Virus record (IMG/VR): IMGVR_UViG_3300028287_000410
Location: 32,001 to 96,000 of that record
Reading direction: 5' to 3' (one strand)
Source of the DNA: a virus
Length of the DNA stretch: 64,000 nucleotides
Positions within the stretch are counted from its first letter, which is position 1. The number at the start of each line of letters is the position of its first letter. A program made the position numbers and the translations under genes. Below are positions 1 to 64,000 of the stretch, in pieces. The notes beneath the pieces were generated by a model. That model ran no database searches, was not told where the DNA came from, and saw only the letters and a list, made by a program, of their open reading frames with translations.

Positions 1-9381: not shown

Positions 9382-9621
9382 ATGTCAGAAGAAACTCAAG
9401 TAGAAGCACAAGCTGAAGCTCCAGCAGTAACAGTTAATGATTTGGCTAACGTATATGCAGTAATCGATCTTGCATCAAAGCGTGGTGCATTTCAAGCTGG
9501 TGAACTTTCAGCAGTAGGCGCAGTTGCTAATAAAATCAAATCATTTATTGATTTTGTACAAGCACAACAGGCAGAGCAGGCAGAGGGCGAAGCACCAGCA
9601 GAAGCTCCTGCAGAAGGTTAA
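9382..9621 (+). CDS. Phage hypothetical protein
   Basis: Strong RBS AGGAGA, biased codons, IDLASKRGAF core. Confidence 0.8.
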   Translation: MSEETQVEAQAEAPAVTVNDLANVYAVIDLASKRGAFQAGELSAVGAVANKIKSFIDFVQAQQAEQAEGEAPAEAPAEG

Positions 9622-9624
9622 GAC

Positions 9625-10263
9625 ATGGCTTTTCTAAAACATGTCGGTAGACACGAAGGTACTGGACAACGTTTGAGTGTTGTCTTCCTTCAGCTACCAG
9701 ATGATAAAGAAAACGCACTTGTTGTGTATAGTGATTCATTACCGGATCGATACCATGATGATTTCATGCAGGCGGTAGAATCACCAGAAGGTCAACAATC
9801 AGCAAACTTGTATGAAGTACTGGGACGTAAAGTATTTTGGCATGGTACCACTATGCTTGACACATTACACAAAGAAGGACATTTAGTAAAGATTCCAACA
9901 GGATCAATTATTATGACTCCTAACTCTAATACTAATGTTCCGCTAAATGACATTCTTGCTCAAATGGATGCCGATGACATCGAAGTCCCAGCAACGAATG
10001 ATACAACGCAGACTCCAGCAGATTCACAAGTTGATGCAAATGTAGCAGAATCTCAACAAGATGAAAATAAAGCTATTGCACAAAATCTTATGATTCAAGC
10101 AAATCTTCTACAGCAAGATGCGGATGCAAAACGTAAGGAAGCATATACATATGATCCTTCGCTTGCACCAAAGACTGAAGCAAAGCCGAAAGTACGTGTT
10201 ACTAAAGCTAAAACATCAGACGCACCAAAGAAGCGTGGTCGTCCGAAGAAGTCTGAGGCGTAG
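9625..10263 (+). CDS. Hypothetical protein with C-terminal AT-hook-like motif
   Basis: Basic tail ending KKRGRPKK. Confidence 0.75.
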   Translation: MAFLKHVGRHEGTGQRLSVVFLQLPDDKENALVVYSDSLPDRYHDDFMQAVESPEGQQSANLYEVLGRKVFWHGTTMLDTLHKEGHLVKIPTGSIIMTPNSNTNVPLNDILAQMDADDIEVPATNDTTQTPADSQVDANVAESQQDENKAIAQNLMIQANLLQQDADAKRKEAYTYDPSLAPKTEAKPKVRVTKAKTSDAPKKRGRPKKSEA

Positions 10264-10264
10264 T

Positions 10265-10537
10265 ATGTCAATCAAGCGTAATAGTATTATAGACCGTATT
10301 AAGCAGGAACGTGAACGTCAAGTTGAAATTCCTGGTAGCGAATTTGATGCAAAGAACTCTCCGAATGATTGGATTGCAATTGCAACTTATTATCTTGCGC
10401 AAGAGACTAGACGTGCTACTATGCTTGAAGCACCAAGTTCGGTTGAATTTGAAAAAGAACTAATCAAAGCTGCGGCAGTAATTGTCGCGGCTTTGGAACA
10501 CACAGAACTAATGAAAGAAGAAGGTAAACTTTCATAA
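10265..10537 (+). CDS. Small helical protein, possibly MazG-like fold
   Basis: ERERQ...ELIKAAAVIVAALE; start corrected to ATG 10265. Confidence 0.55.
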   Translation: MSIKRNSIIDRIKQERERQVEIPGSEFDAKNSPNDWIAIATYYLAQETRRATMLEAPSSVEFEKELIKAAAVIVAALEHTELMKEEGKLS

Positions 10538-10854
10538 TGGATTTCGATAGAGACGGCGAATTTGATAGACTCATGGAAGAAATCTTCCCTATGAGTATTC
10601 CAGCACAGTTTGTTAAGTCAATCATTGTTAAGATGAAAAATGGACAAGACATTGAACTAACCGGAGATGAACTGCTACATCCATTGCCGATGGCAGAGAA
10701 TATGGGTTGGGATAAACTCGCATCACACTTTGAACAAATTGATGATATCGAAGTACAAATTGATGTAGATGGTATTAAAGAAAGCGTAGTTATGAACGTA
10801 CAAACTATTCTTTCAAATCACTTCAATGATGGATCGGGGGGAACAATTGGTTAG
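10537..10854 (+). CDS. Hypothetical protein
   Basis: Translationally coupled (TAATG) acidic ORF. Confidence 0.7.
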   Translation: MDFDRDGEFDRLMEEIFPMSIPAQFVKSIIVKMKNGQDIELTGDELLHPLPMAENMGWDKLASHFEQIDDIEVQIDVDGIKESVVMNVQTILSNHFNDGSGGTIG

Positions 10855-11362
10855 TATGATTTTTGCCTGTGATAAAGCAGGAGGTATTGGTTTTAAAAAC
10901 GGTCTTCCTTGGCCTCATATCTCAGAAGATTTACAGCATTTTAAACGTATAACTGAAGACAACGTAGTAGTTATGGGTAGCAACACTTGGAACAGTCTTG
11001 GTGGTCTAGCACCACTTAGAGGCCGTATTAACTATGTGATTACTGCTAATGACTTGTCAAATTTTGCAGGAGCTTTTGACTGCTATGACTATACACAGTA
11101 TACAATGGAAAACATTATTACTGCAATTGATTTTAGGCATCCAGGTAAGGAAACTATTATCATTGGCGGCAAGAAGATTTATGATGAAGCATACAAATAT
11201 TGTAGCACAATATATATGACAAGGATTATGGATACATATAAATGTGATACAGTAGTAGATGTCGATATGTATCTAGATAATTTTGCATGTCGTTCTGCAC
11301 GTGCCGAGATAGGCAATCAGCATAAACCATCTATTTCAATTGAACGTTGGGAAAGAACATGA
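10847..11362 (+). CDS. folA: Dihydrofolate reductase
   Basis: GIGFKNGLPWP, DLQHFK, VVMGSNTW, PLRGRINYVI, IIGG; adjacent to thyA. Confidence 0.95.
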   Translation: MVSMIFACDKAGGIGFKNGLPWPHISEDLQHFKRITEDNVVVMGSNTWNSLGGLAPLRGRINYVITANDLSNFAGAFDCYDYTQYTMENIITAIDFRHPGKETIIIGGKKIYDEAYKYCSTIYMTRIMDTYKCDTVVDVDMYLDNFACRSARAEIGNQHKPSISIERWERT

Positions 11363-12234
11363 GTAGTCATAACTGGAACGAAGATATGTATCTAGACTTA
11401 TTGCATACTGTGTTACATACAGGTGAGCAACGAGGACAAGAACGTACAGGAGTTGGTACTCGGGCACGATTTATGTCATGGTTAGATTTTGACTTACGTA
11501 TTGGGTTCCCACTACTAACAACTAAGAAAGTAGCTTTTAAAAGTGTACTCAGTGAATTACTTTGGTTTATCGAAGGTTCACAAAATGAACGTAGGCTTGC
11601 TGAAATTCATTATGGTAAGCCAAGAAACGAATTACGAGACAAGACTACTATCTGGACTGCCAATGCCAATAATCAAGGCAAAGCACTTGGTCATTACAAC
11701 AGTGAAGATAATAAAGACTTAGGTCCCGTCTATGGTGTACAATGGCGCAACTGGAACGGAGTAGATCAATTAGCTAATCTCATTGAAGGGATTAAAAATG
11801 ATCCTCAGGGACGTAGACATATTTTAAGTGCTTGGAATGTATCTGACTTAGATCAGATGGCTCTGCCACCGTGTCATACTATGTCACAGTTTTATGTGAA
11901 TAACGAAGGTGAACTAAGCTGTAGTCTATATCAACGTAGTGCAGACTTGTTCTTAGGTGTTCCATTTAACATTGCAAGCTATGCTCTATTAACACATATG
12001 ATTGCACACGTTTGCGGATTGAAAGTTGGGGATTACTATCACACTATTGGTGATGGTCACATCTATAATAATCACGTAGATGCAGTTAACGAACAACTAA
12101 CACGTGAAGCTACGAAGTTTCCTAAACTAAAGATTATCGGTGAGCATAAATCTATTGATGATTTTACTATGGATAGTTTCGAGATTGTGGGTTACGATCC
12201 ACTTCCATTCATTAAAGCGCCAATGGCAGTTTAA
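11359..12234 (+). CDS. thyA: Thymidylate synthase
   Basis: FPLLTTKK, LGPVYGVQWR, MALPPCH, YQRSADLFLGVPFNIASY. Confidence 0.97.
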   Translation: MSSHNWNEDMYLDLLHTVLHTGEQRGQERTGVGTRARFMSWLDFDLRIGFPLLTTKKVAFKSVLSELLWFIEGSQNERRLAEIHYGKPRNELRDKTTIWTANANNQGKALGHYNSEDNKDLGPVYGVQWRNWNGVDQLANLIEGIKNDPQGRRHILSAWNVSDLDQMALPPCHTMSQFYVNNEGELSCSLYQRSADLFLGVPFNIASYALLTHMIAHVCGLKVGDYYHTIGDGHIYNNHVDAVNEQLTREATKFPKLKIIGEHKSIDDFTMDSFEIVGYDPLPFIKAPMAV

Positions 12235-12235
12235 T

Positions 12236-13291
12236 TTATTCTACTAAGTTTAGACCGTCTATAACATCCCCATCAATGACCATATCAACCGGATGTTTTT
12301 CACCATAGAATTCATTCTGTTCCCAGCACTGGTCTTCTTCATTCCAATCAAACCAAGGGCTAACTGCTAATACGTAGTTAGTCCTTTTGTACCCTGGCAT
12401 TGGCTTTGCTACATATGGGCGATGTGTCACATATGTATCCCAAACATACCAATTTCCGGGAGTAAATGACTTTGTTCCATAATCTTCAATTTCAATACCA
12501 TATGCATTCTCTGGATTATCAAGTGCTAAGTTTATACGAAGTTCGTAAAACCAGCTTTCATCTCTGTGCCATAGGAATTTGTTTGCAGTCTCTTGTGTTG
12601 CTTTATCATCGATGCCTTTAATCTGAGCAATGCGACTACGCACAGGCGAAGACTTAATTCTATCCCTTAGTGTGCCTAAATATTCATGTCCAGAACATTC
12701 ACTCCAATTTCTAAATCCCCATGTGTCTGGGTACGTATCTTTGTTGATACGTTCACCTACGTCTTTTCTATCTTCGTATGTATCTAAAAGTTCATTTAGT
12801 ACAGTATCGTCAATTATACCATGTTGATGTAAATATCTAAACCCATGATGCATCCCAAACTCCTGGGTCTCACTCCACAAGTCTTTATCTAGACGTTTTT
12901 CCATAATCTTTTCAAATAATGAAAAGTTCTTCATAAACAGTTCATCTGGAATGTTATTTCTAGGATACCCTAATGTCTGTGCATTCTTTGGAATATTGTC
13001 ATATCTATATGTAGGATTAGTCACCAAACTCAATCCACCATAGTTAGAACTTCTAGCAAATTTACCTTGATATATGTTTAGAAACCCATACCAACCATAC
13101 TTTACGAATGCGTCTTCGATACTGTCTCTTAGTGTGTCCACATCTAATTTCGTATCTTCAAATTCGAACAATACACCTTCTTTGCTTGGTTTCATTGTTT
13201 TAGCATATTTGTCAGTATCCAGAGTTTCTGCAATCCAGGCATGGACTGCTTTTCTATCTGGGCAATCTTTTATGTAAAATCTTTTCTTCAT
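12236..13291 (-). CDS. Putative 2OG-Fe(II) oxygenase-like protein
   Basis: WHRDE (HxD), RINLAL, WDTYVTHRP distal His, RTN. Confidence 0.55.
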   Translation of the reverse strand: MKKRFYIKDCPDRKAVHAWIAETLDTDKYAKTMKPSKEGVLFEFEDTKLDVDTLRDSIEDAFVKYGWYGFLNIYQGKFARSSNYGGLSLVTNPTYRYDNIPKNAQTLGYPRNNIPDELFMKNFSLFEKIMEKRLDKDLWSETQEFGMHHGFRYLHQHGIIDDTVLNELLDTYEDRKDVGERINKDTYPDTWGFRNWSECSGHEYLGTLRDRIKSSPVRSRIAQIKGIDDKATQETANKFLWHRDESWFYELRINLALDNPENAYGIEIEDYGTKSFTPGNWYVWDTYVTHRPYVAKPMPGYKRTNYVLAVSPWFDWNEEDQCWEQNEFYGEKHPVDMVIDGDVIDGLNLVE

Positions 13292-14463
13292 TTTTTATAA
13301 CTCACATCTCCGGGATAGATAGGAACCATTGCGCCGGGCGCACGTTTTGGAATTTTACTGTCAGCACTAGATACACAACTATCTGAAATACACACCTTAG
13401 GCGCATCGAATAGTTTAAACCCACTCTCAATATACCCTAAGGGCTCGTCAGAACAACTGTAAGAGCGTTTAATAGACCCATCAGGCTCACGTATAATAAT
13501 ACCCTTAAACCCGCTTGTACAATCCCAACCTTTAAACTTGTTAAAGTTAAACGCATTAAAGCGTTCTGCTTGGTCCATGTAGTACTTGTCACCTTTACTA
13601 TCTTCGAACTCTACTTGCATGATAGGTGGGACATTCTTATCATCGCCATTAATCATATCCATCTTCCACATGCTTCCTGTGCGTGGCTTTGGACGCATTG
13701 CTTTAATAGTATTCGCTTTTTCAATAGTATCAGTGTACGCACGTTGTGGCATACCATTCTGCATCATCTTTAGTTGTTCGTCTGTGTATCCGTCTACAAC
13801 ACGTGATGCAGTAGGATCTGACTGTGGTTTTAGAGTAACATTGATTCCACGCTCATGAAAGTACATTGCGTTATTCCAATCTCTATCAAACCAGTCTGGT
13901 ACAAGTACCATATTGATTGTTACTTGCACATCATGTTCCATACAGAATAGAAGTTTGTCAGCAAATTCATCCATCTTTGCATATTCACTGTGATAAGATG
14001 CAGTAATACTTGCACGATGAAACTTTGCAACAATGTCACAATATTTCTGAAACCAATCCATCTTACGTGCCATATTTGTTGTCATATGAACAGAGGTATA
14101 ATTAGTGTTATCGACATCATCAGCCAAATGCTGCAAAATATCCAAGTATCCTGGATGAAAAGTAGGCTCACCGCCAGACAAAGAAAAATGGAAACTATTA
14201 AAACTGTTATCACGTGCTTGCCTCTTAATTTCATCTATGGTCGCTAGACACAACTCTGTTGGTCTATGATCTTTTCTATCACTTCTGGCATAAGGCCAGC
14301 AGTACGAACACTTGTAGTTACAGAAACGTCCTAATAACCAAGACACTGAAAACAAATCCCTGTATAAAAGTGTTCGTTGACCTACCTTAACGATATCATC
14401 ATACGGCGTTGCTGTAAAGTCGTATTGTGACCAGTAGTCTGCATCTTTTTCAATCTTATCCAT
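13288..14463 (-). CDS. Radical SAM protein (C-terminal Cys cluster)
   Basis: CNYKCSYC, SGGEPT, GWDC...SC...C....C. Confidence 0.92.
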   Translation of the reverse strand: MDKIEKDADYWSQYDFTATPYDDIVKVGQRTLLYRDLFSVSWLLGRFCNYKCSYCWPYARSDRKDHRPTELCLATIDEIKRQARDNSFNSFHFSLSGGEPTFHPGYLDILQHLADDVDNTNYTSVHMTTNMARKMDWFQKYCDIVAKFHRASITASYHSEYAKMDEFADKLLFCMEHDVQVTINMVLVPDWFDRDWNNAMYFHERGINVTLKPQSDPTASRVVDGYTDEQLKMMQNGMPQRAYTDTIEKANTIKAMRPKPRTGSMWKMDMINGDDKNVPPIMQVEFEDSKGDKYYMDQAERFNAFNFNKFKGWDCTSGFKGIIIREPDGSIKRSYSCSDEPLGYIESGFKLFDAPKVCISDSCVSSADSKIPKRAPGAMVPIYPGDVSYKK

Positions 14464-14465
14464 TA

Positions 14466-15893
14466 TTATACCTTGTATTTTTTCATCGCGTTATATAGTT
14501 CTGGCAACTGACGTTCCATATCTTCGTCGCGGATGTCATCTAACTTGCTGTTATATTCCCAAAACTTTTTATTGTTTTCTTCTGTGAACCAATCTTCTCC
14601 GTACATGAAATTAATATTCGTGTCTAACAGATTATCCATTTTCTTGATAGCCCACTCTGCATTTGCAGGTTTTATCATTCCTATTACGTTTGGATTTTTC
14701 TTAACTAGACTATGAAAATCAATAGTGTGTACTATTTCTTCTTTAAATTCAGTCCTAAATGCTTCCCAACTATCACGTACTTCATCCTTTACATCTTTCG
14801 GTAGGAAACGAGTACTTAATTCATGTGGTTTGTGAATAGGGTGTACATTTGCAAAAGGTTTTAAGTTATTCTTCAGTATAGGAGAGATAACTGCAAAATC
14901 TTGTTCAATCTTCCATTTTAAAAACTCTGGCAAATGAAATGCATTTAGGGAACCGATAGTAAATGCAATCCAGGCTCTAAAATTCATAGTCTGTGTGCCT
15001 ACTTCATCTAGTTTCTTTAGATTTTTTTCTATTAGTTTTGACTTCAATGGGTTGCGTACATATTCTAGTGTGTCTCCGATACCGTCCATAGAGATACCAA
15101 ACTGTACTTGCTTAAAGTTAGTCCATAAGTCTAACGCACGTGGTTGGATATTTGTTAGGTTAGTATTATACTCAAGTGTCATTTCTTTTGCTTTACCTTG
15201 CTCTACACAATACTTTAAGAAATCATAATGTCTTTCAATAATAAGTGGTTCGCCGCCTACTAGATATACGTGTTGCATACCAGCTACGTTCTCTTCTAAG
15301 TTCTCCCAGAAGTGATCTTTGTGTACCCAATCGTAATCATCAGCGACATACTTTCCCTTCTTATTCTTATACATTTCAACGACACCATGTGTGTCTTTGA
15401 ATTTACTTGATCCCCACATTTTAACATAGTCATCATACCAAGCACTAGAATCCATCGGTGAACACATACGACATTTTAAGTTACAAAAGTTACCTAATCG
15501 AATATCGTAATACGTTTGCTTAATATGCTCTAAGTCTATTGTACCATCTTCTTCTGTATGAGCTACCGCCTGATCCCAAGTAATGTGTTGTGCAAAACGT
15601 TCACCATCATTGATACGTCGAGATTTCATACCTGCTTTTTCTTCACGTACACAACGAATACATTCCTTATGCCACTTACCTTCAAGCATAGTAGAACGAA
15701 TTTCTTTTGCTAATGGAGAGTTAATCGCATCAGTGATTTGGTCATGATGCAAATTATAGTTTGTTCCGTCTTCTTTCTTGTAAATACCACGTGTCGGTCC
15801 TTGATTAGCATGACAACACACACGCAAATCTCCATTTGCACGTGTCGAAATGTTTATCCATGGTAGAATACAGAATGTATCACTCTTTTGCAT
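14466..15893 (-). CDS. Radical SAM protein with N-terminal twitch/SPASM domain
   Basis: FCILPW..VCC..CIRC; CNLKCRMC; GGEPL. Confidence 0.92.
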   Translation of the reverse strand: MQKSDTFCILPWINISTRANGDLRVCCHANQGPTRGIYKKEDGTNYNLHHDQITDAINSPLAKEIRSTMLEGKWHKECIRCVREEKAGMKSRRINDGERFAQHITWDQAVAHTEEDGTIDLEHIKQTYYDIRLGNFCNLKCRMCSPMDSSAWYDDYVKMWGSSKFKDTHGVVEMYKNKKGKYVADDYDWVHKDHFWENLEENVAGMQHVYLVGGEPLIIERHYDFLKYCVEQGKAKEMTLEYNTNLTNIQPRALDLWTNFKQVQFGISMDGIGDTLEYVRNPLKSKLIEKNLKKLDEVGTQTMNFRAWIAFTIGSLNAFHLPEFLKWKIEQDFAVISPILKNNLKPFANVHPIHKPHELSTRFLPKDVKDEVRDSWEAFRTEFKEEIVHTIDFHSLVKKNPNVIGMIKPANAEWAIKKMDNLLDTNINFMYGEDWFTEENNKKFWEYNSKLDDIRDEDMERQLPELYNAMKKYKV

Positions 15894-17115
15894 ATTCGTT
15901 CATCTCCGTATCTTCAAAGTTCTCTTCGCCGTTGCCTCTGAAGTCTAATTCTTTACCACAAGTCTTACCGCAAATCCAAAGACGTTCATCTGAATTTGTT
16001 TCCCAGCTTGCTACTAAGTCATTTGCAAAATATGGGGTTTTGAGTATATCAAATAATGAATGTTTTGATAAATCATTGAAATCTTTGCCATATCGTTTCC
16101 ACATATTCTTATTGTCTTCGATACGTCTTGGCGTTGCCATATCGTGTCCTATTTTACTATAGTAATGTCCCTGCCAACAGCAAGGCCATACTTTACCCTG
16201 ATAATCGATAAAAATACTCTTATCTCTTTTAGTTTGACATGCTATTTCTGTAACCTTTACATAATTATCAAACCCTTTGTGCTTTTTAATTACATCATCT
16301 ACTTTATTAGTAGTATTAGATTTTGTTTTTGTAGGTTCTGCTAAAATAGTTGCAAGTGCTTTCTCTTTTTGTTCTGTTGTCTTACTTTCAATTTTCTTTT
16401 TGTTTTTTGCTACATGTTGTTTAGCAACAAATGTTAATTCTTTTTTAGTTTCAATAGCTTCGACTTCTTCTCCCTCGTAATGTGTAGGGATAACATATCT
16501 ATTTGATTTCTTATATCTAAACTTGACAAAGCCCATGTCTTCTGCTAGTTGTCTCGCTTCATCTATCTGATGCTCATTGTGTGCAAAGCCTATGAAGTCC
16601 CAACGTGCAATGCCACCATTAGCAATGAATGCTTTTGCATTACGCATAATAATATTCCACTTAGAATTCACACGATACAAATGATTAGTGTCTTCTAGTC
16701 CATCGATAGCAAAGATAACCTTGTCTGGCTTTCGCATAATAGATGCAAGTTCAATCCACCACGCTTCCGTCTGTGCAGAACCGTTTGTACTCAACGTAAC
16801 TTGTGCTACTCCCATATCTTTGCACATCTTTACCACTTCTAGTAAATATGGATACATGATAGGATCACCGTAGTTCCCATTAATGAATACGTGATTAGGA
16901 AGAAACGGTTTCATGTCTTCCAATGCTTGTTGTATTACTCTAGGATCAGTATCAGTTAAGTCTAAATCATCACGCTTCTTTAGCTTTATGTTATCTCCAT
17001 CCATGCCAGTTGTTCTTCCGCACATCGGGCACAGTAAGTTGCACCTAGAAGTAAGTTCTAAATGCATCACACCTACATCAAATTTGATGTACTCTAAGTT
17101 CTCTGATTTCGCCAT
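15880..17115 (-). CDS. Radical SAM protein with C-terminal SPASM-like domain
   Basis: CNLLCPMC, GNYGDP, FAIDGL, VWPCCW...CGKTC. Confidence 0.92.
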   Translation of the reverse strand: MAKSENLEYIKFDVGVMHLELTSRCNLLCPMCGRTTGMDGDNIKLKKRDDLDLTDTDPRVIQQALEDMKPFLPNHVFINGNYGDPIMYPYLLEVVKMCKDMGVAQVTLSTNGSAQTEAWWIELASIMRKPDKVIFAIDGLEDTNHLYRVNSKWNIIMRNAKAFIANGGIARWDFIGFAHNEHQIDEARQLAEDMGFVKFRYKKSNRYVIPTHYEGEEVEAIETKKELTFVAKQHVAKNKKKIESKTTEQKEKALATILAEPTKTKSNTTNKVDDVIKKHKGFDNYVKVTEIACQTKRDKSIFIDYQGKVWPCCWQGHYYSKIGHDMATPRRIEDNKNMWKRYGKDFNDLSKHSLFDILKTPYFANDLVASWETNSDERLWICGKTCGKELDFRGNGEENFEDTEMNEYAKE

Positions 17116-18689
17116 CTTAAAAATATTTCTTTAGGTAAGTTTCTGTATGCATGATTCAGTTCTTTAATTTGCATTCCTCTAGTAGGAGTGCCGTCCCAGT
17201 CAGCACTATGTAATCGAATTCTATTGTTTAATTTACTAACATCATTAACAAAACGTTTGTATACGTCCCGTCTTTCTTCATATGATTTAATCCACATTGT
17301 GTAACGTGTAGTTATATAGTTACTACTCCACATAACATCCTCAGTTGTATCATCTTGTGTAGTGTCGATCATTGGAAGTAAAGAACTCCAGTCAGTGATT
17401 AAGTTTGCTTGTGTATATGTTACTTTATTATCCCTTACTCTTTCAAAGAACTCATACCATTCTTCCATGCTGTTAAAGATACGCAAGATACTTGCTTCGT
17501 ATGCTTCTTTAGCACGTTCACGTTCTGATGCCCAGTCCTCAGACATATAATCGAAATCTTCATATATAGAGATTAACCCTATATCTTTATTATAATAGTT
17601 TTCTTTCAAAAAGTCAAGATACATATTAAAGTTTCTTGGATCCCATTCTTCATGGACCCACTTGCGTACATCTAATGCATTTTGTGAAATGTCAAAGTAA
17701 TTAATATTAACTGCGTCTATGTCTGTATCAGCATGCCAGTTTCTTAGAAAAGCAAATGTTTTAAATCCTGCTGCAACTGAATACACGTTACGCAACGGCT
17801 TTTTGTTAGGTACCATTTGAATATCGTTTACACTTTCTGTATTTAATATCCACATGGCATGAGGAGAACGTTCAACTGTAAATTGCTGATAACGTAGGAA
17901 TGCAGATTTAGAATCGCCCAAGTCTGACTCCCAATGTTTAAAGTCAGCACATCCTTCTTTAAAGAATTGTTTAAACTCAGTTTGTTCTTCTTTAATTTCT
18001 GGATATAAGTATGTCTTTGTAGCTCTTACATCTTCATCAAAGTTTCCTATAGCAATGCCATTCTCTAGACTAGTGTTTATAAAGTTCCACCCAAATCCAG
18101 TACGAGTAATTTTTTCATAAGCTGGTCCGGGTGCAATATACTTAGGAGTATGCTCATCGTGAAAGTTCTCTATACTACGAAGTGCTTGTCTTACTTCTGT
18201 AGGACGAACACTAAAATCACCGAATGCAGGCTCTCCTAGTTCTTTCCATAATTTATAATTGATTATAAAACATTGCTCATGAAATCTGAACCATCTATCT
18301 TTATGACGTTCATCAAGTATATGTCCCAATATTAGGAATTCATTATTCTGTGCCTTAGGTAAGTATTCGTGATTGCAGTATTCTCTGAATAAACTATATC
18401 CGTGTTCTAGTGGCTTCCAAGCATCATAAAATATATTACCGTATGCTTGAACTACAACCATATCAATATCAGATTCTTTATCATCTGTTTTCATTGCTTG
18501 TAAAATTTTATCTACACTGTCTTCTTCGTAAATAGTATGCTTAAAAAAACTATAATTATTTCGCAAGAAATTATAAGTGATTGCTTTCATGTAATCACTA
18601 ATTTCAGTATCACCTATTGTTTTAGATGTATCTAATACAGCACATCTAATCTGTGGATAAAAGTTATATGATCTTTGTTGCTTCTTCAT
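17094..18689 (-). CDS. Hypothetical protein (possible Rossmann-like C-terminal domain)
   Basis: 531-aa operonic ORF; YSVAAGFK...INYFDISQNAL. Confidence 0.6.
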   Translation of the reverse strand: MKKQQRSYNFYPQIRCAVLDTSKTIGDTEISDYMKAITYNFLRNNYSFFKHTIYEEDSVDKILQAMKTDDKESDIDMVVVQAYGNIFYDAWKPLEHGYSLFREYCNHEYLPKAQNNEFLILGHILDERHKDRWFRFHEQCFIINYKLWKELGEPAFGDFSVRPTEVRQALRSIENFHDEHTPKYIAPGPAYEKITRTGFGWNFINTSLENGIAIGNFDEDVRATKTYLYPEIKEEQTEFKQFFKEGCADFKHWESDLGDSKSAFLRYQQFTVERSPHAMWILNTESVNDIQMVPNKKPLRNVYSVAAGFKTFAFLRNWHADTDIDAVNINYFDISQNALDVRKWVHEEWDPRNFNMYLDFLKENYYNKDIGLISIYEDFDYMSEDWASERERAKEAYEASILRIFNSMEEWYEFFERVRDNKVTYTQANLITDWSSLLPMIDTTQDDTTEDVMWSSNYITTRYTMWIKSYEERRDVYKRFVNDVSKLNNRIRLHSADWDGTPTRGMQIKELNHAYRNLPKEIFLRWRNQRT

Positions 18690-19510
18690 TTTGTTGTTTT
18701 AGCCCAACTCTTTAAAATTAAATCTTCAAAATCTGATCCACCATATTGTCCATGAACAATCATATGCACACGAACTTCATCAGTATCATTCATTACTGCA
18801 TGACGATGACCTACATTCATCTTAAACATATTACCTGGCTTCCACGGAACATACGCATTGTCATCAATCATTTTAAAATGACAATTTTCTGGATTGTTCA
18901 ACGATATATTTAGTGGTCCTAATTTGTTGTGTTCATAATCTGTATGTGGTGTTATATAACCTCCCGGCTCTAAGTACATGTAACGAACTCTATCGAATGC
19001 TCTGTAACCCGGAATAGATTTAATCATCTTAACAGTCTCTGGACATTTATCTGCAATTTCAGTCCAATGATATGCTGCTCTTGCTTCACGTTCATCTGCA
19101 TACACAAAGCCTGCTGCGGCAACATCTTTACTATCCCAATGTTGAGATACATGCTTACCTAACCCATGTAGTGTCAGGGAGCGCCATCCTCTGTGTCCAT
19201 AGTCATCGGGGTTGTTCTCATCATAATCGTTCTTTCTATGTTGAATTGCTTCATCGTAAACTGCCATTGCTTCATTATAACATGCATTCCAATCAAACTC
19301 AGGGACATCTAATTTTAACCATGGGATACCTGACTCGTGTGTAACCCATTTTGCTTGTCTGAAACGTGCTGATGGTGGGAATCTAGGCTCATTCATCATA
19401 GCATCTACAAATGTACCTGGCATCGTATCAAAGCTATAACTATTTCTATCTTTAAAATGTTCTTCTATTGTTTTTGGGTATTCCATTATACCAATCTCCC
19501 GAATGCCCAT
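18686..19510 (-). CDS. Aspartyl/asparaginyl beta-hydroxylase-family 2OG-Fe(II) oxygenase
   Basis: WRSLTLHG, RVRYMYLEPGGYITPHTD, HRHAVMN, RVHMIVH. Confidence 0.8.
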   Translation of the reverse strand: MGIREIGIMEYPKTIEEHFKDRNSYSFDTMPGTFVDAMMNEPRFPPSARFRQAKWVTHESGIPWLKLDVPEFDWNACYNEAMAVYDEAIQHRKNDYDENNPDDYGHRGWRSLTLHGLGKHVSQHWDSKDVAAAGFVYADEREARAAYHWTEIADKCPETVKMIKSIPGYRAFDRVRYMYLEPGGYITPHTDYEHNKLGPLNISLNNPENCHFKMIDDNAYVPWKPGNMFKMNVGHRHAVMNDTDEVRVHMIVHGQYGGSDFEDLILKSWAKTTK

Positions 19511-20142
19511 TTACGTTCTTCGCACCACCAACATTTACCACAATGTCCAGTGACTGGGTCTTCTATGTTTTCAAAATAATTACTAGTAGGATCATATTCA
19601 CAACTTCTAGTAATCGGATAAAGTTCTTCAAGTAAATTTGCTTCTTTATACATTTCTGCAATTTTTAGTTTATCGGAATTAAACCATGGCGTGTAAAATG
19701 TATTATTATGATGCATATATGGATTGTTGCCTGGTGTTCTGTTTGTTTCTGTAACTGGCAATCCAAATGTATCTGTGACTTCTTTTGGAGGGTTTGATGT
19801 TATACCAGTATATATAATTCCTGTTGTGTTACTATCTAAGTATACCTGCAATTTAGGAAATAATTCTTCACGTGTTTGTATTTCACAGTAACTAATATGA
19901 TGTTCAATATTACTATTACTAGTTAACTGAATAATTTTCTCTACTACATTTACTGCCGCTTGAACATTATATCTTGATCTCTGATTATTACCAGTAGTAA
20001 AGATATGTATTGTATCTTCTTTTTCTCGCATTAAATGATAAAGCAAAATAGAACTATCTGCTCCGCCGCTACAACTCACTCCGATCGGACCAGAGTGAAT
20101 ATCTAAGTTTACACCAGCTGGAGAAATAGAGTAATTAATCAT
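19486..20142 (-). CDS. QueC-like PP-loop ATP pyrophosphatase
   Basis: SCSGGADS PP-loop; TRSC...HCGKCWWCEER Zn motif. Confidence 0.75.
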   Translation of the reverse strand: MINYSISPAGVNLDIHSGPIGVSCSGGADSSILLYHLMREKEDTIHIFTTGNNQRSRYNVQAAVNVVEKIIQLTSNSNIEHHISYCEIQTREELFPKLQVYLDSNTTGIIYTGITSNPPKEVTDTFGLPVTETNRTPGNNPYMHHNNTFYTPWFNSDKLKIAEMYKEANLLEELYPITRSCEYDPTSNYFENIEDPVTGHCGKCWWCEERKWAFGRLV

Positions 20143-21697
20143 CAGTATCCAACTCCTGCTGATTAACGTGAAATCCGTTATCTTCTAGTTCTTTTAATAG
20201 TCTGTCATCAAACTCACCATCCCAGTCATCGCCTGCTTCTGGAGTCCAATCTAGTAATGGTGCCATCTCAGGGAATACATCTCTGAAGTTTGTATCTCTG
20301 ATAGCATCCATCTTTTCAATATATTCGATAAATTCTGGCATACGTTCACGTGACCAGTCGCCGCTTGTCATAAATGATATCATACCGCGTAGACGCTTCA
20401 CACCATAAGCAGCATGTAACCACTCATCTTTTCTTACTTGTGATTCAGTTACACCATCGCATTTTTCCCAGTTCTCTTCTAACCATTCGATAAATGTATC
20501 GAACTTAGCCGCACACATTTGCTTGAACCAGTTAGGAAGAACTTTGACGTTTAGATGTGGTGGGTGATAAACAAAGTGATAGTTAATCATGCCTGCGCCC
20601 AAAGGCCATAAGTTAATTTTCTTAAAGTTTTGTTCAATTTTCCACTTGACAAAATCAGGAAGATAGTATATGTTTAGTGCTTGTACAGCACAGGCTACTG
20701 TAACTTCTACGTTAGGACCTGTATTGTCTAGCACATGAAACATATCTACAGTATGTTGCCAAGTTGATGGGAAACGAATGTAATCATTCATCTCGCCGAT
20801 TGAATCAACTGAATAATGAAAACGTACACGCTTGAATAGTTTCCATAAGTCGAACAAACGCTGTGGCATCTCTAAGCCATTGGAGTTATAGCGTAGTTCG
20901 ATCTGTGGAGCGTATCCTCTACGAACAACTTCTTCAAGTAGAGTGTAATGCTCTTCAATAATTGTTGCTTCACCACCAGCAAAGTATAGTTGCTTCATGT
21001 GTGGGATTTGCTCATACAATTGTTCCCAGAATGCTTCATTCTTTTTATGCCAGTTGTAACTCGCGCCATCAATCTGACCTTTGTTGCCCCACTGCATTGT
21101 TTCTTTCAGTGATTCGTTTTCAATAGTTGGATGTAATTTAAGCCAATCTTTAACCCACATTGAACTATCGTGCGGTGAACACATAATACATTTCAAGTTA
21201 CATTTTGAACCAAGACGTAAATCTAAGTATCTGATCTTCGGAGGGATTTCACCTTCGTCAGATGTCTCATCGATGATTTGTTCCATATCTACTCGGCGTG
21301 ACCAGTACTCAGTTTCCCAAAAACGCTTAGACATATGACCAGCATCTTCTTCGTTGTAGCATTTAATACACGACGGCGGTTTTTTATTATTAAGCATCTG
21401 CTTTCGAACATTTTTCATGTAATCATTATTCCATGATGACATTAAATCTGTATGGTTCAAGTTTGCAGGTTTACCATCTGCATTCTTTAGAACTCCTACT
21501 TCACCGCCATGTTCTTTATCATTCGTTGGTCCAACAGAACTCGCATTCGCTGTACAACAAACTCGCATATGCCCATTTGGACGAGTAGACAAGTGTACCC
21601 ATGGTAGTAAACAAAATGTATCGCTAGGTGCGTATGGCACTCGCTTACGAAACTCTGCTAAATTCTTATTAAGTTCTTCTGATTTGTTGTCGGACAT
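20135..21697 (-). CDS. Radical SAM protein with N-terminal twitch/SPASM domain
   Basis: FCLLPW..VCC..CIKC; CNLKCIMC; start corrected to ATG 21697 (GGAG RBS, GATAAATA upstream). Confidence 0.92.
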   Translation of the reverse strand: MSDNKSEELNKNLAEFRKRVPYAPSDTFCLLPWVHLSTRPNGHMRVCCTANASSVGPTNDKEHGGEVGVLKNADGKPANLNHTDLMSSWNNDYMKNVRKQMLNNKKPPSCIKCYNEEDAGHMSKRFWETEYWSRRVDMEQIIDETSDEGEIPPKIRYLDLRLGSKCNLKCIMCSPHDSSMWVKDWLKLHPTIENESLKETMQWGNKGQIDGASYNWHKKNEAFWEQLYEQIPHMKQLYFAGGEATIIEEHYTLLEEVVRRGYAPQIELRYNSNGLEMPQRLFDLWKLFKRVRFHYSVDSIGEMNDYIRFPSTWQHTVDMFHVLDNTGPNVEVTVACAVQALNIYYLPDFVKWKIEQNFKKINLWPLGAGMINYHFVYHPPHLNVKVLPNWFKQMCAAKFDTFIEWLEENWEKCDGVTESQVRKDEWLHAAYGVKRLRGMISFMTSGDWSRERMPEFIEYIEKMDAIRDTNFRDVFPEMAPLLDWTPEAGDDWDGEFDDRLLKELEDNGFHVNQQELDTDD

Positions 21698-21728
21698 ATT
21701 AACTCCAATACTTTGATTATGTACGTAT

Positions 21729-22745
21729 TTATCTTTTAGTTTTAGCTGTCTCAATGTCAGCAATACAACTGCACCAATCCCATTTACAGACTGTAGGTTC
21801 CACTGGGAATAGTATATCATGTGGGAAATCAATATGACCGTGACTACATTCATGATTACAACTGCTTCCAGATGTTACATTTCCGTCCATTGTAATCACA
21901 ATCGTTTCAAGTCCGATATTACATTTCCAACCCTTCCAAGTATTTTTACCTGTGCGCATTAGTTCGTTTGGTGTTACTTCTACGGTCTCTTTATTATTCT
22001 TAAATTTTAACCTTTTAGCAAACATGTTTTTTTGTTCATCGTCTGATAAATTGTTGATTGTCCAAACAGGTATATCATCAAATTTAAGTATATCGTCTAG
22101 ATATTCGTTGTCGTATTTGAATGTCTCATGTGAACCTAAAGTCTTGCGTAAAGTTTTAATTATCACACTATTGCATTTAGAATTGTTATAAAAATATTCT
22201 GCGGCTTCTCTACATTTATCAAGATGTAATGGATAGAGACATACTTGTATCGTATGAAATACTCCGTGTTCTCTAAGAATACTTGACACATCACAAATAT
22301 GATTTATGTCTGCACTTTCTGGGTGATAACTTATAACAATATCATCTAAGAACGGTGACGCTTTTGCCCACCAATTTAAAGTTCTTGACCCATTAGTTAA
22401 TACACGAATTCTGTTATCAGGATCATATTCTTTGAGTCTTGAAATGAAAGGTATAAAATCTTTCCATACAGTTGGCTCACCGCCTAGCAAGTTCCATAAC
22501 AATTGCTTGCCTAAACTTTTATAATGTATAGTTGCAACTCTGCAAAACTCTAATGCAGTATCTATGGACTTCCATTGCACACTACCATCATTAGCATAAT
22601 CGTCACAATATGTACAGCTATAGTTACATACATTTCCCATATTCCAATCAATCGTAACAAAATCAACATCGGACGAACTCACTAGTTCGTCATACTGATT
22701 AAGTAGACTGGTATCTGGTTCTGTAATAAACTTTATTTCTTGCAT
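21729..22745 (-). CDS. Radical SAM protein (paralog of 13288..14463)
   Basis: CNYSCTYC, GGEPT, GWKCNIG...C...CSC. Confidence 0.92.
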   Translation of the reverse strand: MQEIKFITEPDTSLLNQYDELVSSSDVDFVTIDWNMGNVCNYSCTYCDDYANDGSVQWKSIDTALEFCRVATIHYKSLGKQLLWNLLGGEPTVWKDFIPFISRLKEYDPDNRIRVLTNGSRTLNWWAKASPFLDDIVISYHPESADINHICDVSSILREHGVFHTIQVCLYPLHLDKCREAAEYFYNNSKCNSVIIKTLRKTLGSHETFKYDNEYLDDILKFDDIPVWTINNLSDDEQKNMFAKRLKFKNNKETVEVTPNELMRTGKNTWKGWKCNIGLETIVITMDGNVTSGSSCNHECSHGHIDFPHDILFPVEPTVCKWDWCSCIADIETAKTKR

Positions 22746-23833
22746 TATTTGAACTGTTCAGCAAACGCATCAAACTCTTTACCGCACTTTTGAGAACATA
22801 CCATCGGCTTACCAGTATGTGTATTAGGTTTACCCCAACTGTCAACCAAGTTCTTAGAAAAATAATCATTCTCTAGTACTGCTTTAAGGCCATGTGCCTT
22901 AGCATCGAATGCATCTTTGCCGCCACTCTGCTGAATTAGTTCCCACACTTGGTTTTGACCAGGCTTCTGCCACCACTTATACATGTTACCTGCAACCCAA
23001 CAACAAGGTAGCACAAGACCTTCTGCACTCAAATACATATTCTTTTCTTTAGCAACCTTACAGCTAATCTCTACATTATCAAAATATTGTTCTAATGAAC
23101 CATGCTTTTCTTTCAGTTCAGTAATCTTATCTAATGCTTTGTTCTGATACTTAACTTCTTTTGGCTTCGCAAGTAACTGTTGCTTTTCACCTTTTCGGTT
23201 CATAGCTTGATGTTCCTCTTTGCCTGCTACTTTCATAGTAGAAAAGAAACGCCCAGTCTTCTTTGGAATAAACTTACGAAAGCCTACTTTCTCAGCAAGC
23301 GCACGTGCCTCTTCTACTTGATGTTCATTGTGTTCAAAGATTAAGTAATCCCATTCTGCTTTACCACCTGCTTCGATAAATGCAAGCGCATTTTCCCAAG
23401 CGATATCCCAGTTAACACCCTGACGATATAAGTGATTAGTATCACCTAGTCCGTCAAATGAAAACTTTAGATAACTCCAGTTACCAAGTGTCTTTGCAAG
23501 TTCGCGCCACCAATCGGGCTTCTTAGCGCCTGCATTAGTATTCATACCAAGAGTAAGCTCTTTCTTACATGAACGGAAATACTGAAATACTTCTAGTGTA
23601 TCTTTAGCAACGATAGGGTCACCAAAGTTACCACACATATAAATTCTGTCAAGTTGCTTGACAAACTCTGGTGGCATAATTCGTCGTACATCTTCAAGCG
23701 ACAATTCATGCAACCCTAGATTTGGATTGTCTGCTCCGCCATTTTGATTTCTATCACACATAGGACATGTCGCTTGGCACTTCTCTGTGATTTCTAAATG
23801 AACAACTCTTACGTCTTCATATCCGTATATCAT
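22745..23833 (-). CDS. Radical SAM protein (paralog of 15880..17115)
   Basis: CQATCPMC, GNFGDP, FSFDGL, LPCCW...CSQKC. Confidence 0.92.
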   Translation of the reverse strand: MIYGYEDVRVVHLEITEKCQATCPMCDRNQNGGADNPNLGLHELSLEDVRRIMPPEFVKQLDRIYMCGNFGDPIVAKDTLEVFQYFRSCKKELTLGMNTNAGAKKPDWWRELAKTLGNWSYLKFSFDGLGDTNHLYRQGVNWDIAWENALAFIEAGGKAEWDYLIFEHNEHQVEEARALAEKVGFRKFIPKKTGRFFSTMKVAGKEEHQAMNRKGEKQQLLAKPKEVKYQNKALDKITELKEKHGSLEQYFDNVEISCKVAKEKNMYLSAEGLVLPCCWVAGNMYKWWQKPGQNQVWELIQQSGGKDAFDAKAHGLKAVLENDYFSKNLVDSWGKPNTHTGKPMVCSQKCGKEFDAFAEQFK

Positions 23834-25028
23834 TGTAATCCTCTTTTATAAAATCCCATATTTCTGGGACGTAATCCTTAATATGTTGATTTCGAACTTT
23901 ATCGATAATCTTTGTATGTCTTGCTAAATGAATTGGATCTAATTCGTCTTCGTCTTCATATATTTTTTCTAATACAGGCAACACTTTATTTTTAATTTGT
24001 GTCCTAGATAAGTCTTCGTGAATATCCATATTCTCTATTAGTTTAATCATAACAGGTATACGCTTTTTTCGTATAATCTTTGGTATAGATTTACAACTTA
24101 ATGCTTCTGGATACATCAGTAATTCAGGGCGAATATACACTCCTTTATTATTACTCCATACTATAGAATCAATAAGATTGAAAAAGTTGTATGCTTGTAT
24201 AGTATAGCTTATTTCACCGTACAAAGCAAGGTTGTTATAAGTTATTATATTCTTATTTATTGATTTAAATTTTACTGGATGCCTGATGTATTCAACCACC
24301 TTATCAATGCCATCGACACTGTAATTAAATGTTATTTGATTGAACTTAGAAATCTTTTCTATAAATCTGTTGTTATCATTTGTTAAGTTTGTAGTAAAGT
24401 GTATCGGAACATCAAGCATATCACGTTCAATGAGAATGTCAAGAAACTTATCTACTTCTGGCATAATAGTTGGTTCACCACCAAGAAACTTAACTCGCTT
24501 GCCCTTCTCTGCATTCTCTAATAAGAACTCTATATTCTCTTGTATATCTAATGTGTTTGTAACATCGATATTACCAGCGCCCATAATAGATTCCATTATA
24601 GCGTTATTCTTTATCTCTTTTTGTAATTGAGAACTACACGCAGGTCCGCACATTCTACATGCTAGATTACATAAATTACCCGGACGTATATCTAAATCGA
24701 TAGGAGAACCATACTGATTGCCATTACCTATATTAGGTAAGATATTTTCATCCTGATATAAATCGGCAAATCTAGTTCTATCACTTTTTCCGCCACTATC
24801 TTCAAGTGAGAAACATTTCACACAAATATCTGGACGTTTGTTATCTAAGAATTCAGTTCTTATATTTCTTAGATGCTCATTTGTCCATCTAGTTTTCAAA
24901 TTAGTTTCAGTATCTGGTGTTGCCACTGAGTGTTCTGTTGTCATACAACATACACGTTCACCCTCATTGCTATGTACATACATATGTACAAAGGGAGCAT
25001 AACAGAAATTATTAGGCAACTCAGACAA
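23817..25028 (-). CDS. Radical SAM protein with N-terminal twitch/SPASM domain
   Basis: FCYAPF..VCC..CVKC; CNLACRMC; GGEPT. Confidence 0.92.
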   Translation of the reverse strand: MSELPNNFCYAPFVHMYVHSNEGERVCCMTTEHSVATPDTETNLKTRWTNEHLRNIRTEFLDNKRPDICVKCFSLEDSGGKSDRTRFADLYQDENILPNIGNGNQYGSPIDLDIRPGNLCNLACRMCGPACSSQLQKEIKNNAIMESIMGAGNIDVTNTLDIQENIEFLLENAEKGKRVKFLGGEPTIMPEVDKFLDILIERDMLDVPIHFTTNLTNDNNRFIEKISKFNQITFNYSVDGIDKVVEYIRHPVKFKSINKNIITYNNLALYGEISYTIQAYNFFNLIDSIVWSNNKGVYIRPELLMYPEALSCKSIPKIIRKKRIPVMIKLIENMDIHEDLSRTQIKNKVLPVLEKIYEDEDELDPIHLARHTKIIDKVRNQHIKDYVPEIWDFIKEDYNDIRI

Positions 25029-26438
25029 TTATTTTCTCCCGATTACCATATATCTATCATACTTTTCCAAGTTAAGTGTGCCTTTGAAGATTATTTCTGA
25101 AAGATTTAGTTTTTCTACCCAATCTTTCTCACTTGAAATTACGTTTACAACAGTTTCATCATCATGCTCTACAAAGTTATTGTTTTGCATAATGACAAGA
25201 GTTCCTTTTGGGATACCAGAGAACCATTCATCAAAATTTTCAATGTGTTCGCAACTAGTATTTATTACACATGTAGGAGCATCAATCTCATGTAGCGTTT
25301 CAGTCCGTTCAAATGTAGTGGCATCGCTGTACTTGTAATGATTGATTGGAAGAGTTTGTGGTTCATACTTTAATCCACGTACATCATTTACAAAACTCTT
25401 AAAGCGCATACCGTCCATGATGTATTCTTTGTTTAGTGTGTCTGCTGGATTATCCGTGCTTGGGTCCATGTCGAAACTATACACATGTTTGATATTTTTA
25501 ACTCTTTCAAACAATAATGCGCTCAATACACCATACCAACCTGCACAAACATATACGTTTTCGCCCAAATCAAGTTCTAGTGCATTTACCATATCAACTA
25601 ACCAAGCCTTTGAACGCAATTGTCCACGTGAGAATGCATCAGTCAATGCTTGTCCTTCGAAACGATTAATCATTTTTTTCATGTTAGTTGGGATAATGAA
25701 TTTGTTCCCTGTAATGAAATCAACTGTTTCTGCTATCTTCGTTTTCATCAGCGTATTAGATTTAAGTAAAGCAATCTCTGCACAGTCTGGATTGATAGCT
25801 TGTATCACTTTAAACAGCAAGAATAAATCTGGCTCTGCTTCAACTGCAACGATATTCTTTAACGCATCTAAGATTTCTTCTGTCGGGTCTGGCAATGAAG
25901 ATACTAATCTGAATAGAAGCTCTGTCTGTAACATGACGAAACGATTAGTCCCACATGCATTCTTTAATGCACCAAGTGCCTCACTCTCTCCCAATGCACG
26001 TTCAATCACATTGAATAGAACAAAGATGTTATCACGTGAGAATTCGCCGTCGCCACATGTGATGTTCTTTAGGTTATCAATGAAGTCTGTTTCATCTGGG
26101 TACATGCCATGTAGAACTCTGAATACAAGATATAGCTTTTGTCTGTCTGGTGTGTCAACTGCCATAAAGTTTCGTAGAGCATCTAGTGCATCATCATCCT
26201 GAGAAATAATATTGATTACTTTGAATAGAACAAATACGTTATCATCCTCTGTACGTTCATACACAAGGTTCATTAGCGCACGAATTGTTTCACTGTATTC
26301 TCTGCCCAAGAGTACTTGTGCAAGTGTAAAAATACTACTAAGCTCTTCTGTGTTTACTACTCGTTCTAATTCTTTTATATGAGGGTATGTTTCACCGTAT
26401 AATAAACTTAGCCTGTCTGCGATTTGATATGGTTTCAT
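25029..26438 (-). CDS. Helical-repeat protein fused to class I SAM-methyltransferase-like domain
   Basis: About six ~33-aa repeats (F.LF.VI...ALDALKN), then YVCAGWYG, SFDMDP, INTSCEH. Confidence 0.65.
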   Translation of the reverse strand: MKPYQIADRLSLLYGETYPHIKELERVVNTEELSSIFTLAQVLLGREYSETIRALMNLVYERTEDDNVFVLFKVINIISQDDDALDALRNFMAVDTPDRQKLYLVFRVLHGMYPDETDFIDNLKNITCGDGEFSRDNIFVLFNVIERALGESEALGALKNACGTNRFVMLQTELLFRLVSSLPDPTEEILDALKNIVAVEAEPDLFLLFKVIQAINPDCAEIALLKSNTLMKTKIAETVDFITGNKFIIPTNMKKMINRFEGQALTDAFSRGQLRSKAWLVDMVNALELDLGENVYVCAGWYGVLSALLFERVKNIKHVYSFDMDPSTDNPADTLNKEYIMDGMRFKSFVNDVRGLKYEPQTLPINHYKYSDATTFERTETLHEIDAPTCVINTSCEHIENFDEWFSGIPKGTLVIMQNNNFVEHDDETVVNVISSEKDWVEKLNLSEIIFKGTLNLEKYDRYMVIGRK

Positions 26439-27385
26439 TATCTGTATCCTATCTTTAAGTAGTATTGTTTTTCACCGTATGTGATAACACCTGTATATAA
26501 TTCAAAACTCATAGGGAATTGTTTATTGAAGTTTTGTGAACTTGCAAAAGGTTTCGGCACATCACCTGTTTCACCAACTAACACAAGTCTACGCATGTCT
26601 GGAATCATCTTGTACCAATCTTTATAGTTCTTCAAGTAACTAATATTAGTATTGATTAATGTTCCGGGTATCTCTACGAATGGATCGCTTAAATCGCCGT
26701 TCTGCAATTGTGTGATAAATGTATGCTCATCATATCCGATATTGAATAAGTCCAGTGTTGTTGCTTTGAAGCGCCAATCTGCTAGTAATTCTTTACTCAT
26801 CATCTCATCTGCCAGAAATTGACAAACGCCATTAATATCAAATGAACGAATATTTTCAAATCGTAATCTAGTATCGAATAACATCGCTGGAAGGATCCCC
26901 ATACCACCACCAAGAACATATATTGCACCAAGATACATTTCACCGAACGCATGTTGCATCTGTTGTGTAATCCAACTGTACACTTTTGCATTCTCTTTAT
27001 TAACGAAAGATGAAATATCAACGTTTGGGTATGAGTAAATGATTTCTTTTAGTCTGTCTGTTAGCTTATCATCAATTGGCGGAGTAATATGAGTCAAGAA
27101 GTCCATTGCTTGTCGATAGTTACCCAGTTGCTGTGCCACGTTCTCTTTTGAGTATGTTACTGCCATATCTTGATAATCATAATCAAGTTTTGCTAACGGC
27201 TTTTCACGTCTACGACTAACACGCTTGTAATTGATTGTTTCAGTAATCTCTGGTTCTTCTTCCAGTTCTTCTTGTTCAATCAAATCTGCTACGCCAACTT
27301 CATCATACAATTCATCATTCTTTTTGATGTTTGCCGCTCTGCGATTTCTACGATCACGTATATTACTCATTGTTTTGTTCCTCAA
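26438..27385 (-). CDS. Methyltransferase-like paralog of the C-terminal domain of 25029..26438
   Basis: YVLGGGMG, SFDING, LINTNISY, ends LKIGYR like MVIGRK. Confidence 0.6.
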   Translation of the reverse strand: MRNKTMSNIRDRRNRRAANIKKNDELYDEVGVADLIEQEELEEEPEITETINYKRVSRRREKPLAKLDYDYQDMAVTYSKENVAQQLGNYRQAMDFLTHITPPIDDKLTDRLKEIIYSYPNVDISSFVNKENAKVYSWITQQMQHAFGEMYLGAIYVLGGGMGILPAMLFDTRLRFENIRSFDINGVCQFLADEMMSKELLADWRFKATTLDLFNIGYDEHTFITQLQNGDLSDPFVEIPGTLINTNISYLKNYKDWYKMIPDMRRLVLVGETGDVPKPFASSQNFNKQFPMSFELYTGVITYGEKQYYLKIGYR

Positions 27386-30300
27386 ATTTTTCTGCTAGCC
27401 ATTCAAAATCATTAATCTTACCTAGCATTTCATCATTATCTGCATGTTTAGTCCCCCAAGCACGTCCAGCATTAGCTCCTGCAATTGCGTATGTTCCGAA
27501 CTCTCTATCAACTCCTTTAGTACACCATGCTTCTAAGCGTTCATCATCTTCATCTTGCTTATTACGATGAATGATACTAGATGCAAGTTTAGTACACTCA
27601 CGGAAAGCAGACTTCCAAGTATTGAATGGGTCTGTATTGAATGCTGTATAGTTAGCTGGTGTTGGCATTGGCTTGAACTTCTCAGAGATAGACGTTGTAA
27701 AGTCAATACGCCAATCTTTTGCATCACGCAATAACTGTGTTGGGAATAGTTTCAGACCACCATAACCATAAATCAAATCATTCACTGGGTTCTTAGACTT
27801 CCAAGTATGCACCGTGTCTTCATCCCATACACTTGGGAAGTATTCAAAGTTAAACTCTTCTAGCAACAATGCATCAGCGTCAATTACATAAAACATGCGA
27901 GTGTCAGCTAAGTTTGCGGCTGCTTGGTGAGCATTAAAAATACCTTTAACTCCGTGTACACGCTTTGCATGTGGTACACGCTCTAATAGTTTAGCATAAT
28001 GTTCGTCTGCAAGTTTCTCTTGGTAACTCAACATGATAACATCATACGGAATATCTCTTGTTGCTGCTTTGGCTTTCTTAACTGGTTTCTTATTCTTAAA
28101 GTTCATCTTGCGTAACTTATCTGCGTCTGGCTTTAATTCTTTAATAGCACTTGCTGGAATAAGTTTTAGACCACCGAACTGGTGAATGTATCCTGTATAA
28201 GGACTTTCTTTAGGCCATAGATGAAAGTGTGATTTATGGTGACGATCAACATAAAACGTTCTATCAAAGTCATCAATCATTTCTACGTCATTGTCTAATG
28301 CCCAGAAATAACCAGTCTTTGTCATCTTTGCAGCTTTCTGATATGCTGCTGCTAAATCAGATGCATCGATAACATCAATGTTCTTATGTTCTGTGAACTT
28401 TGCAGTGTTCTCTGAATACATACCTTCATCAAAATAGAATGCAGGATGCCCAGTAACACGTGATGCTACTTGATCTACACGAATGATATTCTTAAATCTA
28501 TCGAATGAGAAATCATCTTCACTTGGATTGAATTGCTCAAGATGCGGTCTGTGTACAAGATATACACCTGCATCTGCTTCGCCTTCACTCTTAAACGCAA
28601 ATACGTTTTCAATACTATGGATGTCTGGATAGTAGTCAAAATCAAATTCATCTACTAGTTCTACAACTGTATCTACAACCCAATAGAATACATGCTTCTT
28701 AGCTTGCGTATACGCTTTATATGGGTCACGTGTGTAATACTTTTTGATATTGTGCTTATCTGGGATACGTGCTACAACTTCATCATGATAGATAACATTC
28801 TCTGGATGATAGTCTACGTTAGATAGAGCAAGTCCGCCATGTCCCAACTCTACTCCCTTGCGAGATGTAAACTTCCAAATATGAGTAGGGCCAGTGTCAT
28901 ACAAGTCTGGATAGAAATCATCAATCGTAGTATCTGTTAATTGTAAGTCCGGGTTAACCATCCAGAATATGTTAGATGTTGCAAGCGTAACTGCTTCTTC
29001 AACTGTACGTGCTTCAATGCGTTCTGGCGAAGTTAGTTTACCGACAACTTGGTCAACATCTTTTTGTTTGTCTAAGTCTGCATTATACGGCACTAGACGT
29101 ACACCATTGCGCACTGTCTTACCGCTTGATAATTCTACATCAAAATTATGAATGTATGTTCTATCATATAGTGGAGGAATATAGTCTGTTATAGCATCTG
29201 ATACGTCAGTGTGTACCATCCAAACCATTTCAGTATCACAATTCTTAATGGTGTTCAAATCTAACAAATCATTTACTATAGCTACATCATAGCGTTCTGG
29301 TTTAATTGCGGTTGTCTCTTGATACAATGCTTTGCGTCTGAAGTCGAACCTTTGATATTTTCGTTCTTCAAACAAATCATAATCTTTTCTAAATAGACCT
29401 ACCCCATGATATTCTAGTGCATTATCCTCCCAGTCAGTTTTTTGCCACACAACAATCTGTTGGCGACCTTCTTCTGTCATAGAGAATTCAAACTCGTAAT
29501 CAAAGTTAAAATCAGTTACCGTTGTATCACTTGTAATTACATAATAGTAGCTGTATGCTGAATTCGCTTGTGCATACTCATGTAATTCAACCATTGTATC
29601 TACTGATACTTCTTGTATGCGCGAAAATCTTGATCTTAATTCTATAAGATTTTGCTGTCCAAAGCCACGATCCCAGAAAAAGATATCGTAATCGGGGACT
29701 TTTGCTGCTACTATATCGTGGAACTTTAGATTGTATTTGTCATACTCACTAGCAACAAATACAACACCTTTTTCAAATATATGTGCGCTTGCTAAATCAT
29801 ACAAGTCAGGATAGAAGTCAAAGTTCTCTACCAATTGGACTGCTAGATCAACAATAACAAAAGGGTAAGTTTTTAAATTATTCAGTCCGCTCTTCAAGGT
29901 ACTTGCTTGTACAATCAGTGTTTCTTTTAGTTTGCCGATAACGTCTTGTACATCTTTTTGCTTATCTGTGTCTGCATGTTTAGGAACAAGACGAATACCA
30001 TTACGTACTGTCTTGCCATTTGCTGTCTTTACTTGAAAATTATGAATGAACTCACGATCATACGAGAACGGATAAAACTCTGTTATGAAATCTTCAACAT
30101 CTTCGTGTATCAACCAATACATATCTGCATCAACTGAGTGATTTAGATTATGCATATCAGTAGTACGAATTACAGGGAACTCTAAGTCACGTGCAACGGG
30201 ATCTTTTTCGTATACTGCTTTGCGCCTAAAGTTAAAGATAGCATACTCACGCTCTTTAAACATTGGACCATCTTTAGGAAATAGCCCCACACCATGATAC

Positions 30301-31022
30301 TCTCTGACTAATTCTGTCTTTGGATTTTCTTTCTGCCAGACTACAACTTTTTGATTTTCTTTATCAAGTCCAAATGCAAATGAATAGTCAAAGTCAAATG
30401 TATCAAAAATCTCTGTATTTGGATGCACTAGATAATAAAAATCAGTACGTGCTTCTTTACGACACAATTCATGCACATCGATATTAGTATCTCCGCGAAC
30501 TAAGTTTATACCTGGAAAACGTTCTTTTAATTTTTCAAAGTTTGCTTTTCCATAATCTTTCTCCCAATAAAAGATATCATACGTTTCTGTAGTCGGCTTG
30601 TATTCTACTTTATCAGTAGTATGCTCTTTAAAGTCGCCAGTCAAGTAATATGCATCTTGGATATACTGAACTTCTTTATTCTTTACGTCACTTGTTTTGA
30701 ATAGCTTGACACCAACAACTGAACGAAAGACATTGCGCTCATCTGCATTCCAAACATGTACTACATCCTCGTCCCAGCTATCGGTTTGAAAATCGAAATC
30801 GAAATCTTCATCGACATATACATCTGGATCAATAATCCAGAAGTGTTTTGTGTTTGTAATAGAGGCAATTTTACTAATTGCTTTATCAATCTTTGGATCA
30901 CTCCAATCCTCTAGATTGATTTTAACCATGCGAAAGTTAGGATATTTTTCACGTATCCTATCTAAACGTTCATTAGTTTCTCTATCTGATTTGTAAGTTA
31001 GATAAAAACCGTCGTATGCCAT
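27363..31022 (-). CDS. Multi-module glycosyltransferase-like (GT-A) protein
   Basis: About 10 repeats of (F/Y)W.(D/H).D....FDF...D....H.(W/F); last module YVIDADA, GYGGLKLF, AFREC. Confidence 0.7.
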   Translation of the reverse strand: MAYDGFYLTYKSDRETNERLDRIREKYPNFRMVKINLEDWSDPKIDKAISKIASITNTKHFWIIDPDVYVDEDFDFDFQTDSWDEDVVHVWNADERNVFRSVVGVKLFKTSDVKNKEVQYIQDAYYLTGDFKEHTTDKVEYKPTTETYDIFYWEKDYGKANFEKLKERFPGINLVRGDTNIDVHELCRKEARTDFYYLVHPNTEIFDTFDFDYSFAFGLDKENQKVVVWQKENPKTELVREYHGVGLFPKDGPMFKEREYAIFNFRRKAVYEKDPVARDLEFPVIRTTDMHNLNHSVDADMYWLIHEDVEDFITEFYPFSYDREFIHNFQVKTANGKTVRNGIRLVPKHADTDKQKDVQDVIGKLKETLIVQASTLKSGLNNLKTYPFVIVDLAVQLVENFDFYPDLYDLASAHIFEKGVVFVASEYDKYNLKFHDIVAAKVPDYDIFFWDRGFGQQNLIELRSRFSRIQEVSVDTMVELHEYAQANSAYSYYYVITSDTTVTDFNFDYEFEFSMTEEGRQQIVVWQKTDWEDNALEYHGVGLFRKDYDLFEERKYQRFDFRRKALYQETTAIKPERYDVAIVNDLLDLNTIKNCDTEMVWMVHTDVSDAITDYIPPLYDRTYIHNFDVELSSGKTVRNGVRLVPYNADLDKQKDVDQVVGKLTSPERIEARTVEEAVTLATSNIFWMVNPDLQLTDTTIDDFYPDLYDTGPTHIWKFTSRKGVELGHGGLALSNVDYHPENVIYHDEVVARIPDKHNIKKYYTRDPYKAYTQAKKHVFYWVVDTVVELVDEFDFDYYPDIHSIENVFAFKSEGEADAGVYLVHRPHLEQFNPSEDDFSFDRFKNIIRVDQVASRVTGHPAFYFDEGMYSENTAKFTEHKNIDVIDASDLAAAYQKAAKMTKTGYFWALDNDVEMIDDFDRTFYVDRHHKSHFHLWPKESPYTGYIHQFGGLKLIPASAIKELKPDADKLRKMNFKNKKPVKKAKAATRDIPYDVIMLSYQEKLADEHYAKLLERVPHAKRVHGVKGIFNAHQAAANLADTRMFYVIDADALLLEEFNFEYFPSVWDEDTVHTWKSKNPVNDLIYGYGGLKLFPTQLLRDAKDWRIDFTTSISEKFKPMPTPANYTAFNTDPFNTWKSAFRECTKLASSIIHRNKQDEDDERLEAWCTKGVDREFGTYAIAGANAGRAWGTKHADNDEMLGKINDFEWLAEKFEEQNNE

Positions 31023-31049
31023 ACTTACCCTATAGTTGCAATTTCTTAC

Positions 31050-31078
31050 ATTATAACAGATTAATCGTCCGTTGTAAA
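31050..31078 (-). promoter_or_regulatory. sigma70-type promoter for 27363..31022
   Basis: Minus strand TTTACA-17-TATAAT. Confidence 0.6.
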
Positions 31079-32593
31079 GACTTTAATTCCATAATGCTTC
31101 GAAAAATCTTCTGCATCTTTAATGTCATTGACAATAGGTTGACCTTTAATGTTCAACGATGTATTTACTAAGATTGGACAACCAGTCTTTTCTTTGAACT
31201 TAGTTAGCAGTTCGTATAACCCCGGATGTGTTTCTTTGTTTACTGTCTGTACACGTGACGTACCGTCTTTGTGTATGATAGCAGGAAACTGTTCTGGATA
31301 CTTGCACTTGGCAACAAACTGCATGTAAGGACTTGCAGTGATATTCTCTGGCATATCAAAGTAATCATGTACGTCTTCTTCTAGTATCATAGGAGCAAAC
31401 GGTCTGAACTTCTGTCTACGTTTGATTTCATTCATTCTGTCTTTGATAGTGTCGCCACGAGGATCAGCAGTTAAAGTACGATTGCCTAATGCTCTTGGTC
31501 CAAACTCCGCACGTCCATTAGCAATGCCAATGATATCTCCGTTTAGCAATGCTTCTAATGATTTCTCTACTGGATACGTACCTTCAATGTTATGACCTAG
31601 ATATGCAGTCTCCCAGTTAATACGTTCTTTAAAGAACATCTGTGATGCACCAATACAACTACCAGCATCACCAGGGTTTGGCATGATCCATACATTATCA
31701 TAGTTGTGAGTGATGTTGCTGTTAGCACTACAATTAAGTGCGCAACCGCCCATAATAACCAAGTTCTTACTATCTACTTTTTCTTTAGCATCCTCAATAA
31801 TAGCAGCAAGCATTTGCTCATATACGTATTGTGTAGCTGCCGCTAAGTCAAACATATCTTGCTCAGTAGTTAGTTCTGACAAGAACCATTTACAACCACG
31901 GTGTAAGTTCTTTTGAAAATTCACTAAGATATAATATTCTAAATTACTATTGTTTAAAATGATTTTAAATTCATCGTATATATGTGCGATTAATGACTTG
32001 CCATTAACACGTCTGTGTAAGTCGCCATAGGCTGCCATACCCATAAGGATATATTCGTCCTCTTGTGGCTTTAGACCTAGACGTTGTGTCATTGCACTAT
32101 AGAATAATCCAACTGAGTTTGGGTAACCTTGACTATATTTTTGTGTTAAATTGTCGCCTTTACCTTCCCATATTGTTAATGTCTCATATTCGCCCATACT
32201 GTCAATAACAACAACTGCCGCATCATCAAATCCACTAGTAAAGTATCCACTTGCGGCATGCGTGTAGTGATGCTTTTGATATTTAATTTTGATGCCATCT
32301 AATTCTGGAAACTTCTTTAGATAGTTTACTGGCAATTCATCTAAATCAAATGCAAGTGTATACTGACCAGCAGTAAATTGTCTAAACTTCTTTAGAATAG
32401 GCTTTTCATACCAAGCAATAACATCTGGCTTACCATACGACAAAGCCTCCTGAATAATTTCTTCATTCAGTAGTGGATCATTTTTAATCTTAGAATAGCG
32501 TTCACTATGACTGGCGAAAAGAATTTCACCATCTTTAATAACGCTAACTGCCGCGTCATGATTCAGCGCGCCAGATATACCCAGTACAATCAT
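31061..32593 (-). CDS. Carbamoyltransferase (NodU/CmcH/TobZ family)
   Basis: NHDAA, SERYSKIKND, HHYTHAAS, GGCALNC, NPGDAG, EFGPRALGNR, FRPFAP, NTSLN. Confidence 0.95.
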   Translation of the reverse strand: MIVLGISGALNHDAAVSVIKDGEILFASHSERYSKIKNDPLLNEEIIQEALSYGKPDVIAWYEKPILKKFRQFTAGQYTLAFDLDELPVNYLKKFPELDGIKIKYQKHHYTHAASGYFTSGFDDAAVVVIDSMGEYETLTIWEGKGDNLTQKYSQGYPNSVGLFYSAMTQRLGLKPQEDEYILMGMAAYGDLHRRVNGKSLIAHIYDEFKIILNNSNLEYYILVNFQKNLHRGCKWFLSELTTEQDMFDLAAATQYVYEQMLAAIIEDAKEKVDSKNLVIMGGCALNCSANSNITHNYDNVWIMPNPGDAGSCIGASQMFFKERINWETAYLGHNIEGTYPVEKSLEALLNGDIIGIANGRAEFGPRALGNRTLTADPRGDTIKDRMNEIKRRQKFRPFAPMILEEDVHDYFDMPENITASPYMQFVAKCKYPEQFPAIIHKDGTSRVQTVNKETHPGLYELLTKFKEKTGCPILVNTSLNIKGQPIVNDIKDAEDFSKHYGIKVFTTDD

Positions 32594-32600
32594 TTAATTC

Positions 32601-32714
32601 TCACTTATATATAAACGGATCACGTTTACGTAATTCTTCTAAACGCTTTTTCAGTTCTTTGCGTCTTTTATACTCTGACCAAGGCCAAGTAATAACTTCC
32701 CAAATCTTTCTCAT
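32601..32714 (-). CDS. 37-aa carbamoyltransferase-associated micropeptide (below ORF-track cutoff)
   Basis: MRKIWEVITWPWSEYKRRKELKKRLEELRKRDPFIYK; TAATG-coupled to upstream gene; PFIY end resembles DUF5989-type peptides. Confidence 0.75.
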   Translation of the reverse strand: MRKIWEVITWPWSEYKRRKELKKRLEELRKRDPFIYK

Positions 32715-33445
32715 TATCCTTCTCCGTTTCTTGTTTTTTCAATGTCTTCAAATAGAATTGTAGACCAGTCTTCGTGTGCATCCTCATCTGGATGCATATA
32801 ACGCTCATCACCTTCTTGTTTAAAATACATTTGGTTCTCATGCATATATGTAAAGAAAGTCTGTTGTTCATAGATATGTGACATATCTAACTGTGTAAGA
32901 ACATTACCCATATCAGCTTGTTCACATAATTCAGTAAACTTAGTTGCCTCTAATAGATTGGGAGTCAAGTTCAATGAATTAAAAATAATATACTCTAAAC
33001 CAGCATTCTTAAAGAAATTCTGTAGTGTAAGAATATGAATTAAGTACTGATGGAAATCATATACTGGTGACCAGAAATGTTTCATGTACAGTGTGTTAAA
33101 CAAATCGATATCTCTGTTTGTTTGTTCGTCCAGCATAATATTACCGTGATACTCATGTGCAGGTACATTATGAATTAATGTATTTGTTGCTTCGATAAAG
33201 TGTTCACGTCTACTTGGTGCAGTCATACCAATTGCGCAAAACGGCTTCTTACCTTCTGTTAGTAAGTCGCTTACTGTTGTAATAGTATTACGCACAATGT
33301 ATTGATTGCTAACTCCGCGTTGTGCCTCTGAGATCGTATCACTACGTTCAAAGCCTAGCTTCTCTGCTAGTTCAAAAGGCCATGCTTTATCTTTTAGTGC
33401 AAGTCCAGTCCCGTATGTAAAGCTACATCCATTTGCATATAACAT
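32714..33445 (-). CDS. SGNH/GDSL-like protein
   Basis: ANGCSFTYG, GVSN, HPDEDAHEDW. Confidence 0.75.
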   Translation of the reverse strand: MLYANGCSFTYGTGLALKDKAWPFELAEKLGFERSDTISEAQRGVSNQYIVRNTITTVSDLLTEGKKPFCAIGMTAPSRREHFIEATNTLIHNVPAHEYHGNIMLDEQTNRDIDLFNTLYMKHFWSPVYDFHQYLIHILTLQNFFKNAGLEYIIFNSLNLTPNLLEATKFTELCEQADMGNVLTQLDMSHIYEQQTFFTYMHENQMYFKQEGDERYMHPDEDAHEDWSTILFEDIEKTRNGEG

Positions 33446-33465
33446 ATTATTATTCCTCTAATTTA

Positions 33466-34071
33466 CTACTTCTCATTATACTCGAAACAACCCAACAATG
33501 CAAGTCTTTGTTTTGTACCGATGTTTTCTACTTTGTGTTCCCAATTACTATTAAGATACCAGACTTCGCCAGGTTGCATTAATTGCTTGACCACTCCGTT
33601 CTTTGTCTTCATATGCATAATTTGTTCACCATCGATAACTACAGAAAATCTGTCTTTACCGGGTTGGTCAATATGATATGTTAAATCGTCATCCTTTTGA
33701 ATTGTTGCATATCGTAATCTACATATTGCAGAATTTAACATATACGCAAGTTCTTCATATACTGGATTAAATTCCTCCCGTAATTGAATATAATTACTTT
33801 CAGTATTCTCATCGCTTGGCAACTTGTACTGAATATCATACTGGTTATAATTAACAACATCCCTGTCATCAACAGTGTTGACTTCTATAGGAAGTTGTGT
33901 TAATCTTAGTTGTTTTGCAGTATCCAGTGACGGTGGTGTGTTTTTGAACTCTTTTCGTAATAGCTCAAGTGCTGATTCAGTTACGTTTCCATAATATCTA
34001 AATAATGGATATTTCAATCTCTTTTTCACTATCATTTTTTGACTGCTATAATTTTGTATAATATTATTCAT
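33466..34071 (-). CDS. Asp/Asn beta-hydroxylase-like 2OG-Fe(II) oxygenase
   Basis: RLRYA, YHIDQ, GEVWYLNSNWEHKVEN, RLAL. Confidence 0.7.
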   Translation of the reverse strand: MNNIIQNYSSQKMIVKKRLKYPLFRYYGNVTESALELLRKEFKNTPPSLDTAKQLRLTQLPIEVNTVDDRDVVNYNQYDIQYKLPSDENTESNYIQLREEFNPVYEELAYMLNSAICRLRYATIQKDDDLTYHIDQPGKDRFSVVIDGEQIMHMKTKNGVVKQLMQPGEVWYLNSNWEHKVENIGTKQRLALLGCFEYNEK

Positions 34072-34092
34072 ATGTTCCTCATTAACTGCTAA

Positions 34093-34108
34093 GATAAATA
34101 TATTTATG
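34093..34108. promoter_or_regulatory. Palindromic pair of late-type promoters between divergent operons
   Basis: GATAAATA(+) abutting CATAAATA(-), perfect palindrome ATAAATATATTTAT; second GATAAATA at 34183-34190. Confidence 0.5.
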
Positions 34109-34237
34109 CAATAAAAAATTATTACAAACAGTTTCCCAAAGAGGAAATATGTTTATTATGGCAGATCATTGAAATATTTTAAGATAAATAGAAGAGCTAA
34201 GAAATAATTAATTATTTCATGAAAGTAGGAATTACAA

Positions 34238-35158
34238 GTGAACACAAAAATATTAAACTATTATGAAGTTCTTCCTGAGGAAAATACATTTGTTGACATT
34301 ATGGCAGACATAACTCATAAATGCAACATGACATGTAAGAACTGTTATATACCTAACCGCGATGTCCCAGACATGGATTTAGAAAAATTTAAAGATTTCA
34401 TGTCACGGATTGCCGGTAGATGTATGATTAGAATTGTTGGAGCAGAACCAACAATGAATCCGCTGTGTGAAGAGTACATTAAAGCAGTTTTTGAGAATGG
34501 CCATAGATGTATTCTTCTGACAAACGGTTTAAGGTTATCACATAAAAATTACGTAAGTAAATTACACAATGCTGGACTAAGACATATATACCTAAGTCTT
34601 AACGGAGTTGATAATGATGATTGGTACGAGTCTATAGATGAAATGCGATGTGCTGATAAAAAAATAAAAGCATTACAAAATATCCGTGAGCGTAAATTTA
34701 TATTAGATACGGGAACTATCATTGTTCCGAATGTGAATGAAGATGCGCCCGGTGCGTTATTAGAATTGTTTGACAGAGAAAATATTAATAATGCTCTCAT
34801 GCGAATTAAGAATGTTGGTCAATTAGGTAGATTTCAAACAGAAGCCGACGATAATGTAAAAATGGATCAACTAGTTAAACTATGTTCAGAACAAATGAAC
34901 ATCAGCGAAGACTATATAAATAGTTTTAGAAATAAAAAATTATATGGTATATATGAAGAAAAGAACTCTATACTATTTCCGTTACGTGAGGGTAACAAAA
35001 TATTAAACAGAGGCAGATGGGTTAAGATTACAAATTGGGATACAGACAACGAAATCGGTATACCAGATCCTAACTCGCCAAGGCGTGGGCGCATTACAAA
35101 AGATTTTATGCTTGCACCAACATACGAACACATTAAATTAAACGAAGGTGGATACTAA
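34238..35158 (+). CDS. Radical SAM protein (no auxiliary cluster domain)
   Basis: CNMTCKNC, GAEPT, LTNG, LSLNG. Confidence 0.9.
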   Translation: MNTKILNYYEVLPEENTFVDIMADITHKCNMTCKNCYIPNRDVPDMDLEKFKDFMSRIAGRCMIRIVGAEPTMNPLCEEYIKAVFENGHRCILLTNGLRLSHKNYVSKLHNAGLRHIYLSLNGVDNDDWYESIDEMRCADKKIKALQNIRERKFILDTGTIIVPNVNEDAPGALLELFDRENINNALMRIKNVGQLGRFQTEADDNVKMDQLVKLCSEQMNISEDYINSFRNKKLYGIYEEKNSILFPLREGNKILNRGRWVKITNWDTDNEIGIPDPNSPRRGRITKDFMLAPTYEHIKLNEGGY

Positions 35159-35160
35159 AA

Positions 35161-35397
35161 ATGAGTAAGACTAGAGAAACACTTAAAAAAATTGCTATGG
35201 ACAGGGTCGATATCGAATTGACAGATGAAATTATTAATTCCGGTACTTCCTTTAAGGATCTAGGGATAGATTCTTTGGATTCTATTGAAATTATTGTTTC
35301 AATAGAGGATGAATTAGATATTGAATTATCAGATGAAACGCTAGACGCTGTAACTAATATCAAAGAATTAGCAGACTATTTGTCAGAATTTGACTGA
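35161..35397 (+). CDS. acpP: Acyl carrier protein
   Basis: DLGIDSLD phosphopantetheine Ser motif; 78 aa, acidic. Confidence 0.93.
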   Translation: MSKTRETLKKIAMDRVDIELTDEIINSGTSFKDLGIDSLDSIEIIVSIEDELDIELSDETLDAVTNIKELADYLSEFD

Positions 35398-36398
35398 TGT
35401 TATTACCGTTAATTGACGGTATAGAAGTTGATTTAAATGATGATTTAGATTTATATTTTTTCCATGAATACGTACAATGGAAAAACTATAGCTTCAATCG
35501 TGTAGACAAAAAAGGCATACGAGAAAAAATTAATCTTTCAGCATTCCAAAAGGTATATATGCAAAGAGCAAATACCGGTGGATGGAATTTCGCAGAAGAA
35601 GACGTATATAAGTTTGATGAGGTGCGTTTTGAATTGCCGAATGAATGCAAGACAATATGTATCAGCAAAAAAGACAATGATTACGAAACACTTATAATAC
35701 AACTTGCAAGTTTAAGTGGGCATGGCAGTAGATTAACACAGCCGTTTAGCAGTACATCCGAAAGCATTTACAACACGAATGCAGATATTATTGTAGTGAA
35801 CGAAGACCCTCTTCGCTTTCCAGAGTTTTTATACCCTTCGTGTTATATACTAGGGTGCAGTGAACGATTACACTCTATGAAATTAATGGCAGATGATGTT
35901 AGAAGAATTATCACCGAAAAGGGAAAGCAATATAAGAAAATTGTAGTATATAGTGACAGTAAACATGCTGGGTCTGGATTGAGTTTTGCAATTGAACTAA
36001 GTGATATTGTTACTCATTGTTTTACAGTACACGGAACAAACACGCATGATTTTAATGAAAGCCCTATTGTCAAAGATTATCTAGAAAATTACAAGACAGG
36101 TTGGCATACAAGTCCTGCACAATGGATGCACATTGTAAAATGCTATCAATATAAAAATCGCTTCGAAATACCAGATCATATATTGAATCCATTAAAGCAT
36201 ATCAAAAATTATAATATAAAAGTTGATTACTACCATGGCAAGTACGATGATGAATATAGGCCATTTTTGAAATACGCACAGGAATTAGATACAGGAATAA
36301 GTTATCATGAAGTTGACTATAGAACAAAATACGAAACTCATAATATTAGAAATCATATAGATAGAAAAATTTTACCCGGATATATCAATGAAATTTGA
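35397..36398 (+). CDS. Putative alpha/beta-hydrolase-fold protein
   Basis: VVYSDSKHAG nucleophile-elbow-like, YHGKYD, THN. Confidence 0.5.
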   Translation: MLLPLIDGIEVDLNDDLDLYFFHEYVQWKNYSFNRVDKKGIREKINLSAFQKVYMQRANTGGWNFAEEDVYKFDEVRFELPNECKTICISKKDNDYETLIIQLASLSGHGSRLTQPFSSTSESIYNTNADIIVVNEDPLRFPEFLYPSCYILGCSERLHSMKLMADDVRRIITEKGKQYKKIVVYSDSKHAGSGLSFAIELSDIVTHCFTVHGTNTHDFNESPIVKDYLENYKTGWHTSPAQWMHIVKCYQYKNRFEIPDHILNPLKHIKNYNIKVDYYHGKYDDEYRPFLKYAQELDTGISYHEVDYRTKYETHNIRNHIDRKILPGYINEI

Positions 36399-37410
36399 AT
36401 TTTACAATCAATTATGGGACTTTGACGATGATGTAGAGCTATACTTTCTACATGAAAAAATACTCCAATACACATATTCCACCATCAAAAATGACAGTAA
36501 TAAGAAAATTGATAGGTTCTCACGAATATATAAGACTGATTTTATTAATGTATTAGAACAACGTGCAGAAACAGGCACTATAGAGTTTGCTAGACCATTG
36601 GTACAAAGCTACAACGATGAGTTATTTGAGAATGTATCAGATGATTATACAATGTGTTGGAAGCGAACTAACATAGAACACGACACATTGATTATTCATT
36701 TGACAAGTTTTGCAGGACACGAAGGTCGATTGTCTTCCCCTCTCACAAATGTAAGTGAAAAGATTATTAATTTAGACACAGATTTATTGATTGTAAATGA
36801 AGATCCATTCAGAATGCCAGAAATTCTATACCCAAGTAATATGGTACTTGGTGTAAGTAATAAATGTGATAGCATAAAATCAACATGTAACCAGATTAGA
36901 AAATATATTAATAAAGAATACAAACATGTTATTCTCTACGCAGATAGTAAACATGCTGGATCTGTTGTTAGCATCGCATCAGAATTGCAAGATTTAAATA
37001 TTCGTGTGTTGACAACAGGTGGACAATCTACATATAACTGGGAAACATCTCCATGGGTTAAAGGTTATCTGAAATGGTTTAATAGACCCGAATATCTAAA
37101 ACATCAATATATGCCTATCACAGGAGTTGTACTTATGCATATTGTAAAGTGTTATAAATTCAAACAAATGAATATAGACAAGCGTATAACAGACCCATAC
37201 AAGTTCTTAAATGATTATGATATACCGGTTGATTTCTTATATGGGAAATACGACATAGATTATGTAGGATTTAAAAACTATGTAGAAAGATTGAAAATAA
37301 ACAACTTGACCATGCACGAAATTGATTACAAGATTTCTAGTTCGCAAACACATAACATTCGACCATATGTTGATAGGTTTGTACTAAAAGATTACATAGA
37401 AAACTTATAA
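36388..37410 (+). CDS. Putative alpha/beta-hydrolase-fold protein (paralog of 35397..36398)
   Basis: Shares VNEDP.R.PE.LYPS, Y.DSKHAGS, MHIVKCY, GKYD, THNIR. Confidence 0.5.
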   Translation: MKFEFYNQLWDFDDDVELYFLHEKILQYTYSTIKNDSNKKIDRFSRIYKTDFINVLEQRAETGTIEFARPLVQSYNDELFENVSDDYTMCWKRTNIEHDTLIIHLTSFAGHEGRLSSPLTNVSEKIINLDTDLLIVNEDPFRMPEILYPSNMVLGVSNKCDSIKSTCNQIRKYINKEYKHVILYADSKHAGSVVSIASELQDLNIRVLTTGGQSTYNWETSPWVKGYLKWFNRPEYLKHQYMPITGVVLMHIVKCYKFKQMNIDKRITDPYKFLNDYDIPVDFLYGKYDIDYVGFKNYVERLKINNLTMHEIDYKISSSQTHNIRPYVDRFVLKDYIENL

Positions 37411-38349
37411 GTCACTTAACTGTGGAAATATTAATCTTCTTGCTATTAACTCATTAATATCTTTACCATTATGGGCCGAGATTCCGACAAAAAATGAGAA
37501 GGGATCATCCAATTTCTGAAATTTCAGAAAATCTTTTAAATCTTTAGGTACGCTTCTAATGTCTCTGCCTTTTAAATTATTTAATATGTCAATAAGATTA
37601 CGGTTGCTATTAACAAGTTCATCACGTTCAGCAAGAAATTCTTTTTCTACAACGCTTTTTAATTTATGTCTACCAGACCATAAGTCAAACTCACACAATC
37701 TGTCTTTGAATACATTTCGTAGTGTATTTTTATATTTTACAGATTGTAACTTTTGTATGTCACCGAATAACATTTCTGTTTTATAAAATTTACTAAACCC
37801 ATGGTCGAAGTCATTTGGTGGTATAACGTATTCAATCATATTCGTTATAGGGTTAGTAAAACTAAATCTCCCAACAGTTGGCCACAATACGATTACTTTT
37901 AAAGGTAAACGTTCTCTTGTTGCTAACCACATTGCATTGTGAAATACCGCATCGGGTCCGCATCCGCCAACTCCCCAGTTTATTACCTGCCTACCAGTTA
38001 ATTTACTCAAGTATTCGCCTATCGTATGTTCATACTCTATGCCAACTCCTTGAACGTGAGAACACCCTAGTATCACAATCTTATCTGAAAAATCATAATC
38101 ATCTGTCATATCATATTGATTGTTTTCAATGCTAGGGACCCGCATCCCTATATTATTAAAAGAATAATCGATAGGATCAGTTTTAAATCTCCAGTTTTTA
38201 AAAAGTCCTGTATATTTAGGATTATCAAGGTTCGCTTTATATCCTTCTATTGTGTCGCTTCCATTAAATGGTTCGGATATTGGATGCCAGTCTTTTGGAT
38301 CCAGGCTTCTAAAGTTACTGTAAAATACGCTGTTATCAAGTTGGGTCAT
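37405..38349 (-). CDS. SGNH-like protein
   Basis: YSFNNIGMR, LGCSHVQGVG, NWGVGGCG, AHNG; start corrected to ATG 38349. Confidence 0.7.
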   Translation of the reverse strand: MTQLDNSVFYSNFRSLDPKDWHPISEPFNGSDTIEGYKANLDNPKYTGLFKNWRFKTDPIDYSFNNIGMRVPSIENNQYDMTDDYDFSDKIVILGCSHVQGVGIEYEHTIGEYLSKLTGRQVINWGVGGCGPDAVFHNAMWLATRERLPLKVIVLWPTVGRFSFTNPITNMIEYVIPPNDFDHGFSKFYKTEMLFGDIQKLQSVKYKNTLRNVFKDRLCEFDLWSGRHKLKSVVEKEFLAERDELVNSNRNLIDILNNLKGRDIRSVPKDLKDFLKFQKLDDPFSFFVGISAHNGKDINELIARRLIFPQLSDL

Positions 38350-38373
38350 ATGAATATTTATGTTCATTATTTT

Positions 38374-38415
38374 CTTGACAAATCTGCGAATCATGCTATA
38401 TTAATTAAGTAATCA
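38374..38415 (+). repeat. 42-bp early-promoter repeat, copy 1
   Basis: CTTGACAAATCTGCGAATCATGCTATATTAATTAAGTAATCA, identical to 41713-41754. Confidence 0.95.
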
Positions 38416-38432
38416 GAGAGAAAGAGAATCAT

Positions 38433-38672
38433 ATGTTTAGAATCCCTAGTTTTTATAAAGACACTGTAGACTTCACAACTGCTTGGAACACAATCACAAA
38501 CTTTGGTCGTGGCGATGCACTTGAAGGTATGAATGCTATGAACCGTGTTTGGGAAGAGCATTGCGCATCAGGTGATGAAGATGATACATTTTTTGACAAC
38601 TACGAATACGAAGCGAATGCTTACAACGTAGTGTTCGAAAACATGGGTAAACTATTTGGAGAAGCAGCGTAA
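38433..38672 (+). CDS. Small early hypothetical protein
   Basis: First ORF after promoter repeat, purine-rich leader. Confidence 0.8.
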   Translation: MFRIPSFYKDTVDFTTAWNTITNFGRGDALEGMNAMNRVWEEHCASGDEDDTFFDNYEYEANAYNVVFENMGKLFGEAA

Positions 38673-38674
38673 TA

Positions 38675-38875
38675 ATGTGGGAACTTAGAACAACATTCAG
38701 TGAACCAAATCCCTTGAGGCCCGGCGATGGCCTCGAGCAAAGTGGTTTGCTGGTTGAAACTCTATGTGAAGCATTGTCTTGGTGGGAGTGTAGAACACGT
38801 ATAGGTTGTCACGTTAGAAGAACTCACGTCATGCTTGATCCCAATGGAAGAGTAGCGAAAATAAAATTTGATTAA
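38675..38875 (+). CDS. Small hypothetical protein
   Basis: Starts 2 nt after upstream stop. Confidence 0.55.
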   Translation: MWELRTTFSEPNPLRPGDGLEQSGLLVETLCEALSWWECRTRIGCHVRRTHVMLDPNGRVAKIKFD

Positions 38876-38962
38876 GGAACGTCCGATGAAAGAATTTATG
38901 AACAACCAGCACGGCTTGTTTCGACAAGGAAAGAAAGCTGGTATTCCAGTCTATGAGGCGAA

Positions 38963-39112
38963 ATGAAAACTCCCAGAAAAGTAAACGATTTTCCGCAAAA
39001 AGGAAATCACATTGGAGATTTGATTCTCCTACCATCTGGTCAAGTTTATCGGTGGTGTGAATTTAAGCGTTGGCAACGTTGGCTCATCGCCGAACAAAAA
39101 GGAATCAAATGA
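38963..39112 (+). CDS. 49-aa hypothetical protein (not in ORF track)
   Basis: MKTPRKVNDFPQKGNHIGDLILLPSGQVYRW...; ATGA-coupled to a 26-aa ORF 38886..38966. Confidence 0.5.
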   Translation: MKTPRKVNDFPQKGNHIGDLILLPSGQVYRWCEFKRWQRWLIAEQKGIK

Positions 39113-39167
39113 TGTATATGGCGGAGATGCAATATACGATAATTTACATGTTTACTTCAAATAGAGG

Positions 39168-39196
39168 TTGACATTCATAACGAATCAGTATATAAA
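39168..39196 (+). promoter_or_regulatory. sigma70-type early promoter with CGAATCA in the spacer
   Basis: TTGACA 39168-39173, CGAATCA 39181-39187, TATAAA after 17 bp. Confidence 0.75.
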
Positions 39197-39226
39197 GAAT
39201 GTATAAGTTAGAGAGAAGGACTAAAA

Positions 39227-39670
39227 ATGACTAAAGATGAACTTCAAGTAATCCTAGAAAAACATAAGCTATGGCTCCAGGGTAATAAAGAAGGAGTTCG
39301 TGCTGACTTGCGCGGTGCTGACTTGTGTGGCGCTGACTTGAGTGGTGCTAACTTGATTGCTGCTAACTTGAGTGGTGCTAACTTGAGTGGTGCTATCTTG
39401 AGGGGTGCTATCTTAGAGGTTGCTAACTTGAGTGGTGCTACCTCGAGGGGTGCTGACTTGAGGAATGCTAACTTAGGGGGTGCTAACTTAGAGTATGCTG
39501 ACTTGCGTGATGCTAACTTGAGTGGTGCTGGCTTAGAGAATGCTAACTTAGAGGAGGCTGACTTGTGGTGTGCTAACTTGAGTGGTGCTGACTTGTCTGA
39601 TGCTAACTTGAGTGGTGCTGACTTGAGGAATGCTAACTTAGAGGGTGCTAACTTTGGAGAAACAGAATGA
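39227..39670 (+). CDS. Pentapeptide repeat protein
   Basis: ILEKHKLWL leader then A(D/N)Lxx repeats; 15-bp DNA repeat GCTAACTTGAGTGGT. Confidence 0.95.
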
Positions 39671-39834
39671 ATAAACTTGAAGAACTCCAAGCCGCTTGTG
39701 ATGCTGCTGCTCAGGATGAGCTGGATGCTGCTATTGTGATGCTGCTCATGCTGCTTGCTGTAGCTGCTGTAGCTGCTGTAGCTGCTCTCCAAGCCGAGCT
39801 AAAGAGAACACAAGAGGAGAGACAGAATGACTGA
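39667..39834 (+). CDS. 55-aa Ala-rich low-complexity protein
   Basis: [15 protein letters not shown]...; ATGA overlap with upstream stop, GGAG RBS. Confidence 0.55.
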
Positions 39835-40003
39835 ACTTGAAGAACATAAGGCTGCGCGTGCTGATGCTCGTGCTGCTGTTGATGCTACTTATGATGCTGC
39901 CCGTGCTGATGCTTGGGCTGCTGCTGATGCTTATGAAGTTTATAAAATGGAGCAAGGTTATCGCTGGAAAGGTACTGAAGGCGACATATGGGTTAAATCA
40001 TGA
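39827..40003 (+). CDS. 58-aa Ala-rich protein (paralog of 39667..39834)
   Basis: [17 protein letters not shown]...; GAGGAG RBS; ATGA-coupled to 40000. Confidence 0.6.
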   Translation: MTELEEHKAARADARAAVDATYDAARADAWAAADAYEVYKMEQGYRWKGTEGDIWVKS

Positions 40004-40737
40004 TTGATGCATCTACGTTCTGTAATCAGGATTTGGAACCGGTCCGCCTCTATGATGAACCGATCACTAAGCTAGAACTGCTTGCACTTGCTATTGCTGC
40101 TCAACGCATTAATGGTGGGTATTATAAACGTGGTGGACATTCTGGCTTTGTTAACAAAGTCGAAGACGGTGAGGAAGTACAACGCTTTGAACTTGTTAAG
40201 CAATCTAATCGCTTTGTTATGGAAACTGTTCAACAAACAGACCCAAACATTATCACTAAAGAATTACTTGCAGAAGCGTCTGAAATGATGACCGCTCTTG
40301 AAATGGACTATATGTTCAAAGTTCTAGGTGATAACATGAATGATTTTGAAAGTTCCATTCATCAATTCTTAGCAGACGATATTGAGGTTCAGCTTTGGAT
40401 GCATGTTGGTGTAGTTGCTTATATCCCCGAATATATAGAACGTGAAACAAAACAACGTGAACTCACAGAACGTTCAATAGGTTCTGAATATATCGGTACC
40501 AAAGGTAAAGCTATCGTTACTGAAATTGAGATTATTTCTAAGCGAGCCGCAACACAGTGGGCAGGTTGGAATGTAAATGCTATTACTACTGATGGTAACC
40601 GTGTTTCATTCTTTACTACTAAAGATGATTTAGCAAATAAAAAAGGTGTCTTTAAAATCGCCGCTAAGGTAAAAGATTGTGGTAATGTTTGGCAAGACCC
40701 AGATATTAAAGAAACTCGTCTTAACTACGTTAAGTAA
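40000..40737 (+). CDS. Phage hypothetical protein (possible C-terminal OB-fold)
   Basis: AAQRINGGYYK; SEYIG...ETRLNYVK beta-rich end. Confidence 0.7.
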   Translation: MIDASTFCNQDLEPVRLYDEPITKLELLALAIAAQRINGGYYKRGGHSGFVNKVEDGEEVQRFELVKQSNRFVMETVQQTDPNIITKELLAEASEMMTALEMDYMFKVLGDNMNDFESSIHQFLADDIEVQLWMHVGVVAYIPEYIERETKQRELTERSIGSEYIGTKGKAIVTEIEIISKRAATQWAGWNVNAITTDGNRVSFFTTKDDLANKKGVFKIAAKVKDCGNVWQDPDIKETRLNYVK

Positions 40738-41689
40738 AATTTTCTCTGTAGATTAAATCAGCAACGTCCATGCAGATACTTCTACCCCAATGGGCAAGTC
40801 TAGGCGACTTGTCCTTTTCTTCTATATACATATCTCTAGCATAAAAATCATCAATGAATTTGATATGGTCTGGGTTGTTATAGTCCAACTTTAATTTTCC
40901 AGTTTCTAAATCAACTCGCATTTGATAGTAAGTTATATCCTTAGGTTTCATCCATTCTGCTTCTAGCAATGGGCCTTTACCAGCTTCGCCGCTGTTTGTT
41001 ACATCATACTGTATTGTCCCAAGGATATTATGTACATCTTTATACAATTGATAATCATATAATGTATTATAACAGAAGTCAGAATTAAGATACGTAGTCG
41101 GTGTCAAATATTCTGCTCTATGCTGTTTTCTTTCTGCATTGGATAAATGAGCAGCATTAGTAATATCCGAATGATCCCACATACCTTTCCCATTCAGCCC
41201 GTAACCATATGTCCAAGTGCTTCTGTTTGTATGTGTCCAAAGTACTATAACTTTTTTAGGTTTATATTTTTTTATAACGTGTATTGCATTATTATGAATA
41301 CGGCGATTACTAGATCCAGGGACCCCAAGATTCATAGTCGGTACGTTATATTTAGAAGTCAGTATAGAAGATACAGTATTATAACTCTCAATTGATTGAC
41401 CATATACATAAGAACAACCTACTATAGCACATGTATTGTCCCAGTCTACAGTATCAAATTCTACATCATTTCTGAAGCCGTCACTGTTATGTACATAAAA
41501 ATGTGGATCATCAGCTTTATTACCACTAAATCTCCAATTTGGATGGGCATACTTTTTTGCTCGGTCACAGTTTAGTCTCTCGGTGCCTTGTGGACCGCCT
41601 ATGTACTCTAGCTTGCCACTATTTCGTGTCATGAACTCCGTATCAGGTATTTTATCCAGTGGTTCTATTATATCAGTAATGCTTCTCAT
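40730..41689 (-). CDS. SGNH-like protein (paralog of 37405..38349)
   Basis: NSDGFR, VGCSYVYG, NLGVPGSSN, KVIVLW, ARD...AHWG. Confidence 0.72.
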   Translation of the reverse strand: MRSITDIIEPLDKIPDTEFMTRNSGKLEYIGGPQGTERLNCDRAKKYAHPNWRFSGNKADDPHFYVHNSDGFRNDVEFDTVDWDNTCAIVGCSYVYGQSIESYNTVSSILTSKYNVPTMNLGVPGSSNRRIHNNAIHVIKKYKPKKVIVLWTHTNRSTWTYGYGLNGKGMWDHSDITNAAHLSNAERKQHRAEYLTPTTYLNSDFCYNTLYDYQLYKDVHNILGTIQYDVTNSGEAGKGPLLEAEWMKPKDITYYQMRVDLETGKLKLDYNNPDHIKFIDDFYARDMYIEEKDKSPRLAHWGRSICMDVADLIYRENFT

Positions 41690-41712
41690 AAACATATTTA
41701 TGCTAAAAAATA

Positions 41713-41754
41713 CTTGACAAATCTGCGAATCATGCTATATTAATTAAGTAATCA
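41713..41754 (+). repeat. 42-bp early-promoter repeat, copy 2
   Basis: Identical to 38374-38415. Confidence 0.95.
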
Positions 41755-41764
41755 AAGAGAGGAA

Positions 41765-43510
41765 ATGATTCTTATGAAACTCAAAGCACTAACACTACTA
41801 ACAATGTCAGTTGCAGTAGCAGGATGTCAAACCATTGCTGGTACAATTGATTCATCGCAACGAATGCTCAATCAACTCGGCTACAATGCTGGTCCAGTTG
41901 ACGGCGCTTATGGTAAGAAAACACGTGGTGCTTTAGAAAAGTTCTATGCTGATAATGGCTCGTCATATGATGGTAAACTTGATGCAAATGAAGTTGCTGA
42001 TTTGACTGAGGCAATGGATGCGGCAGGGCTAGATTCATATCAAGTAGATGCACACACATCGCAATTTTCAGGCAAACACTACGGCACAGATTTAAAAATG
42101 CGTGGTAATAAATATATCCTGCCATTGCGCTCAACAACTAATGCACCAGATAAAATTCATCACGATGACCAACGTACTTGGGCAATCACATATGATACTG
42201 ATGAAACAAATTTTTACGCGGTGGGAGATTTCAATAATGACGGTGTTCGTGATTATTTCGTAACTTTTGCTCAATGGGATCTGCTTGGCGAACTTGGCGC
42301 CGACGGTACATTTATAGGCGAGGGCTGGCAAGTAGGCAAATCAATGTCTTATGCGATGATAGCTGGTGACCCGGAGACGGGGTATGCGACTCCAAATCTA
42401 TACATGATGGGAGGTGCGAAATTTAATTTCAAAGGAGAAAACTTAACTGACCGTATTATTCAAACAGGTAATTTGGGTAAGCTAGTAACACATCAACCAG
42501 CGCCTGTTCAGCCACTTGTAGCAGATTTCAACGGTGACGGAGTAGACGATGTTTATGTTGCTTCCGCAGTTCGTAATGGAGCTAATAATCAGGCGTTTCA
42601 CAACTACTTCTTGTCTCAACCCGATGGTACGTTTTTAGAGTCAAGCAAAACACATCTTCGTGGTCATAGCATTGATAGAAAAACTGGGCGTTTCACCAAA
42701 TTCTCTCACCGCGCTGAGGTTTCTGATTTAGATAATGATGGAGATATGGACATTGTTTTTGCTCATGTTGAATGGATTGGCAATAATGGAGAAATCGGTT
42801 GTTTTATTAACGATGGCACGGGGAAAATGAAAAGTAAGCGTTGCGGCAATCAACACGGAACTAATGTTAAAGTAGGCGACTTTAATGGTGATGGTCACAA
42901 AGACATGTTAGCTTTTCCTTCAGGCACATACGAATGCAGTAACTATTTTGGTGAAGATAAAAGACGGAAATACCCTGCAACTAAGGCTCAGCGTACGCCG
43001 CGTGTAATGTTCGGAAATGGCACGAATAACTGGTCTATTAATCGTGGGCACACATTCAACGGTGGCTCAGTTGGTTATCAACAGCATAGAACAGACATTA
43101 AAATCCCTCTTTGTAATATACCAGAAGCAATCGTAATGGATGTCGATAATGATGGCGACTTAGACTTGGTAGGTAATGCTGTCGGATATCAGTACACAGG
43201 AGGATATTTCGTTGTTTTCAAAAATGATGGAGCGGGGAACTTTACTATTAGTAACACAATTGCTGCAAAGTACCCTCGTCCAGAAATGATTGACTATGAT
43301 ACGTTCCCAAAAGAAGAGGCTGGTCATGGTTTGCAAGGCTATTGCTACAGTCTTTATACAATTGACATTAACCATGATGGAAATATGGATTTCATGTGTG
43401 ATGGGAATAGGTCACAACCAGTAGATGGCACAGTTTGGGTTAATGATGGTACAGGTAATTTCAAGCGTTTAGGCAAGTCACAGCTACAAAAGTTTGCAGA
43501 TATCTTTTAA
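41765..43510 (+). CDS. Lipoprotein with peptidoglycan-binding domain and FG-GAP/VCBS repeats
   Basis: Lipobox VAGC; LNQLGYNAGPVDGAYGKKT; six D(F/L/V/I)(N/D)xDGxxD repeats. Confidence 0.85.
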   Translation: MILMKLKALTLLTMSVAVAGCQTIAGTIDSSQRMLNQLGYNAGPVDGAYGKKTRGALEKFYADNGSSYDGKLDANEVADLTEAMDAAGLDSYQVDAHTSQFSGKHYGTDLKMRGNKYILPLRSTTNAPDKIHHDDQRTWAITYDTDETNFYAVGDFNNDGVRDYFVTFAQWDLLGELGADGTFIGEGWQVGKSMSYAMIAGDPETGYATPNLYMMGGAKFNFKGENLTDRIIQTGNLGKLVTHQPAPVQPLVADFNGDGVDDVYVASAVRNGANNQAFHNYFLSQPDGTFLESSKTHLRGHSIDRKTGRFTKFSHRAEVSDLDNDGDMDIVFAHVEWIGNNGEIGCFINDGTGKMKSKRCGNQHGTNVKVGDFNGDGHKDMLAFPSGTYECSNYFGEDKRRKYPATKAQRTPRVMFGNGTNNWSINRGHTFNGGSVGYQQHRTDIKIPLCNIPEAIVMDVDNDGDLDLVGNAVGYQYTGGYFVVFKNDGAGNFTISNTIAAKYPRPEMIDYDTFPKEEAGHGLQGYCYSLYTIDINHDGNMDFMCDGNRSQPVDGTVWVNDGTGNFKRLGKSQLQKFADIF

Positions 43511-43531
43511 TTTAGAAACACATCTATAAAA

Positions 43532-44232
43532 TTAAAATGGGGCACCAAGTGTCCCATTTTTTATGTTTTCTAAAATCAATCTAGCCCACTCTGCGTGTGC
43601 ATCAGCACCAAAATGTTCTGCTGGTGTTCGTTCATATCCATTATTTACAAGATATTCCCAGTAAGGTGTTGCACAATGAAATCCTCATTGTACACACTTC
43701 TGTCACTCTCTGTCATCCAATAAGTATATCCAGATTTATCAAGCATATACTTTGCACTAAGTATATTCTTTATCTTTAAAATATCTGTATATTCCGGATC
43801 TGCGATATATTTAATATAATAATCGTAAAACTTTCTGTTATCTTTACTAACTTTCCATCTAGAACCGTCAGGATTAATACCATCATATCCCATTCCAACT
43901 GAGAAGTTCTGATACCCATCTTGTGTTTTTAATTCAATTCTATCAGGGCCTGTCCATTGGATAAGGAACTTATCTCCCTTTTCTGCCTTGTGCGTTTCAC
44001 CGAAGAATTCAAACCCATCATTTAATAAATCATATATAACACGATGTATTCTATCGTTGCTACCTCCAGGCCAAGACAAGTTAATAGGATCAAGTCCCAA
44101 CTCACGTGCTACGATTGCCCCATAGCAGTTCGTTAGGTTGGTATCAGTAAAATGACCAATACCAGCGCCTTCTATTTCGCATCCCATGCCATGGGAACAC
44201 GCAATGATGAATAACTTACTCATAGGTGCCAC
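43532..44232 (-). pseudogene. SGNH-like gene with a frameshift near 43675 (or assembly error)
   Basis: IACSHGMG, NLSWPGGSN, IQWT in the ORF to 43645; catalytic-His block EHFGADAHAEWA continues in another frame to stop 43532. Confidence 0.65.
43534..43562. terminator. Bidirectional intrinsic terminator
   Basis: AAAATGGGGCAC-CAA-GTGTCCCATTTTTT between convergent genes. Confidence 0.75.
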
Positions 44233-45083
44233 TCATAATCTTTTGCATATCCTGCATATATACGTTGTCCTGTTGGATTTAAATGCCACGAATCAAAAAA
44301 TATACAAGATTCTTTTCCAAATTTATTTTCGATTGGACTTAAAAAATATTTTCGTATATTATCGCTATAATAACCTGGTGTTTTTAATTTGCGTTCTAAT
44401 CTAACATTAAGATTTTTTATTGCAGTTTCAGCATCATCTCCATATGTATCTATCAGATACTTTATTTGTACGTGAAAGAAATCATTTATCAAACAATGCC
44501 CTGTTGGTAATTTCATAGCATCTGTTAAGTCATAATAATTTGTTACTTCTGGTATGAACGTTCTCAGTGAGTAATCAGGCATATACTCCGTAACATAATC
44601 ACTTTTTACTTCAATTGGCTCAAAATGCCCATGTAATATTTTGAAATTTGCCCCAGTATCCCGTAAAACTAGAGAAATATAATTATTCCAAGTACTATGT
44701 TTTAGTCTATCTCCCAATGGCGAATTGAATCTATCTGCATAATCTAAAATTCTTTTGTCTTTACTCTCTGCGTAATCTGACCAAATATCAGGATGATTAA
44801 GATCAGTGTCGATATACCTCGTAAACTGGTCTACTGATTCCTTTGGCGACATAAATCTAGGACCAGTACTTAAACATATTAGAACAAAATCACCTGGTTG
44901 AATTTCAGCAATACAATCTCTGCACATAGTTACGATTGCTTCTGTTGAAATGCCAGCTTTCGCATAATTTTTTACCTCGTATCCCTTTTCAGAAAACACA
45001 ATATCAACCCAACTTTGCTTTTGTCCTCTTGGAAAAGTGCTATCCTGAAAACTGTCGCCGAATACCCAACACTTCTTAGACAT
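44220..45083 (-). CDS. SGNH-like protein
   Basis: VFGDSF, NYAKAGIS, DSWHLNPTGQ. Confidence 0.75.
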   Translation of the reverse strand: MSKKCWVFGDSFQDSTFPRGQKQSWVDIVFSEKGYEVKNYAKAGISTEAIVTMCRDCIAEIQPGDFVLICLSTGPRFMSPKESVDQFTRYIDTDLNHPDIWSDYAESKDKRILDYADRFNSPLGDRLKHSTWNNYISLVLRDTGANFKILHGHFEPIEVKSDYVTEYMPDYSLRTFIPEVTNYYDLTDAMKLPTGHCLINDFFHVQIKYLIDTYGDDAETAIKNLNVRLERKLKTPGYYSDNIRKYFLSPIENKFGKESCIFFDSWHLNPTGQRIYAGYAKDYEWHL

Positions 45084-45948
45084 TAGAAAGCTCCAACATT
45101 GTTGGAATTATTTCTTTATTAATACAGTGAACATGATACGCATTATTAATATCAAAAACGGTATCTGTAACTAATTGATTCCACGACGGCTTTAGCTCTG
45201 CTACAAAGTCACCATTTGATTTTATTCGCATTTGCAACCATTGAAAAAACACTTCATCTGATGGATGAAATAAAAGGTGTTCTTGGTCGCTACTACTAAC
45301 CTCTTTATAAGGCAATGTCATCGCATGAGTGTTTTGCGGTTCTGTTATGAAGTACTGCTGTTTGTGCTTATGAATTTCTATACAAAAATTTACGTAATCA
45401 TTTACCATAGTTTCAGTTATTGTTTTTTTATTTAATATTAATAGTCCAGAATTATAACGATATCGCAGTGTTTTGATATCTTCGAATGTCATCCCAGTGT
45501 ACATGCAATAGTAGTACAAGAATGATGTGTCATACAAGTATGGTTTTTGTCTACAACTAACAGTGAGAACATGATTTTTATAACATTGTTGATCCAATAC
45601 GCAATTATCAACATCATCTAATTTTTTGTACTCCATAAATACACTATCAAAATCTGCAAATACGAAATATGTCATTTCAGGATAATCTTCTATTGCTGAT
45701 AGTATAGTATAAAGTTTTCCTATGCCAGGGAACACTCTCATAGCATTTATCGGTATATTGTAATCAGAGAATGTTCTACCAGTTAAATTGTATCTATATG
45801 GAACTTCGTCTCCGTAAAGTCTGTACTTCATATCATTAAATTCAGCAAAGCGTTTATGGTTTTGTATAATGTCTTGCTTATAAGGCTTTATTAAGTCATA
45901 ATGTACACCTTTATATAGTGTGCTGATTAGCATAGTATCAGTCGCCAT
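45076..45948 (-). CDS. Putative glycosyltransferase (GT-A)
   Basis: FADFDS (DxD), YNSGLLIL, SDE, WN, HVHC. Confidence 0.6.
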   Translation of the reverse strand: MATDTMLISTLYKGVHYDLIKPYKQDIIQNHKRFAEFNDMKYRLYGDEVPYRYNLTGRTFSDYNIPINAMRVFPGIGKLYTILSAIEDYPEMTYFVFADFDSVFMEYKKLDDVDNCVLDQQCYKNHVLTVSCRQKPYLYDTSFLYYYCMYTGMTFEDIKTLRYRYNSGLLILNKKTITETMVNDYVNFCIEIHKHKQQYFITEPQNTHAMTLPYKEVSSSDQEHLLFHPSDEVFFQWLQMRIKSNGDFVAELKPSWNQLVTDTVFDINNAYHVHCINKEIIPTMLELSNV

Positions 45949-47104
45949 TTAAATATCCCTCTAGTCCTGAGAATACATCATTAAAGTTCTGTTCTCTAAT
46001 CTTGTCGATTTGATTAATATCTTTGCGCACATTTAAGAAATCCATTTGAGTATTGTTCATATAGTTTACAACACCATCGATAGTTTTTTCTTGTAGAATA
46101 TCATTCCATTCTACAAGAAATTCATTTTCAATTCTATCAGTTATAATATTCTTAACTTCTTTCGGTAATGCTGCAATGCTTGTATTAGCATCATATACAA
46201 TATTTAGCCAGACTGGGATTTGTTTCTCATAATAATATTCTAGGCTCTCAATAAGATTAAAGATACTATATACACTCACTCCATAGCTGATGGTTGGAGT
46301 AATACCTGCGTTAACATATCTTTGTAACGTATCTTCATATACACTCCACTCTGCTGGATATCTAGAATATTCGAACCCTTCACGAACCCCATCTGCACTT
46401 AACATAATAGTGATATGTTTAAAGTGCGGCCAGATATTTTTAACTGCATGTTCTGGGAATATAGTACCGTTCGTAGCGTAACTTACTGTAATATTCTTAC
46501 TCAATCCACGTTCAATCAGTCTTTCTAAGAATTGAAATTGTTGCTTAATAAGCATTGGTTCACCGCCAAAGATTTCAATTGCTTCAACATGTTCCATCAT
46601 TGTATCTAGTTCTTCCCAGAACTTGTCATTATTATACCATTTGAAGTTTGCTAATTGCAAATCAGAGAATACTTTATTTGTATTGAATAGTTTCTTCTTG
46701 TCATCAATCCATTTTGAACTACTAAATTCGTTGCATATACGGCATTTAAGATTACATGTATTTCCTGGCTTTATATCTATAATCTTTAAGTTGAATTCGC
46801 CACGCTTAATATTATCAATTTCCATAGCATAGCGTTCATTCTCTCGCATACGTCTACTAACGTTACCATTGGCTTCTTCGCTATAGCATTTCCGGCACCC
46901 GGAATTAGGTTTATCGGCAAGCATTTTATCTTGCATGTTTTTAATCCAAGTACTATTTCTAATGTCATGTATACTATCAGTTCTAGCATTAAAATGCGAA
47001 CCATCGTCTTTAAGATAGTGTCCATCGTATACACAACATGGTCTAATTTTACCATTGGTATCTACTTCAAAATGCACAAAAGGAAGAACACAGAACTTAC
47101 TCAT
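45938..47104 (-). CDS. Radical SAM protein with N-terminal twitch/SPASM domain
   Basis: FCVLPF..PCC..CRKC; CNLKCRIC; GGEPM. Confidence 0.92.
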   Translation of the reverse strand: MSKFCVLPFVHFEVDTNGKIRPCCVYDGHYLKDDGSHFNARTDSIHDIRNSTWIKNMQDKMLADKPNSGCRKCYSEEANGNVSRRMRENERYAMEIDNIKRGEFNLKIIDIKPGNTCNLKCRICNEFSSSKWIDDKKKLFNTNKVFSDLQLANFKWYNNDKFWEELDTMMEHVEAIEIFGGEPMLIKQQFQFLERLIERGLSKNITVSYATNGTIFPEHAVKNIWPHFKHITIMLSADGVREGFEYSRYPAEWSVYEDTLQRYVNAGITPTISYGVSVYSIFNLIESLEYYYEKQIPVWLNIVYDANTSIAALPKEVKNIITDRIENEFLVEWNDILQEKTIDGVVNYMNNTQMDFLNVRKDINQIDKIREQNFNDVFSGLEGYLNGD

Positions 47105-48294
47105 TAGAATAGTCCTTTAAATTCGTCTAGATAATCAACGATAGTATGTTCTCTGATAGTGTCTAATTCTTTTGTGTACTCTATCGCACTTTCCCATTTT
47201 GCTTTATTGTCTGGACCACCGAACATATTCTTTAGTTCGTTCATTTTCCAGTCATCAAATATATTTGAAAACCTGTCGTGAATAGAATCGCGCATTGCTT
47301 TTGGCAACACCGCTGGTGACAGAATGTCTGGATCATACACATAGTTATGATGTACCCAAACACCGTGTTCTCTGTGGAAGAAGTTGAAAAAGTCTCCCAA
47401 CGTGCTGTAGTTCATCCACGATACAGTCTGTGTAACGTCTAGTTCAAAGTCCTCTTCTTTAAGACGTAAGAAGTTCTTCATTACAGTATCCCATTCTGTT
47501 GGGAATCGGATGTAGTGATTTCTATCACCTAGATCATCAATAGAACACGATACTTTTACATGATCGAACTTGCGCCATAGAGCAATGATATCTTCATTCA
47601 TGTTCGTCATGTTGATGTTATACCATAGTTTGATATCTGTTTTACCCATTTCAACTAAACGCTCTAAGAACTTAAAGTGTTGTTTGATTAATGTTGGTTC
47701 CCCACCATTGATATAGAATGTCTTTACATTATCACAATGCTGTAGTAAGTCTTCCCAGAACCCCTCACGTTCAGGCCAACGAAAGCCTTCCATCGTGTTG
47801 TAGTCTGTTAACTTAAACGTTGTTGCTTTCTGTAGCTGGTCATAATCATTACGCCATTTACTACTAGACGCCGGGTTACATGTTCTACATTTTACATTAC
47901 AAACATTGCCCAACCTTAGCTCAACAAACTCTAGTTGTACGTCTTTCATGTATCCAGTGTCGTCAGTGGCGTCCCTAGCGACTCCTACAGTGTACTCAGG
48001 ATAGTTCTTTATTTCTTCTATGCGTTTACTGTGCATACCTTTAGCTTCTTCGCTATAGCAACGCAGACACGCTTGTGGTTTCTTACCATCTAATACTTGA
48101 AGTCTCGCCTTACGAAATGTTTCACTATTCATAGTATCAAACACTGTATCACGATTTAGATTGTAATATCTATTTTCGCCATCTTTAGCACTACTACGTG
48201 CTTGACGATGATCCGCAATACAACAATGCGTCACTCCGCCATGTGGATGTGTCGCTAAGTGTTGAAATAGTAATGGGCAGAATGTATCACTCAT
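47104..48294 (-). CDS. Radical SAM protein with N-terminal twitch/SPASM domain
   Basis: FCPL..HCC..CLRC; CNVKCRTC; GGEPT. Confidence 0.92.
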   Translation of the reverse strand: MSDTFCPLLFQHLATHPHGGVTHCCIADHRQARSSAKDGENRYYNLNRDTVFDTMNSETFRKARLQVLDGKKPQACLRCYSEEAKGMHSKRIEEIKNYPEYTVGVARDATDDTGYMKDVQLEFVELRLGNVCNVKCRTCNPASSSKWRNDYDQLQKATTFKLTDYNTMEGFRWPEREGFWEDLLQHCDNVKTFYINGGEPTLIKQHFKFLERLVEMGKTDIKLWYNINMTNMNEDIIALWRKFDHVKVSCSIDDLGDRNHYIRFPTEWDTVMKNFLRLKEEDFELDVTQTVSWMNYSTLGDFFNFFHREHGVWVHHNYVYDPDILSPAVLPKAMRDSIHDRFSNIFDDWKMNELKNMFGGPDNKAKWESAIEYTKELDTIREHTIVDYLDEFKGLF

Positions 48295-48298
48295 TTTT

Positions 48299-49309
48299 TT
48301 ACTCTACTATTACATCTACAATATATGGATACAGATTTGTCATATCACGATATTCCTTGGAACCCGTAATTTTATCGTCAATACAATTTCCCAATTTAAT
48401 TCTACCAAAGTTAAACTTTGGAAGCCAATAATCGTAATAATCACCAACGTCATTTTCTTCACACCATTGATTTTTTGCATTTCGTAGGCTACGAATAGGA
48501 TCTACCTCTGCTTTTTCTGTTGGTAGCGGCATCTCATTAAAAGTAAAATTGAATGCAGGATTTACGTATTCTTGCTGTTTTAATTCTTTAGCTTGAATAA
48601 GTTCTATATCATTAGTATAATAACATTGCTCTAAATCTTTACCTACAGTAGAATAATCAAGAAATAATACACCATTTGATGTACTATCGGTCATTGGTAC
48701 AAACATATTATAATCTTCATCCGACAATCTACAATTTCCCTTTTCCAAAGACGAAGAGTTTCTAAAAACTAAAAAATCATTGTTAAAATTCGTTGCGCCG
48801 CCTTCCATACGATGAACTAGATAATTAACTTTTTCTAATAGCTCGAATAGTCTATCAAAGAACTTTTCATCCGATTCGGGTAGTATACGTTTCGTCATAA
48901 TATCATAACTACAATCTTCGAAAAAACGATGTAATGCATTTAGCTTATCGACTTGTGCATCATTTCCATTGTATTCTAATACGAGGTTGTCTGGAATTAT
49001 CCAATCATCATATCTCATAGCATTTATTTCAGAGATAACTTCATTCATTATCTTCTGTTTCTCTAAAATTTCAGGTGCAGTTAATGATGTATATGTATTA
49101 AAATTAATCGTGAATTCTTCCGAGTTATTCCATACTTTTATGAAATCTTTCACTGGTTTTATATCATACAACTCAAACAACAGTTCATATACATTTTCTT
49201 TTTTATAATCATTATGCTCTGCCAACTGAATTCTATTCGTACCAGAACTATCATGAAAAAATTTCTTAGCTGGAATTTTAGAATATACGATTTTAATATT
49301 ACGTGTCAT
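48299..49309 (-). CDS. Hypothetical protein
   Basis: 336-aa operonic ORF; LNALHRFFE...VNYLVHRME His/Glu helices. Confidence 0.65.
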   Translation of the reverse strand: MTRNIKIVYSKIPAKKFFHDSSGTNRIQLAEHNDYKKENVYELLFELYDIKPVKDFIKVWNNSEEFTINFNTYTSLTAPEILEKQKIMNEVISEINAMRYDDWIIPDNLVLEYNGNDAQVDKLNALHRFFEDCSYDIMTKRILPESDEKFFDRLFELLEKVNYLVHRMEGGATNFNNDFLVFRNSSSLEKGNCRLSDEDYNMFVPMTDSTSNGVLFLDYSTVGKDLEQCYYTNDIELIQAKELKQQEYVNPAFNFTFNEMPLPTEKAEVDPIRSLRNAKNQWCEENDVGDYYDYWLPKFNFGRIKLGNCIDDKITGSKEYRDMTNLYPYIVDVIVE

Positions 49310-49316
49310 GCATTAC

Positions 49317-50081
49317 TTACTTTTCTATTGTATACCTATTTATATCAAACGGGCTTCTTTTATTTTGTCCGATGTTTATAAAATATTTCATTGCTTGTCT
49401 CGCTAACAACTTTTTATTAGTATCTGACATATGATTTAGTTTTTCAAAATATTTAAGGTTTTCCCTGCGTACTATTTGCATTAAGTTAAACTCATCGCCA
49501 TCAAAAAGGTCACTAAATGAATGTAATACTAATACATCATTTTTCATAGTATTCAAATAAGTTTGTACAAGACTAAATTGATTTTTTACATCATCAGCAT
49601 ACATGCAGCGTGTTAAGTATGTTTGCCAAAATTCTTTATCTTTTTTAAAATATTTACATTGTTCTTTAGGAATAGAGGACAGTTCAAAATCAGGATCTAT
49701 AAATTTCCACGCCGTAGAATGCCAACCTTGAGATTCATCATCTAATAAATTTGTAACACGTGAAGCATTGGTCACGCCGAATATTATAGTATCATTTTCG
49801 TCATACTCAGTTTCCATATAATGAAACAGCATTTGAACACTATAATTTAAACTAGTACCTGAGTTTGCATAATTTAAAAGACTCATATTCAAATTATCTG
49901 CTAATAAACCTGTCCAAGACAGACCTTGATTAGGTATATTATGAATCTTACCCGTGCTATGTTGAAAAAAACTATCCCCGAATACTACTAGCCGCCGGCC
50001 TTTTTTATTATTGTCAGTACGATGGATCTTGCGGTTTTCATAATTTATACTTAGTAATAAATTTTTAAGTCTTCTAGTCAT
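49317..50081 (-). CDS. SGNH-like protein
   Basis: VFGDSF, NYANSGTS, LNHMS; start uncertain. Confidence 0.7.
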   Translation of the reverse strand: MTRRLKNLLLSINYENRKIHRTDNNKKGRRLVVFGDSFFQHSTGKIHNIPNQGLSWTGLLADNLNMSLLNYANSGTSLNYSVQMLFHYMETEYDENDTIIFGVTNASRVTNLLDDESQGWHSTAWKFIDPDFELSSIPKEQCKYFKKDKEFWQTYLTRCMYADDVKNQFSLVQTYLNTMKNDVLVLHSFSDLFDGDEFNLMQIVRRENLKYFEKLNHMSDTNKKLLARQAMKYFINIGQNKRSPFDINRYTIEK

Positions 50082-51465
50082 AGCGTTTCCACCAATCATA
50101 TAATTCTGTATCTAGTTTGTAAATATCTTCTAATCGATACTGCTCTTGTCTAATCTTATCAAGTCTATCCTGATAGCCTTTACCATTCTTAAACTCTTGT
50201 TCGTGTGTATCTGGGAACTGTTCAGCAAACGTTGGGCGTTTCTTCATTTCGATAAGGGTATTTATTAGTGTCTCTTGCTTGTTAGTTGCAATGGGTTTCA
50301 TATAATCAAGTAGCTCATCAATCTTTCTGTCCAGAATATGACGCGGCCACGCGAACGGTGACATAACGATGTCAGCATGGAACGCAAACATTATCTTTGT
50401 TTCCATACGTACATCTAGCTCTAATGATAAGTCAAACAAATCTTTTAGTGAGAACATGCCCGGACCAGTGATAGTCAAATCAAACAACATCCTGTGTTTA
50501 CCGCCTGGTGCCGCCAGTCCTTGCTTAAAGTTGTCTAGCCACTCCTCCCATACGATACCTTTACGAATGAACTCTACGATATCTCCTGTGCCATCAATAC
50601 TCGCACACATCAACCAGTCTTTAAACTGTGGCAGATAGTCAAACAAGTTCTTGCCTTTAAAGTCTACACGTGATAGATTAGAATTATAACGCAAATGACA
50701 GTTCTTTGCAGAACCGTTGTTTACCATTTCTTCTAATGCCCACCAATGTATATCATACATAAGAGGTTCTCCGCCTACCCAATAGATTTCTTCTACTACG
50801 CCATCAGAGATAGCTTTCTTGAATTCAGGTTCAGCAACATCTTTCTGAAACTTTTGCATCTTTTGTTTAACTGTTGGTTGCATAAAAGGCTGATGTTCAA
50901 TCGACCACATATCATGCTTTTTCTTTTCAGCTTCCCATGCACTTGATAATTGCTCACCGCACATACGACATTTAAAGTTGCATAGATTACTGTAGCGATA
51001 ATCAAATGAGATTGTAGGCATAGTTGTATACCCATCATCATCTGTTTTGTCAAATGCTTCCTGAATTTTATCTTTAAACAGAACACCAGTGAACCACTTG
51101 CGATACGAACTTAGAGATAGAGTGTCATCATTACATACATCACATTGTGGGATACGTTCACCCGCCATTAGCTTCTTGCGAATGTCACGCATGTATGGGG
51201 AGTTCCAATGCTCTTCTAATGTCATCGGATTGAAATCATCAGCATCAGTTTTAGAATCAGTTACTTTGCCATATTTTGAATCGTTTGATGCATCAATATA
51301 TTGTTTCTGAAAAGAATGCTCTTCACGTGATGCACAACACATTCTACGTTCACCCTGTGGAGAGATATAAGTATGTGACCATGGTGCCATGCAGAAAGTT
51401 TTGTTTTCACTTTCTTCTGCACAACTCGCATCGTCTTTCCAGATGGGTATAATTCTTTTAGTCAT
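50074..51465 (-). CDS. Radical SAM protein with N-terminal twitch/SPASM domain
   Basis: FCMAPW..MCC..CDVC; CNFKCRMC; GGEPL. Confidence 0.92.
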   Translation of the reverse strand: MTKRIIPIWKDDASCAEESENKTFCMAPWSHTYISPQGERRMCCASREEHSFQKQYIDASNDSKYGKVTDSKTDADDFNPMTLEEHWNSPYMRDIRKKLMAGERIPQCDVCNDDTLSLSSYRKWFTGVLFKDKIQEAFDKTDDDGYTTMPTISFDYRYSNLCNFKCRMCGEQLSSAWEAEKKKHDMWSIEHQPFMQPTVKQKMQKFQKDVAEPEFKKAISDGVVEEIYWVGGEPLMYDIHWWALEEMVNNGSAKNCHLRYNSNLSRVDFKGKNLFDYLPQFKDWLMCASIDGTGDIVEFIRKGIVWEEWLDNFKQGLAAPGGKHRMLFDLTITGPGMFSLKDLFDLSLELDVRMETKIMFAFHADIVMSPFAWPRHILDRKIDELLDYMKPIATNKQETLINTLIEMKKRPTFAEQFPDTHEQEFKNGKGYQDRLDKIRQEQYRLEDIYKLDTELYDWWKRYD

Positions 51466-52702
51466 GTACGTAACTCGCTAACTCTGGTAAGTAATCTTCA
51501 ACTCTTTGATTTCTAATGGTATCTAACTTTCTTGTAATCTTAGAATACTGTGGCCACCATTCTTCATGCATACTTGGGTTATCAAGCATTTTTCTATAAC
51601 TTATAAACTGCGGTAGTGTATATGATACATCATTATTCTGAGTTTGTAAATAGTTAATATGGTCATCTAGTTTCTTTTTTGCGTTATTCATCACTTCAGG
51701 AGGAGCAATTTCTACACGATAATATTCTGGATGAAACAATGGGTTAAGTCCAAACTTGTTAATGTCTATAAGTTCATTCTCATACAAATACTTATGCAAG
51801 TCTACGACATGGTCAATGTTCATGATACCAACAGTACAGCTATCAAATATTTCTACGTTCGGACATTCACGTCTTATAAGACGAATGTTCTCTTCAATCT
51901 TGTCCCACGGTTGCCCTGCTCTTACGTATTCCGCACGTGGACCATATGCATCAATAGATGCCATAATCTTAACACGTTCTAGTTTATTCCAAATATCAAT
52001 TGCACTGCGTTTCTTGTATGTAAGTTGACTTAAATTTGTCTGATAAAAGATATGAGCATTAAGATTTCCCTGTGCAATTACTTCATCGATGAAAGCCCAA
52101 TGCTCTGGCATAATAAGAGGTTCACCACCTGCAAAGTAAATACGTTCTAAATTTTTAATTTGTGGTCTAGTTTCATCCATCAATGAATCAAAATTACTTC
52201 TAACTTTTTTTACTTTTTGATGGTGTATCGCAAACGTATCACCTAATAGTTTAACACTATCATCAAACCACATTGTACTAAAATCAGGACCGCAACTTCT
52301 ACACTTCATATTACAATTGTTACTGAAACGAATATCCCAATATGTAATTCGTAGCTCGTTTAAAGTGCCATCCTCTGAGGTGTTTTCTACTAAATCATAA
52401 TGATGACCGTTTTCTTTATTCATACTTTGTCGTAAAGATTTGAATCCATATTCTTCTTGCTCATAGCATCGTGTACACGCTTCACTACGTTCTCCGTTAA
52501 GCATGTTCTTACGTAGTTGTTTTGCTTTATCTGTATTAAGAATATCTCCGAGTGGAGTATCATTTAAATTACCAAATTGATGTTCTTTTCCAACATTACT
52601 TAAACAACATGGATACACTTCACCACCTGCCCAAGCATGTACATGTACCCAAGGTGCCATACAGAATACTTTACTATCTTTTATATCATATTTGTTCATC
52701 AA
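51458..52702 (-). CDS. Radical SAM protein with N-terminal twitch/SPASM domain
   Basis: FCMAPW..PCC..CTRC; CNMKCRSC; GGEPL. Confidence 0.92.
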   Translation of the reverse strand: MMNKYDIKDSKVFCMAPWVHVHAWAGGEVYPCCLSNVGKEHQFGNLNDTPLGDILNTDKAKQLRKNMLNGERSEACTRCYEQEEYGFKSLRQSMNKENGHHYDLVENTSEDGTLNELRITYWDIRFSNNCNMKCRSCGPDFSTMWFDDSVKLLGDTFAIHHQKVKKVRSNFDSLMDETRPQIKNLERIYFAGGEPLIMPEHWAFIDEVIAQGNLNAHIFYQTNLSQLTYKKRSAIDIWNKLERVKIMASIDAYGPRAEYVRAGQPWDKIEENIRLIRRECPNVEIFDSCTVGIMNIDHVVDLHKYLYENELIDINKFGLNPLFHPEYYRVEIAPPEVMNNAKKKLDDHINYLQTQNNDVSYTLPQFISYRKMLDNPSMHEEWWPQYSKITRKLDTIRNQRVEDYLPELASYVHD

Positions 52703-53825
52703 TATACTCTACTAATTCTGGGAATGCTACTTCAAATAGTCCCGGTCTTGTTCTTCTTGAATAATCTAATTTACTACGAAGGTTAGATATATCTCCAGTG
52801 CCGTTCATTATTCTAATCAACCAATTATCATTACCAATAATTGGGTTAATCTGACAATCATCTAATTTGTGATTTTCAAATTTAAGTCTAATACGCTGTT
52901 TAAATTCTTCTGGTAAGTCAATAGAATTAAATGGGTGTGTGACAATATTATTGAATACTTTAACATTATGTTCACTGCACCAAACATGAAAGTCCGGCAA
53001 GTCAAATATATTTAGTGCGGATACACTATGCGATATTTCTACTTGACATAAGCCTTCATCTCTAATAGAAATAAATTTCTTAAACACTTCATATGTTTCT
53101 TCCCATTTACCTGGATATCTCTGAAACTCAAACTTCTCATGTGTGTTATCTAGGCTAAGCATAATACGAACAAGTTTAAACTCTTTAAAATATTTAACAA
53201 GTTCTTCTGGCCATATAGTACAGTTAGTAAACCATGTGATTTCGATATTCTTTGCTAAGTCACGTTTAACAAGAAACTCAATCAGAATCTTTTGCTTCTT
53301 AATCATGAACGGTTCCCCACCTGCTAATTCAACTCTTTTCAAGTTATTAGCATGTAGATTAAGTTCTTCCCAGAATTCATCTGTGTCTTGCCATTTAGGT
53401 GCAGGCGTATACTTAATACCAAATTGTTTATCTATACTTCCCCATTTACTACTAGAATGCGAACCACAAATTGCACATGCTAAGTTACATGTGTTCCCCA
53501 TTTTTAAATCGATTGATTGTAGCATGTCTTGTTCAAAACCAAGATTATCTTTCCAAAGTTTTATCTCTCTGGTACGTTTACTTTCACCGCCAGACTTTTC
53601 TACGTCATAGCACTGAGTACAATCTTTTTCAAAATGTGAATCGAAGTTATCAATCCATTCTTTTCTATCTGATGAATTGATAACTTCTGTAATAGTATTT
53701 GTATATGCGTTTGCTTTTTTGCCATCAATAGAAAAACGTTTTGAGCTAATACAACACGGAGTCATTTCTCCTTGTGTCGTAAGTTCAATATTGTTAGTTA
53801 CTAATGGACAAAACTTCCTAGTCAT
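52686..53825 (-). CDS. Radical SAM protein with N-terminal twitch/SPASM domain
   Basis: FCPL..PCC..CTQC; CNLACAIC; GGEPF. Confidence 0.92.
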   Translation of the reverse strand: MTRKFCPLVTNNIELTTQGEMTPCCISSKRFSIDGKKANAYTNTITEVINSSDRKEWIDNFDSHFEKDCTQCYDVEKSGGESKRTREIKLWKDNLGFEQDMLQSIDLKMGNTCNLACAICGSHSSSKWGSIDKQFGIKYTPAPKWQDTDEFWEELNLHANNLKRVELAGGEPFMIKKQKILIEFLVKRDLAKNIEITWFTNCTIWPEELVKYFKEFKLVRIMLSLDNTHEKFEFQRYPGKWEETYEVFKKFISIRDEGLCQVEISHSVSALNIFDLPDFHVWCSEHNVKVFNNIVTHPFNSIDLPEEFKQRIRLKFENHKLDDCQINPIIGNDNWLIRIMNGTGDISNLRSKLDYSRRTRPGLFEVAFPELVEYIDEQI

Positions 53826-55365
53826 CTACCACAACACCACCTAGTGCGTCATTCTCTGTATCCCAACCACCAACAGCTTTCTCATGTTCATCATCGCCGC
53901 CATCATACGCTTCAGTCGTTGCAGGGTCCCCGGCACGATCCGCAACACTAAGAACAAACGTTTTAGTCTTAATTTGTTCTTCTGTAGGGACTTCCGCTTC
54001 AAGTGTTTGATACCAATCTGCTATTGGACCAGGGAATGTTTCGACAAAGTTATGACCTCTACGCACATCAAACTGTTGAAAGAATGCTTTAAAGTCATGA
54101 TATAGTTTATCTTGCTCGGCTGTATTCTTATGTGGAGTCTTAACAATATCAAGATAATCAATTAGACGTTGAATACTTGCGCGTTCGCCATCAGTCAATG
54201 CTTGTTGATTTAAAAAGAACCATGCTTCTAGTTTGTCTTTATAGAATGTTTTGATATTCACAGGAAGAATTGCCGCACTTTGAAATGATGGGAAACGTAA
54301 AATGTTTAGCGTCATTGTTGGCGCACGTTTTCCATATTCTTTACGTAGTTCAAGCATCTCATCCATGAACTCTGTAATAGTAGTTAAGCATAATGAATTG
54401 ATTGTCATCATCATATGTAACTTCTGTACATTAGATTCTTTAAGAACACGATGGATACTATTCATCCATAGATCATAATCTAGGCCGTCACGTATATACT
54501 CAGCTTGTGTTTTTGCTGCTTCCATCGATGTGTAAATTTCAAAGTTGGGAACATGCCATGATTTCTCGATCAATTTGTCCAACACTTTGGGTGTCTGCGG
54601 AGAGAGATTACTATTGATAGCAAATCTCATGTTACGACCGCGATGTGGATTTTGTTCAAACCAATCAAACAACTTCCATGTACCAGTATGCATAATAGGC
54701 TCGCCGCCTGTAATGCGAATTTCTTCTAAGTTGTCTGCAAGATCACTTTCCCACCATTCGTGAAACGCTTTAATGAACGGGTTGTCTTCTGCTTTTCTTG
54801 CTGCAGGTTCTGCCCATGGTGCAGTGTCAACAAAGTGACCGCGACCATCAGACTGAATGTTTTGATATGCACCATAATCGTTGATGTCTTTAACCCATGC
54901 AGTTGAAAATGCTGGGTTACAATAAGTACATTTTAGATTACATGCTCTATCGAATGAGATTTCAAGTGTGCGTAGAAGCGCATTTTGATCCCATGGCATT
55001 TCCATACTTGCATCAATATCTTCATCTTTGAAGATTTCAGTTTTGAATACACGGTCAGAGATATGGTCTTTACCCATGTCTTCAACTTTCCAACAGTATT
55101 CACATTCTGCTGGGCGCTTACCTTCTTGCATTTGCTTACGCATAAGTTTCTTATGCTTTGTATTGTGAATTGCAGTTGGGTTATCTTTTAATTCTTCAAG
55201 TGGAATCCAGTGCCCGGGCGGGTGGTGACAACTTGCTGTCTGTCCGTGACCTAACCAAATAGTAGCGTTATACCATTTAGCGGCACAGTAGCTTTCACTC
55301 TTGCTGTCGATCATACGCTCTTTGTATTGATGAAGGGTTTCGCCTTCCCAGTGTTTACGCCCCAT
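53818..55365 (-). CDS. Radical SAM protein with N-terminal twitch-like domain
   Basis: CAAKW..SCHHP..CEYCW; CNLKCTYC; GGEPI. Confidence 0.92.
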   Translation of the reverse strand: MGRKHWEGETLHQYKERMIDSKSESYCAAKWYNATIWLGHGQTASCHHPPGHWIPLEELKDNPTAIHNTKHKKLMRKQMQEGKRPAECEYCWKVEDMGKDHISDRVFKTEIFKDEDIDASMEMPWDQNALLRTLEISFDRACNLKCTYCNPAFSTAWVKDINDYGAYQNIQSDGRGHFVDTAPWAEPAARKAEDNPFIKAFHEWWESDLADNLEEIRITGGEPIMHTGTWKLFDWFEQNPHRGRNMRFAINSNLSPQTPKVLDKLIEKSWHVPNFEIYTSMEAAKTQAEYIRDGLDYDLWMNSIHRVLKESNVQKLHMMMTINSLCLTTITEFMDEMLELRKEYGKRAPTMTLNILRFPSFQSAAILPVNIKTFYKDKLEAWFFLNQQALTDGERASIQRLIDYLDIVKTPHKNTAEQDKLYHDFKAFFQQFDVRRGHNFVETFPGPIADWYQTLEAEVPTEEQIKTKTFVLSVADRAGDPATTEAYDGGDDEHEKAVGGWDTENDALGGVVVDD

Positions 55366-56923
55366 ATTTTACCTCGTATTCTTCTTTAGCTTCATTCCAG
55401 AAGTCTGTCATTTCAGGGAATGTTTCTAAGAAATTTAGTCCCCTACGCTTATCGTACTGTGTAAAGTATTCGTAGAAACGAATTAACTTATCACTTAATT
55501 CTGCGTCACTCATATTTAGTCCTTCTTTTGCCCAAGCTAAATCACGCTCAAGTTTTAGGACTTCATAGTTCTTAAACCCAGTGTACTTACGACCATACAA
55601 GTCGTTCTCTAATACGTTAGCTTTCATATAATCAATGTTCTGTTGAATAGTATCTAACATGATAGGATCTGCTAACTGAATGGTCATCCAGTCTGGATAG
55701 CGTAAGTAAGGAATATCAAACCAAATACGTTGACGTTTTTTACGAACAAATTCTGGATGCTTAAATCCATTTCGGTCGGGAGGCTGAATAACTTTGTCTT
55801 CTTGTTTCTCATAGCCAAACTCTTCACGTAGTTTTAGAATCATATCTAAGAACCCACGTAAATTCGGTATACTTAGGAGAGTAAAAGTGTTAATAAATGA
55901 AATCTCTGTACCATCTGTTTCAGATAATACTCGACGGCAATTTTCATACATTGTATCAAAATCAAGACCATCACGCAGATATTCAGCCTGTTTCCCAACA
56001 CTGTCTACACTTACATATAAACTAAAATGTTTACATGCTGGTGCAACATACCAATGATTGCCGCTATCAGGATTGAAACGTTCTGGATCTTCCCAAACAC
56101 GGACTTCTTCTAATTTCTGTATTTTCGCAATGAACTTATCCATTAACGCTGGTTGAGGAGGCGCCATGTTTGACGTAATACTCAAATCTAAGAATGCGTT
56201 TGGATTTTCATTGACGTAATCTAATACTTTGAATGTATTCTTATCCATGAGAGGTTCACCACCTGTCATACGAAATACTTTCAAGTCTTTATATGTTTCT
56301 GGAAACCACTTCCAGAATGCTTCGATATATGGATTATCTTTACGTGCAACTTCAAGTGGCATCATGCCAGTCTTACGTAAGTAATCAATATCATTATGTC
56401 CAGTACCATTTGAGAAGCGGAAGCCACCATGCTTCTTAATATCATCTTCCCATGCTGTACTAAGATGCGGAGAACAATAAGAACACTTTAAGTTACACGC
56501 TTGATTGAAGTTTACTTCAACATATCTCGGTGTAATCTTATGATCCCATGGATTATTTACTACTTCATCCCATGCGTCTTTAACCCACCACTCACTTGAG
56601 CGATAATGTCTGTCACTCAATCTTCCTTCTGTGGGAGCATTGGGCGCATCTTCTACATTCCAACAGTACTGACAACCCTCAGGGCGCTTACCCTGCAACA
56701 TTTGCTTACGCTCTTGCATCTTGAATGTTGTATTGTGTAATGCACCTACATCTTTTTTCAGTTCATCTAACGGAATCGCATGTGTGGGAGGATGATAACA
56801 ACTATGTGTGCGACCTTGTGGTAAATGCAAACTTACTTGCAACCACTTAGCCATACACATTGAAGGTGAAAGAGAATTTAATTTTTGACGTGTTGCTTGT
56901 GCATCGTCATCGTAATTTGACAT
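55355..56923 (-). CDS. Radical SAM protein (paralog of 53818..55365)
   Basis: CMAKW..SCYHP..CQYCW; CNLKCSYC; GGEPL. Confidence 0.92.
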   Translation of the reverse strand: MSNYDDDAQATRQKLNSLSPSMCMAKWLQVSLHLPQGRTHSCYHPPTHAIPLDELKKDVGALHNTTFKMQERKQMLQGKRPEGCQYCWNVEDAPNAPTEGRLSDRHYRSSEWWVKDAWDEVVNNPWDHKITPRYVEVNFNQACNLKCSYCSPHLSTAWEDDIKKHGGFRFSNGTGHNDIDYLRKTGMMPLEVARKDNPYIEAFWKWFPETYKDLKVFRMTGGEPLMDKNTFKVLDYVNENPNAFLDLSITSNMAPPQPALMDKFIAKIQKLEEVRVWEDPERFNPDSGNHWYVAPACKHFSLYVSVDSVGKQAEYLRDGLDFDTMYENCRRVLSETDGTEISFINTFTLLSIPNLRGFLDMILKLREEFGYEKQEDKVIQPPDRNGFKHPEFVRKKRQRIWFDIPYLRYPDWMTIQLADPIMLDTIQQNIDYMKANVLENDLYGRKYTGFKNYEVLKLERDLAWAKEGLNMSDAELSDKLIRFYEYFTQYDKRRGLNFLETFPEMTDFWNEAKEEYEVKYGA

Positions 56924-57901
56924 TTAATGTCCGCTCCAGCCTGTTGTCTTTTCTGTTGCCATTGGATTCTTAACACGAGGCGGATTAGTATATACCCGCT
57001 TAAAGAATGAAGCTACTTCTGGTGTTGGATCACATAGTTCCATACCAATCTTATCAACTAAGATATCGCCAATACGCAGACATTCATCAAACAATTTATC
57101 ATAGTCCCATTCTACTTTTGTATTCTCACATTTCATTTCGCCACCTGAGAACTTGGGTAATACTTCGTTCTCGAAATACTCTTTGAACCAATCATAGCTA
57201 GAAATATTTTCTAGTACAAAATCATCATTCAAGTTCATATCATAACAGCCCAAACGTGCACCGAACAATGCCCAGATACCGTTCTCTACATCAGAACCAA
57301 TGTTACACCATGTGATTAGACGCTCGTAATTCTTAGGCCAGATACGTTTCTTAAAGTCTTCTACTGGAACTTTCTTACCTTCGTCAAGTGACATTTTAGC
57401 ACCTTCACGATACCCTGCACGAAATGCTTGGAACGGTGAACCTGCATTATATACTAGTGAGTATACATTGTTCATCTGAATGTAGTTCAAATCCCAACAG
57501 AAGTCAACCTTTTTAGTTTCATCTTCTGCGTTTTCATGTGTCTTCATATCTAACACAAGTTGTACAGGCCAACACTTAATGCCGCCATTACCGTAGACTA
57601 GACCGTTAACAACATTCTTTGCTGACCATGAAATAACTGAGTTAGCTAAATCTGTACCTTCTGGGAATGTAAGTTTAATATCAAAGAACTTTTCATCTAC
57701 AATGTTATCACCGTCAATAGTAATAAATCTATCTGTATCACTTTGTCTCGCACATTCTTTATGTGCGTTATCAAATCCTTTTACACCGTCTACACGTTTA
57801 GCAAACGGAAACTTCTGTAAGATGTCCGCCCAGTGTTTCTCTTTATTAGGTTCATCGTAACTTAGATAAAAAACATCTAGTTCGCCAATTTCTAATTCCA
57901 T
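56924..57901 (-). CDS. Glycosyltransferase-like protein (homolog of the last module of 27363..31022)
   Basis: LSYDEP, RVDGVKG..AH, TIDGDN, YGNGGIKCW, AFRAGYREG. Confidence 0.7.
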   Translation of the reverse strand: MELEIGELDVFYLSYDEPNKEKHWADILQKFPFAKRVDGVKGFDNAHKECARQSDTDRFITIDGDNIVDEKFFDIKLTFPEGTDLANSVISWSAKNVVNGLVYGNGGIKCWPVQLVLDMKTHENAEDETKKVDFCWDLNYIQMNNVYSLVYNAGSPFQAFRAGYREGAKMSLDEGKKVPVEDFKKRIWPKNYERLITWCNIGSDVENGIWALFGARLGCYDMNLNDDFVLENISSYDWFKEYFENEVLPKFSGGEMKCENTKVEWDYDKLFDECLRIGDILVDKIGMELCDPTPEVASFFKRVYTNPPRVKNPMATEKTTGWSGH

Positions 57902-57903
57902 TA

Positions 57904-58479
57904 TTATACTCTCCTTAACGAATAACTGTCGAAGTACTTACGAGTGTAAATACTTATATTGTATTTATAGTCGTAGTTAATAGTTACTTTTTCACCACTC
58001 AACAAATCACTAAACTTAATCATTTGCATACTGATAAGAAACTCTGGCCTATCTTTGTGCGTAATGAAGAATGGATGTGAGTCTGTTCCGGCGACTATAA
58101 CGGATTGGTTCTTGTCTACATTTGAACGTTCTACAAGTCCAGCACTTGCACTGATAACAATAGCATCTTCTGTCATTTCTATATTAATGTCAGCGCCGTC
58201 AAGTTCTGTAATCTTTGTTATCTGATTTTCAGAACTACGTTGCTTAATATTGACCTTACGCTTTACAATATCGTACATCAATGGATTGACGTTGCGCTTT
58301 ATAGTGTAGTCCGAAAACTTATACGTGCCATCAATGAACGGAAGAATATCATCTAGTTCAAACATTGCATACATGTTATCAGTATCGTCAGTTCTTCCAC
58401 TGATACTTGTTATAGTACCAGTGTCATCAAAGTACACATATCTGTTTGTTCTGTTTTCTTCTAATGTACTTGTAATCAT
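57904..58479 (-). CDS. Hypothetical protein
   Basis: ATGA-coupled start at 58479. Confidence 0.7.
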   Translation of the reverse strand: MITSTLEENRTNRYVYFDDTGTITSISGRTDDTDNMYAMFELDDILPFIDGTYKFSDYTIKRNVNPLMYDIVKRKVNIKQRSSENQITKITELDGADINIEMTEDAIVISASAGLVERSNVDKNQSVIVAGTDSHPFFITHKDRPEFLISMQMIKFSDLLSGEKVTINYDYKYNISIYTRKYFDSYSLRRV

Positions 58480-59333
58480 AGAACTGCCTTTTCGTAAGTC
58501 GCAATCTTTTCTTGTGTCATCCATTCTTTCTGTACATAATGTACTGGAAGATTTTGAACAAAGTTGCCTATGCGAACTTCAAGATTGTCTGATAATTCAC
58601 TTGGAATACTCTTTGTCCAGATGTTATCAATCTTTGTTCGTTCAATGTTCTGAACGTGAGACTTCATATGCACAAATGTAGGAACATCCTTAATATCATA
58701 ATCGCACACAACTTCTTCAATGTCAAGTAGTTTAATTGCAAGAGCATATGCCATATCAGCACTCATCCAGTTCTGACCAATACCTTTAAGGAACTTGTCA
58801 TAGTAAACATTCCAATGTGTCATGATAAGCTCAACCATACGAAAAAATTCATATGCTGGTTGTGTCTTCTTAAAGTATGAGAAGTTACTGTATACATCTG
58901 GTAGTTCTAGTTCTGTAAACTTCTTGCGATAGAAATCATCTACAACATCTTCGCCACGAAATGTTTTTACATTTGTACAACACCATACGTCTTTAGTAGC
59001 TAGATAATCCCACCAATGATCCACACTATGTGTAAACACCATATCACTATCTAAGATAATCGTTTCATCAAACGGAGACATATGAATGTATTTCCATTTG
59101 TTATGGATTTTCCAGTTGTCTGCACCAGCATCATCGTTCCAAGGAATGTCTACAATATGATCGAAAACTTTGCGATGCTTATCTTGTACTAAACCCTTAG
59201 TGTATTCATCTACGCATACACAAATTGCGTTCTCGCGCTGTGTGGCTTTTAGACTAAGTGCTAGAGCGTATGTCATTTCTAGATAGTCAAACTCATTATT
59301 GTTTTGAGCTATTACAATATAACCTCTACTCAT
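58476..59333 (-). CDS. GT8-like glycosyltransferase
   Basis: SPFDETIILDSD (DxD), FVHMK, PVHY. Confidence 0.7.
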   Translation of the reverse strand: MSRGYIVIAQNNNEFDYLEMTYALALSLKATQRENAICVCVDEYTKGLVQDKHRKVFDHIVDIPWNDDAGADNWKIHNKWKYIHMSPFDETIILDSDMVFTHSVDHWWDYLATKDVWCCTNVKTFRGEDVVDDFYRKKFTELELPDVYSNFSYFKKTQPAYEFFRMVELIMTHWNVYYDKFLKGIGQNWMSADMAYALAIKLLDIEEVVCDYDIKDVPTFVHMKSHVQNIERTKIDNIWTKSIPSELSDNLEVRIGNFVQNLPVHYVQKEWMTQEKIATYEKAVL

Positions 59334-60196
59334 AATGTTTCTCCTAGTTCTAACATCGTATCTACATTACGTTCAATCGCACGTTTATTCATAATATGCA
59401 AATCTGTATTAGTGAAGCGGGACAATAAATGTTCTTCGATTGTTTCTGCTTTAGCACAATACATGATAACATCATTTGCACTGTTTACTCTAAAGATATC
59501 ATCTAAGTCAAATGAATTGTTAAGATAATCAATTGGAAGTGACGGAGCTTTAAATGATACGTTACCATTTAACATATGTAATGCAATAGCAAATGCAAAA
59601 TCATTTCTAAACAAGTTACCAGAGCAATTGTATAGAGCATAATAGTATTTGTAATTGTACTTGATATGTATGATTAGATTGAATAGGTTTTCTGCGAACT
59701 CACTCTTTCTAAAAAAGAATACTGTTGCCCAACACATTGGAATAGTAAAATCATCAATATAGGAAACATTACCGCCATGTCTACCAGCAATGTCCCTATA
59801 TTGATAATTAATCATGAAGTCATTCTCGCTTCCCCATACCTGGTCAAGAGTATCACTCATTATAAAGTAATCACAATCAATGACTAGAGTTTCTTCATAT
59901 GGTGAAAGTTCATATACTTCACTGCGTCCCATATTTTTGAAAGACGCATACTCAGGACTATTCGCAGTATCTTTAAATAGTCTAGTATTCTCTGGTTGAA
60001 AGTTATCTGAAATAATAGTTCTGTCGAAATATTGTTTGATTAGTTCTGGATGTTCATCTGCTGATGCGCTATCAGTGACTAGACAGATTTCATCAAATTC
60101 ACTAAGATTTTTTCTAGCGTATCCAGCACTTGCACATGCAATTTTTACATAATCAACGTAACCATTATTTCTTGCAAAAAGAATAATACCACGCAT
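59330..60196 (-). CDS. GT8-like glycosyltransferase (paralog of 58476..59333)
   Basis: SPYEETLVIDCD, RNDFAFAIA, HIMNK. Confidence 0.7.
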   Translation of the reverse strand: MRGIILFARNNGYVDYVKIACASAGYARKNLSEFDEICLVTDSASADEHPELIKQYFDRTIISDNFQPENTRLFKDTANSPEYASFKNMGRSEVYELSPYEETLVIDCDYFIMSDTLDQVWGSENDFMINYQYRDIAGRHGGNVSYIDDFTIPMCWATVFFFRKSEFAENLFNLIIHIKYNYKYYYALYNCSGNLFRNDFAFAIALHMLNGNVSFKAPSLPIDYLNNSFDLDDIFRVNSANDVIMYCAKAETIEEHLLSRFTNTDLHIMNKRAIERNVDTMLELGETL

Positions 60197-60576
60197 TAGA
60201 TTTCAAGTACCTTTTCAATTTTACGAGAGCTACGTAACTTTTGATAGTCATTGTAGTATTCGTTAATTACTTCAAAGTAAAGACTGCTAATGTCTTCTAA
60301 GAACTTTGTAGTATCATCGATTTGAATTGGAATATCATTCTTATCTAATAGAATTAAACTTGATTTGCCAGATGTCACAGCCATATTTACAAAAGCAATC
60401 AACTCTTGCGATACACGAAATGTACCACCGTTTGTGCTATAAGACAATAGGTTCTGTGTCTTGACTTTAAGATTATTCTTAGCCAAGTTAAATGTTTGCA
60501 TTGTATTTGAAAAGTCTAGTGCTTTAGCAAGACGTTCTTGCTCTTCGCTAGAGGAATTAATAGTTTCGTTTGACAT
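60196..60576 (-). CDS. Phage hypothetical protein
   Basis: AGGAG RBS; NGGTF, ILLDKNDIPI; first gene after promoter. Confidence 0.75.
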   Translation of the reverse strand: MSNETINSSSEEQERLAKALDFSNTMQTFNLAKNNLKVKTQNLLSYSTNGGTFRVSQELIAFVNMAVTSGKSSLILLDKNDIPIQIDDTTKFLEDISSLYFEVINEYYNDYQKLRSSRKIEKVLEI

Positions 60577-60602
60577 GGTTATATTCTCCTAATATTACTT
60601 CT

Positions 60603-60631
60603 ATTATATAGAATTATTAGTCAAATGTCAA
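60603..60631 (-). promoter_or_regulatory. sigma70-type promoter heading the tailoring operon
   Basis: Minus strand TTGACA-17-TATAAT. Confidence 0.75.
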
Positions 60632-60634
60632 GTA

Positions 60635-61609
60635 TTAAAGTTCAGAAATATGAGAGTATGTTGGAGTTGGTATGACAACACCGTTACCTGATGGGTCATT
60701 ATCATCTGCACGTTGTTGGTCAATCGTTACAGTAAGTGTGCCTTCGGTATAATCAGTGCCTGTCCAAGAGCCGCCGCCGTCGTTTGTCCATGTACCAGTA
60801 TCTGATACGTGGCCATCGTTGTATTCAATTTTGATATCAACTGCGGCGCCGTTTGTTCTTGCATATACATTAAGTTGGTTCTGCACGTAATCACCAGTGC
60901 CACCTTTTGTGTACACAAGTGCGTATGTTGCTGTTAAACTAGTAAATCCTACACCCGGAGTACCAACACTTGCTGAACTCTCTGTGGAATTATTTGATAG
61001 TTTAACCATTGCAATCGCTGTAAGTAAATCAGCCCATGAATCACTTTGTGCGTGTGATACATCATAACCTGTTAATTCTGTAGACAAACGAATTTCACCG
61101 CCTGTGTTAAAGAAGTTACGCATCGCATCTGTATCTGCAAATGTAGTTTTGAATTCGTAATTTTGTGGGTTATTTGAATTATCCCAATGATTGCCTGCCG
61201 TTGCAGGATCTACGAATGTCTTTGATGACGAAATTTTGTTTGTCTCAAGCGTCATCAAAGAGATGTCGTAGTTTAATTTGTTAGCACGAACACTTGCTAT
61301 ATCCGCTACAAGTGTAGGAATAAGTTCAATGATTCTATTAGGTGCCGGAAAGTCAGGGTCTGTTGTGACTGCAGGTATACTAATAGTCGTAGCTTGGTGC
61401 AAAGCGGCGAATTTTATAGATGTTAATAATTCATCCCAATTCGCCGCTCTGACTTTTGAACCAGCAGTCACAAGAGTCACTAGTAGCTGTGATTGCCCAT
61501 AACCTGAATCACCTGCCCCTAATCCAACAATCTCATTAATATCATTTGCGAAACCATTGAAATCAGATGCTCTGATTTTGCCTCCCAGATAGTAACTTTG
61601 TGGTGCCAT
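60635..61609 (-). CDS. Putative virion structural protein
   Basis: G.KI.ASDFN, GYGQ, FFNTGGEIR; Thr/Ser/Gly-rich. Confidence 0.65.
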   Translation of the reverse strand: MAPQSYYLGGKIRASDFNGFANDINEIVGLGAGDSGYGQSQLLVTLVTAGSKVRAANWDELLTSIKFAALHQATTISIPAVTTDPDFPAPNRIIELIPTLVADIASVRANKLNYDISLMTLETNKISSSKTFVDPATAGNHWDNSNNPQNYEFKTTFADTDAMRNFFNTGGEIRLSTELTGYDVSHAQSDSWADLLTAIAMVKLSNNSTESSASVGTPGVGFTSLTATYALVYTKGGTGDYVQNQLNVYARTNGAAVDIKIEYNDGHVSDTGTWTNDGGGSWTGTDYTEGTLTVTIDQQRADDNDPSGNGVVIPTPTYSHISEL

Positions 61610-61639
61610 TTAATTTGTCCTCAGTATATTATTCTTTTA

Positions 61640-62557
61640 TTATAGTGTATTTGTAACTGTGAAAGATGGATTAGTTATGCTTACTGATCCGCTTGCGTTT
61701 GTGAGTTTTAATGAAGACACATTAACAGTCGATGTACCTGGAACAACATCTTGTCCAGTCCATGACCATGCGCCGCCGTAACCTGAACCAGAACCACTAC
61801 GTGCTACGTGTGCATCTACTAGACGTACTGTAACATAGATGTCTGAACCTGACTTATATGCAGAGATATCTGCATAGTTAGATGAATAATCACCATCGTT
61901 AGCATACTCGCGTTTGATGTATGCATTTGATGTTGATAAATCTGAATACTTTTTACGTGTTGATGTATCAATGTTAGTTGAATCTGTTGCACGTGCTGAA
62001 ATGCGATATGTTCCCACTTCTGCTGTTAACTGTTCCCATGACGTACCTTGTTGATTACTAGTTGTGTCACTGTGTGACATTGAAATACGAATTTCGCCGC
62101 CTGCAGCGAACCACGCATCCATAGTTGCAGTTGAACCAAAAGAAATACGTGTTACTGTATCACGTGTGCCGTTCCAGTTAGAAACAGTCTGCGATGTTTC
62201 TGTTACTGCTGACATATCCCAACCTGAAGAATAACTCCATGGTGAATTGAAACGTGTGTTGATTTCAGTTTCGAATGTTGCTGCTGCACCTGCATAGTGT
62301 GACCATGCAACTGTTGTACCTGCATTCACTGCTGTGAAAGGGTTCGAAATGTTATAATAGTTTGAAATTTTTGCTGCCGCCGAGAAAATTGAATCGAAGT
62401 ATGCATCATCGATTACATTACCTGTAACTGGGTTGTCAGCAATTGAGTGACCTTGGTTGTAGCCGCCAAGAACACCTGTTCCATTAAGAATAGTGTTCAT
62501 TTTGGTACGTAGGCTTGCAAATGGGTCATTTGCGTTAATAGTTGATCCTACAGCCAT
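61640..62557 (-). CDS. Putative virion structural protein (paralog of 60635..61609)
   Basis: MAVGSTI.A, GYNQ, WFAAGGEIR; Ser/Thr-rich. Confidence 0.65.
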   Translation of the reverse strand: MAVGSTINANDPFASLRTKMNTILNGTGVLGGYNQGHSIADNPVTGNVIDDAYFDSIFSAAAKISNYYNISNPFTAVNAGTTVAWSHYAGAAATFETEINTRFNSPWSYSSGWDMSAVTETSQTVSNWNGTRDTVTRISFGSTATMDAWFAAGGEIRISMSHSDTTSNQQGTSWEQLTAEVGTYRISARATDSTNIDTSTRKKYSDLSTSNAYIKREYANDGDYSSNYADISAYKSGSDIYVTVRLVDAHVARSGSGSGYGGAWSWTGQDVVPGTSTVNVSSLKLTNASGSVSITNPSFTVTNTL

Positions 62558-62610
62558 ATTTTTGCTCCTAAGTTGACTAGTCGTTTAGTTGGCTTGCGCC
62601 GTTAAAAATC

Positions 62611-62636
62611 AAGAAAGATTTTCCGGATTCTTTCTT
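62611..62636 (-). terminator. Possible terminator/stem-loop
   Basis: AAGAAAGA-N10-TCTTTCTT inverted repeat at the stop of 62635..63297. Confidence 0.35.
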
Positions 62637-63297
62637 AATTAATTTGTATTGTAACCGTATAATCGATTACGATTGTTCTATTCGCCGATAGTAACACTGG
62701 ATGGAAAGTCACGTGTGTTAGCATCAATGTTTTATCTTCGTCCAAATCTGACCAATCGTTTGTATCATTGATTAAATTGCCAGATAATAGTGCAATTTCA
62801 TCAAATGTGAAAGTTTCTGATACTGTTGAATCGTTCTCTGGAACTGTTTCATTATTCATATCAGCATATTGCTGATGATCCATTTCTACTCTAAAATTAA
62901 TCTTTGATGTATTATCTGGGACAATCTCGCCTTCTCCCATATCTTGTCCTGGGAAATAAACTGTATTGTCTGTTCTTTGTTGATAAGTTTTAGCGTATAA
63001 TGTTGAATTACTTGAAGTGATAGGCAGTTGGTCGTAAATACCAAATACTCTAGGAGAGCGATATGAAAGTGTTGTAGTTGAACTGCTACCACCGTTGCCG
63101 AATGCCATCCAATTTACAAAAGGTGCAGAACCGCCGGTATTTACATCAACTGCGGATCCCGCTAATGCACTTGCAAGCACATATGCCATGTTACCTGGGT
63201 GAATGGCATTCCTCTTTTGCACAAGAATGTCACCACTATCTTTATCAAAGATTTTAAGTGTGCCGATAACTTGTGATTTAATATCTTCGTTAAACAT
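62635..63297 (-). CDS. Putative baseplate/tail structural protein
   Basis: KRNAIH, MAFGNGG, FDEIAL, LTHVTFHPV..SANR; GATAAATA late-type motif at 63328-63335. Confidence 0.6.
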   Translation of the reverse strand: MFNEDIKSQVIGTLKIFDKDSGDILVQKRNAIHPGNMAYVLASALAGSAVDVNTGGSAPFVNWMAFGNGGSSSTTTLSYRSPRVFGIYDQLPITSSNSTLYAKTYQQRTDNTVYFPGQDMGEGEIVPDNTSKINFRVEMDHQQYADMNNETVPENDSTVSETFTFDEIALLSGNLINDTNDWSDLDEDKTLMLTHVTFHPVLLSANRTIVIDYTVTIQIN

Positions 63298-63357
63298 TCA
63301 TATCTCTCTTTTTTCAAATTCTAAGTATATTTATCATTTTACCTTAGATGTCTTTTC

Positions 63358-63999
63358 TTATGTGTCCTCATGTGAGTAAATTTGATCCGGAGCACCCAAT
63401 ACGTAAATTGTATTGCCATTATCTACACTTGTAGCAACACCATTATAGAGGCCGCGCTCTGAAATTCTCAGATTATTTGTAGATTTGCTATCGTATACCA
63501 TGAACTCTACGTTTCCATTAACATCTTCAACCGCGACTAAACGTATAGTTTTAGATTTTGCCGCTTTGAATTTAGATGCTTGATCAACAACTAGAGTTTC
63601 GCCATCGAATGATGAAATTGTACCAGTATCAGTGACAGGAATATGATATCCTCTTCCAAACTTATCATACACGTAAAACTCTTTTTTGTTAAGTGTTGTT
63701 CTTGTTCCATCTGTGAATGTATCTACTGTTACGATTGAAGCATCTCTCGCTGATGCACTAAATTCACCAGTATCAAATCCGTCTGCACTGTATGTATATT
63801 CAATATCATTGCGTAGGAACTTTCCACCTAGATATTCACCGTCTACCAATGGCTCAAATAAACTTGTATCTGCTACTTCTTCATCGCCGCCATCGATTGC
63901 ATTCAATTCAAATCTACTATGTTCACCAAAGAACTTAGTGATGTGCATATGATGCAATGCATCAACTGTTAGGGCTGCTGTTTCATCTGTGGGATAGAT
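63358..63999 (-). CDS. C-terminus of a large putative structural protein (starts beyond window)
   Basis: Frame open to the window edge; beta-rich acidic sequence in a structural block. Confidence 0.55.
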   Translation of the reverse strand: MYPTDETAALTVDALHHMHITKFFGEHSRFELNAIDGGDEEVADTSLFEPLVDGEYLGGKFLRNDIEYTYSADGFDTGEFSASARDASIVTVDTFTDGTRTTLNKKEFYVYDKFGRGYHIPVTDTGTISSFDGETLVVDQASKFKAAKSKTIRLVAVEDVNGNVEFMVYDSKSTNNLRISERGLYNGVATSVDNGNTIYVLGAPDQIYSHEDT

Positions 64000-64000
64000 A

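Follow-up and report, generated by a model that had tools for sequence, protein, structure and literature searches.

The DNA analysed here, a window of 64,000 nucleotides (G000:C1:32001-96000) from a virus record of IMG/VR that is 107,762 bp long and, by the CheckV estimate, about 30% complete, is a fragment of a marine jumbo phage containing 15 intact radical SAM genes; the whole record has 18 matches to PF04055. The best reading of this array and its partner genes, to which we give about an even chance, is a vertically inherited, phage-encoded island for building a glycan (or glycoconjugate) and tailoring it by radical chemistry, adjoining the tail and baseplate genes. The initial annotation had proposed fifteen radical SAM enzymes in a phage genome, and both parts of this proposal are confirmed: the record encodes a T4-type DNA polymerase and a baseplate wedge, within a T4-like core that is kin to the jumbo phages Rak2, XacN1 and Atu_ph07, and all 15 reading frames are open, with one CxxxCxxC apiece and a match to PF04055. 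Eleven of these matches lie above the Pfam gathering score and four below it (20135, 22745, 53818 and 55355), of which 20135, 53818 and 55355 are rescued by full-length matches to the NCBIfam family NF033640, and 22745 by its 32% identity to its paralog 15880. Because the CxxxCxxC motif is accompanied by a whole-domain profile match in every case, the array is far beyond chance. Lack of expression, which the same annotation had named as a possible objection, is not indicated: near-identical contigs are present in three marine metatranscriptome libraries, where DNA carry-over is possible.

The cysteine layout follows the split initially described, with ten N-terminal clusters, four C-terminal groups and one enzyme without any, as judged from cysteine positions, Pfam and NCBIfam. 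What had been missed is that the N-terminal twitch architecture is already known. The ten enzymes share the pattern C-x17/18-(C)C-x41-62-CxxC in a domain that matches Pfam SPASM with up to 45.9 bits, and in an NCBIfam search all belong to NF033640 (N_Twi_rSAM; 237-430 bits, cut-off 170 bits), so that their reversed domain order is already catalogued. In common with that family they have an N-terminal domain of four or five Cys, the CxxxCxxC and the GGE motif for SAM binding, the latter and the core cysteines being invariant in N-Twi enzymes. The difference lies in copy number: 13 anciently diverged paralogs in this phage record, at least 12 of them full-length matches above the curated cut-off, versus a single copy in each bacterial isolate genome. 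Like all features described below between 13288 and 62557, unless otherwise stated, these genes lie on the minus strand: 14466..15893 (475 aa; NF033640 358.6 bits), 20135..21853 (429.7 bits, match from residue 77), 23817..25028 (403 aa; 283.5 bits), the pair 45938 and 47104 within 45938..48294 (388 and 396 aa; 320.3 and 350.4 bits), and five consecutive genes within 50074..56923, namely 50074, 51458, 52686, 53818 and 55355 (327.6, 383.3, 236.8, 311.1 and 304.4 bits, respectively).

Among the enzymes with C-terminal groups, 13288..14463 (391 aa; C315, C337, C358, C363; CNYKCSYC at residue 48; PF04055 48.2 bits) and 21729..22745 (338 aa; C275-C327; PF04055 38 bits) are paralogs with 25% identity, and neither has an NCBIfam family above cut-off, the best matches of 13288 being N_Twi (47.7 bits against 170) and viperin (42.8 against 180). 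The other two have twitch-like cysteines: 15880..17115 (411 aa; C293, C312, C313, C382, C386; PF04055 37 bits), in which SPASM scores 20.8 bits at residues 293-382, slightly below the cut-off of 21.5, and 22745..23833 (362 aa; C258, C277, C278, C346, C350; PF04055 26.4 bits, below cut-off). The enzyme without auxiliary cysteines, 34238 (306 aa; PF04055 58.2 bits), is encoded on the plus strand together with the acyl carrier protein (ACP) that follows it (34238..35397; ACP at 35161-35397, 78 aa, PP-binding 51.2 bits, DSL motif); its best NCBIfam match is TrsS, of which it is not a member (85 bits against 490).

As initially noted, the copies are very divergent, with 20-35% mutual identity, yet intact and tightly packed, most neighbours overlapping by 1-26 nt or being separated by 0-7 nt. 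If translation of 20135 starts at the internal Met (residue 53) at 21697, probably the true start, the protein has 520 aa and the gene no longer overlaps 21729 by 125 nt. The suggestion that selection keeps the copies distinct is also upheld: in the tree the orthologs from related phages pair off paralog by paralog, and purifying selection is strong, with dN/dS values of 0.07-0.16 relative to the nearest relative wherever they could be computed, dS being saturated. The duplications are therefore old, and different copies are kept for different jobs. Orthologs of 20135 and 14466 in the related record G012 have 65% and 42% identity, and those of 45938 and 47104 in record L001 80-82%; the order of the quintet 50074-55355 is kept in related phages. 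The array is clade-wide and not peculiar to one phage, a fact that the initial annotation missed and papers have remarked on in passing. All 20 related IMG/VR records tested have N-Twi matches, 4-18 in each, and among them recurs a syntenic core that adjoins the tail and baseplate genes and consists of a pair of GT8-fold proteins, a single GT-A-fold protein, N-Twi enzymes and a carbamoyltransferase. The order 60635-60196-59330-58476-57904-56924-five radical SAMs-carbamoyltransferase is found again in related phage records. Complete relatives also have an adjacent IscU-IscA pair, which fits with a real demand for Fe-S clusters. Contigs binned as Bdellovibrionales carry relatives of 14466 with 40% identity.

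The partner genes, likewise overlooked at first, point to a sugar substrate; their products are found in 46-60 of 80 related viral loci. The two paralogs at 58476..60196 (285 and 288 aa; model pLDDT 93.6) are glycosyltransferase-like proteins of predicted GT8 fold, for which Foldseek returned 366 matches at E<=1e-3, with glycogenin at 6e-7 and LARGE1 and GlyE among those listed; homologs occur in 51 and 46 of the 80 loci. The protein at 56924..57901 (325 aa, invariant D63 and D65; AlphaFold pLDDT 92; homologs in 60 of 80 loci) appears to have a GT-A fold: its Foldseek matches, though weak (E about 1e-3), comprise GT-A enzymes only, and its model gives a middling Z of 9.3 to STIV A197 and B4GALNT1 (rmsd 3.2-3.5 over 135-140 residues; structure comparison, VIA) for a fold common to nucleotidyltransferases too. 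PBCV-1 A64R and the peptide S-glycosyltransferases SunS and ThuS are also among its structural matches. A 1219-aa protein (27363..31022) ends in a GT-A-like domain (residues 994-1216; 33% identity to 56924 over 245 aa), and 43645..45948 encodes a DUF6071-like protein (195 aa; PF19547 24.7 bits, below cut-off), an SGNH/GDSL-like protein (44220, 287 aa; GDSF motif near the N-terminus, read by eye) and a GT-A-like protein (45076, 290 aa; weak GT34 match of 17.8 bits). Further candidates for decoration are a carbamoyltransferase of NodU/CmcH type (31061..32593, 510 aa; PF16861 185.5 bits, PF02543 152.1 bits; homologs in 40 of 80 loci), a 2OG/Fe(II) oxygenase of the Asp/Asn beta-hydroxylase family (18686..19510, 274 aa; PF05118 62.7 bits), a QueC-like PP-loop ATPase (19486..20142, 218 aa; PF06508 29.9 bits in the N-terminal part only) with a C-terminal CxxCxxC (Cys 201, 204 and 207), and an SGNH/GDSL-like 260-aa protein (49317; GDSFF read by eye) lying with a 336-aa protein in 48299..50099, neither with family matches.

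Around these lie a DUF6071 protein (243 aa; PF19547 37.9 bits) and a cupin/2OG-like protein (201 aa; Cupin_2 and PF05118 weak, below cut-off) at 32714..34071, two 22% paralogs of 469 and 315 aa (25029..27385) that are possibly heme-oxygenase-like oxidases, given a weak TENA/THI-4/PQQC match (19.8 bits, below cut-off), and a 531-aa protein (17094..18689) negative in Pfam, NCBIfam and PHROG, for which ESM Atlas returned viral hypothetical clusters only. A 206-aa protein without family matches (57904..58524) has a conserved position in the module. The 126-aa product of 60196..60576 is encoded by the first gene past a sigma-70-type promoter (60603..60631; TTGACA-17-TATAAT, 12/12) in the 58-nt gap upstream, which is a candidate only, because promoter-like sites in the region are not more numerous than in shuffles. 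Beyond it, 60635..62557 encodes two Cys-free, Ser/Thr/Gly/Ala-rich paralogs (60635 and 61640; 324 and 305 aa, 28% identity, no family matches), which evolve faster than any other genes of the block (53-65% to L001) and by composition and sequence are candidate virion proteins and candidate acceptors.

What, then, would so many radical enzymes be doing beside glycosyltransferases? The analysis shows family membership, architecture, conservation, synteny and the predicted folds of the partners; that the substrate is a sugar, what each enzyme does to it and what the acceptor is, we infer. The GT8-fold proteins 58476 and 59330, along with 56924, the C-terminal domain of 27363 and perhaps 45076 on the GT-A side, would transfer sugars from host-derived NDP-sugars to an acceptor. 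Each N-terminal-twitch paralog would cleave SAM at the [4Fe-4S] cluster of its CxxxCxxC, and the resulting 5'-deoxyadenosyl radical would take a hydrogen from a carbon of the sugar, after which the twitch cluster with its four Cys would act as electron sink or conduit. Each paralog could thereby perform a distinct oxygen-independent edit, by dehydrogenating, epimerising or deoxygenating the sugar or by forming a C-C bond, following the precedent of BtrN, NeoN, AprD4 and BlsE in antibiotic pathways; the carbamoyltransferase, 2OG oxygenases, SGNH-like proteins and PP-loop ATPase would add further decorations. Within this glycan reading, roughly half of our expectation for the acceptor falls on virion proteins (for example 60635 and 61640), one third on the host envelope polysaccharide and the rest on something else.

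The conserved association with predicted glycosyltransferase folds, glycogenin/GT8 for the 58476 family and GT-A for the 56924 family, favours this glycan reading, as does similarity to BtrN, the butirosin 2-deoxy-scyllo-inosamine dehydrogenase and founding twitch-domain radical SAM sugar enzyme. BtrN also has a core plus one auxiliary twitch cluster, and positions 8-82 of the N-Twi profile align to its C-terminal twitch domain (E 1e-4), although a domain-only profile gives E 0.56, the order in the phage enzymes is reversed, with twitch before core, and the cores lack significant similarity. A 253-kb contig binned as Bacteroidales has three N-Twi genes in tandem and, immediately after them, two glycosyltransferases of GT2 and two of GT1/GT4 type. 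The recurring synteny, the retention of distinct copies and the NDP-sugar epimerase/dehydratase-family gene next to the one-enzyme island of the Ralstonia phage RsoM2USA speak for a glycan too. Against a glycan count the lack of any NF033640 member of known substrate, the nearest solved structures by sequence, which include peptide modifiers (TigE, anSME, SkfB) no less than enzymes of sugars (BlsE, BtrN), and the single-copy homolog of bacterial isolates, which lies in ACP/ketosynthase/AMP-ligase clusters and not in glycan clusters. Neither this record nor three (near-)complete relatives yielded a sugar-1-phosphate nucleotidylyltransferase. The virion glycosylation machineries that chlorovirus PBCV-1 (A64R) and mycobacteriophages (capsid and tail) encode likewise have GT-A glycosyltransferases whose genes lie close to those for structural proteins or which modify such proteins; none of these systems is known to involve radical SAM tailoring, and in the present clade virion glycosylation is putative.

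The bacterial clusters would suit a pathway for a small molecule akin to a lipid, polyketide or aminoglycoside, in which the radical SAMs tailor an ACP-bound or free metabolite made during infection, such as a glycolipid bearing acyl groups or halogens or a compound resembling an antibiotic, and not a polymer- or protein-linked glycan. In Paenibacillus the gene order is ACP, N-Twi, ketoreductase, KS, KS, AMP-ligase (KS, ketosynthase); in Eubacterium the N-Twi gene accompanies an rSAM/SPASM, an ACP, a C39-like/ACP protein and an acyltransferase; and on a Cytophagales-binned contig it precedes a 3304-aa ORF with ligase-like and KS-like matches. Besides the ACP, the window itself has genes for an AMP-ligase, a halogenase-like protein, a desaturase and a KS, which also weighs against a glycan, and antibiotics are often tailored by carbamoyltransferases and 2OG oxygenases. 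We nonetheless consider such a pathway unlikely: the core conserved among phages is glycosyltransferase-like and N-Twi genes adjoining tail genes and does not include the ligase/KS genes (0-1 of 80 viral loci), the homologs from bacteria are all placed next to a single phage ortholog group (51458 type, toward which sampling is biased), and no exporter or resistance gene was seen.

Distinctly unlikely, in our estimate, is direct post-translational modification of phage proteins or peptides as by RiPP maturases, in which virion proteins would receive thioether, C-C, epimer or hydroxyl modifications before the glycosyltransferases add sugars. Characterised SPASM/twitch enzymes are mostly peptide maturases, and TigE (8vpo, E 7e-12), anSME and SkfB are the best sequence matches among solved structures, but this similarity does not extend beyond the core that radical SAM enzymes have in common. 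Proteins are frequent substrates of Asp/Asn beta-hydroxylase-family enzymes, SunS and ThuS resemble 56924, and Cys-free Ser/Thr-rich proteins adjoin the array; however, no RRE/PqqD-type domain appeared in the Pfam scans, the blocks have hardly any intergenic space for precursor genes, neither leader peptidase nor transporter was seen, and the bacterial contexts are PKS-like or glycan-like, not RiPP-like.

Hypermodification of phage DNA against host nucleases, with a base of 7-deazaguanine or glycosylated hydroxymethyl-pyrimidine type, would engage the QueC-like protein, a thymidylate-synthase-family gene (11347-12234), the weakly QueE-like 13288 and 21729, and glycosyltransferases, which in phages can act on DNA. 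It is very improbable, since no TGT/DpdA homolog was found in this record, three (near-)complete relatives or RsoM2USA, the QueE models give no more than 26-33 bits where 206-260 are required, thirteen anciently diverged paralogs far exceed the need of any known base-modification pathway, and the module is tied to tail genes, not replication genes. Ordinary cofactor or housekeeping enzymes acquired as auxiliary metabolic genes, which the initial annotation had named as the outcome that would overturn its case, are effectively refuted by the curated NCBIfam cut-offs, the matches to MoaA, QueE, NrdG, PqqE and viperin models all being partial (18-54 bits against 131-381, cluster-binding core only) and partner genes of those pathways not being seen in the window.

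Comparable genes have been noticed in marine T4-like phages, in pelagimyophages and cyanomyophages, where a hypervariable region flanks the tail-fibre genes (Zaragoza-Solas et al. 2020, PMC7029224), and in a viral genome that has 12 genes for radical SAM enzymes (Nishimura et al. 2017, PMC5332604). These phages share GT8 glycosyltransferases, radical SAM cassettes, Asp/Asn beta-hydroxylase, fabF and desaturase near tail genes, as well as phage-encoded IscU and A-type carrier genes alongside many Fe-S proteins. However, the genes were only remarked on there, and neither the family with N-terminal twitch domains nor the sets of orthologous paralogs nor the conserved GT/rSAM core was recognised; the present phage differs in having a DNA polymerase nearest to Rak2/Atu_ph07-type jumbo phages. 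A cultured parallel is the jumbo phage RsoM2USA (MG752970), whose ORF347-358 share gene order and orthologs with the window but include one N-Twi radical SAM versus 13, all island genes being annotated as hypothetical; neither IscU nor IscA was found in this phage. Identities are 32% for ORF347 (with 25029), 43% for ORF348 (27363), 35% for the N-Twi ORF349, 47% for ORF350 (56924), 27% for ORF351 (57904), 41% and 35% for ORF352 and ORF353 (the GT8-fold pair), 37% for ORF354 (60196) and 26% for ORF355 (60635), and in the tree 55355 and 53818 group with the single N-Twi copy. The island ORF347-355 adjoins the tail sheath, a virion protein confirmed by MS and the baseplate wedge (PMC8504454), and beside it ORF358 matches the NAD-dependent epimerase/dehydratase family PF01370 with 180 bits.

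The fifteen open reading frames that the initial annotation assigned to radical SAM enzymes are indeed present and intact, each with exactly one CxxxCxxC, the motif for the SAM-binding [4Fe-4S] cluster, and each with a match to PF04055 that in 11 of the 15 exceeds the Pfam gathering score of 29.5 bits. Among those scoring lower, 20135 (28.5), 53818 (26.8) and 55355 (22.8), designated here by their lower window coordinate, are rescued by full-length membership of the NCBIfam family NF033640, and 22745 (26.4) by its 32% paralogy to 15880. The genes had also been described as translationally coupled, and they are packed head to tail with overlaps of mostly 1-26 nt; the sole large overlap, of 125 nt between 20135 and 21729, is gone if 20135 starts at an internal Met at 21697, a start consistent with its NF033640 match beginning at residue 77. 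The feature is real and intact. Across the whole record, which is linear, 107,762 bp long and ~30% complete according to CheckV, PF04055 has 18 matches.

Ten of the window genes match NF033640 ("N_Twi_rSAM, twitch domain-containing radical SAM protein") over its full length (model positions ~1-397 of 398) with 236.8-429.7 bits, the curated cut-off being 170 bits. In the record as a whole, this model exceeds its cut-off at 12 places among the matches listed, and our own profile search finds 13 full-length N-Twi copies, namely the ten of the window plus three upstream of it (record positions 5440-6831, 27633-28853 and 29642-30904). The remaining five radical SAM proteins of the window score 32-48.5 bits and are non-members; the paralogs 15880 and 22745 share a similar C-terminal C..CC..CxxxC pattern, 13288 and 21729, paralogs at 25% identity, have other cysteines at that end, and 34238 has no auxiliary cysteines.

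All ten N-Twi proteins keep four N-terminal cysteines, and eight of them a fifth, upstream of the radical SAM core, while the Pfam SPASM model matches seven of them at residues 5-112, ahead of the PF04055 match (best score 45.9 bits, in 51458). The GGE SAM-binding motif is invariant (G192, G193 and E194) in an alignment of 21 N-Twi sequences. SPASM proper is a seven-Cys motif that binds two auxiliary [4Fe-4S] clusters; the N-terminal domain studied here, with only four or five conserved cysteines, is by cysteine count the predicted twitch (one-cluster) form. The N-Twi family profile aligns through its positions 8-82 with BtrN, at the C-terminal twitch domain of that enzyme (E 1e-4), and the predicted twitch assignment stands on three independent models; since the profile of the twitch domain alone reaches an E value of just 0.56 with BtrN, we refrain from matching the cysteine ligands one by one to those of BtrN. 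Moreover, the N-Twi proteins of the window match BtrN-type sugar dehydrogenases in the twitch part only and lie outside that group, which is defined by core plus C-terminal twitch: BtrN has its twitch domain at the C-terminus, whereas N-Twi enzymes show the reversed order, with the twitch first. This reversal, noticed from the start in ten proteins, is real, all ten being members of NF033640, but it is already catalogued under that entry; a literature search on N-terminal twitch and N-terminal SPASM domains found no paper describing the architecture. Fused proteins of 790-1100 aa that include two complete N-Twi units occur in public data (P0121-P0129 and others), and two related phage records have two N-Twi matches in a single open frame (G007:C1:63352-65715 and G015:C1:34311-36713).

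How old are these paralogs, and are they individually maintained? The window copies are mutually 20-35% identical, and when 62 family members are placed in a maximum-likelihood tree, no copy among the record's 13 has another of them as its nearest neighbour. For most of them the closest partner, with high support, is an ortholog from a related phage record, and the single copy of RsoM2USA, a cultured Ralstonia jumbo phage, groups with 55355 and 53818. Compared with the closest relative locus, L001, protein identity is 70-88%, dN is 0.10-0.23, and dN/dS is 0.07-0.16 where computable, dS being saturated or undefined. The ortholog-wise tree and the low dN/dS support the idea, put forward earlier, that many distinct enzymes are being retained by selection. 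Radical SAM enzymes carry out chemically difficult reactions, and new chemistry has tended to come with each newly characterised subfamily; here one catalogued but little-described subfamily is represented in a single phage record by 13 anciently diverged, individually conserved paralogs.

The phage encodes a T4-type DNA polymerase that is closest to those of Sinorhizobium phage Phosso (50%) and Agrobacterium phage Atu_ph07 (45%), followed by jumbo phages of the Rak2/XacN1/CBB type (~42%), together with a baseplate wedge protein. Near-identical or closely related DNA is found in marine, seawater and estuary metagenomes of many studies; megablast of window positions 1-12000 against GenBank phages gives zero matches. 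A survey of copy number in relatives, which the initial annotation had proposed, finds several family matches in 20 of the 20 related records tested, including two complete genomes with terminal repeats (346,856 bp with 16 matches and 337,119 bp with 7) and a 92%-complete one of 342 kb with 18. At least 563 IMG/VR stretches encode N-Twi relatives in a degenerate-pattern scan, and when 1.84 billion representative proteins are searched exhaustively with a profile, 8,056 clusters (50% identity) reach E <= 1e-30, some of which are fused tandem doublets. Two papers remark on such genes in passing: one on 12 radical SAM genes, along with Fe-S assembly genes, in the genome of a marine T4-like virus (PMC5332604), the other on "radical SAM cassettes" found together with GT8 glycosyltransferases beside the tail fibres, in the hypervariable region of pelagimyophages (PMC7029224). 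Since the enzymes belong to a catalogued family and such gene sets have already been mentioned in print, the present record is a rich further example and not a new kind of thing.

When all window proteins are compared by tblastn with 80 related viral loci, the GT-A-fold protein 56924 recurs in 60, the GT8-fold paralogs 58476 and 59330 in 51 and 46, the carbamoyltransferase 31061 in 40 and the Ser/Thr-rich protein 60635 in 27, and the order 60635-60196-59330-58476-57904-56924, five N-Twi genes and carbamoyltransferase recurs across records. PHROGs and Pfam are uninformative for 56924, 57904, 59330, 60196, 60635, 61640, 17094 and 48299, and for 60635 and 17094 the ESM Atlas yields hypothetical viral clusters and nothing else. 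Because these partners had no Pfam or PHROG assignment, we aligned the phage homologs of 56924 and of 58476 and modelled the two families from these alignments. For the 58476 family, the model (pLDDT 93.6) shows the same GT8 fold as glycogenin, LARGE1 and GlyE, with glycogenin matched by Foldseek at 6e-7 among 366 matches at E <= 1e-3, and the family consensus contains an invariant D97 in an EAD motif. In the model of the 56924 family (pLDDT 92), residues 2-157 fold as a GT-A domain in which D63 and D65 are invariant, and the VIA Z score to STIV A197 and B4GALNT1 is 9.3; its Foldseek matches are weak, yet every one is a GT-A enzyme. On the basis of these models, 58476, 59330 and 56924 combine a GT-A Rossmann-like fold with an acidic DxD-type metal/nucleotide-sugar site and are predicted glycosyltransferases, with none of them reaching a Pfam GT family. 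The 1219-aa protein 27363 ends in the same domain as that of 56924. Read by eye, the sequences of 44220 and 49317 open with GDS(F), a motif that SGNH esterases and acyltransferases typically have, and the two are putative SGNH-like proteins.

Among 50,697 GenBank phage records, only RsoM2USA carries orthologs of 55355 (35%) and 56924 (47%). Its ORF355-347 follow the gene order of the window but with a single N-Twi enzyme, ORF349, and the same block includes ORF358, which matches the NAD-dependent epimerase/dehydratase family (PF01370) with 180 bits. The next genes code for a virion protein confirmed by mass spectrometry (ORF356), the tail sheath (ORF359), a very large structural protein and the wedge of the baseplate (PMC8504454). 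The window matches this neighbourhood, its island lying beside tail and baseplate structural genes: a giant structural ORF of ~2,950 aa on the minus strand, occupying window positions 63358-64000 and running on to record position 104231, is followed on the same strand by the baseplate wedge protein (record positions 104234-107482; phrog_10646, E 7e-128), a pair found also in RsoM2USA as ORF361 and ORF362.

What, then, do so many radical SAM enzymes do in one phage? The best-supported reading, to which we give about an even chance, is that the island builds a glycan and tailors it by radical chemistry. Assembly of the glycan would fall to the glycosyltransferase-like proteins, each N-Twi paralog would perform its own SAM-dependent hydrogen-abstraction edit on sugar residues, and the carbamoyltransferase, oxygenases and SGNH-like proteins would decorate the product. 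As acceptor, virion proteins are slightly favoured over a host envelope polysaccharide, given the position of the island beside tail genes and the fast-evolving, Cys-free, Ser/Thr-rich paralogs 60635 and 61640. The conserved glycosyltransferase partners provide a testable substrate class, and the one-enzyme version in RsoM2USA a laboratory entry point.

An ACP-linked small-molecule pathway is the foremost alternative, though an unlikely one. Within the island, the plus-strand gene 34238 is followed by a 78-aa ACP with a DSL motif (35161-35397) and then by two paralogs of 333 and 340 aa, 38% identical and matching no family, the whole set spanning 34238-37410. Bacterial isolate genomes have one N-Twi copy each, surrounded in Paenibacillus by an ACP, a ketoreductase, two ketosynthases and an AMP-ligase, and in Eubacterium by another rSAM/SPASM enzyme, ACPs and an acyltransferase. 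On a 253-kb contig from a Bacteroidales bin, three N-Twi copies in tandem precede four glycosyltransferases, two of them GT2 and two GT1/GT4-type, and a Spirochaetaceae-bin contig has three copies with an FkbM-type methyltransferase. From these neighbourhoods, the family belongs to both lipid/polyketide-like and glycan-like clusters, and it is the multi-copy form that goes with glycosyltransferases.

Other bin contigs carry the full phage synteny, under the names of Haliscomenobacter, Betaproteobacteria, Verrucomicrobia and Rickettsiales; these are probably phage contigs binned with bacteria, so that we reject them as bacterial occurrences or host evidence, the host hint being at most weak. 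The full synteny of glycosyltransferase and radical SAM genes is seen in L084 and L085 (183 and 148 kb, Haliscomenobacter bins) and in L086-L088 (marine TMED and MED bins). Two contigs from Bdellovibrionales/Pseudobdellovibrionaceae bins (L110 and L111) have arrays of 14466-like and 20135-like N-Twi enzymes with C-terminal-twitch enzymes resembling 15880 and 22745, at 34-40% identity, and hence the enzyme mix of the first block exists also outside recognised phage records.

Direct modification of peptides or proteins is a less probable alternative again. RRE (PqqD-like) domains, which recognise peptides, are present in some RiPP maturases and lacking in others; the RRE/PqqD families are absent from Pfam scans of the 15 proteins, and the island leaves hardly any intergenic room for precursor genes. 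DNA hypermodification seems very improbable and is weakened by the lack of TGT/DpdA, TGT (PF01702) being absent from the present record, from three complete or nearly complete relatives and from RsoM2USA. The NTP_transferase family (PF00483) is likewise missing from all of these genomes. Ordinary cofactor enzymes, whose pathways (MoaA, NrdG, QueE, PqqE) the initial annotation had named as the counter-case, are effectively excluded by the curated NCBIfam cut-offs, for all 15 proteins fall below those of every functionally defined model, viperin and RiPP maturases included (best score/cut-off: MoaA 54.4/284, QueE 32.7/206, NrdG 23/131, PqqE 41.5/381, viperin 42.8/180).

Extending the glycan-tailoring reading, we tentatively propose, while considering it doubtful, that the N-Twi family (~8,000 clusters at 50% identity) constitutes a large untapped set of oxygen-independent carbohydrate editors, and that a clade of ~340-kb jumbo phages makes a hyper-tailored virion glycan with 7-18 different ones. 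If true, this would amount to a surface code based on radical chemistry, with no described counterpart in any virus. Were the product a virion or host-surface glycan, it would matter for how hosts are recognised, for superinfection exclusion and for the iron economy of marine bacteria under infection. Complete relatives bring their own IscU and IscA. The two genes are adjacent in two complete related jumbo phages (G002:C1:291412-292087 and G004:C1:30423-31098), and the 92%-complete relative carries IscA; neither is in RsoM2USA, which has one or two radical SAM proteins, nor is either found in the ~30% fragment that is the present record.

As to expression, short contigs are spread across window positions 44000-63300 in three marine metatranscriptome libraries from two studies, those of the best library being mostly 95-99% identical and falling in 29 of the 30 bins of this interval, but DNA carry-over is a possible source. 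A candidate sigma-70 promoter with perfect TTGACA-17-TATAAT lies on the minus strand at 60603-60631, in a 58-nt gap upstream of 60196-60576 and ahead of the block of glycosyltransferase and radical SAM genes; sigma-70-like sites overall are not in excess (91 versus 85 in shuffles). The perfect consensus would suggest early transcription by the host polymerase and not T4-type late control, and the T4 late-promoter motif TATAAATA, observed 4 times against 9 expected, gives no sign of the latter.

Some other genes in and around the island lie on the plus strand. The stretch that separates the two radical SAM blocks encodes, at 41765-43510, a protein of 581 aa that combines FG-GAP/VCBS repeats with a peptidoglycan-binding domain; L001 has a homolog of it, and a VCBS-repeat protein is listed elsewhere in the RsoM2USA genome (PMC8504454). 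Just upstream of the island lie an HNH endonuclease (7371-8711; phrog_1314, E 2e-101) and a thymidylate-synthase-family protein (11347-12234; phrog_160, E 3e-109). A separate cluster at 573-7313 comprises an AMP-binding ligase (573-1976), a tryptophan-halogenase-like protein (1973-3670), a fatty-acid desaturase (3555-4442) and a FabF-type ketosynthase (5039-6190), an enzyme set that is found also around the single N-Twi gene of Paenibacillus and Eubacterium.

Follow-up and report, generated by a model that had tools for sequence, protein, structure and literature searches.

Organization of the locus

The window, i.e., the whole stretch of 64,000 nt analysed here (IMGVR_UViG_3300028287_000410, positions 32,001-96,000), is a fragment from an uncultured marine giant phage, whose contig covers about 30% of the phage genome. 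Its gene order leads from baseplate wedge and giant virion protein genes via S0, S1 and S2 into a cassette of enzyme genes (Table 1). A preliminary description had seen one co-oriented run, in which structural genes pass into glycosyltransferases, radical SAM enzymes and further tailoring genes. The gene content largely matches that description, but the genes form two tightly coupled minus-strand blocks with a mixed-strand island of 9.5 kb between them. The system as described was thus borne out in part only, since neither methyltransferases (searched by Pfam and motif I in the window) nor late-type promoters were recovered.

Intergenic gaps do not exceed 7 nt within both blocks and 2 nt in the tail of block 2, and the genes are translationally coupled. 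In two related loci (L010 and L011), homologs of p1219, rsB, rsE, p469, R9 and rsC come directly after block 1; together with the translational coupling and a SAM synthetase gene (MetK, E 2e-101) on the contig, this argues for both blocks being one system. Block 2 adjoins genes for ThyA and DHFR. A halogenase/ketosynthase cluster also lies in the window, and the contig carries a weakly QueE-like gene.

Table 1. Coordinates of blocks, genes and promoter in the window
Feature	Position	Strand	Description
Block 1	63999-43645	-	tightly coupled genes
S0	62635-63297	-	virion (baseplate-distal) protein, family phrog_11259 (PHROG E 2e-30)
S1	61640-62557	-	Ser/Thr-rich, Cys-free structural paralog of S2
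S2	60635-61609	-	fast-evolving structural protein; predicted N-terminal helices and C-terminal beta-sandwich (model pLDDT 72)
Promoter	60603-60631	-	sigma70-type, perfect TTGACA-17-TATAAT (12/12 positions)
p126	60196-60576	-	small conserved protein; opens the enzyme operon
GT8a	59330-60196	-	glycogenin-like GT8 glycosyltransferase, paralog of GT8b
GT8b	58476-59333	-	glycogenin-like GT8 glycosyltransferase, paralog of GT8a
p206	57904-58524	-	conserved protein; homologs in RsoM2USA (ORF351, 27%) and close relatives
GTx	56924-57901	-	putative glycosyltransferase, GT-A fold, invariant D-x-D (D63, D65)
R1-R5	50074-56923	-	five tandem N_Twi radical SAMs (NF033640, 237-383 bits)
p336, p260	48299-50099	-	no Pfam, PHROG or PDB match; homologs within relatives' cassettes
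R6, R7	45938-48294	-	N_Twi radical SAMs (NF033640, 350 and 320 bits)
GT34-like protein	45076-45948	-	weak; Pfam match below cut-off
p287	44220-45083	-	between GT34-like and SGNH-like genes
SGNH-like DUF6071 protein	43645-44232	-	last gene of block 1; Pfam match below cut-off
Island	34238-43510	mixed	between blocks 1 and 2
Block 2	34071-12236	-	tightly coupled genes
Cupin	33466-34071	-	under Pfam cut-off
DUF6071/SGNH-like protein	32714-33445	-	DUF6071 match
Carbamoyltransferase	31061-32593	-	NodU/CmcH type; Carbam_trans_N and Carbam_trans_C both above Pfam cut-off
p1219	27363-31022	-	1219 aa; repeated GTx-like (GT-A) domains
p469, TenA/PqqC-like protein	25029-27385	-	mutual paralogs across C-terminal halves
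Block 2 tail	12236-25028	-	R8, rsB, rsC, R9, PP-loop protein, Asp/Asn hydroxylase, p531, rsD (SPASM at C-terminus), R10, rsE, p351
PP-loop gene	19486-20142	-	weak QueC similarity
Asp/Asn beta-hydroxylase	18686-19510	-	E 5e-17

The structural role of the genes ahead of the cassette is backed by baseplate-wedge and virion-protein PHROGs upstream and by ESI-MS/MS notes on the homologs of S0 (EST35_0126) and S2 (EST35_0123), both located in the annotated baseplate module of Pseudomonas phage PA5oct. S0 has homologs in 85 records of jumbo phages, and the structural genes of the contig group with those of the jumbo phages PA5oct, Rak2 and RsoM2USA. As described before, the proteins are rich in Ser and Thr (S1, 26.9%, z 4.3; S2, 20.4%, z 2.4), and cysteine is absent from p126 and the neighbouring structural proteins. 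S2 is always located directly ahead of the cassette; the structures matched by its predicted fold are lectin- or tailspike-like, but all matches are weak (Z 4-6) and none is significant. The proposed linkage to structural genes holds and is conserved, but S0 and S2 homologs are also found in phages without the cassette, PA5oct being one of them, so that the adjacency could merely reflect insertion at a module boundary.

Enzymes encoded by the cassette

p126 is conserved in at least nine loci and in RsoM2USA (ORF354). It has no Pfam or PHROG family above threshold, the sole match being NPF (E 0.0086, 17 bits), below cut-off, and none of its Ser, Thr or Tyr residues is conserved as an acceptor site. 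The family profile of the two GT8-like genes matches glycogenin-1 and -2 of the PDB (E 7e-6 to 1e-4, profile positions 4-109), in agreement with the earlier assignment; with no Pfam match at E 0.01, their GT8 membership is distant. Likewise, the GT-A assignment of GTx stood up: residues 1-153 of its model (pLDDT 84) match GT-A/nucleotidyltransferase folds (Z up to 10.0, rmsd 3.1, 138 residues; Foldseek probability up to 1.0), and the top fold matches are all GT-A transferases or nucleotidyltransferases. GTx, present in 40 of 66 loci, is a putative glycosyltransferase, since the GT-A fold by itself would fit a transferase or a sugar nucleotidyltransferase alike. Residues 994-1216 of p1219 share 33% identity with GTx (E 1e-31), further repeats within p1219 are weaker, and its closest protein-atlas clusters are virus-only; in two protein clusters, GTx is fused to GT2 domains. 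Altogether, glycosyltransferase-like genes number four to six in the window.

The predicted radical SAM enzymes were confirmed in 15 ORFs with a Pfam PF04055 match and an intact CxxxCxxC motif. Ten of them, and 13 places in the contig, exceed the curated full-length cut-off of NF033640 (N_Twi_rSAM, 170 bits), those of the window with 237-430 bits. They display an N-terminal Cys-rich twitch domain followed by the CxxxCxxC core and GGEP, Pfam placing SPASM at residues ~5-110 and Radical_SAM downstream of it. Aligned with five database homologs, the ten paralogs have C33, C76, C79, C130, C134 and C137 invariant and C14 nearly so. Their mutual identity is just 22-28%, while all keep the cluster cysteines and R1, R2, R5 and R6 have orthologs of 55-95% identity in other contigs, which argues that they serve different steps of a pathway and are not redundant. 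The closest solved radical SAM structures (SkfB, anSME, BlsE and viperin) match the core only. NF033640 is a catalogued, uncharacterised family with at least 1,746 environmental matches and no substrate or reaction on record for any member. Around these enzymes in cellular genomes, no neighbour family is commoner than GT2 and radical SAM, with 6 of 148 neighbours each. In Paenibacillus, the enzymes adjoin ketosynthases and not glycosyltransferases, which counts against a glycan reading, as do the core-only structure matches and a family without any substrate on record.

Another reading is a RiPP-like maturation, in which twitch radical SAMs and hydroxylases would act directly on amino-acid side chains in a peptide or protein of the phage. 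SPASM/twitch enzymes are typically peptide maturases, partial matches to SkfB, PapB, CcpM and anSME were obtained, and an Asp/Asn hydroxylase is present. We nevertheless regard this as very improbable: no RRE or PqqD Pfam match was found, the short gaps within the blocks leave no space for a precursor gene, p126 and the neighbouring structural proteins lack cysteine, and glycosyltransferases are the consistent partners of the radical SAMs.

Among the remaining tailoring genes, the carbamoyltransferase was clearly recovered (E 8e-55 and 4e-44; bit scores of its two Pfam domains, 152 and 185) and co-occurs in 15 loci. Its identity as a NodU ortholog was rejected, as the NodU equivalog model, with its cut-off at 1000 bits, gave a score of 149. 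Of the hydroxylases previously listed, the Asp/Asn beta-hydroxylase stands. The cupin is weak. The PP-loop gene is weak as well, its QueC match being confined to the motif region (E 5e-7), and so are the SGNH-like genes, identified by two DUF6071 matches and protein-atlas cluster names. The GT34-like gene, p287 and the SGNH-like gene are conserved as a trio in two loci (L001 and L002).

NodU/TobZ-type carbamoyltransferases typically modify small glycosides. The NodU match could hence point to a glycosylated secondary metabolite (aminoglycoside-, nucleoside- or glycolipid-like), released or used in infection, a reading which also fits the ketosynthase, NRPS or PKS genes adjoining N_Twi radical SAMs in Paenibacillus and a Bacillota MAG, and the halogenase/ketosynthase cluster of the window. 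Such a product seems rather improbable, however, with the cassette fixed in position behind baseplate/fibre genes in soil and marine phages alike, transporter and resistance genes absent, and GT-A domains repeated several times, as in polymerising enzymes.

Conservation, promoter and likely acceptor

The core order S2-p126-GT8-GT8-p206-GTx-rSAM recurs across many uncultured phage contigs, and the order from structural genes to cassette is kept through to ORF362-347 of the cultured Ralstonia jumbo phage RsoM2USA, which has a minimal cassette with one radical SAM. ORF353 and ORF352 of this phage are 34% and 41% identical to the GT8 pair, and ORF347 is 32% identical to the C-terminus of p469. Of 66 related viral loci, 40 have a GTx/GT8 homolog at most 10 kb from their radical SAM arrays; among the 23 loci that reach 18 kb or more, the number is 18. 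The cassettes of relatives hold genes for UDP-glucose/GDP-mannose dehydrogenase, APS kinase, GDSL, methyltransferase and 2OG-oxygenase. Considering the number of glycosyltransferase-like genes, the sugar genes of relatives and the glycosyltransferase neighbours, the idea of a toolkit with which a glycan is built and decorated fits the evidence, and the joint task of the cassette products is most likely the synthesis and chemical editing of an unusual sugar chain.

Regarding the target of this chemistry, the preliminary description had favoured the virion over DNA based on structural linkage, late-type promoters and a canonical ThyA, of which only the first survives. Matches to TATAAATA number 4, compared with 9 expected by chance; the one ~60 nt ahead of GTx is not above chance, and the operon does not show a T4-type late transcription unit with TATAAATA upstream. 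The enzyme operon starts instead from the perfect sigma70 promoter, 24-28 nt ahead of the start codon of p126, and a near-consensus promoter is found at the equivalent position in 6 of 10 relatives. This conserved promoter implies early expression, a timing no less suited to modifying DNA or the host surface than to decorating the virion. The ThyA is indeed canonical (PCH and PFNIASY motifs) and the only ThyA homolog in 108 kb. DNA modification can, however, go together with a canonical ThyA, as in phage T4 with both td and gp42, and the argument carries no weight.

Glycosyltransferases and tailoring enzymes could thus decorate a modified base, thereby evading restriction; the early promoter, the PP-loop/QueC-like and weakly QueE-like genes and the ThyA and DHFR genes next to block 2 would fit, and phage glycosyltransferases can build diverse DNA glycans (Pyle 2024, as cited in PMC12619734). 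We consider this improbable, on account of the canonical, single ThyA and of hydroxymethylase, base kinase and DNA-binding module not being found in the available ~30% of the genome, an absence which is weak evidence. Somewhat less doubtful, but still unlikely, is a remodelling of the host envelope, in which the enzymes would build or alter LPS or capsule glycan early, e.g., to block superinfection. GT8 is mainly an LPS family, O-chain modification was proposed by Zaragoza-Solas et al. 2020 (PMC7029224) for glycosyltransferases in the "host recognition cluster" of pelagimyophages, and the early promoter, a weak LpxO/OlsC similarity of the hydroxylase and polysaccharide-type accessory genes in relatives (APS kinase, UDP-Glc dehydrogenase, GDSL) are consistent with it. 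Yet among about 40 genes we found no enzyme with a membrane segment and no initiating phosphoglycosyltransferase, flippase, polymerase or Gtr-type protein; the LpxO/OlsC scores are far under the cut-offs, and the outlay would be very large for a lytic jumbo phage.

A virion protein is slightly favoured as acceptor, ahead of host envelope, DNA and small molecule. Our best explanation, with a probability of roughly one in three, is a cytoplasmic system, entirely soluble, in which a glycan is assembled and then tailored by radical chemistry, with a virion baseplate or fibre protein as likeliest acceptor. The virion link is suggested by the conserved structural order, the ESI-MS/MS notes on PA5oct, the Ser/Thr-rich S1 and S2, and soluble enzymes without flippase or polymerase; the missing acceptor site in p126 and the S2 fold without significant match count against it. 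Gene families, folds, synteny, promoter and the absence of membrane segments are results of the analysis; chemistry, step order and acceptor we infer as follows. The operon would be transcribed early from the host-type promoter and probably also late, via read-through from the structural genes directly upstream. Nucleotide sugars would be joined into an oligosaccharide by both GT8 enzymes, GTx and p1219 with its several domains, and each diverged radical SAM might then carry out a distinct hydrogen-abstraction step on it (e.g., epimerisation, oxidation, deoxygenation or C-C chemistry). Carbamoyltransferase, SGNH-type acyl enzymes, hydroxylases and heme-oxygenase-like proteins may add further decorations, and the acceptor would be S1, S2 or a neighbouring baseplate or fibre protein encoded directly upstream. 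More tentatively, N-terminal-twitch radical SAMs might be a new carbohydrate-editing class, with arrays from a one-enzyme core to ~13 paralogs hypermodifying baseplate/fibre glycans; the result would be a phage glyco-code made by chemistry without characterised precedent.

Tara Oceans sequences show such marine phages to be abundant, and they give up to ~45 kb to the system. Virion decoration, if true, would matter for the way in which hosts are recognised and for the arms races between phages and hosts in the ocean, and a substrate for NF033640 would open an enzyme family whose environmental members number in the thousands. The minimal cassette of the cultured RsoM2USA makes the question accessible to bench testing.

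Comparison with known systems

Chlorovirus capsid glycosylation is a precedent for virus-encoded virion glycosylation. Virion glycosylation of mycobacteriophages is another (Freeman 2023, as cited in PMC12619734). In these phages, capsid and tail are modified. With such systems the cassette shares soluble GT-A enzymes beside structural genes, and A64R of PBCV-1, a multi-domain glycosyltransferase type, is among the fold matches of GTx; in contrast to the cassette, the chlorovirus and mycobacteriophage systems have no radical SAM component.

Radical SAM cassettes are mentioned in the literature, without a function assigned there. A "host recognition cluster" was described in pelagimyophages and cyanomyophages (Zaragoza-Solas et al. 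2020, PMC7029224), and a T4-like marine genome carries 12 radical SAM genes (Nishimura et al. 2017, PMC5332604). Those phages share with ours a large variable region past a giant structural protein and fibres, with GT8 and radical SAM cassettes; the two studies noted the genes and proposed a modification of host O-chains, but defined no conserved core cassette, promoter or family. The structural genes of our contig differ from those phages, being of the PA5oct/Rak2/RsoM2USA kind.

The window enzymes fit NF033640, but are multiplied 10-fold here (13-fold in the contig) and coupled to glycosyltransferases. With the carbohydrate- and nucleoside-related twitch enzymes BtrN, BlsE, viperin and MoaA they share a radical SAM core and one auxiliary cluster, and BlsE, viperin and MoaA are among the partial PDB and NCBIfam matches (core only, 20-42 bits). 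In BtrN and MoaA, the auxiliary domain is located at the C-terminus, whereas in the window enzymes it is N-terminal.

Source contig and gene layout

The window covers bases 32001-96000 of a linear IMG/VR virus contig of 107,762 bp, estimated by CheckV to be ~30% complete. Megablast against 50,697 phage records gave no DNA-level match for the window, its close protein homologs came from marine assemblies, those of Tara Oceans included, and tRNA and Rfam searches found nothing. A homolog of the structural gene S0 (phrog_11259) is present in 85 records of jumbo phages (PA5oct-like, Rak2/121Q-like, SCTP-2, and Xanthomonas phages among others), and S2 homologs occur in PA5oct-like phages and RsoM2USA. 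Judged by these proteins, the source is a jumbo phage of marine origin, with a genome of roughly 350 kb, that belongs to the PA5oct/Rak2/RsoM2USA-type, distantly T4-like supergroup. A classic pelagimyophage identity was rejected on the same homologs and on the CheckV estimate.

Scanning every ORF of at least 80 aa with Pfam, NCBIfam, and PHROG revealed two tightly coupled minus-strand blocks with gaps of -125 to +7 nt, separated by a mixed-strand island and a short connecting segment.

Features of the window and of related loci (p126, first enzyme-operon gene; GT8a/GT8b, glycogenin-like GT8 pair; p206, conserved protein; GTx, GT-A-fold putative glycosyltransferase; p1219, multi-GTx-like protein; R1-R10, N-terminal-twitch radical SAM genes; rsB-rsE, other radical SAM genes)
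Feature	Position	Strand	Content or remark
Biosynthetic cluster	573-7313	+	separate; AMP-ligase, tryptophan-halogenase family, fatty-acid desaturase, ketosynthase (Pfam E 1e-10 to 6e-90)
Gene pair	7371-9267	+	DUF2201 metallopeptidase/VWA-like protein, then overlapping HNH endonuclease; between halogenase cluster and DHFR/ThyA genes
Block 2	31022 to 12236	-	p1219, TenA/PqqC-like, p469, R8, rsB, rsC, R9, PP-loop, Asp/Asn hydroxylase, p531, rsD, R10, rsE, p351
PP-loop/QueC-like gene	19486-20142		
ORF in block 2	20135-21853	-	overlaps upstream gene by 125 nt; first 76 residues outside family match; true start probably at an ATG within the ORF, around residue 52
Connecting segment	between island and block 2		cupin, DUF6071, carbamoyltransferase
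Island, 9.5 kb	34238-43510	mixed	own radical SAM, two paralogous unknowns, pentapeptide-repeat protein, PG-binding/FG-GAP protein
Island part	34238-38394		radical SAM similar to TrsS/Tes (lipid-type)
Island paralogs	35397 and 36388		unknowns, 38% identical to each other
Island unknown	37405	-	paralogous to 40730
Segment	38395-39226		832 nt with ORFs of 25-79 aa only, none reaching 80 aa; falls in the 2-kb bin with the top GC content of the window (0.41); tRNA and Rfam searches negative
PG-binding/FG-GAP protein	41765-43510	+	N-terminal hydrophobic segment, PG_binding_1 domain, FG-GAP repeats; adjoins block 1 end also in closest relatives (L001, L002)
Block 1	60576 to 43645	-	p126, GT8a, GT8b, p206, GTx, R1-R5, p260, p336, R6, R7, weak GT34-like protein, p287, DUF6071
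S2	60635-61609	-	structural gene
S0	62635-63297	-	structural gene
Radical SAM (contig)	20074-20943 (L106:1075-1944)	+	match to QueE (7-carboxy-7-deazaguanine synthase) over the first 30 residues, E 7e-6
MetK (contig, outside window)	21013-22098 (L106:2014-3099)	+	S-adenosylmethionine synthetase; E 2e-101 vs solved MetK structures
Parcubacteria array	L102 (1.27-Mb MAG contig), 573-14100		~12 radical SAM genes in tandem
RsoM2USA cassette	ORF355-347		S2, p126, GT8a, GT8b, p206, GTx, one R1-type radical SAM, second GTx, p469C-like protein

Conservation of the cassette

The cluster of glycan-type enzymes pointed out in the preliminary description proved to be real and conserved well beyond chance. 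While a window protein used as query returned its own contig only, P0003, a close homolog of R4, retrieved 66 IMG/VR loci, through which the contexts of the database homologs P0003, P0006, and P0010 were also obtained. Their recurring order is S2-like, p126, GT8a, GT8b, a small ORF, GTx, R1, R2, (R3/R4), and R5, followed at a distance by R6 and R7 and then by the carbamoyltransferase, the number of family members per locus having a median of 5 and reaching 11 at most. In two loci (L010, L011), block 2 genes come straight after block 1, so the two blocks are read from this gene order as one system. Three contigs assigned to Haliscomenobacter and Legionellales MAGs also carry this cassette and may be mis-binned phage DNA.

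CxxxCxxC is intact in all 15 radical SAM ORFs, and full-length members of NF033640 (N_Twi_rSAM) number 10 in the window and 13 in the whole contig, with no match above cut-off in 14 control genomes. The ten window paralogs share only 22-28% identity with one another, whereas R1, R2, R5, and R6 are 55-95% identical across loci where GT8 and S2 reach only ~30%; they are therefore ancient enzymes, each conserved in its own right, as would suit a multi-step pathway better than redundancy. The closest solved structures (SkfB, anSME, BlsE, viperin, GDGT synthase) matched the core only. The MetK encoded by the phage could plausibly supply SAM to the contig's 18 radical SAM enzymes.

Several genes of the Parcubacteria array are 42-58% identical to rsB, R9, R10, and rsE of block 2, and this array could stem from an integrated element or from genes exchanged with phages. 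On two Elusimicrobia MAG contigs (L074, L096), giant ORFs of 680-1040 aa show N_Twi radical SAM matches along their whole length, suggesting fused multi-radical-SAM proteins or gene boundaries left unresolved.

Enzyme families and putative substrate

Glycan tailoring is the best available reading of the cassette. The GT8a/GT8b family profile matched glycogenin structures (E 7e-6). The GTx model (pLDDT 84) shows a GT-A/nucleotide-sugar-transferase fold in residues 1-153, with matches of Z up to 10.0 (rmsd 3.1, 138 aligned), a Foldseek probability of up to 1.0, and an invariant D63-x-D65. p1219 ends in a GTx paralog (33% identity, E 1e-31), preceded by weaker repeats of GTx type; in databases, GTx often lies within proteins of 800-1200 aa, two such clusters carrying a GT2 domain. 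The virus clusters around DUF6071 have automatic names of SGNH- or GDSL-like type, DUF6071 itself showing no pairwise similarity to the GDSL-like accessory family of the relatives, and the C-terminus of p469 and the TenA/PqqC-like protein are paralogs. The methyltransferases listed in the preliminary description had to be dropped, as neither Pfam nor motif I revealed any in the cluster. No cluster enzyme has a clear membrane segment, one weak stretch (152-170, score 1.77) being flagged in the TenA/PqqC-like protein. PDB sequence searches with S2, GTx, p469, p531, p351, and p336, and a PHROG search with eight unknown enzymes, returned nothing.

A sugar is our best guess for the substrate because of these glycosyltransferases, the sugar-type accessory genes of the relatives, and the GT2 neighbors in cellular loci. 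The relatives' cassettes carry the GDSL-like family (11 loci), UDP-glucose/GDP-mannose dehydrogenase, and APS kinase, as well as methyltransferases, 2OG oxygenases, and B12-radical SAMs. Across 20 cellular loci, the neighbor families met most often were GT2 and additional radical SAMs (6/148 neighbors each), and the Parcubacteria array is followed by an ORF judged by eye to be GT-B-like. Counter-examples are the Paenibacillus members, which adjoin ketosynthases, and the fused Elusimicrobia proteins; that the product is a small molecule is, all in all, quite unlikely. A RiPP-like maturation is highly improbable, and its thioether form was discarded, the candidate substrate proteins having no cysteine.

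Putative acceptor and comparison with known phages

A virion protein is our tentative choice of acceptor, with a probability of roughly one in three. Upstream on the same strand lie a baseplate-wedge protein (phrog_10646), a virion structural protein of 2957 aa (phrog_10938) whose C-terminus forms the window's last ORF, and then S0, S1, and S2. The paralogs S1 and S2 are rich in Ser/Thr (26.9%, z 4.3, and 20.4%, z 2.4) and free of cysteine. Foldseek found no match for S2 at E <=0.001, and the lectin-, CBM-, or tailspike-like beta-sandwiches of a VIA-wide search, at Z 4-7, are within noise.

Late-type promoters, previously taken to favor virion decoration, no longer serve as an argument, since T4-type TATAAATA gave 4 matches against 9 expected. 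Instead, the S2-p126 interval contains a perfect TTGACA-17-TATAAT, and in 6/10 relatives, down to 34% protein identity, the start codon of p126 is preceded at 24-28 nt by a near-consensus version. Targets acting early, namely DNA and the host surface, are therefore kept in play; no terminator was seen between S2 and p126, so late read-through into the operon is also possible. The host envelope is an unlikely acceptor, and DNA a very unlikely one. Against DNA stands ThyA, confirmed as canonical and as the sole homolog in the contig, an argument that falls short of excluding DNA modification, given that 70% of the genome lies outside the contig; the QueE-like match and the PP-loop/QueC-like gene give a weak hint of deazapurine chemistry.

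Radical SAM cassettes have been noticed in the literature, where an explanation is lacking: a T4-like marine genome carries 12 radical SAM genes (PMC5332604), and the host-recognition cluster of pelagimyophages, combining such cassettes with GT8 genes, was read as host O-chain modification (PMC7029224). Pseudomonas phage PA5oct has the same structural module, consisting of the baseplate wedge, the giant protein, the S0 homolog, a gp10-like protein, one more protein, and the S2 homolog, with ESI-MS/MS notes on its homologs of S0 and S2, but its module stops at the S2 homolog, without the cassette. The cultured Ralstonia jumbo phage RsoM2USA, for which PMC8504454 names XacN1 as the closest relative, is the sole record in the phage collection with GTx or GT8b matches. 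It carries a minimal cassette (identities 24-47%), placed after ORF362 (baseplate wedge) and ORF361, which MS has shown to be a virion protein (PMC8504454).
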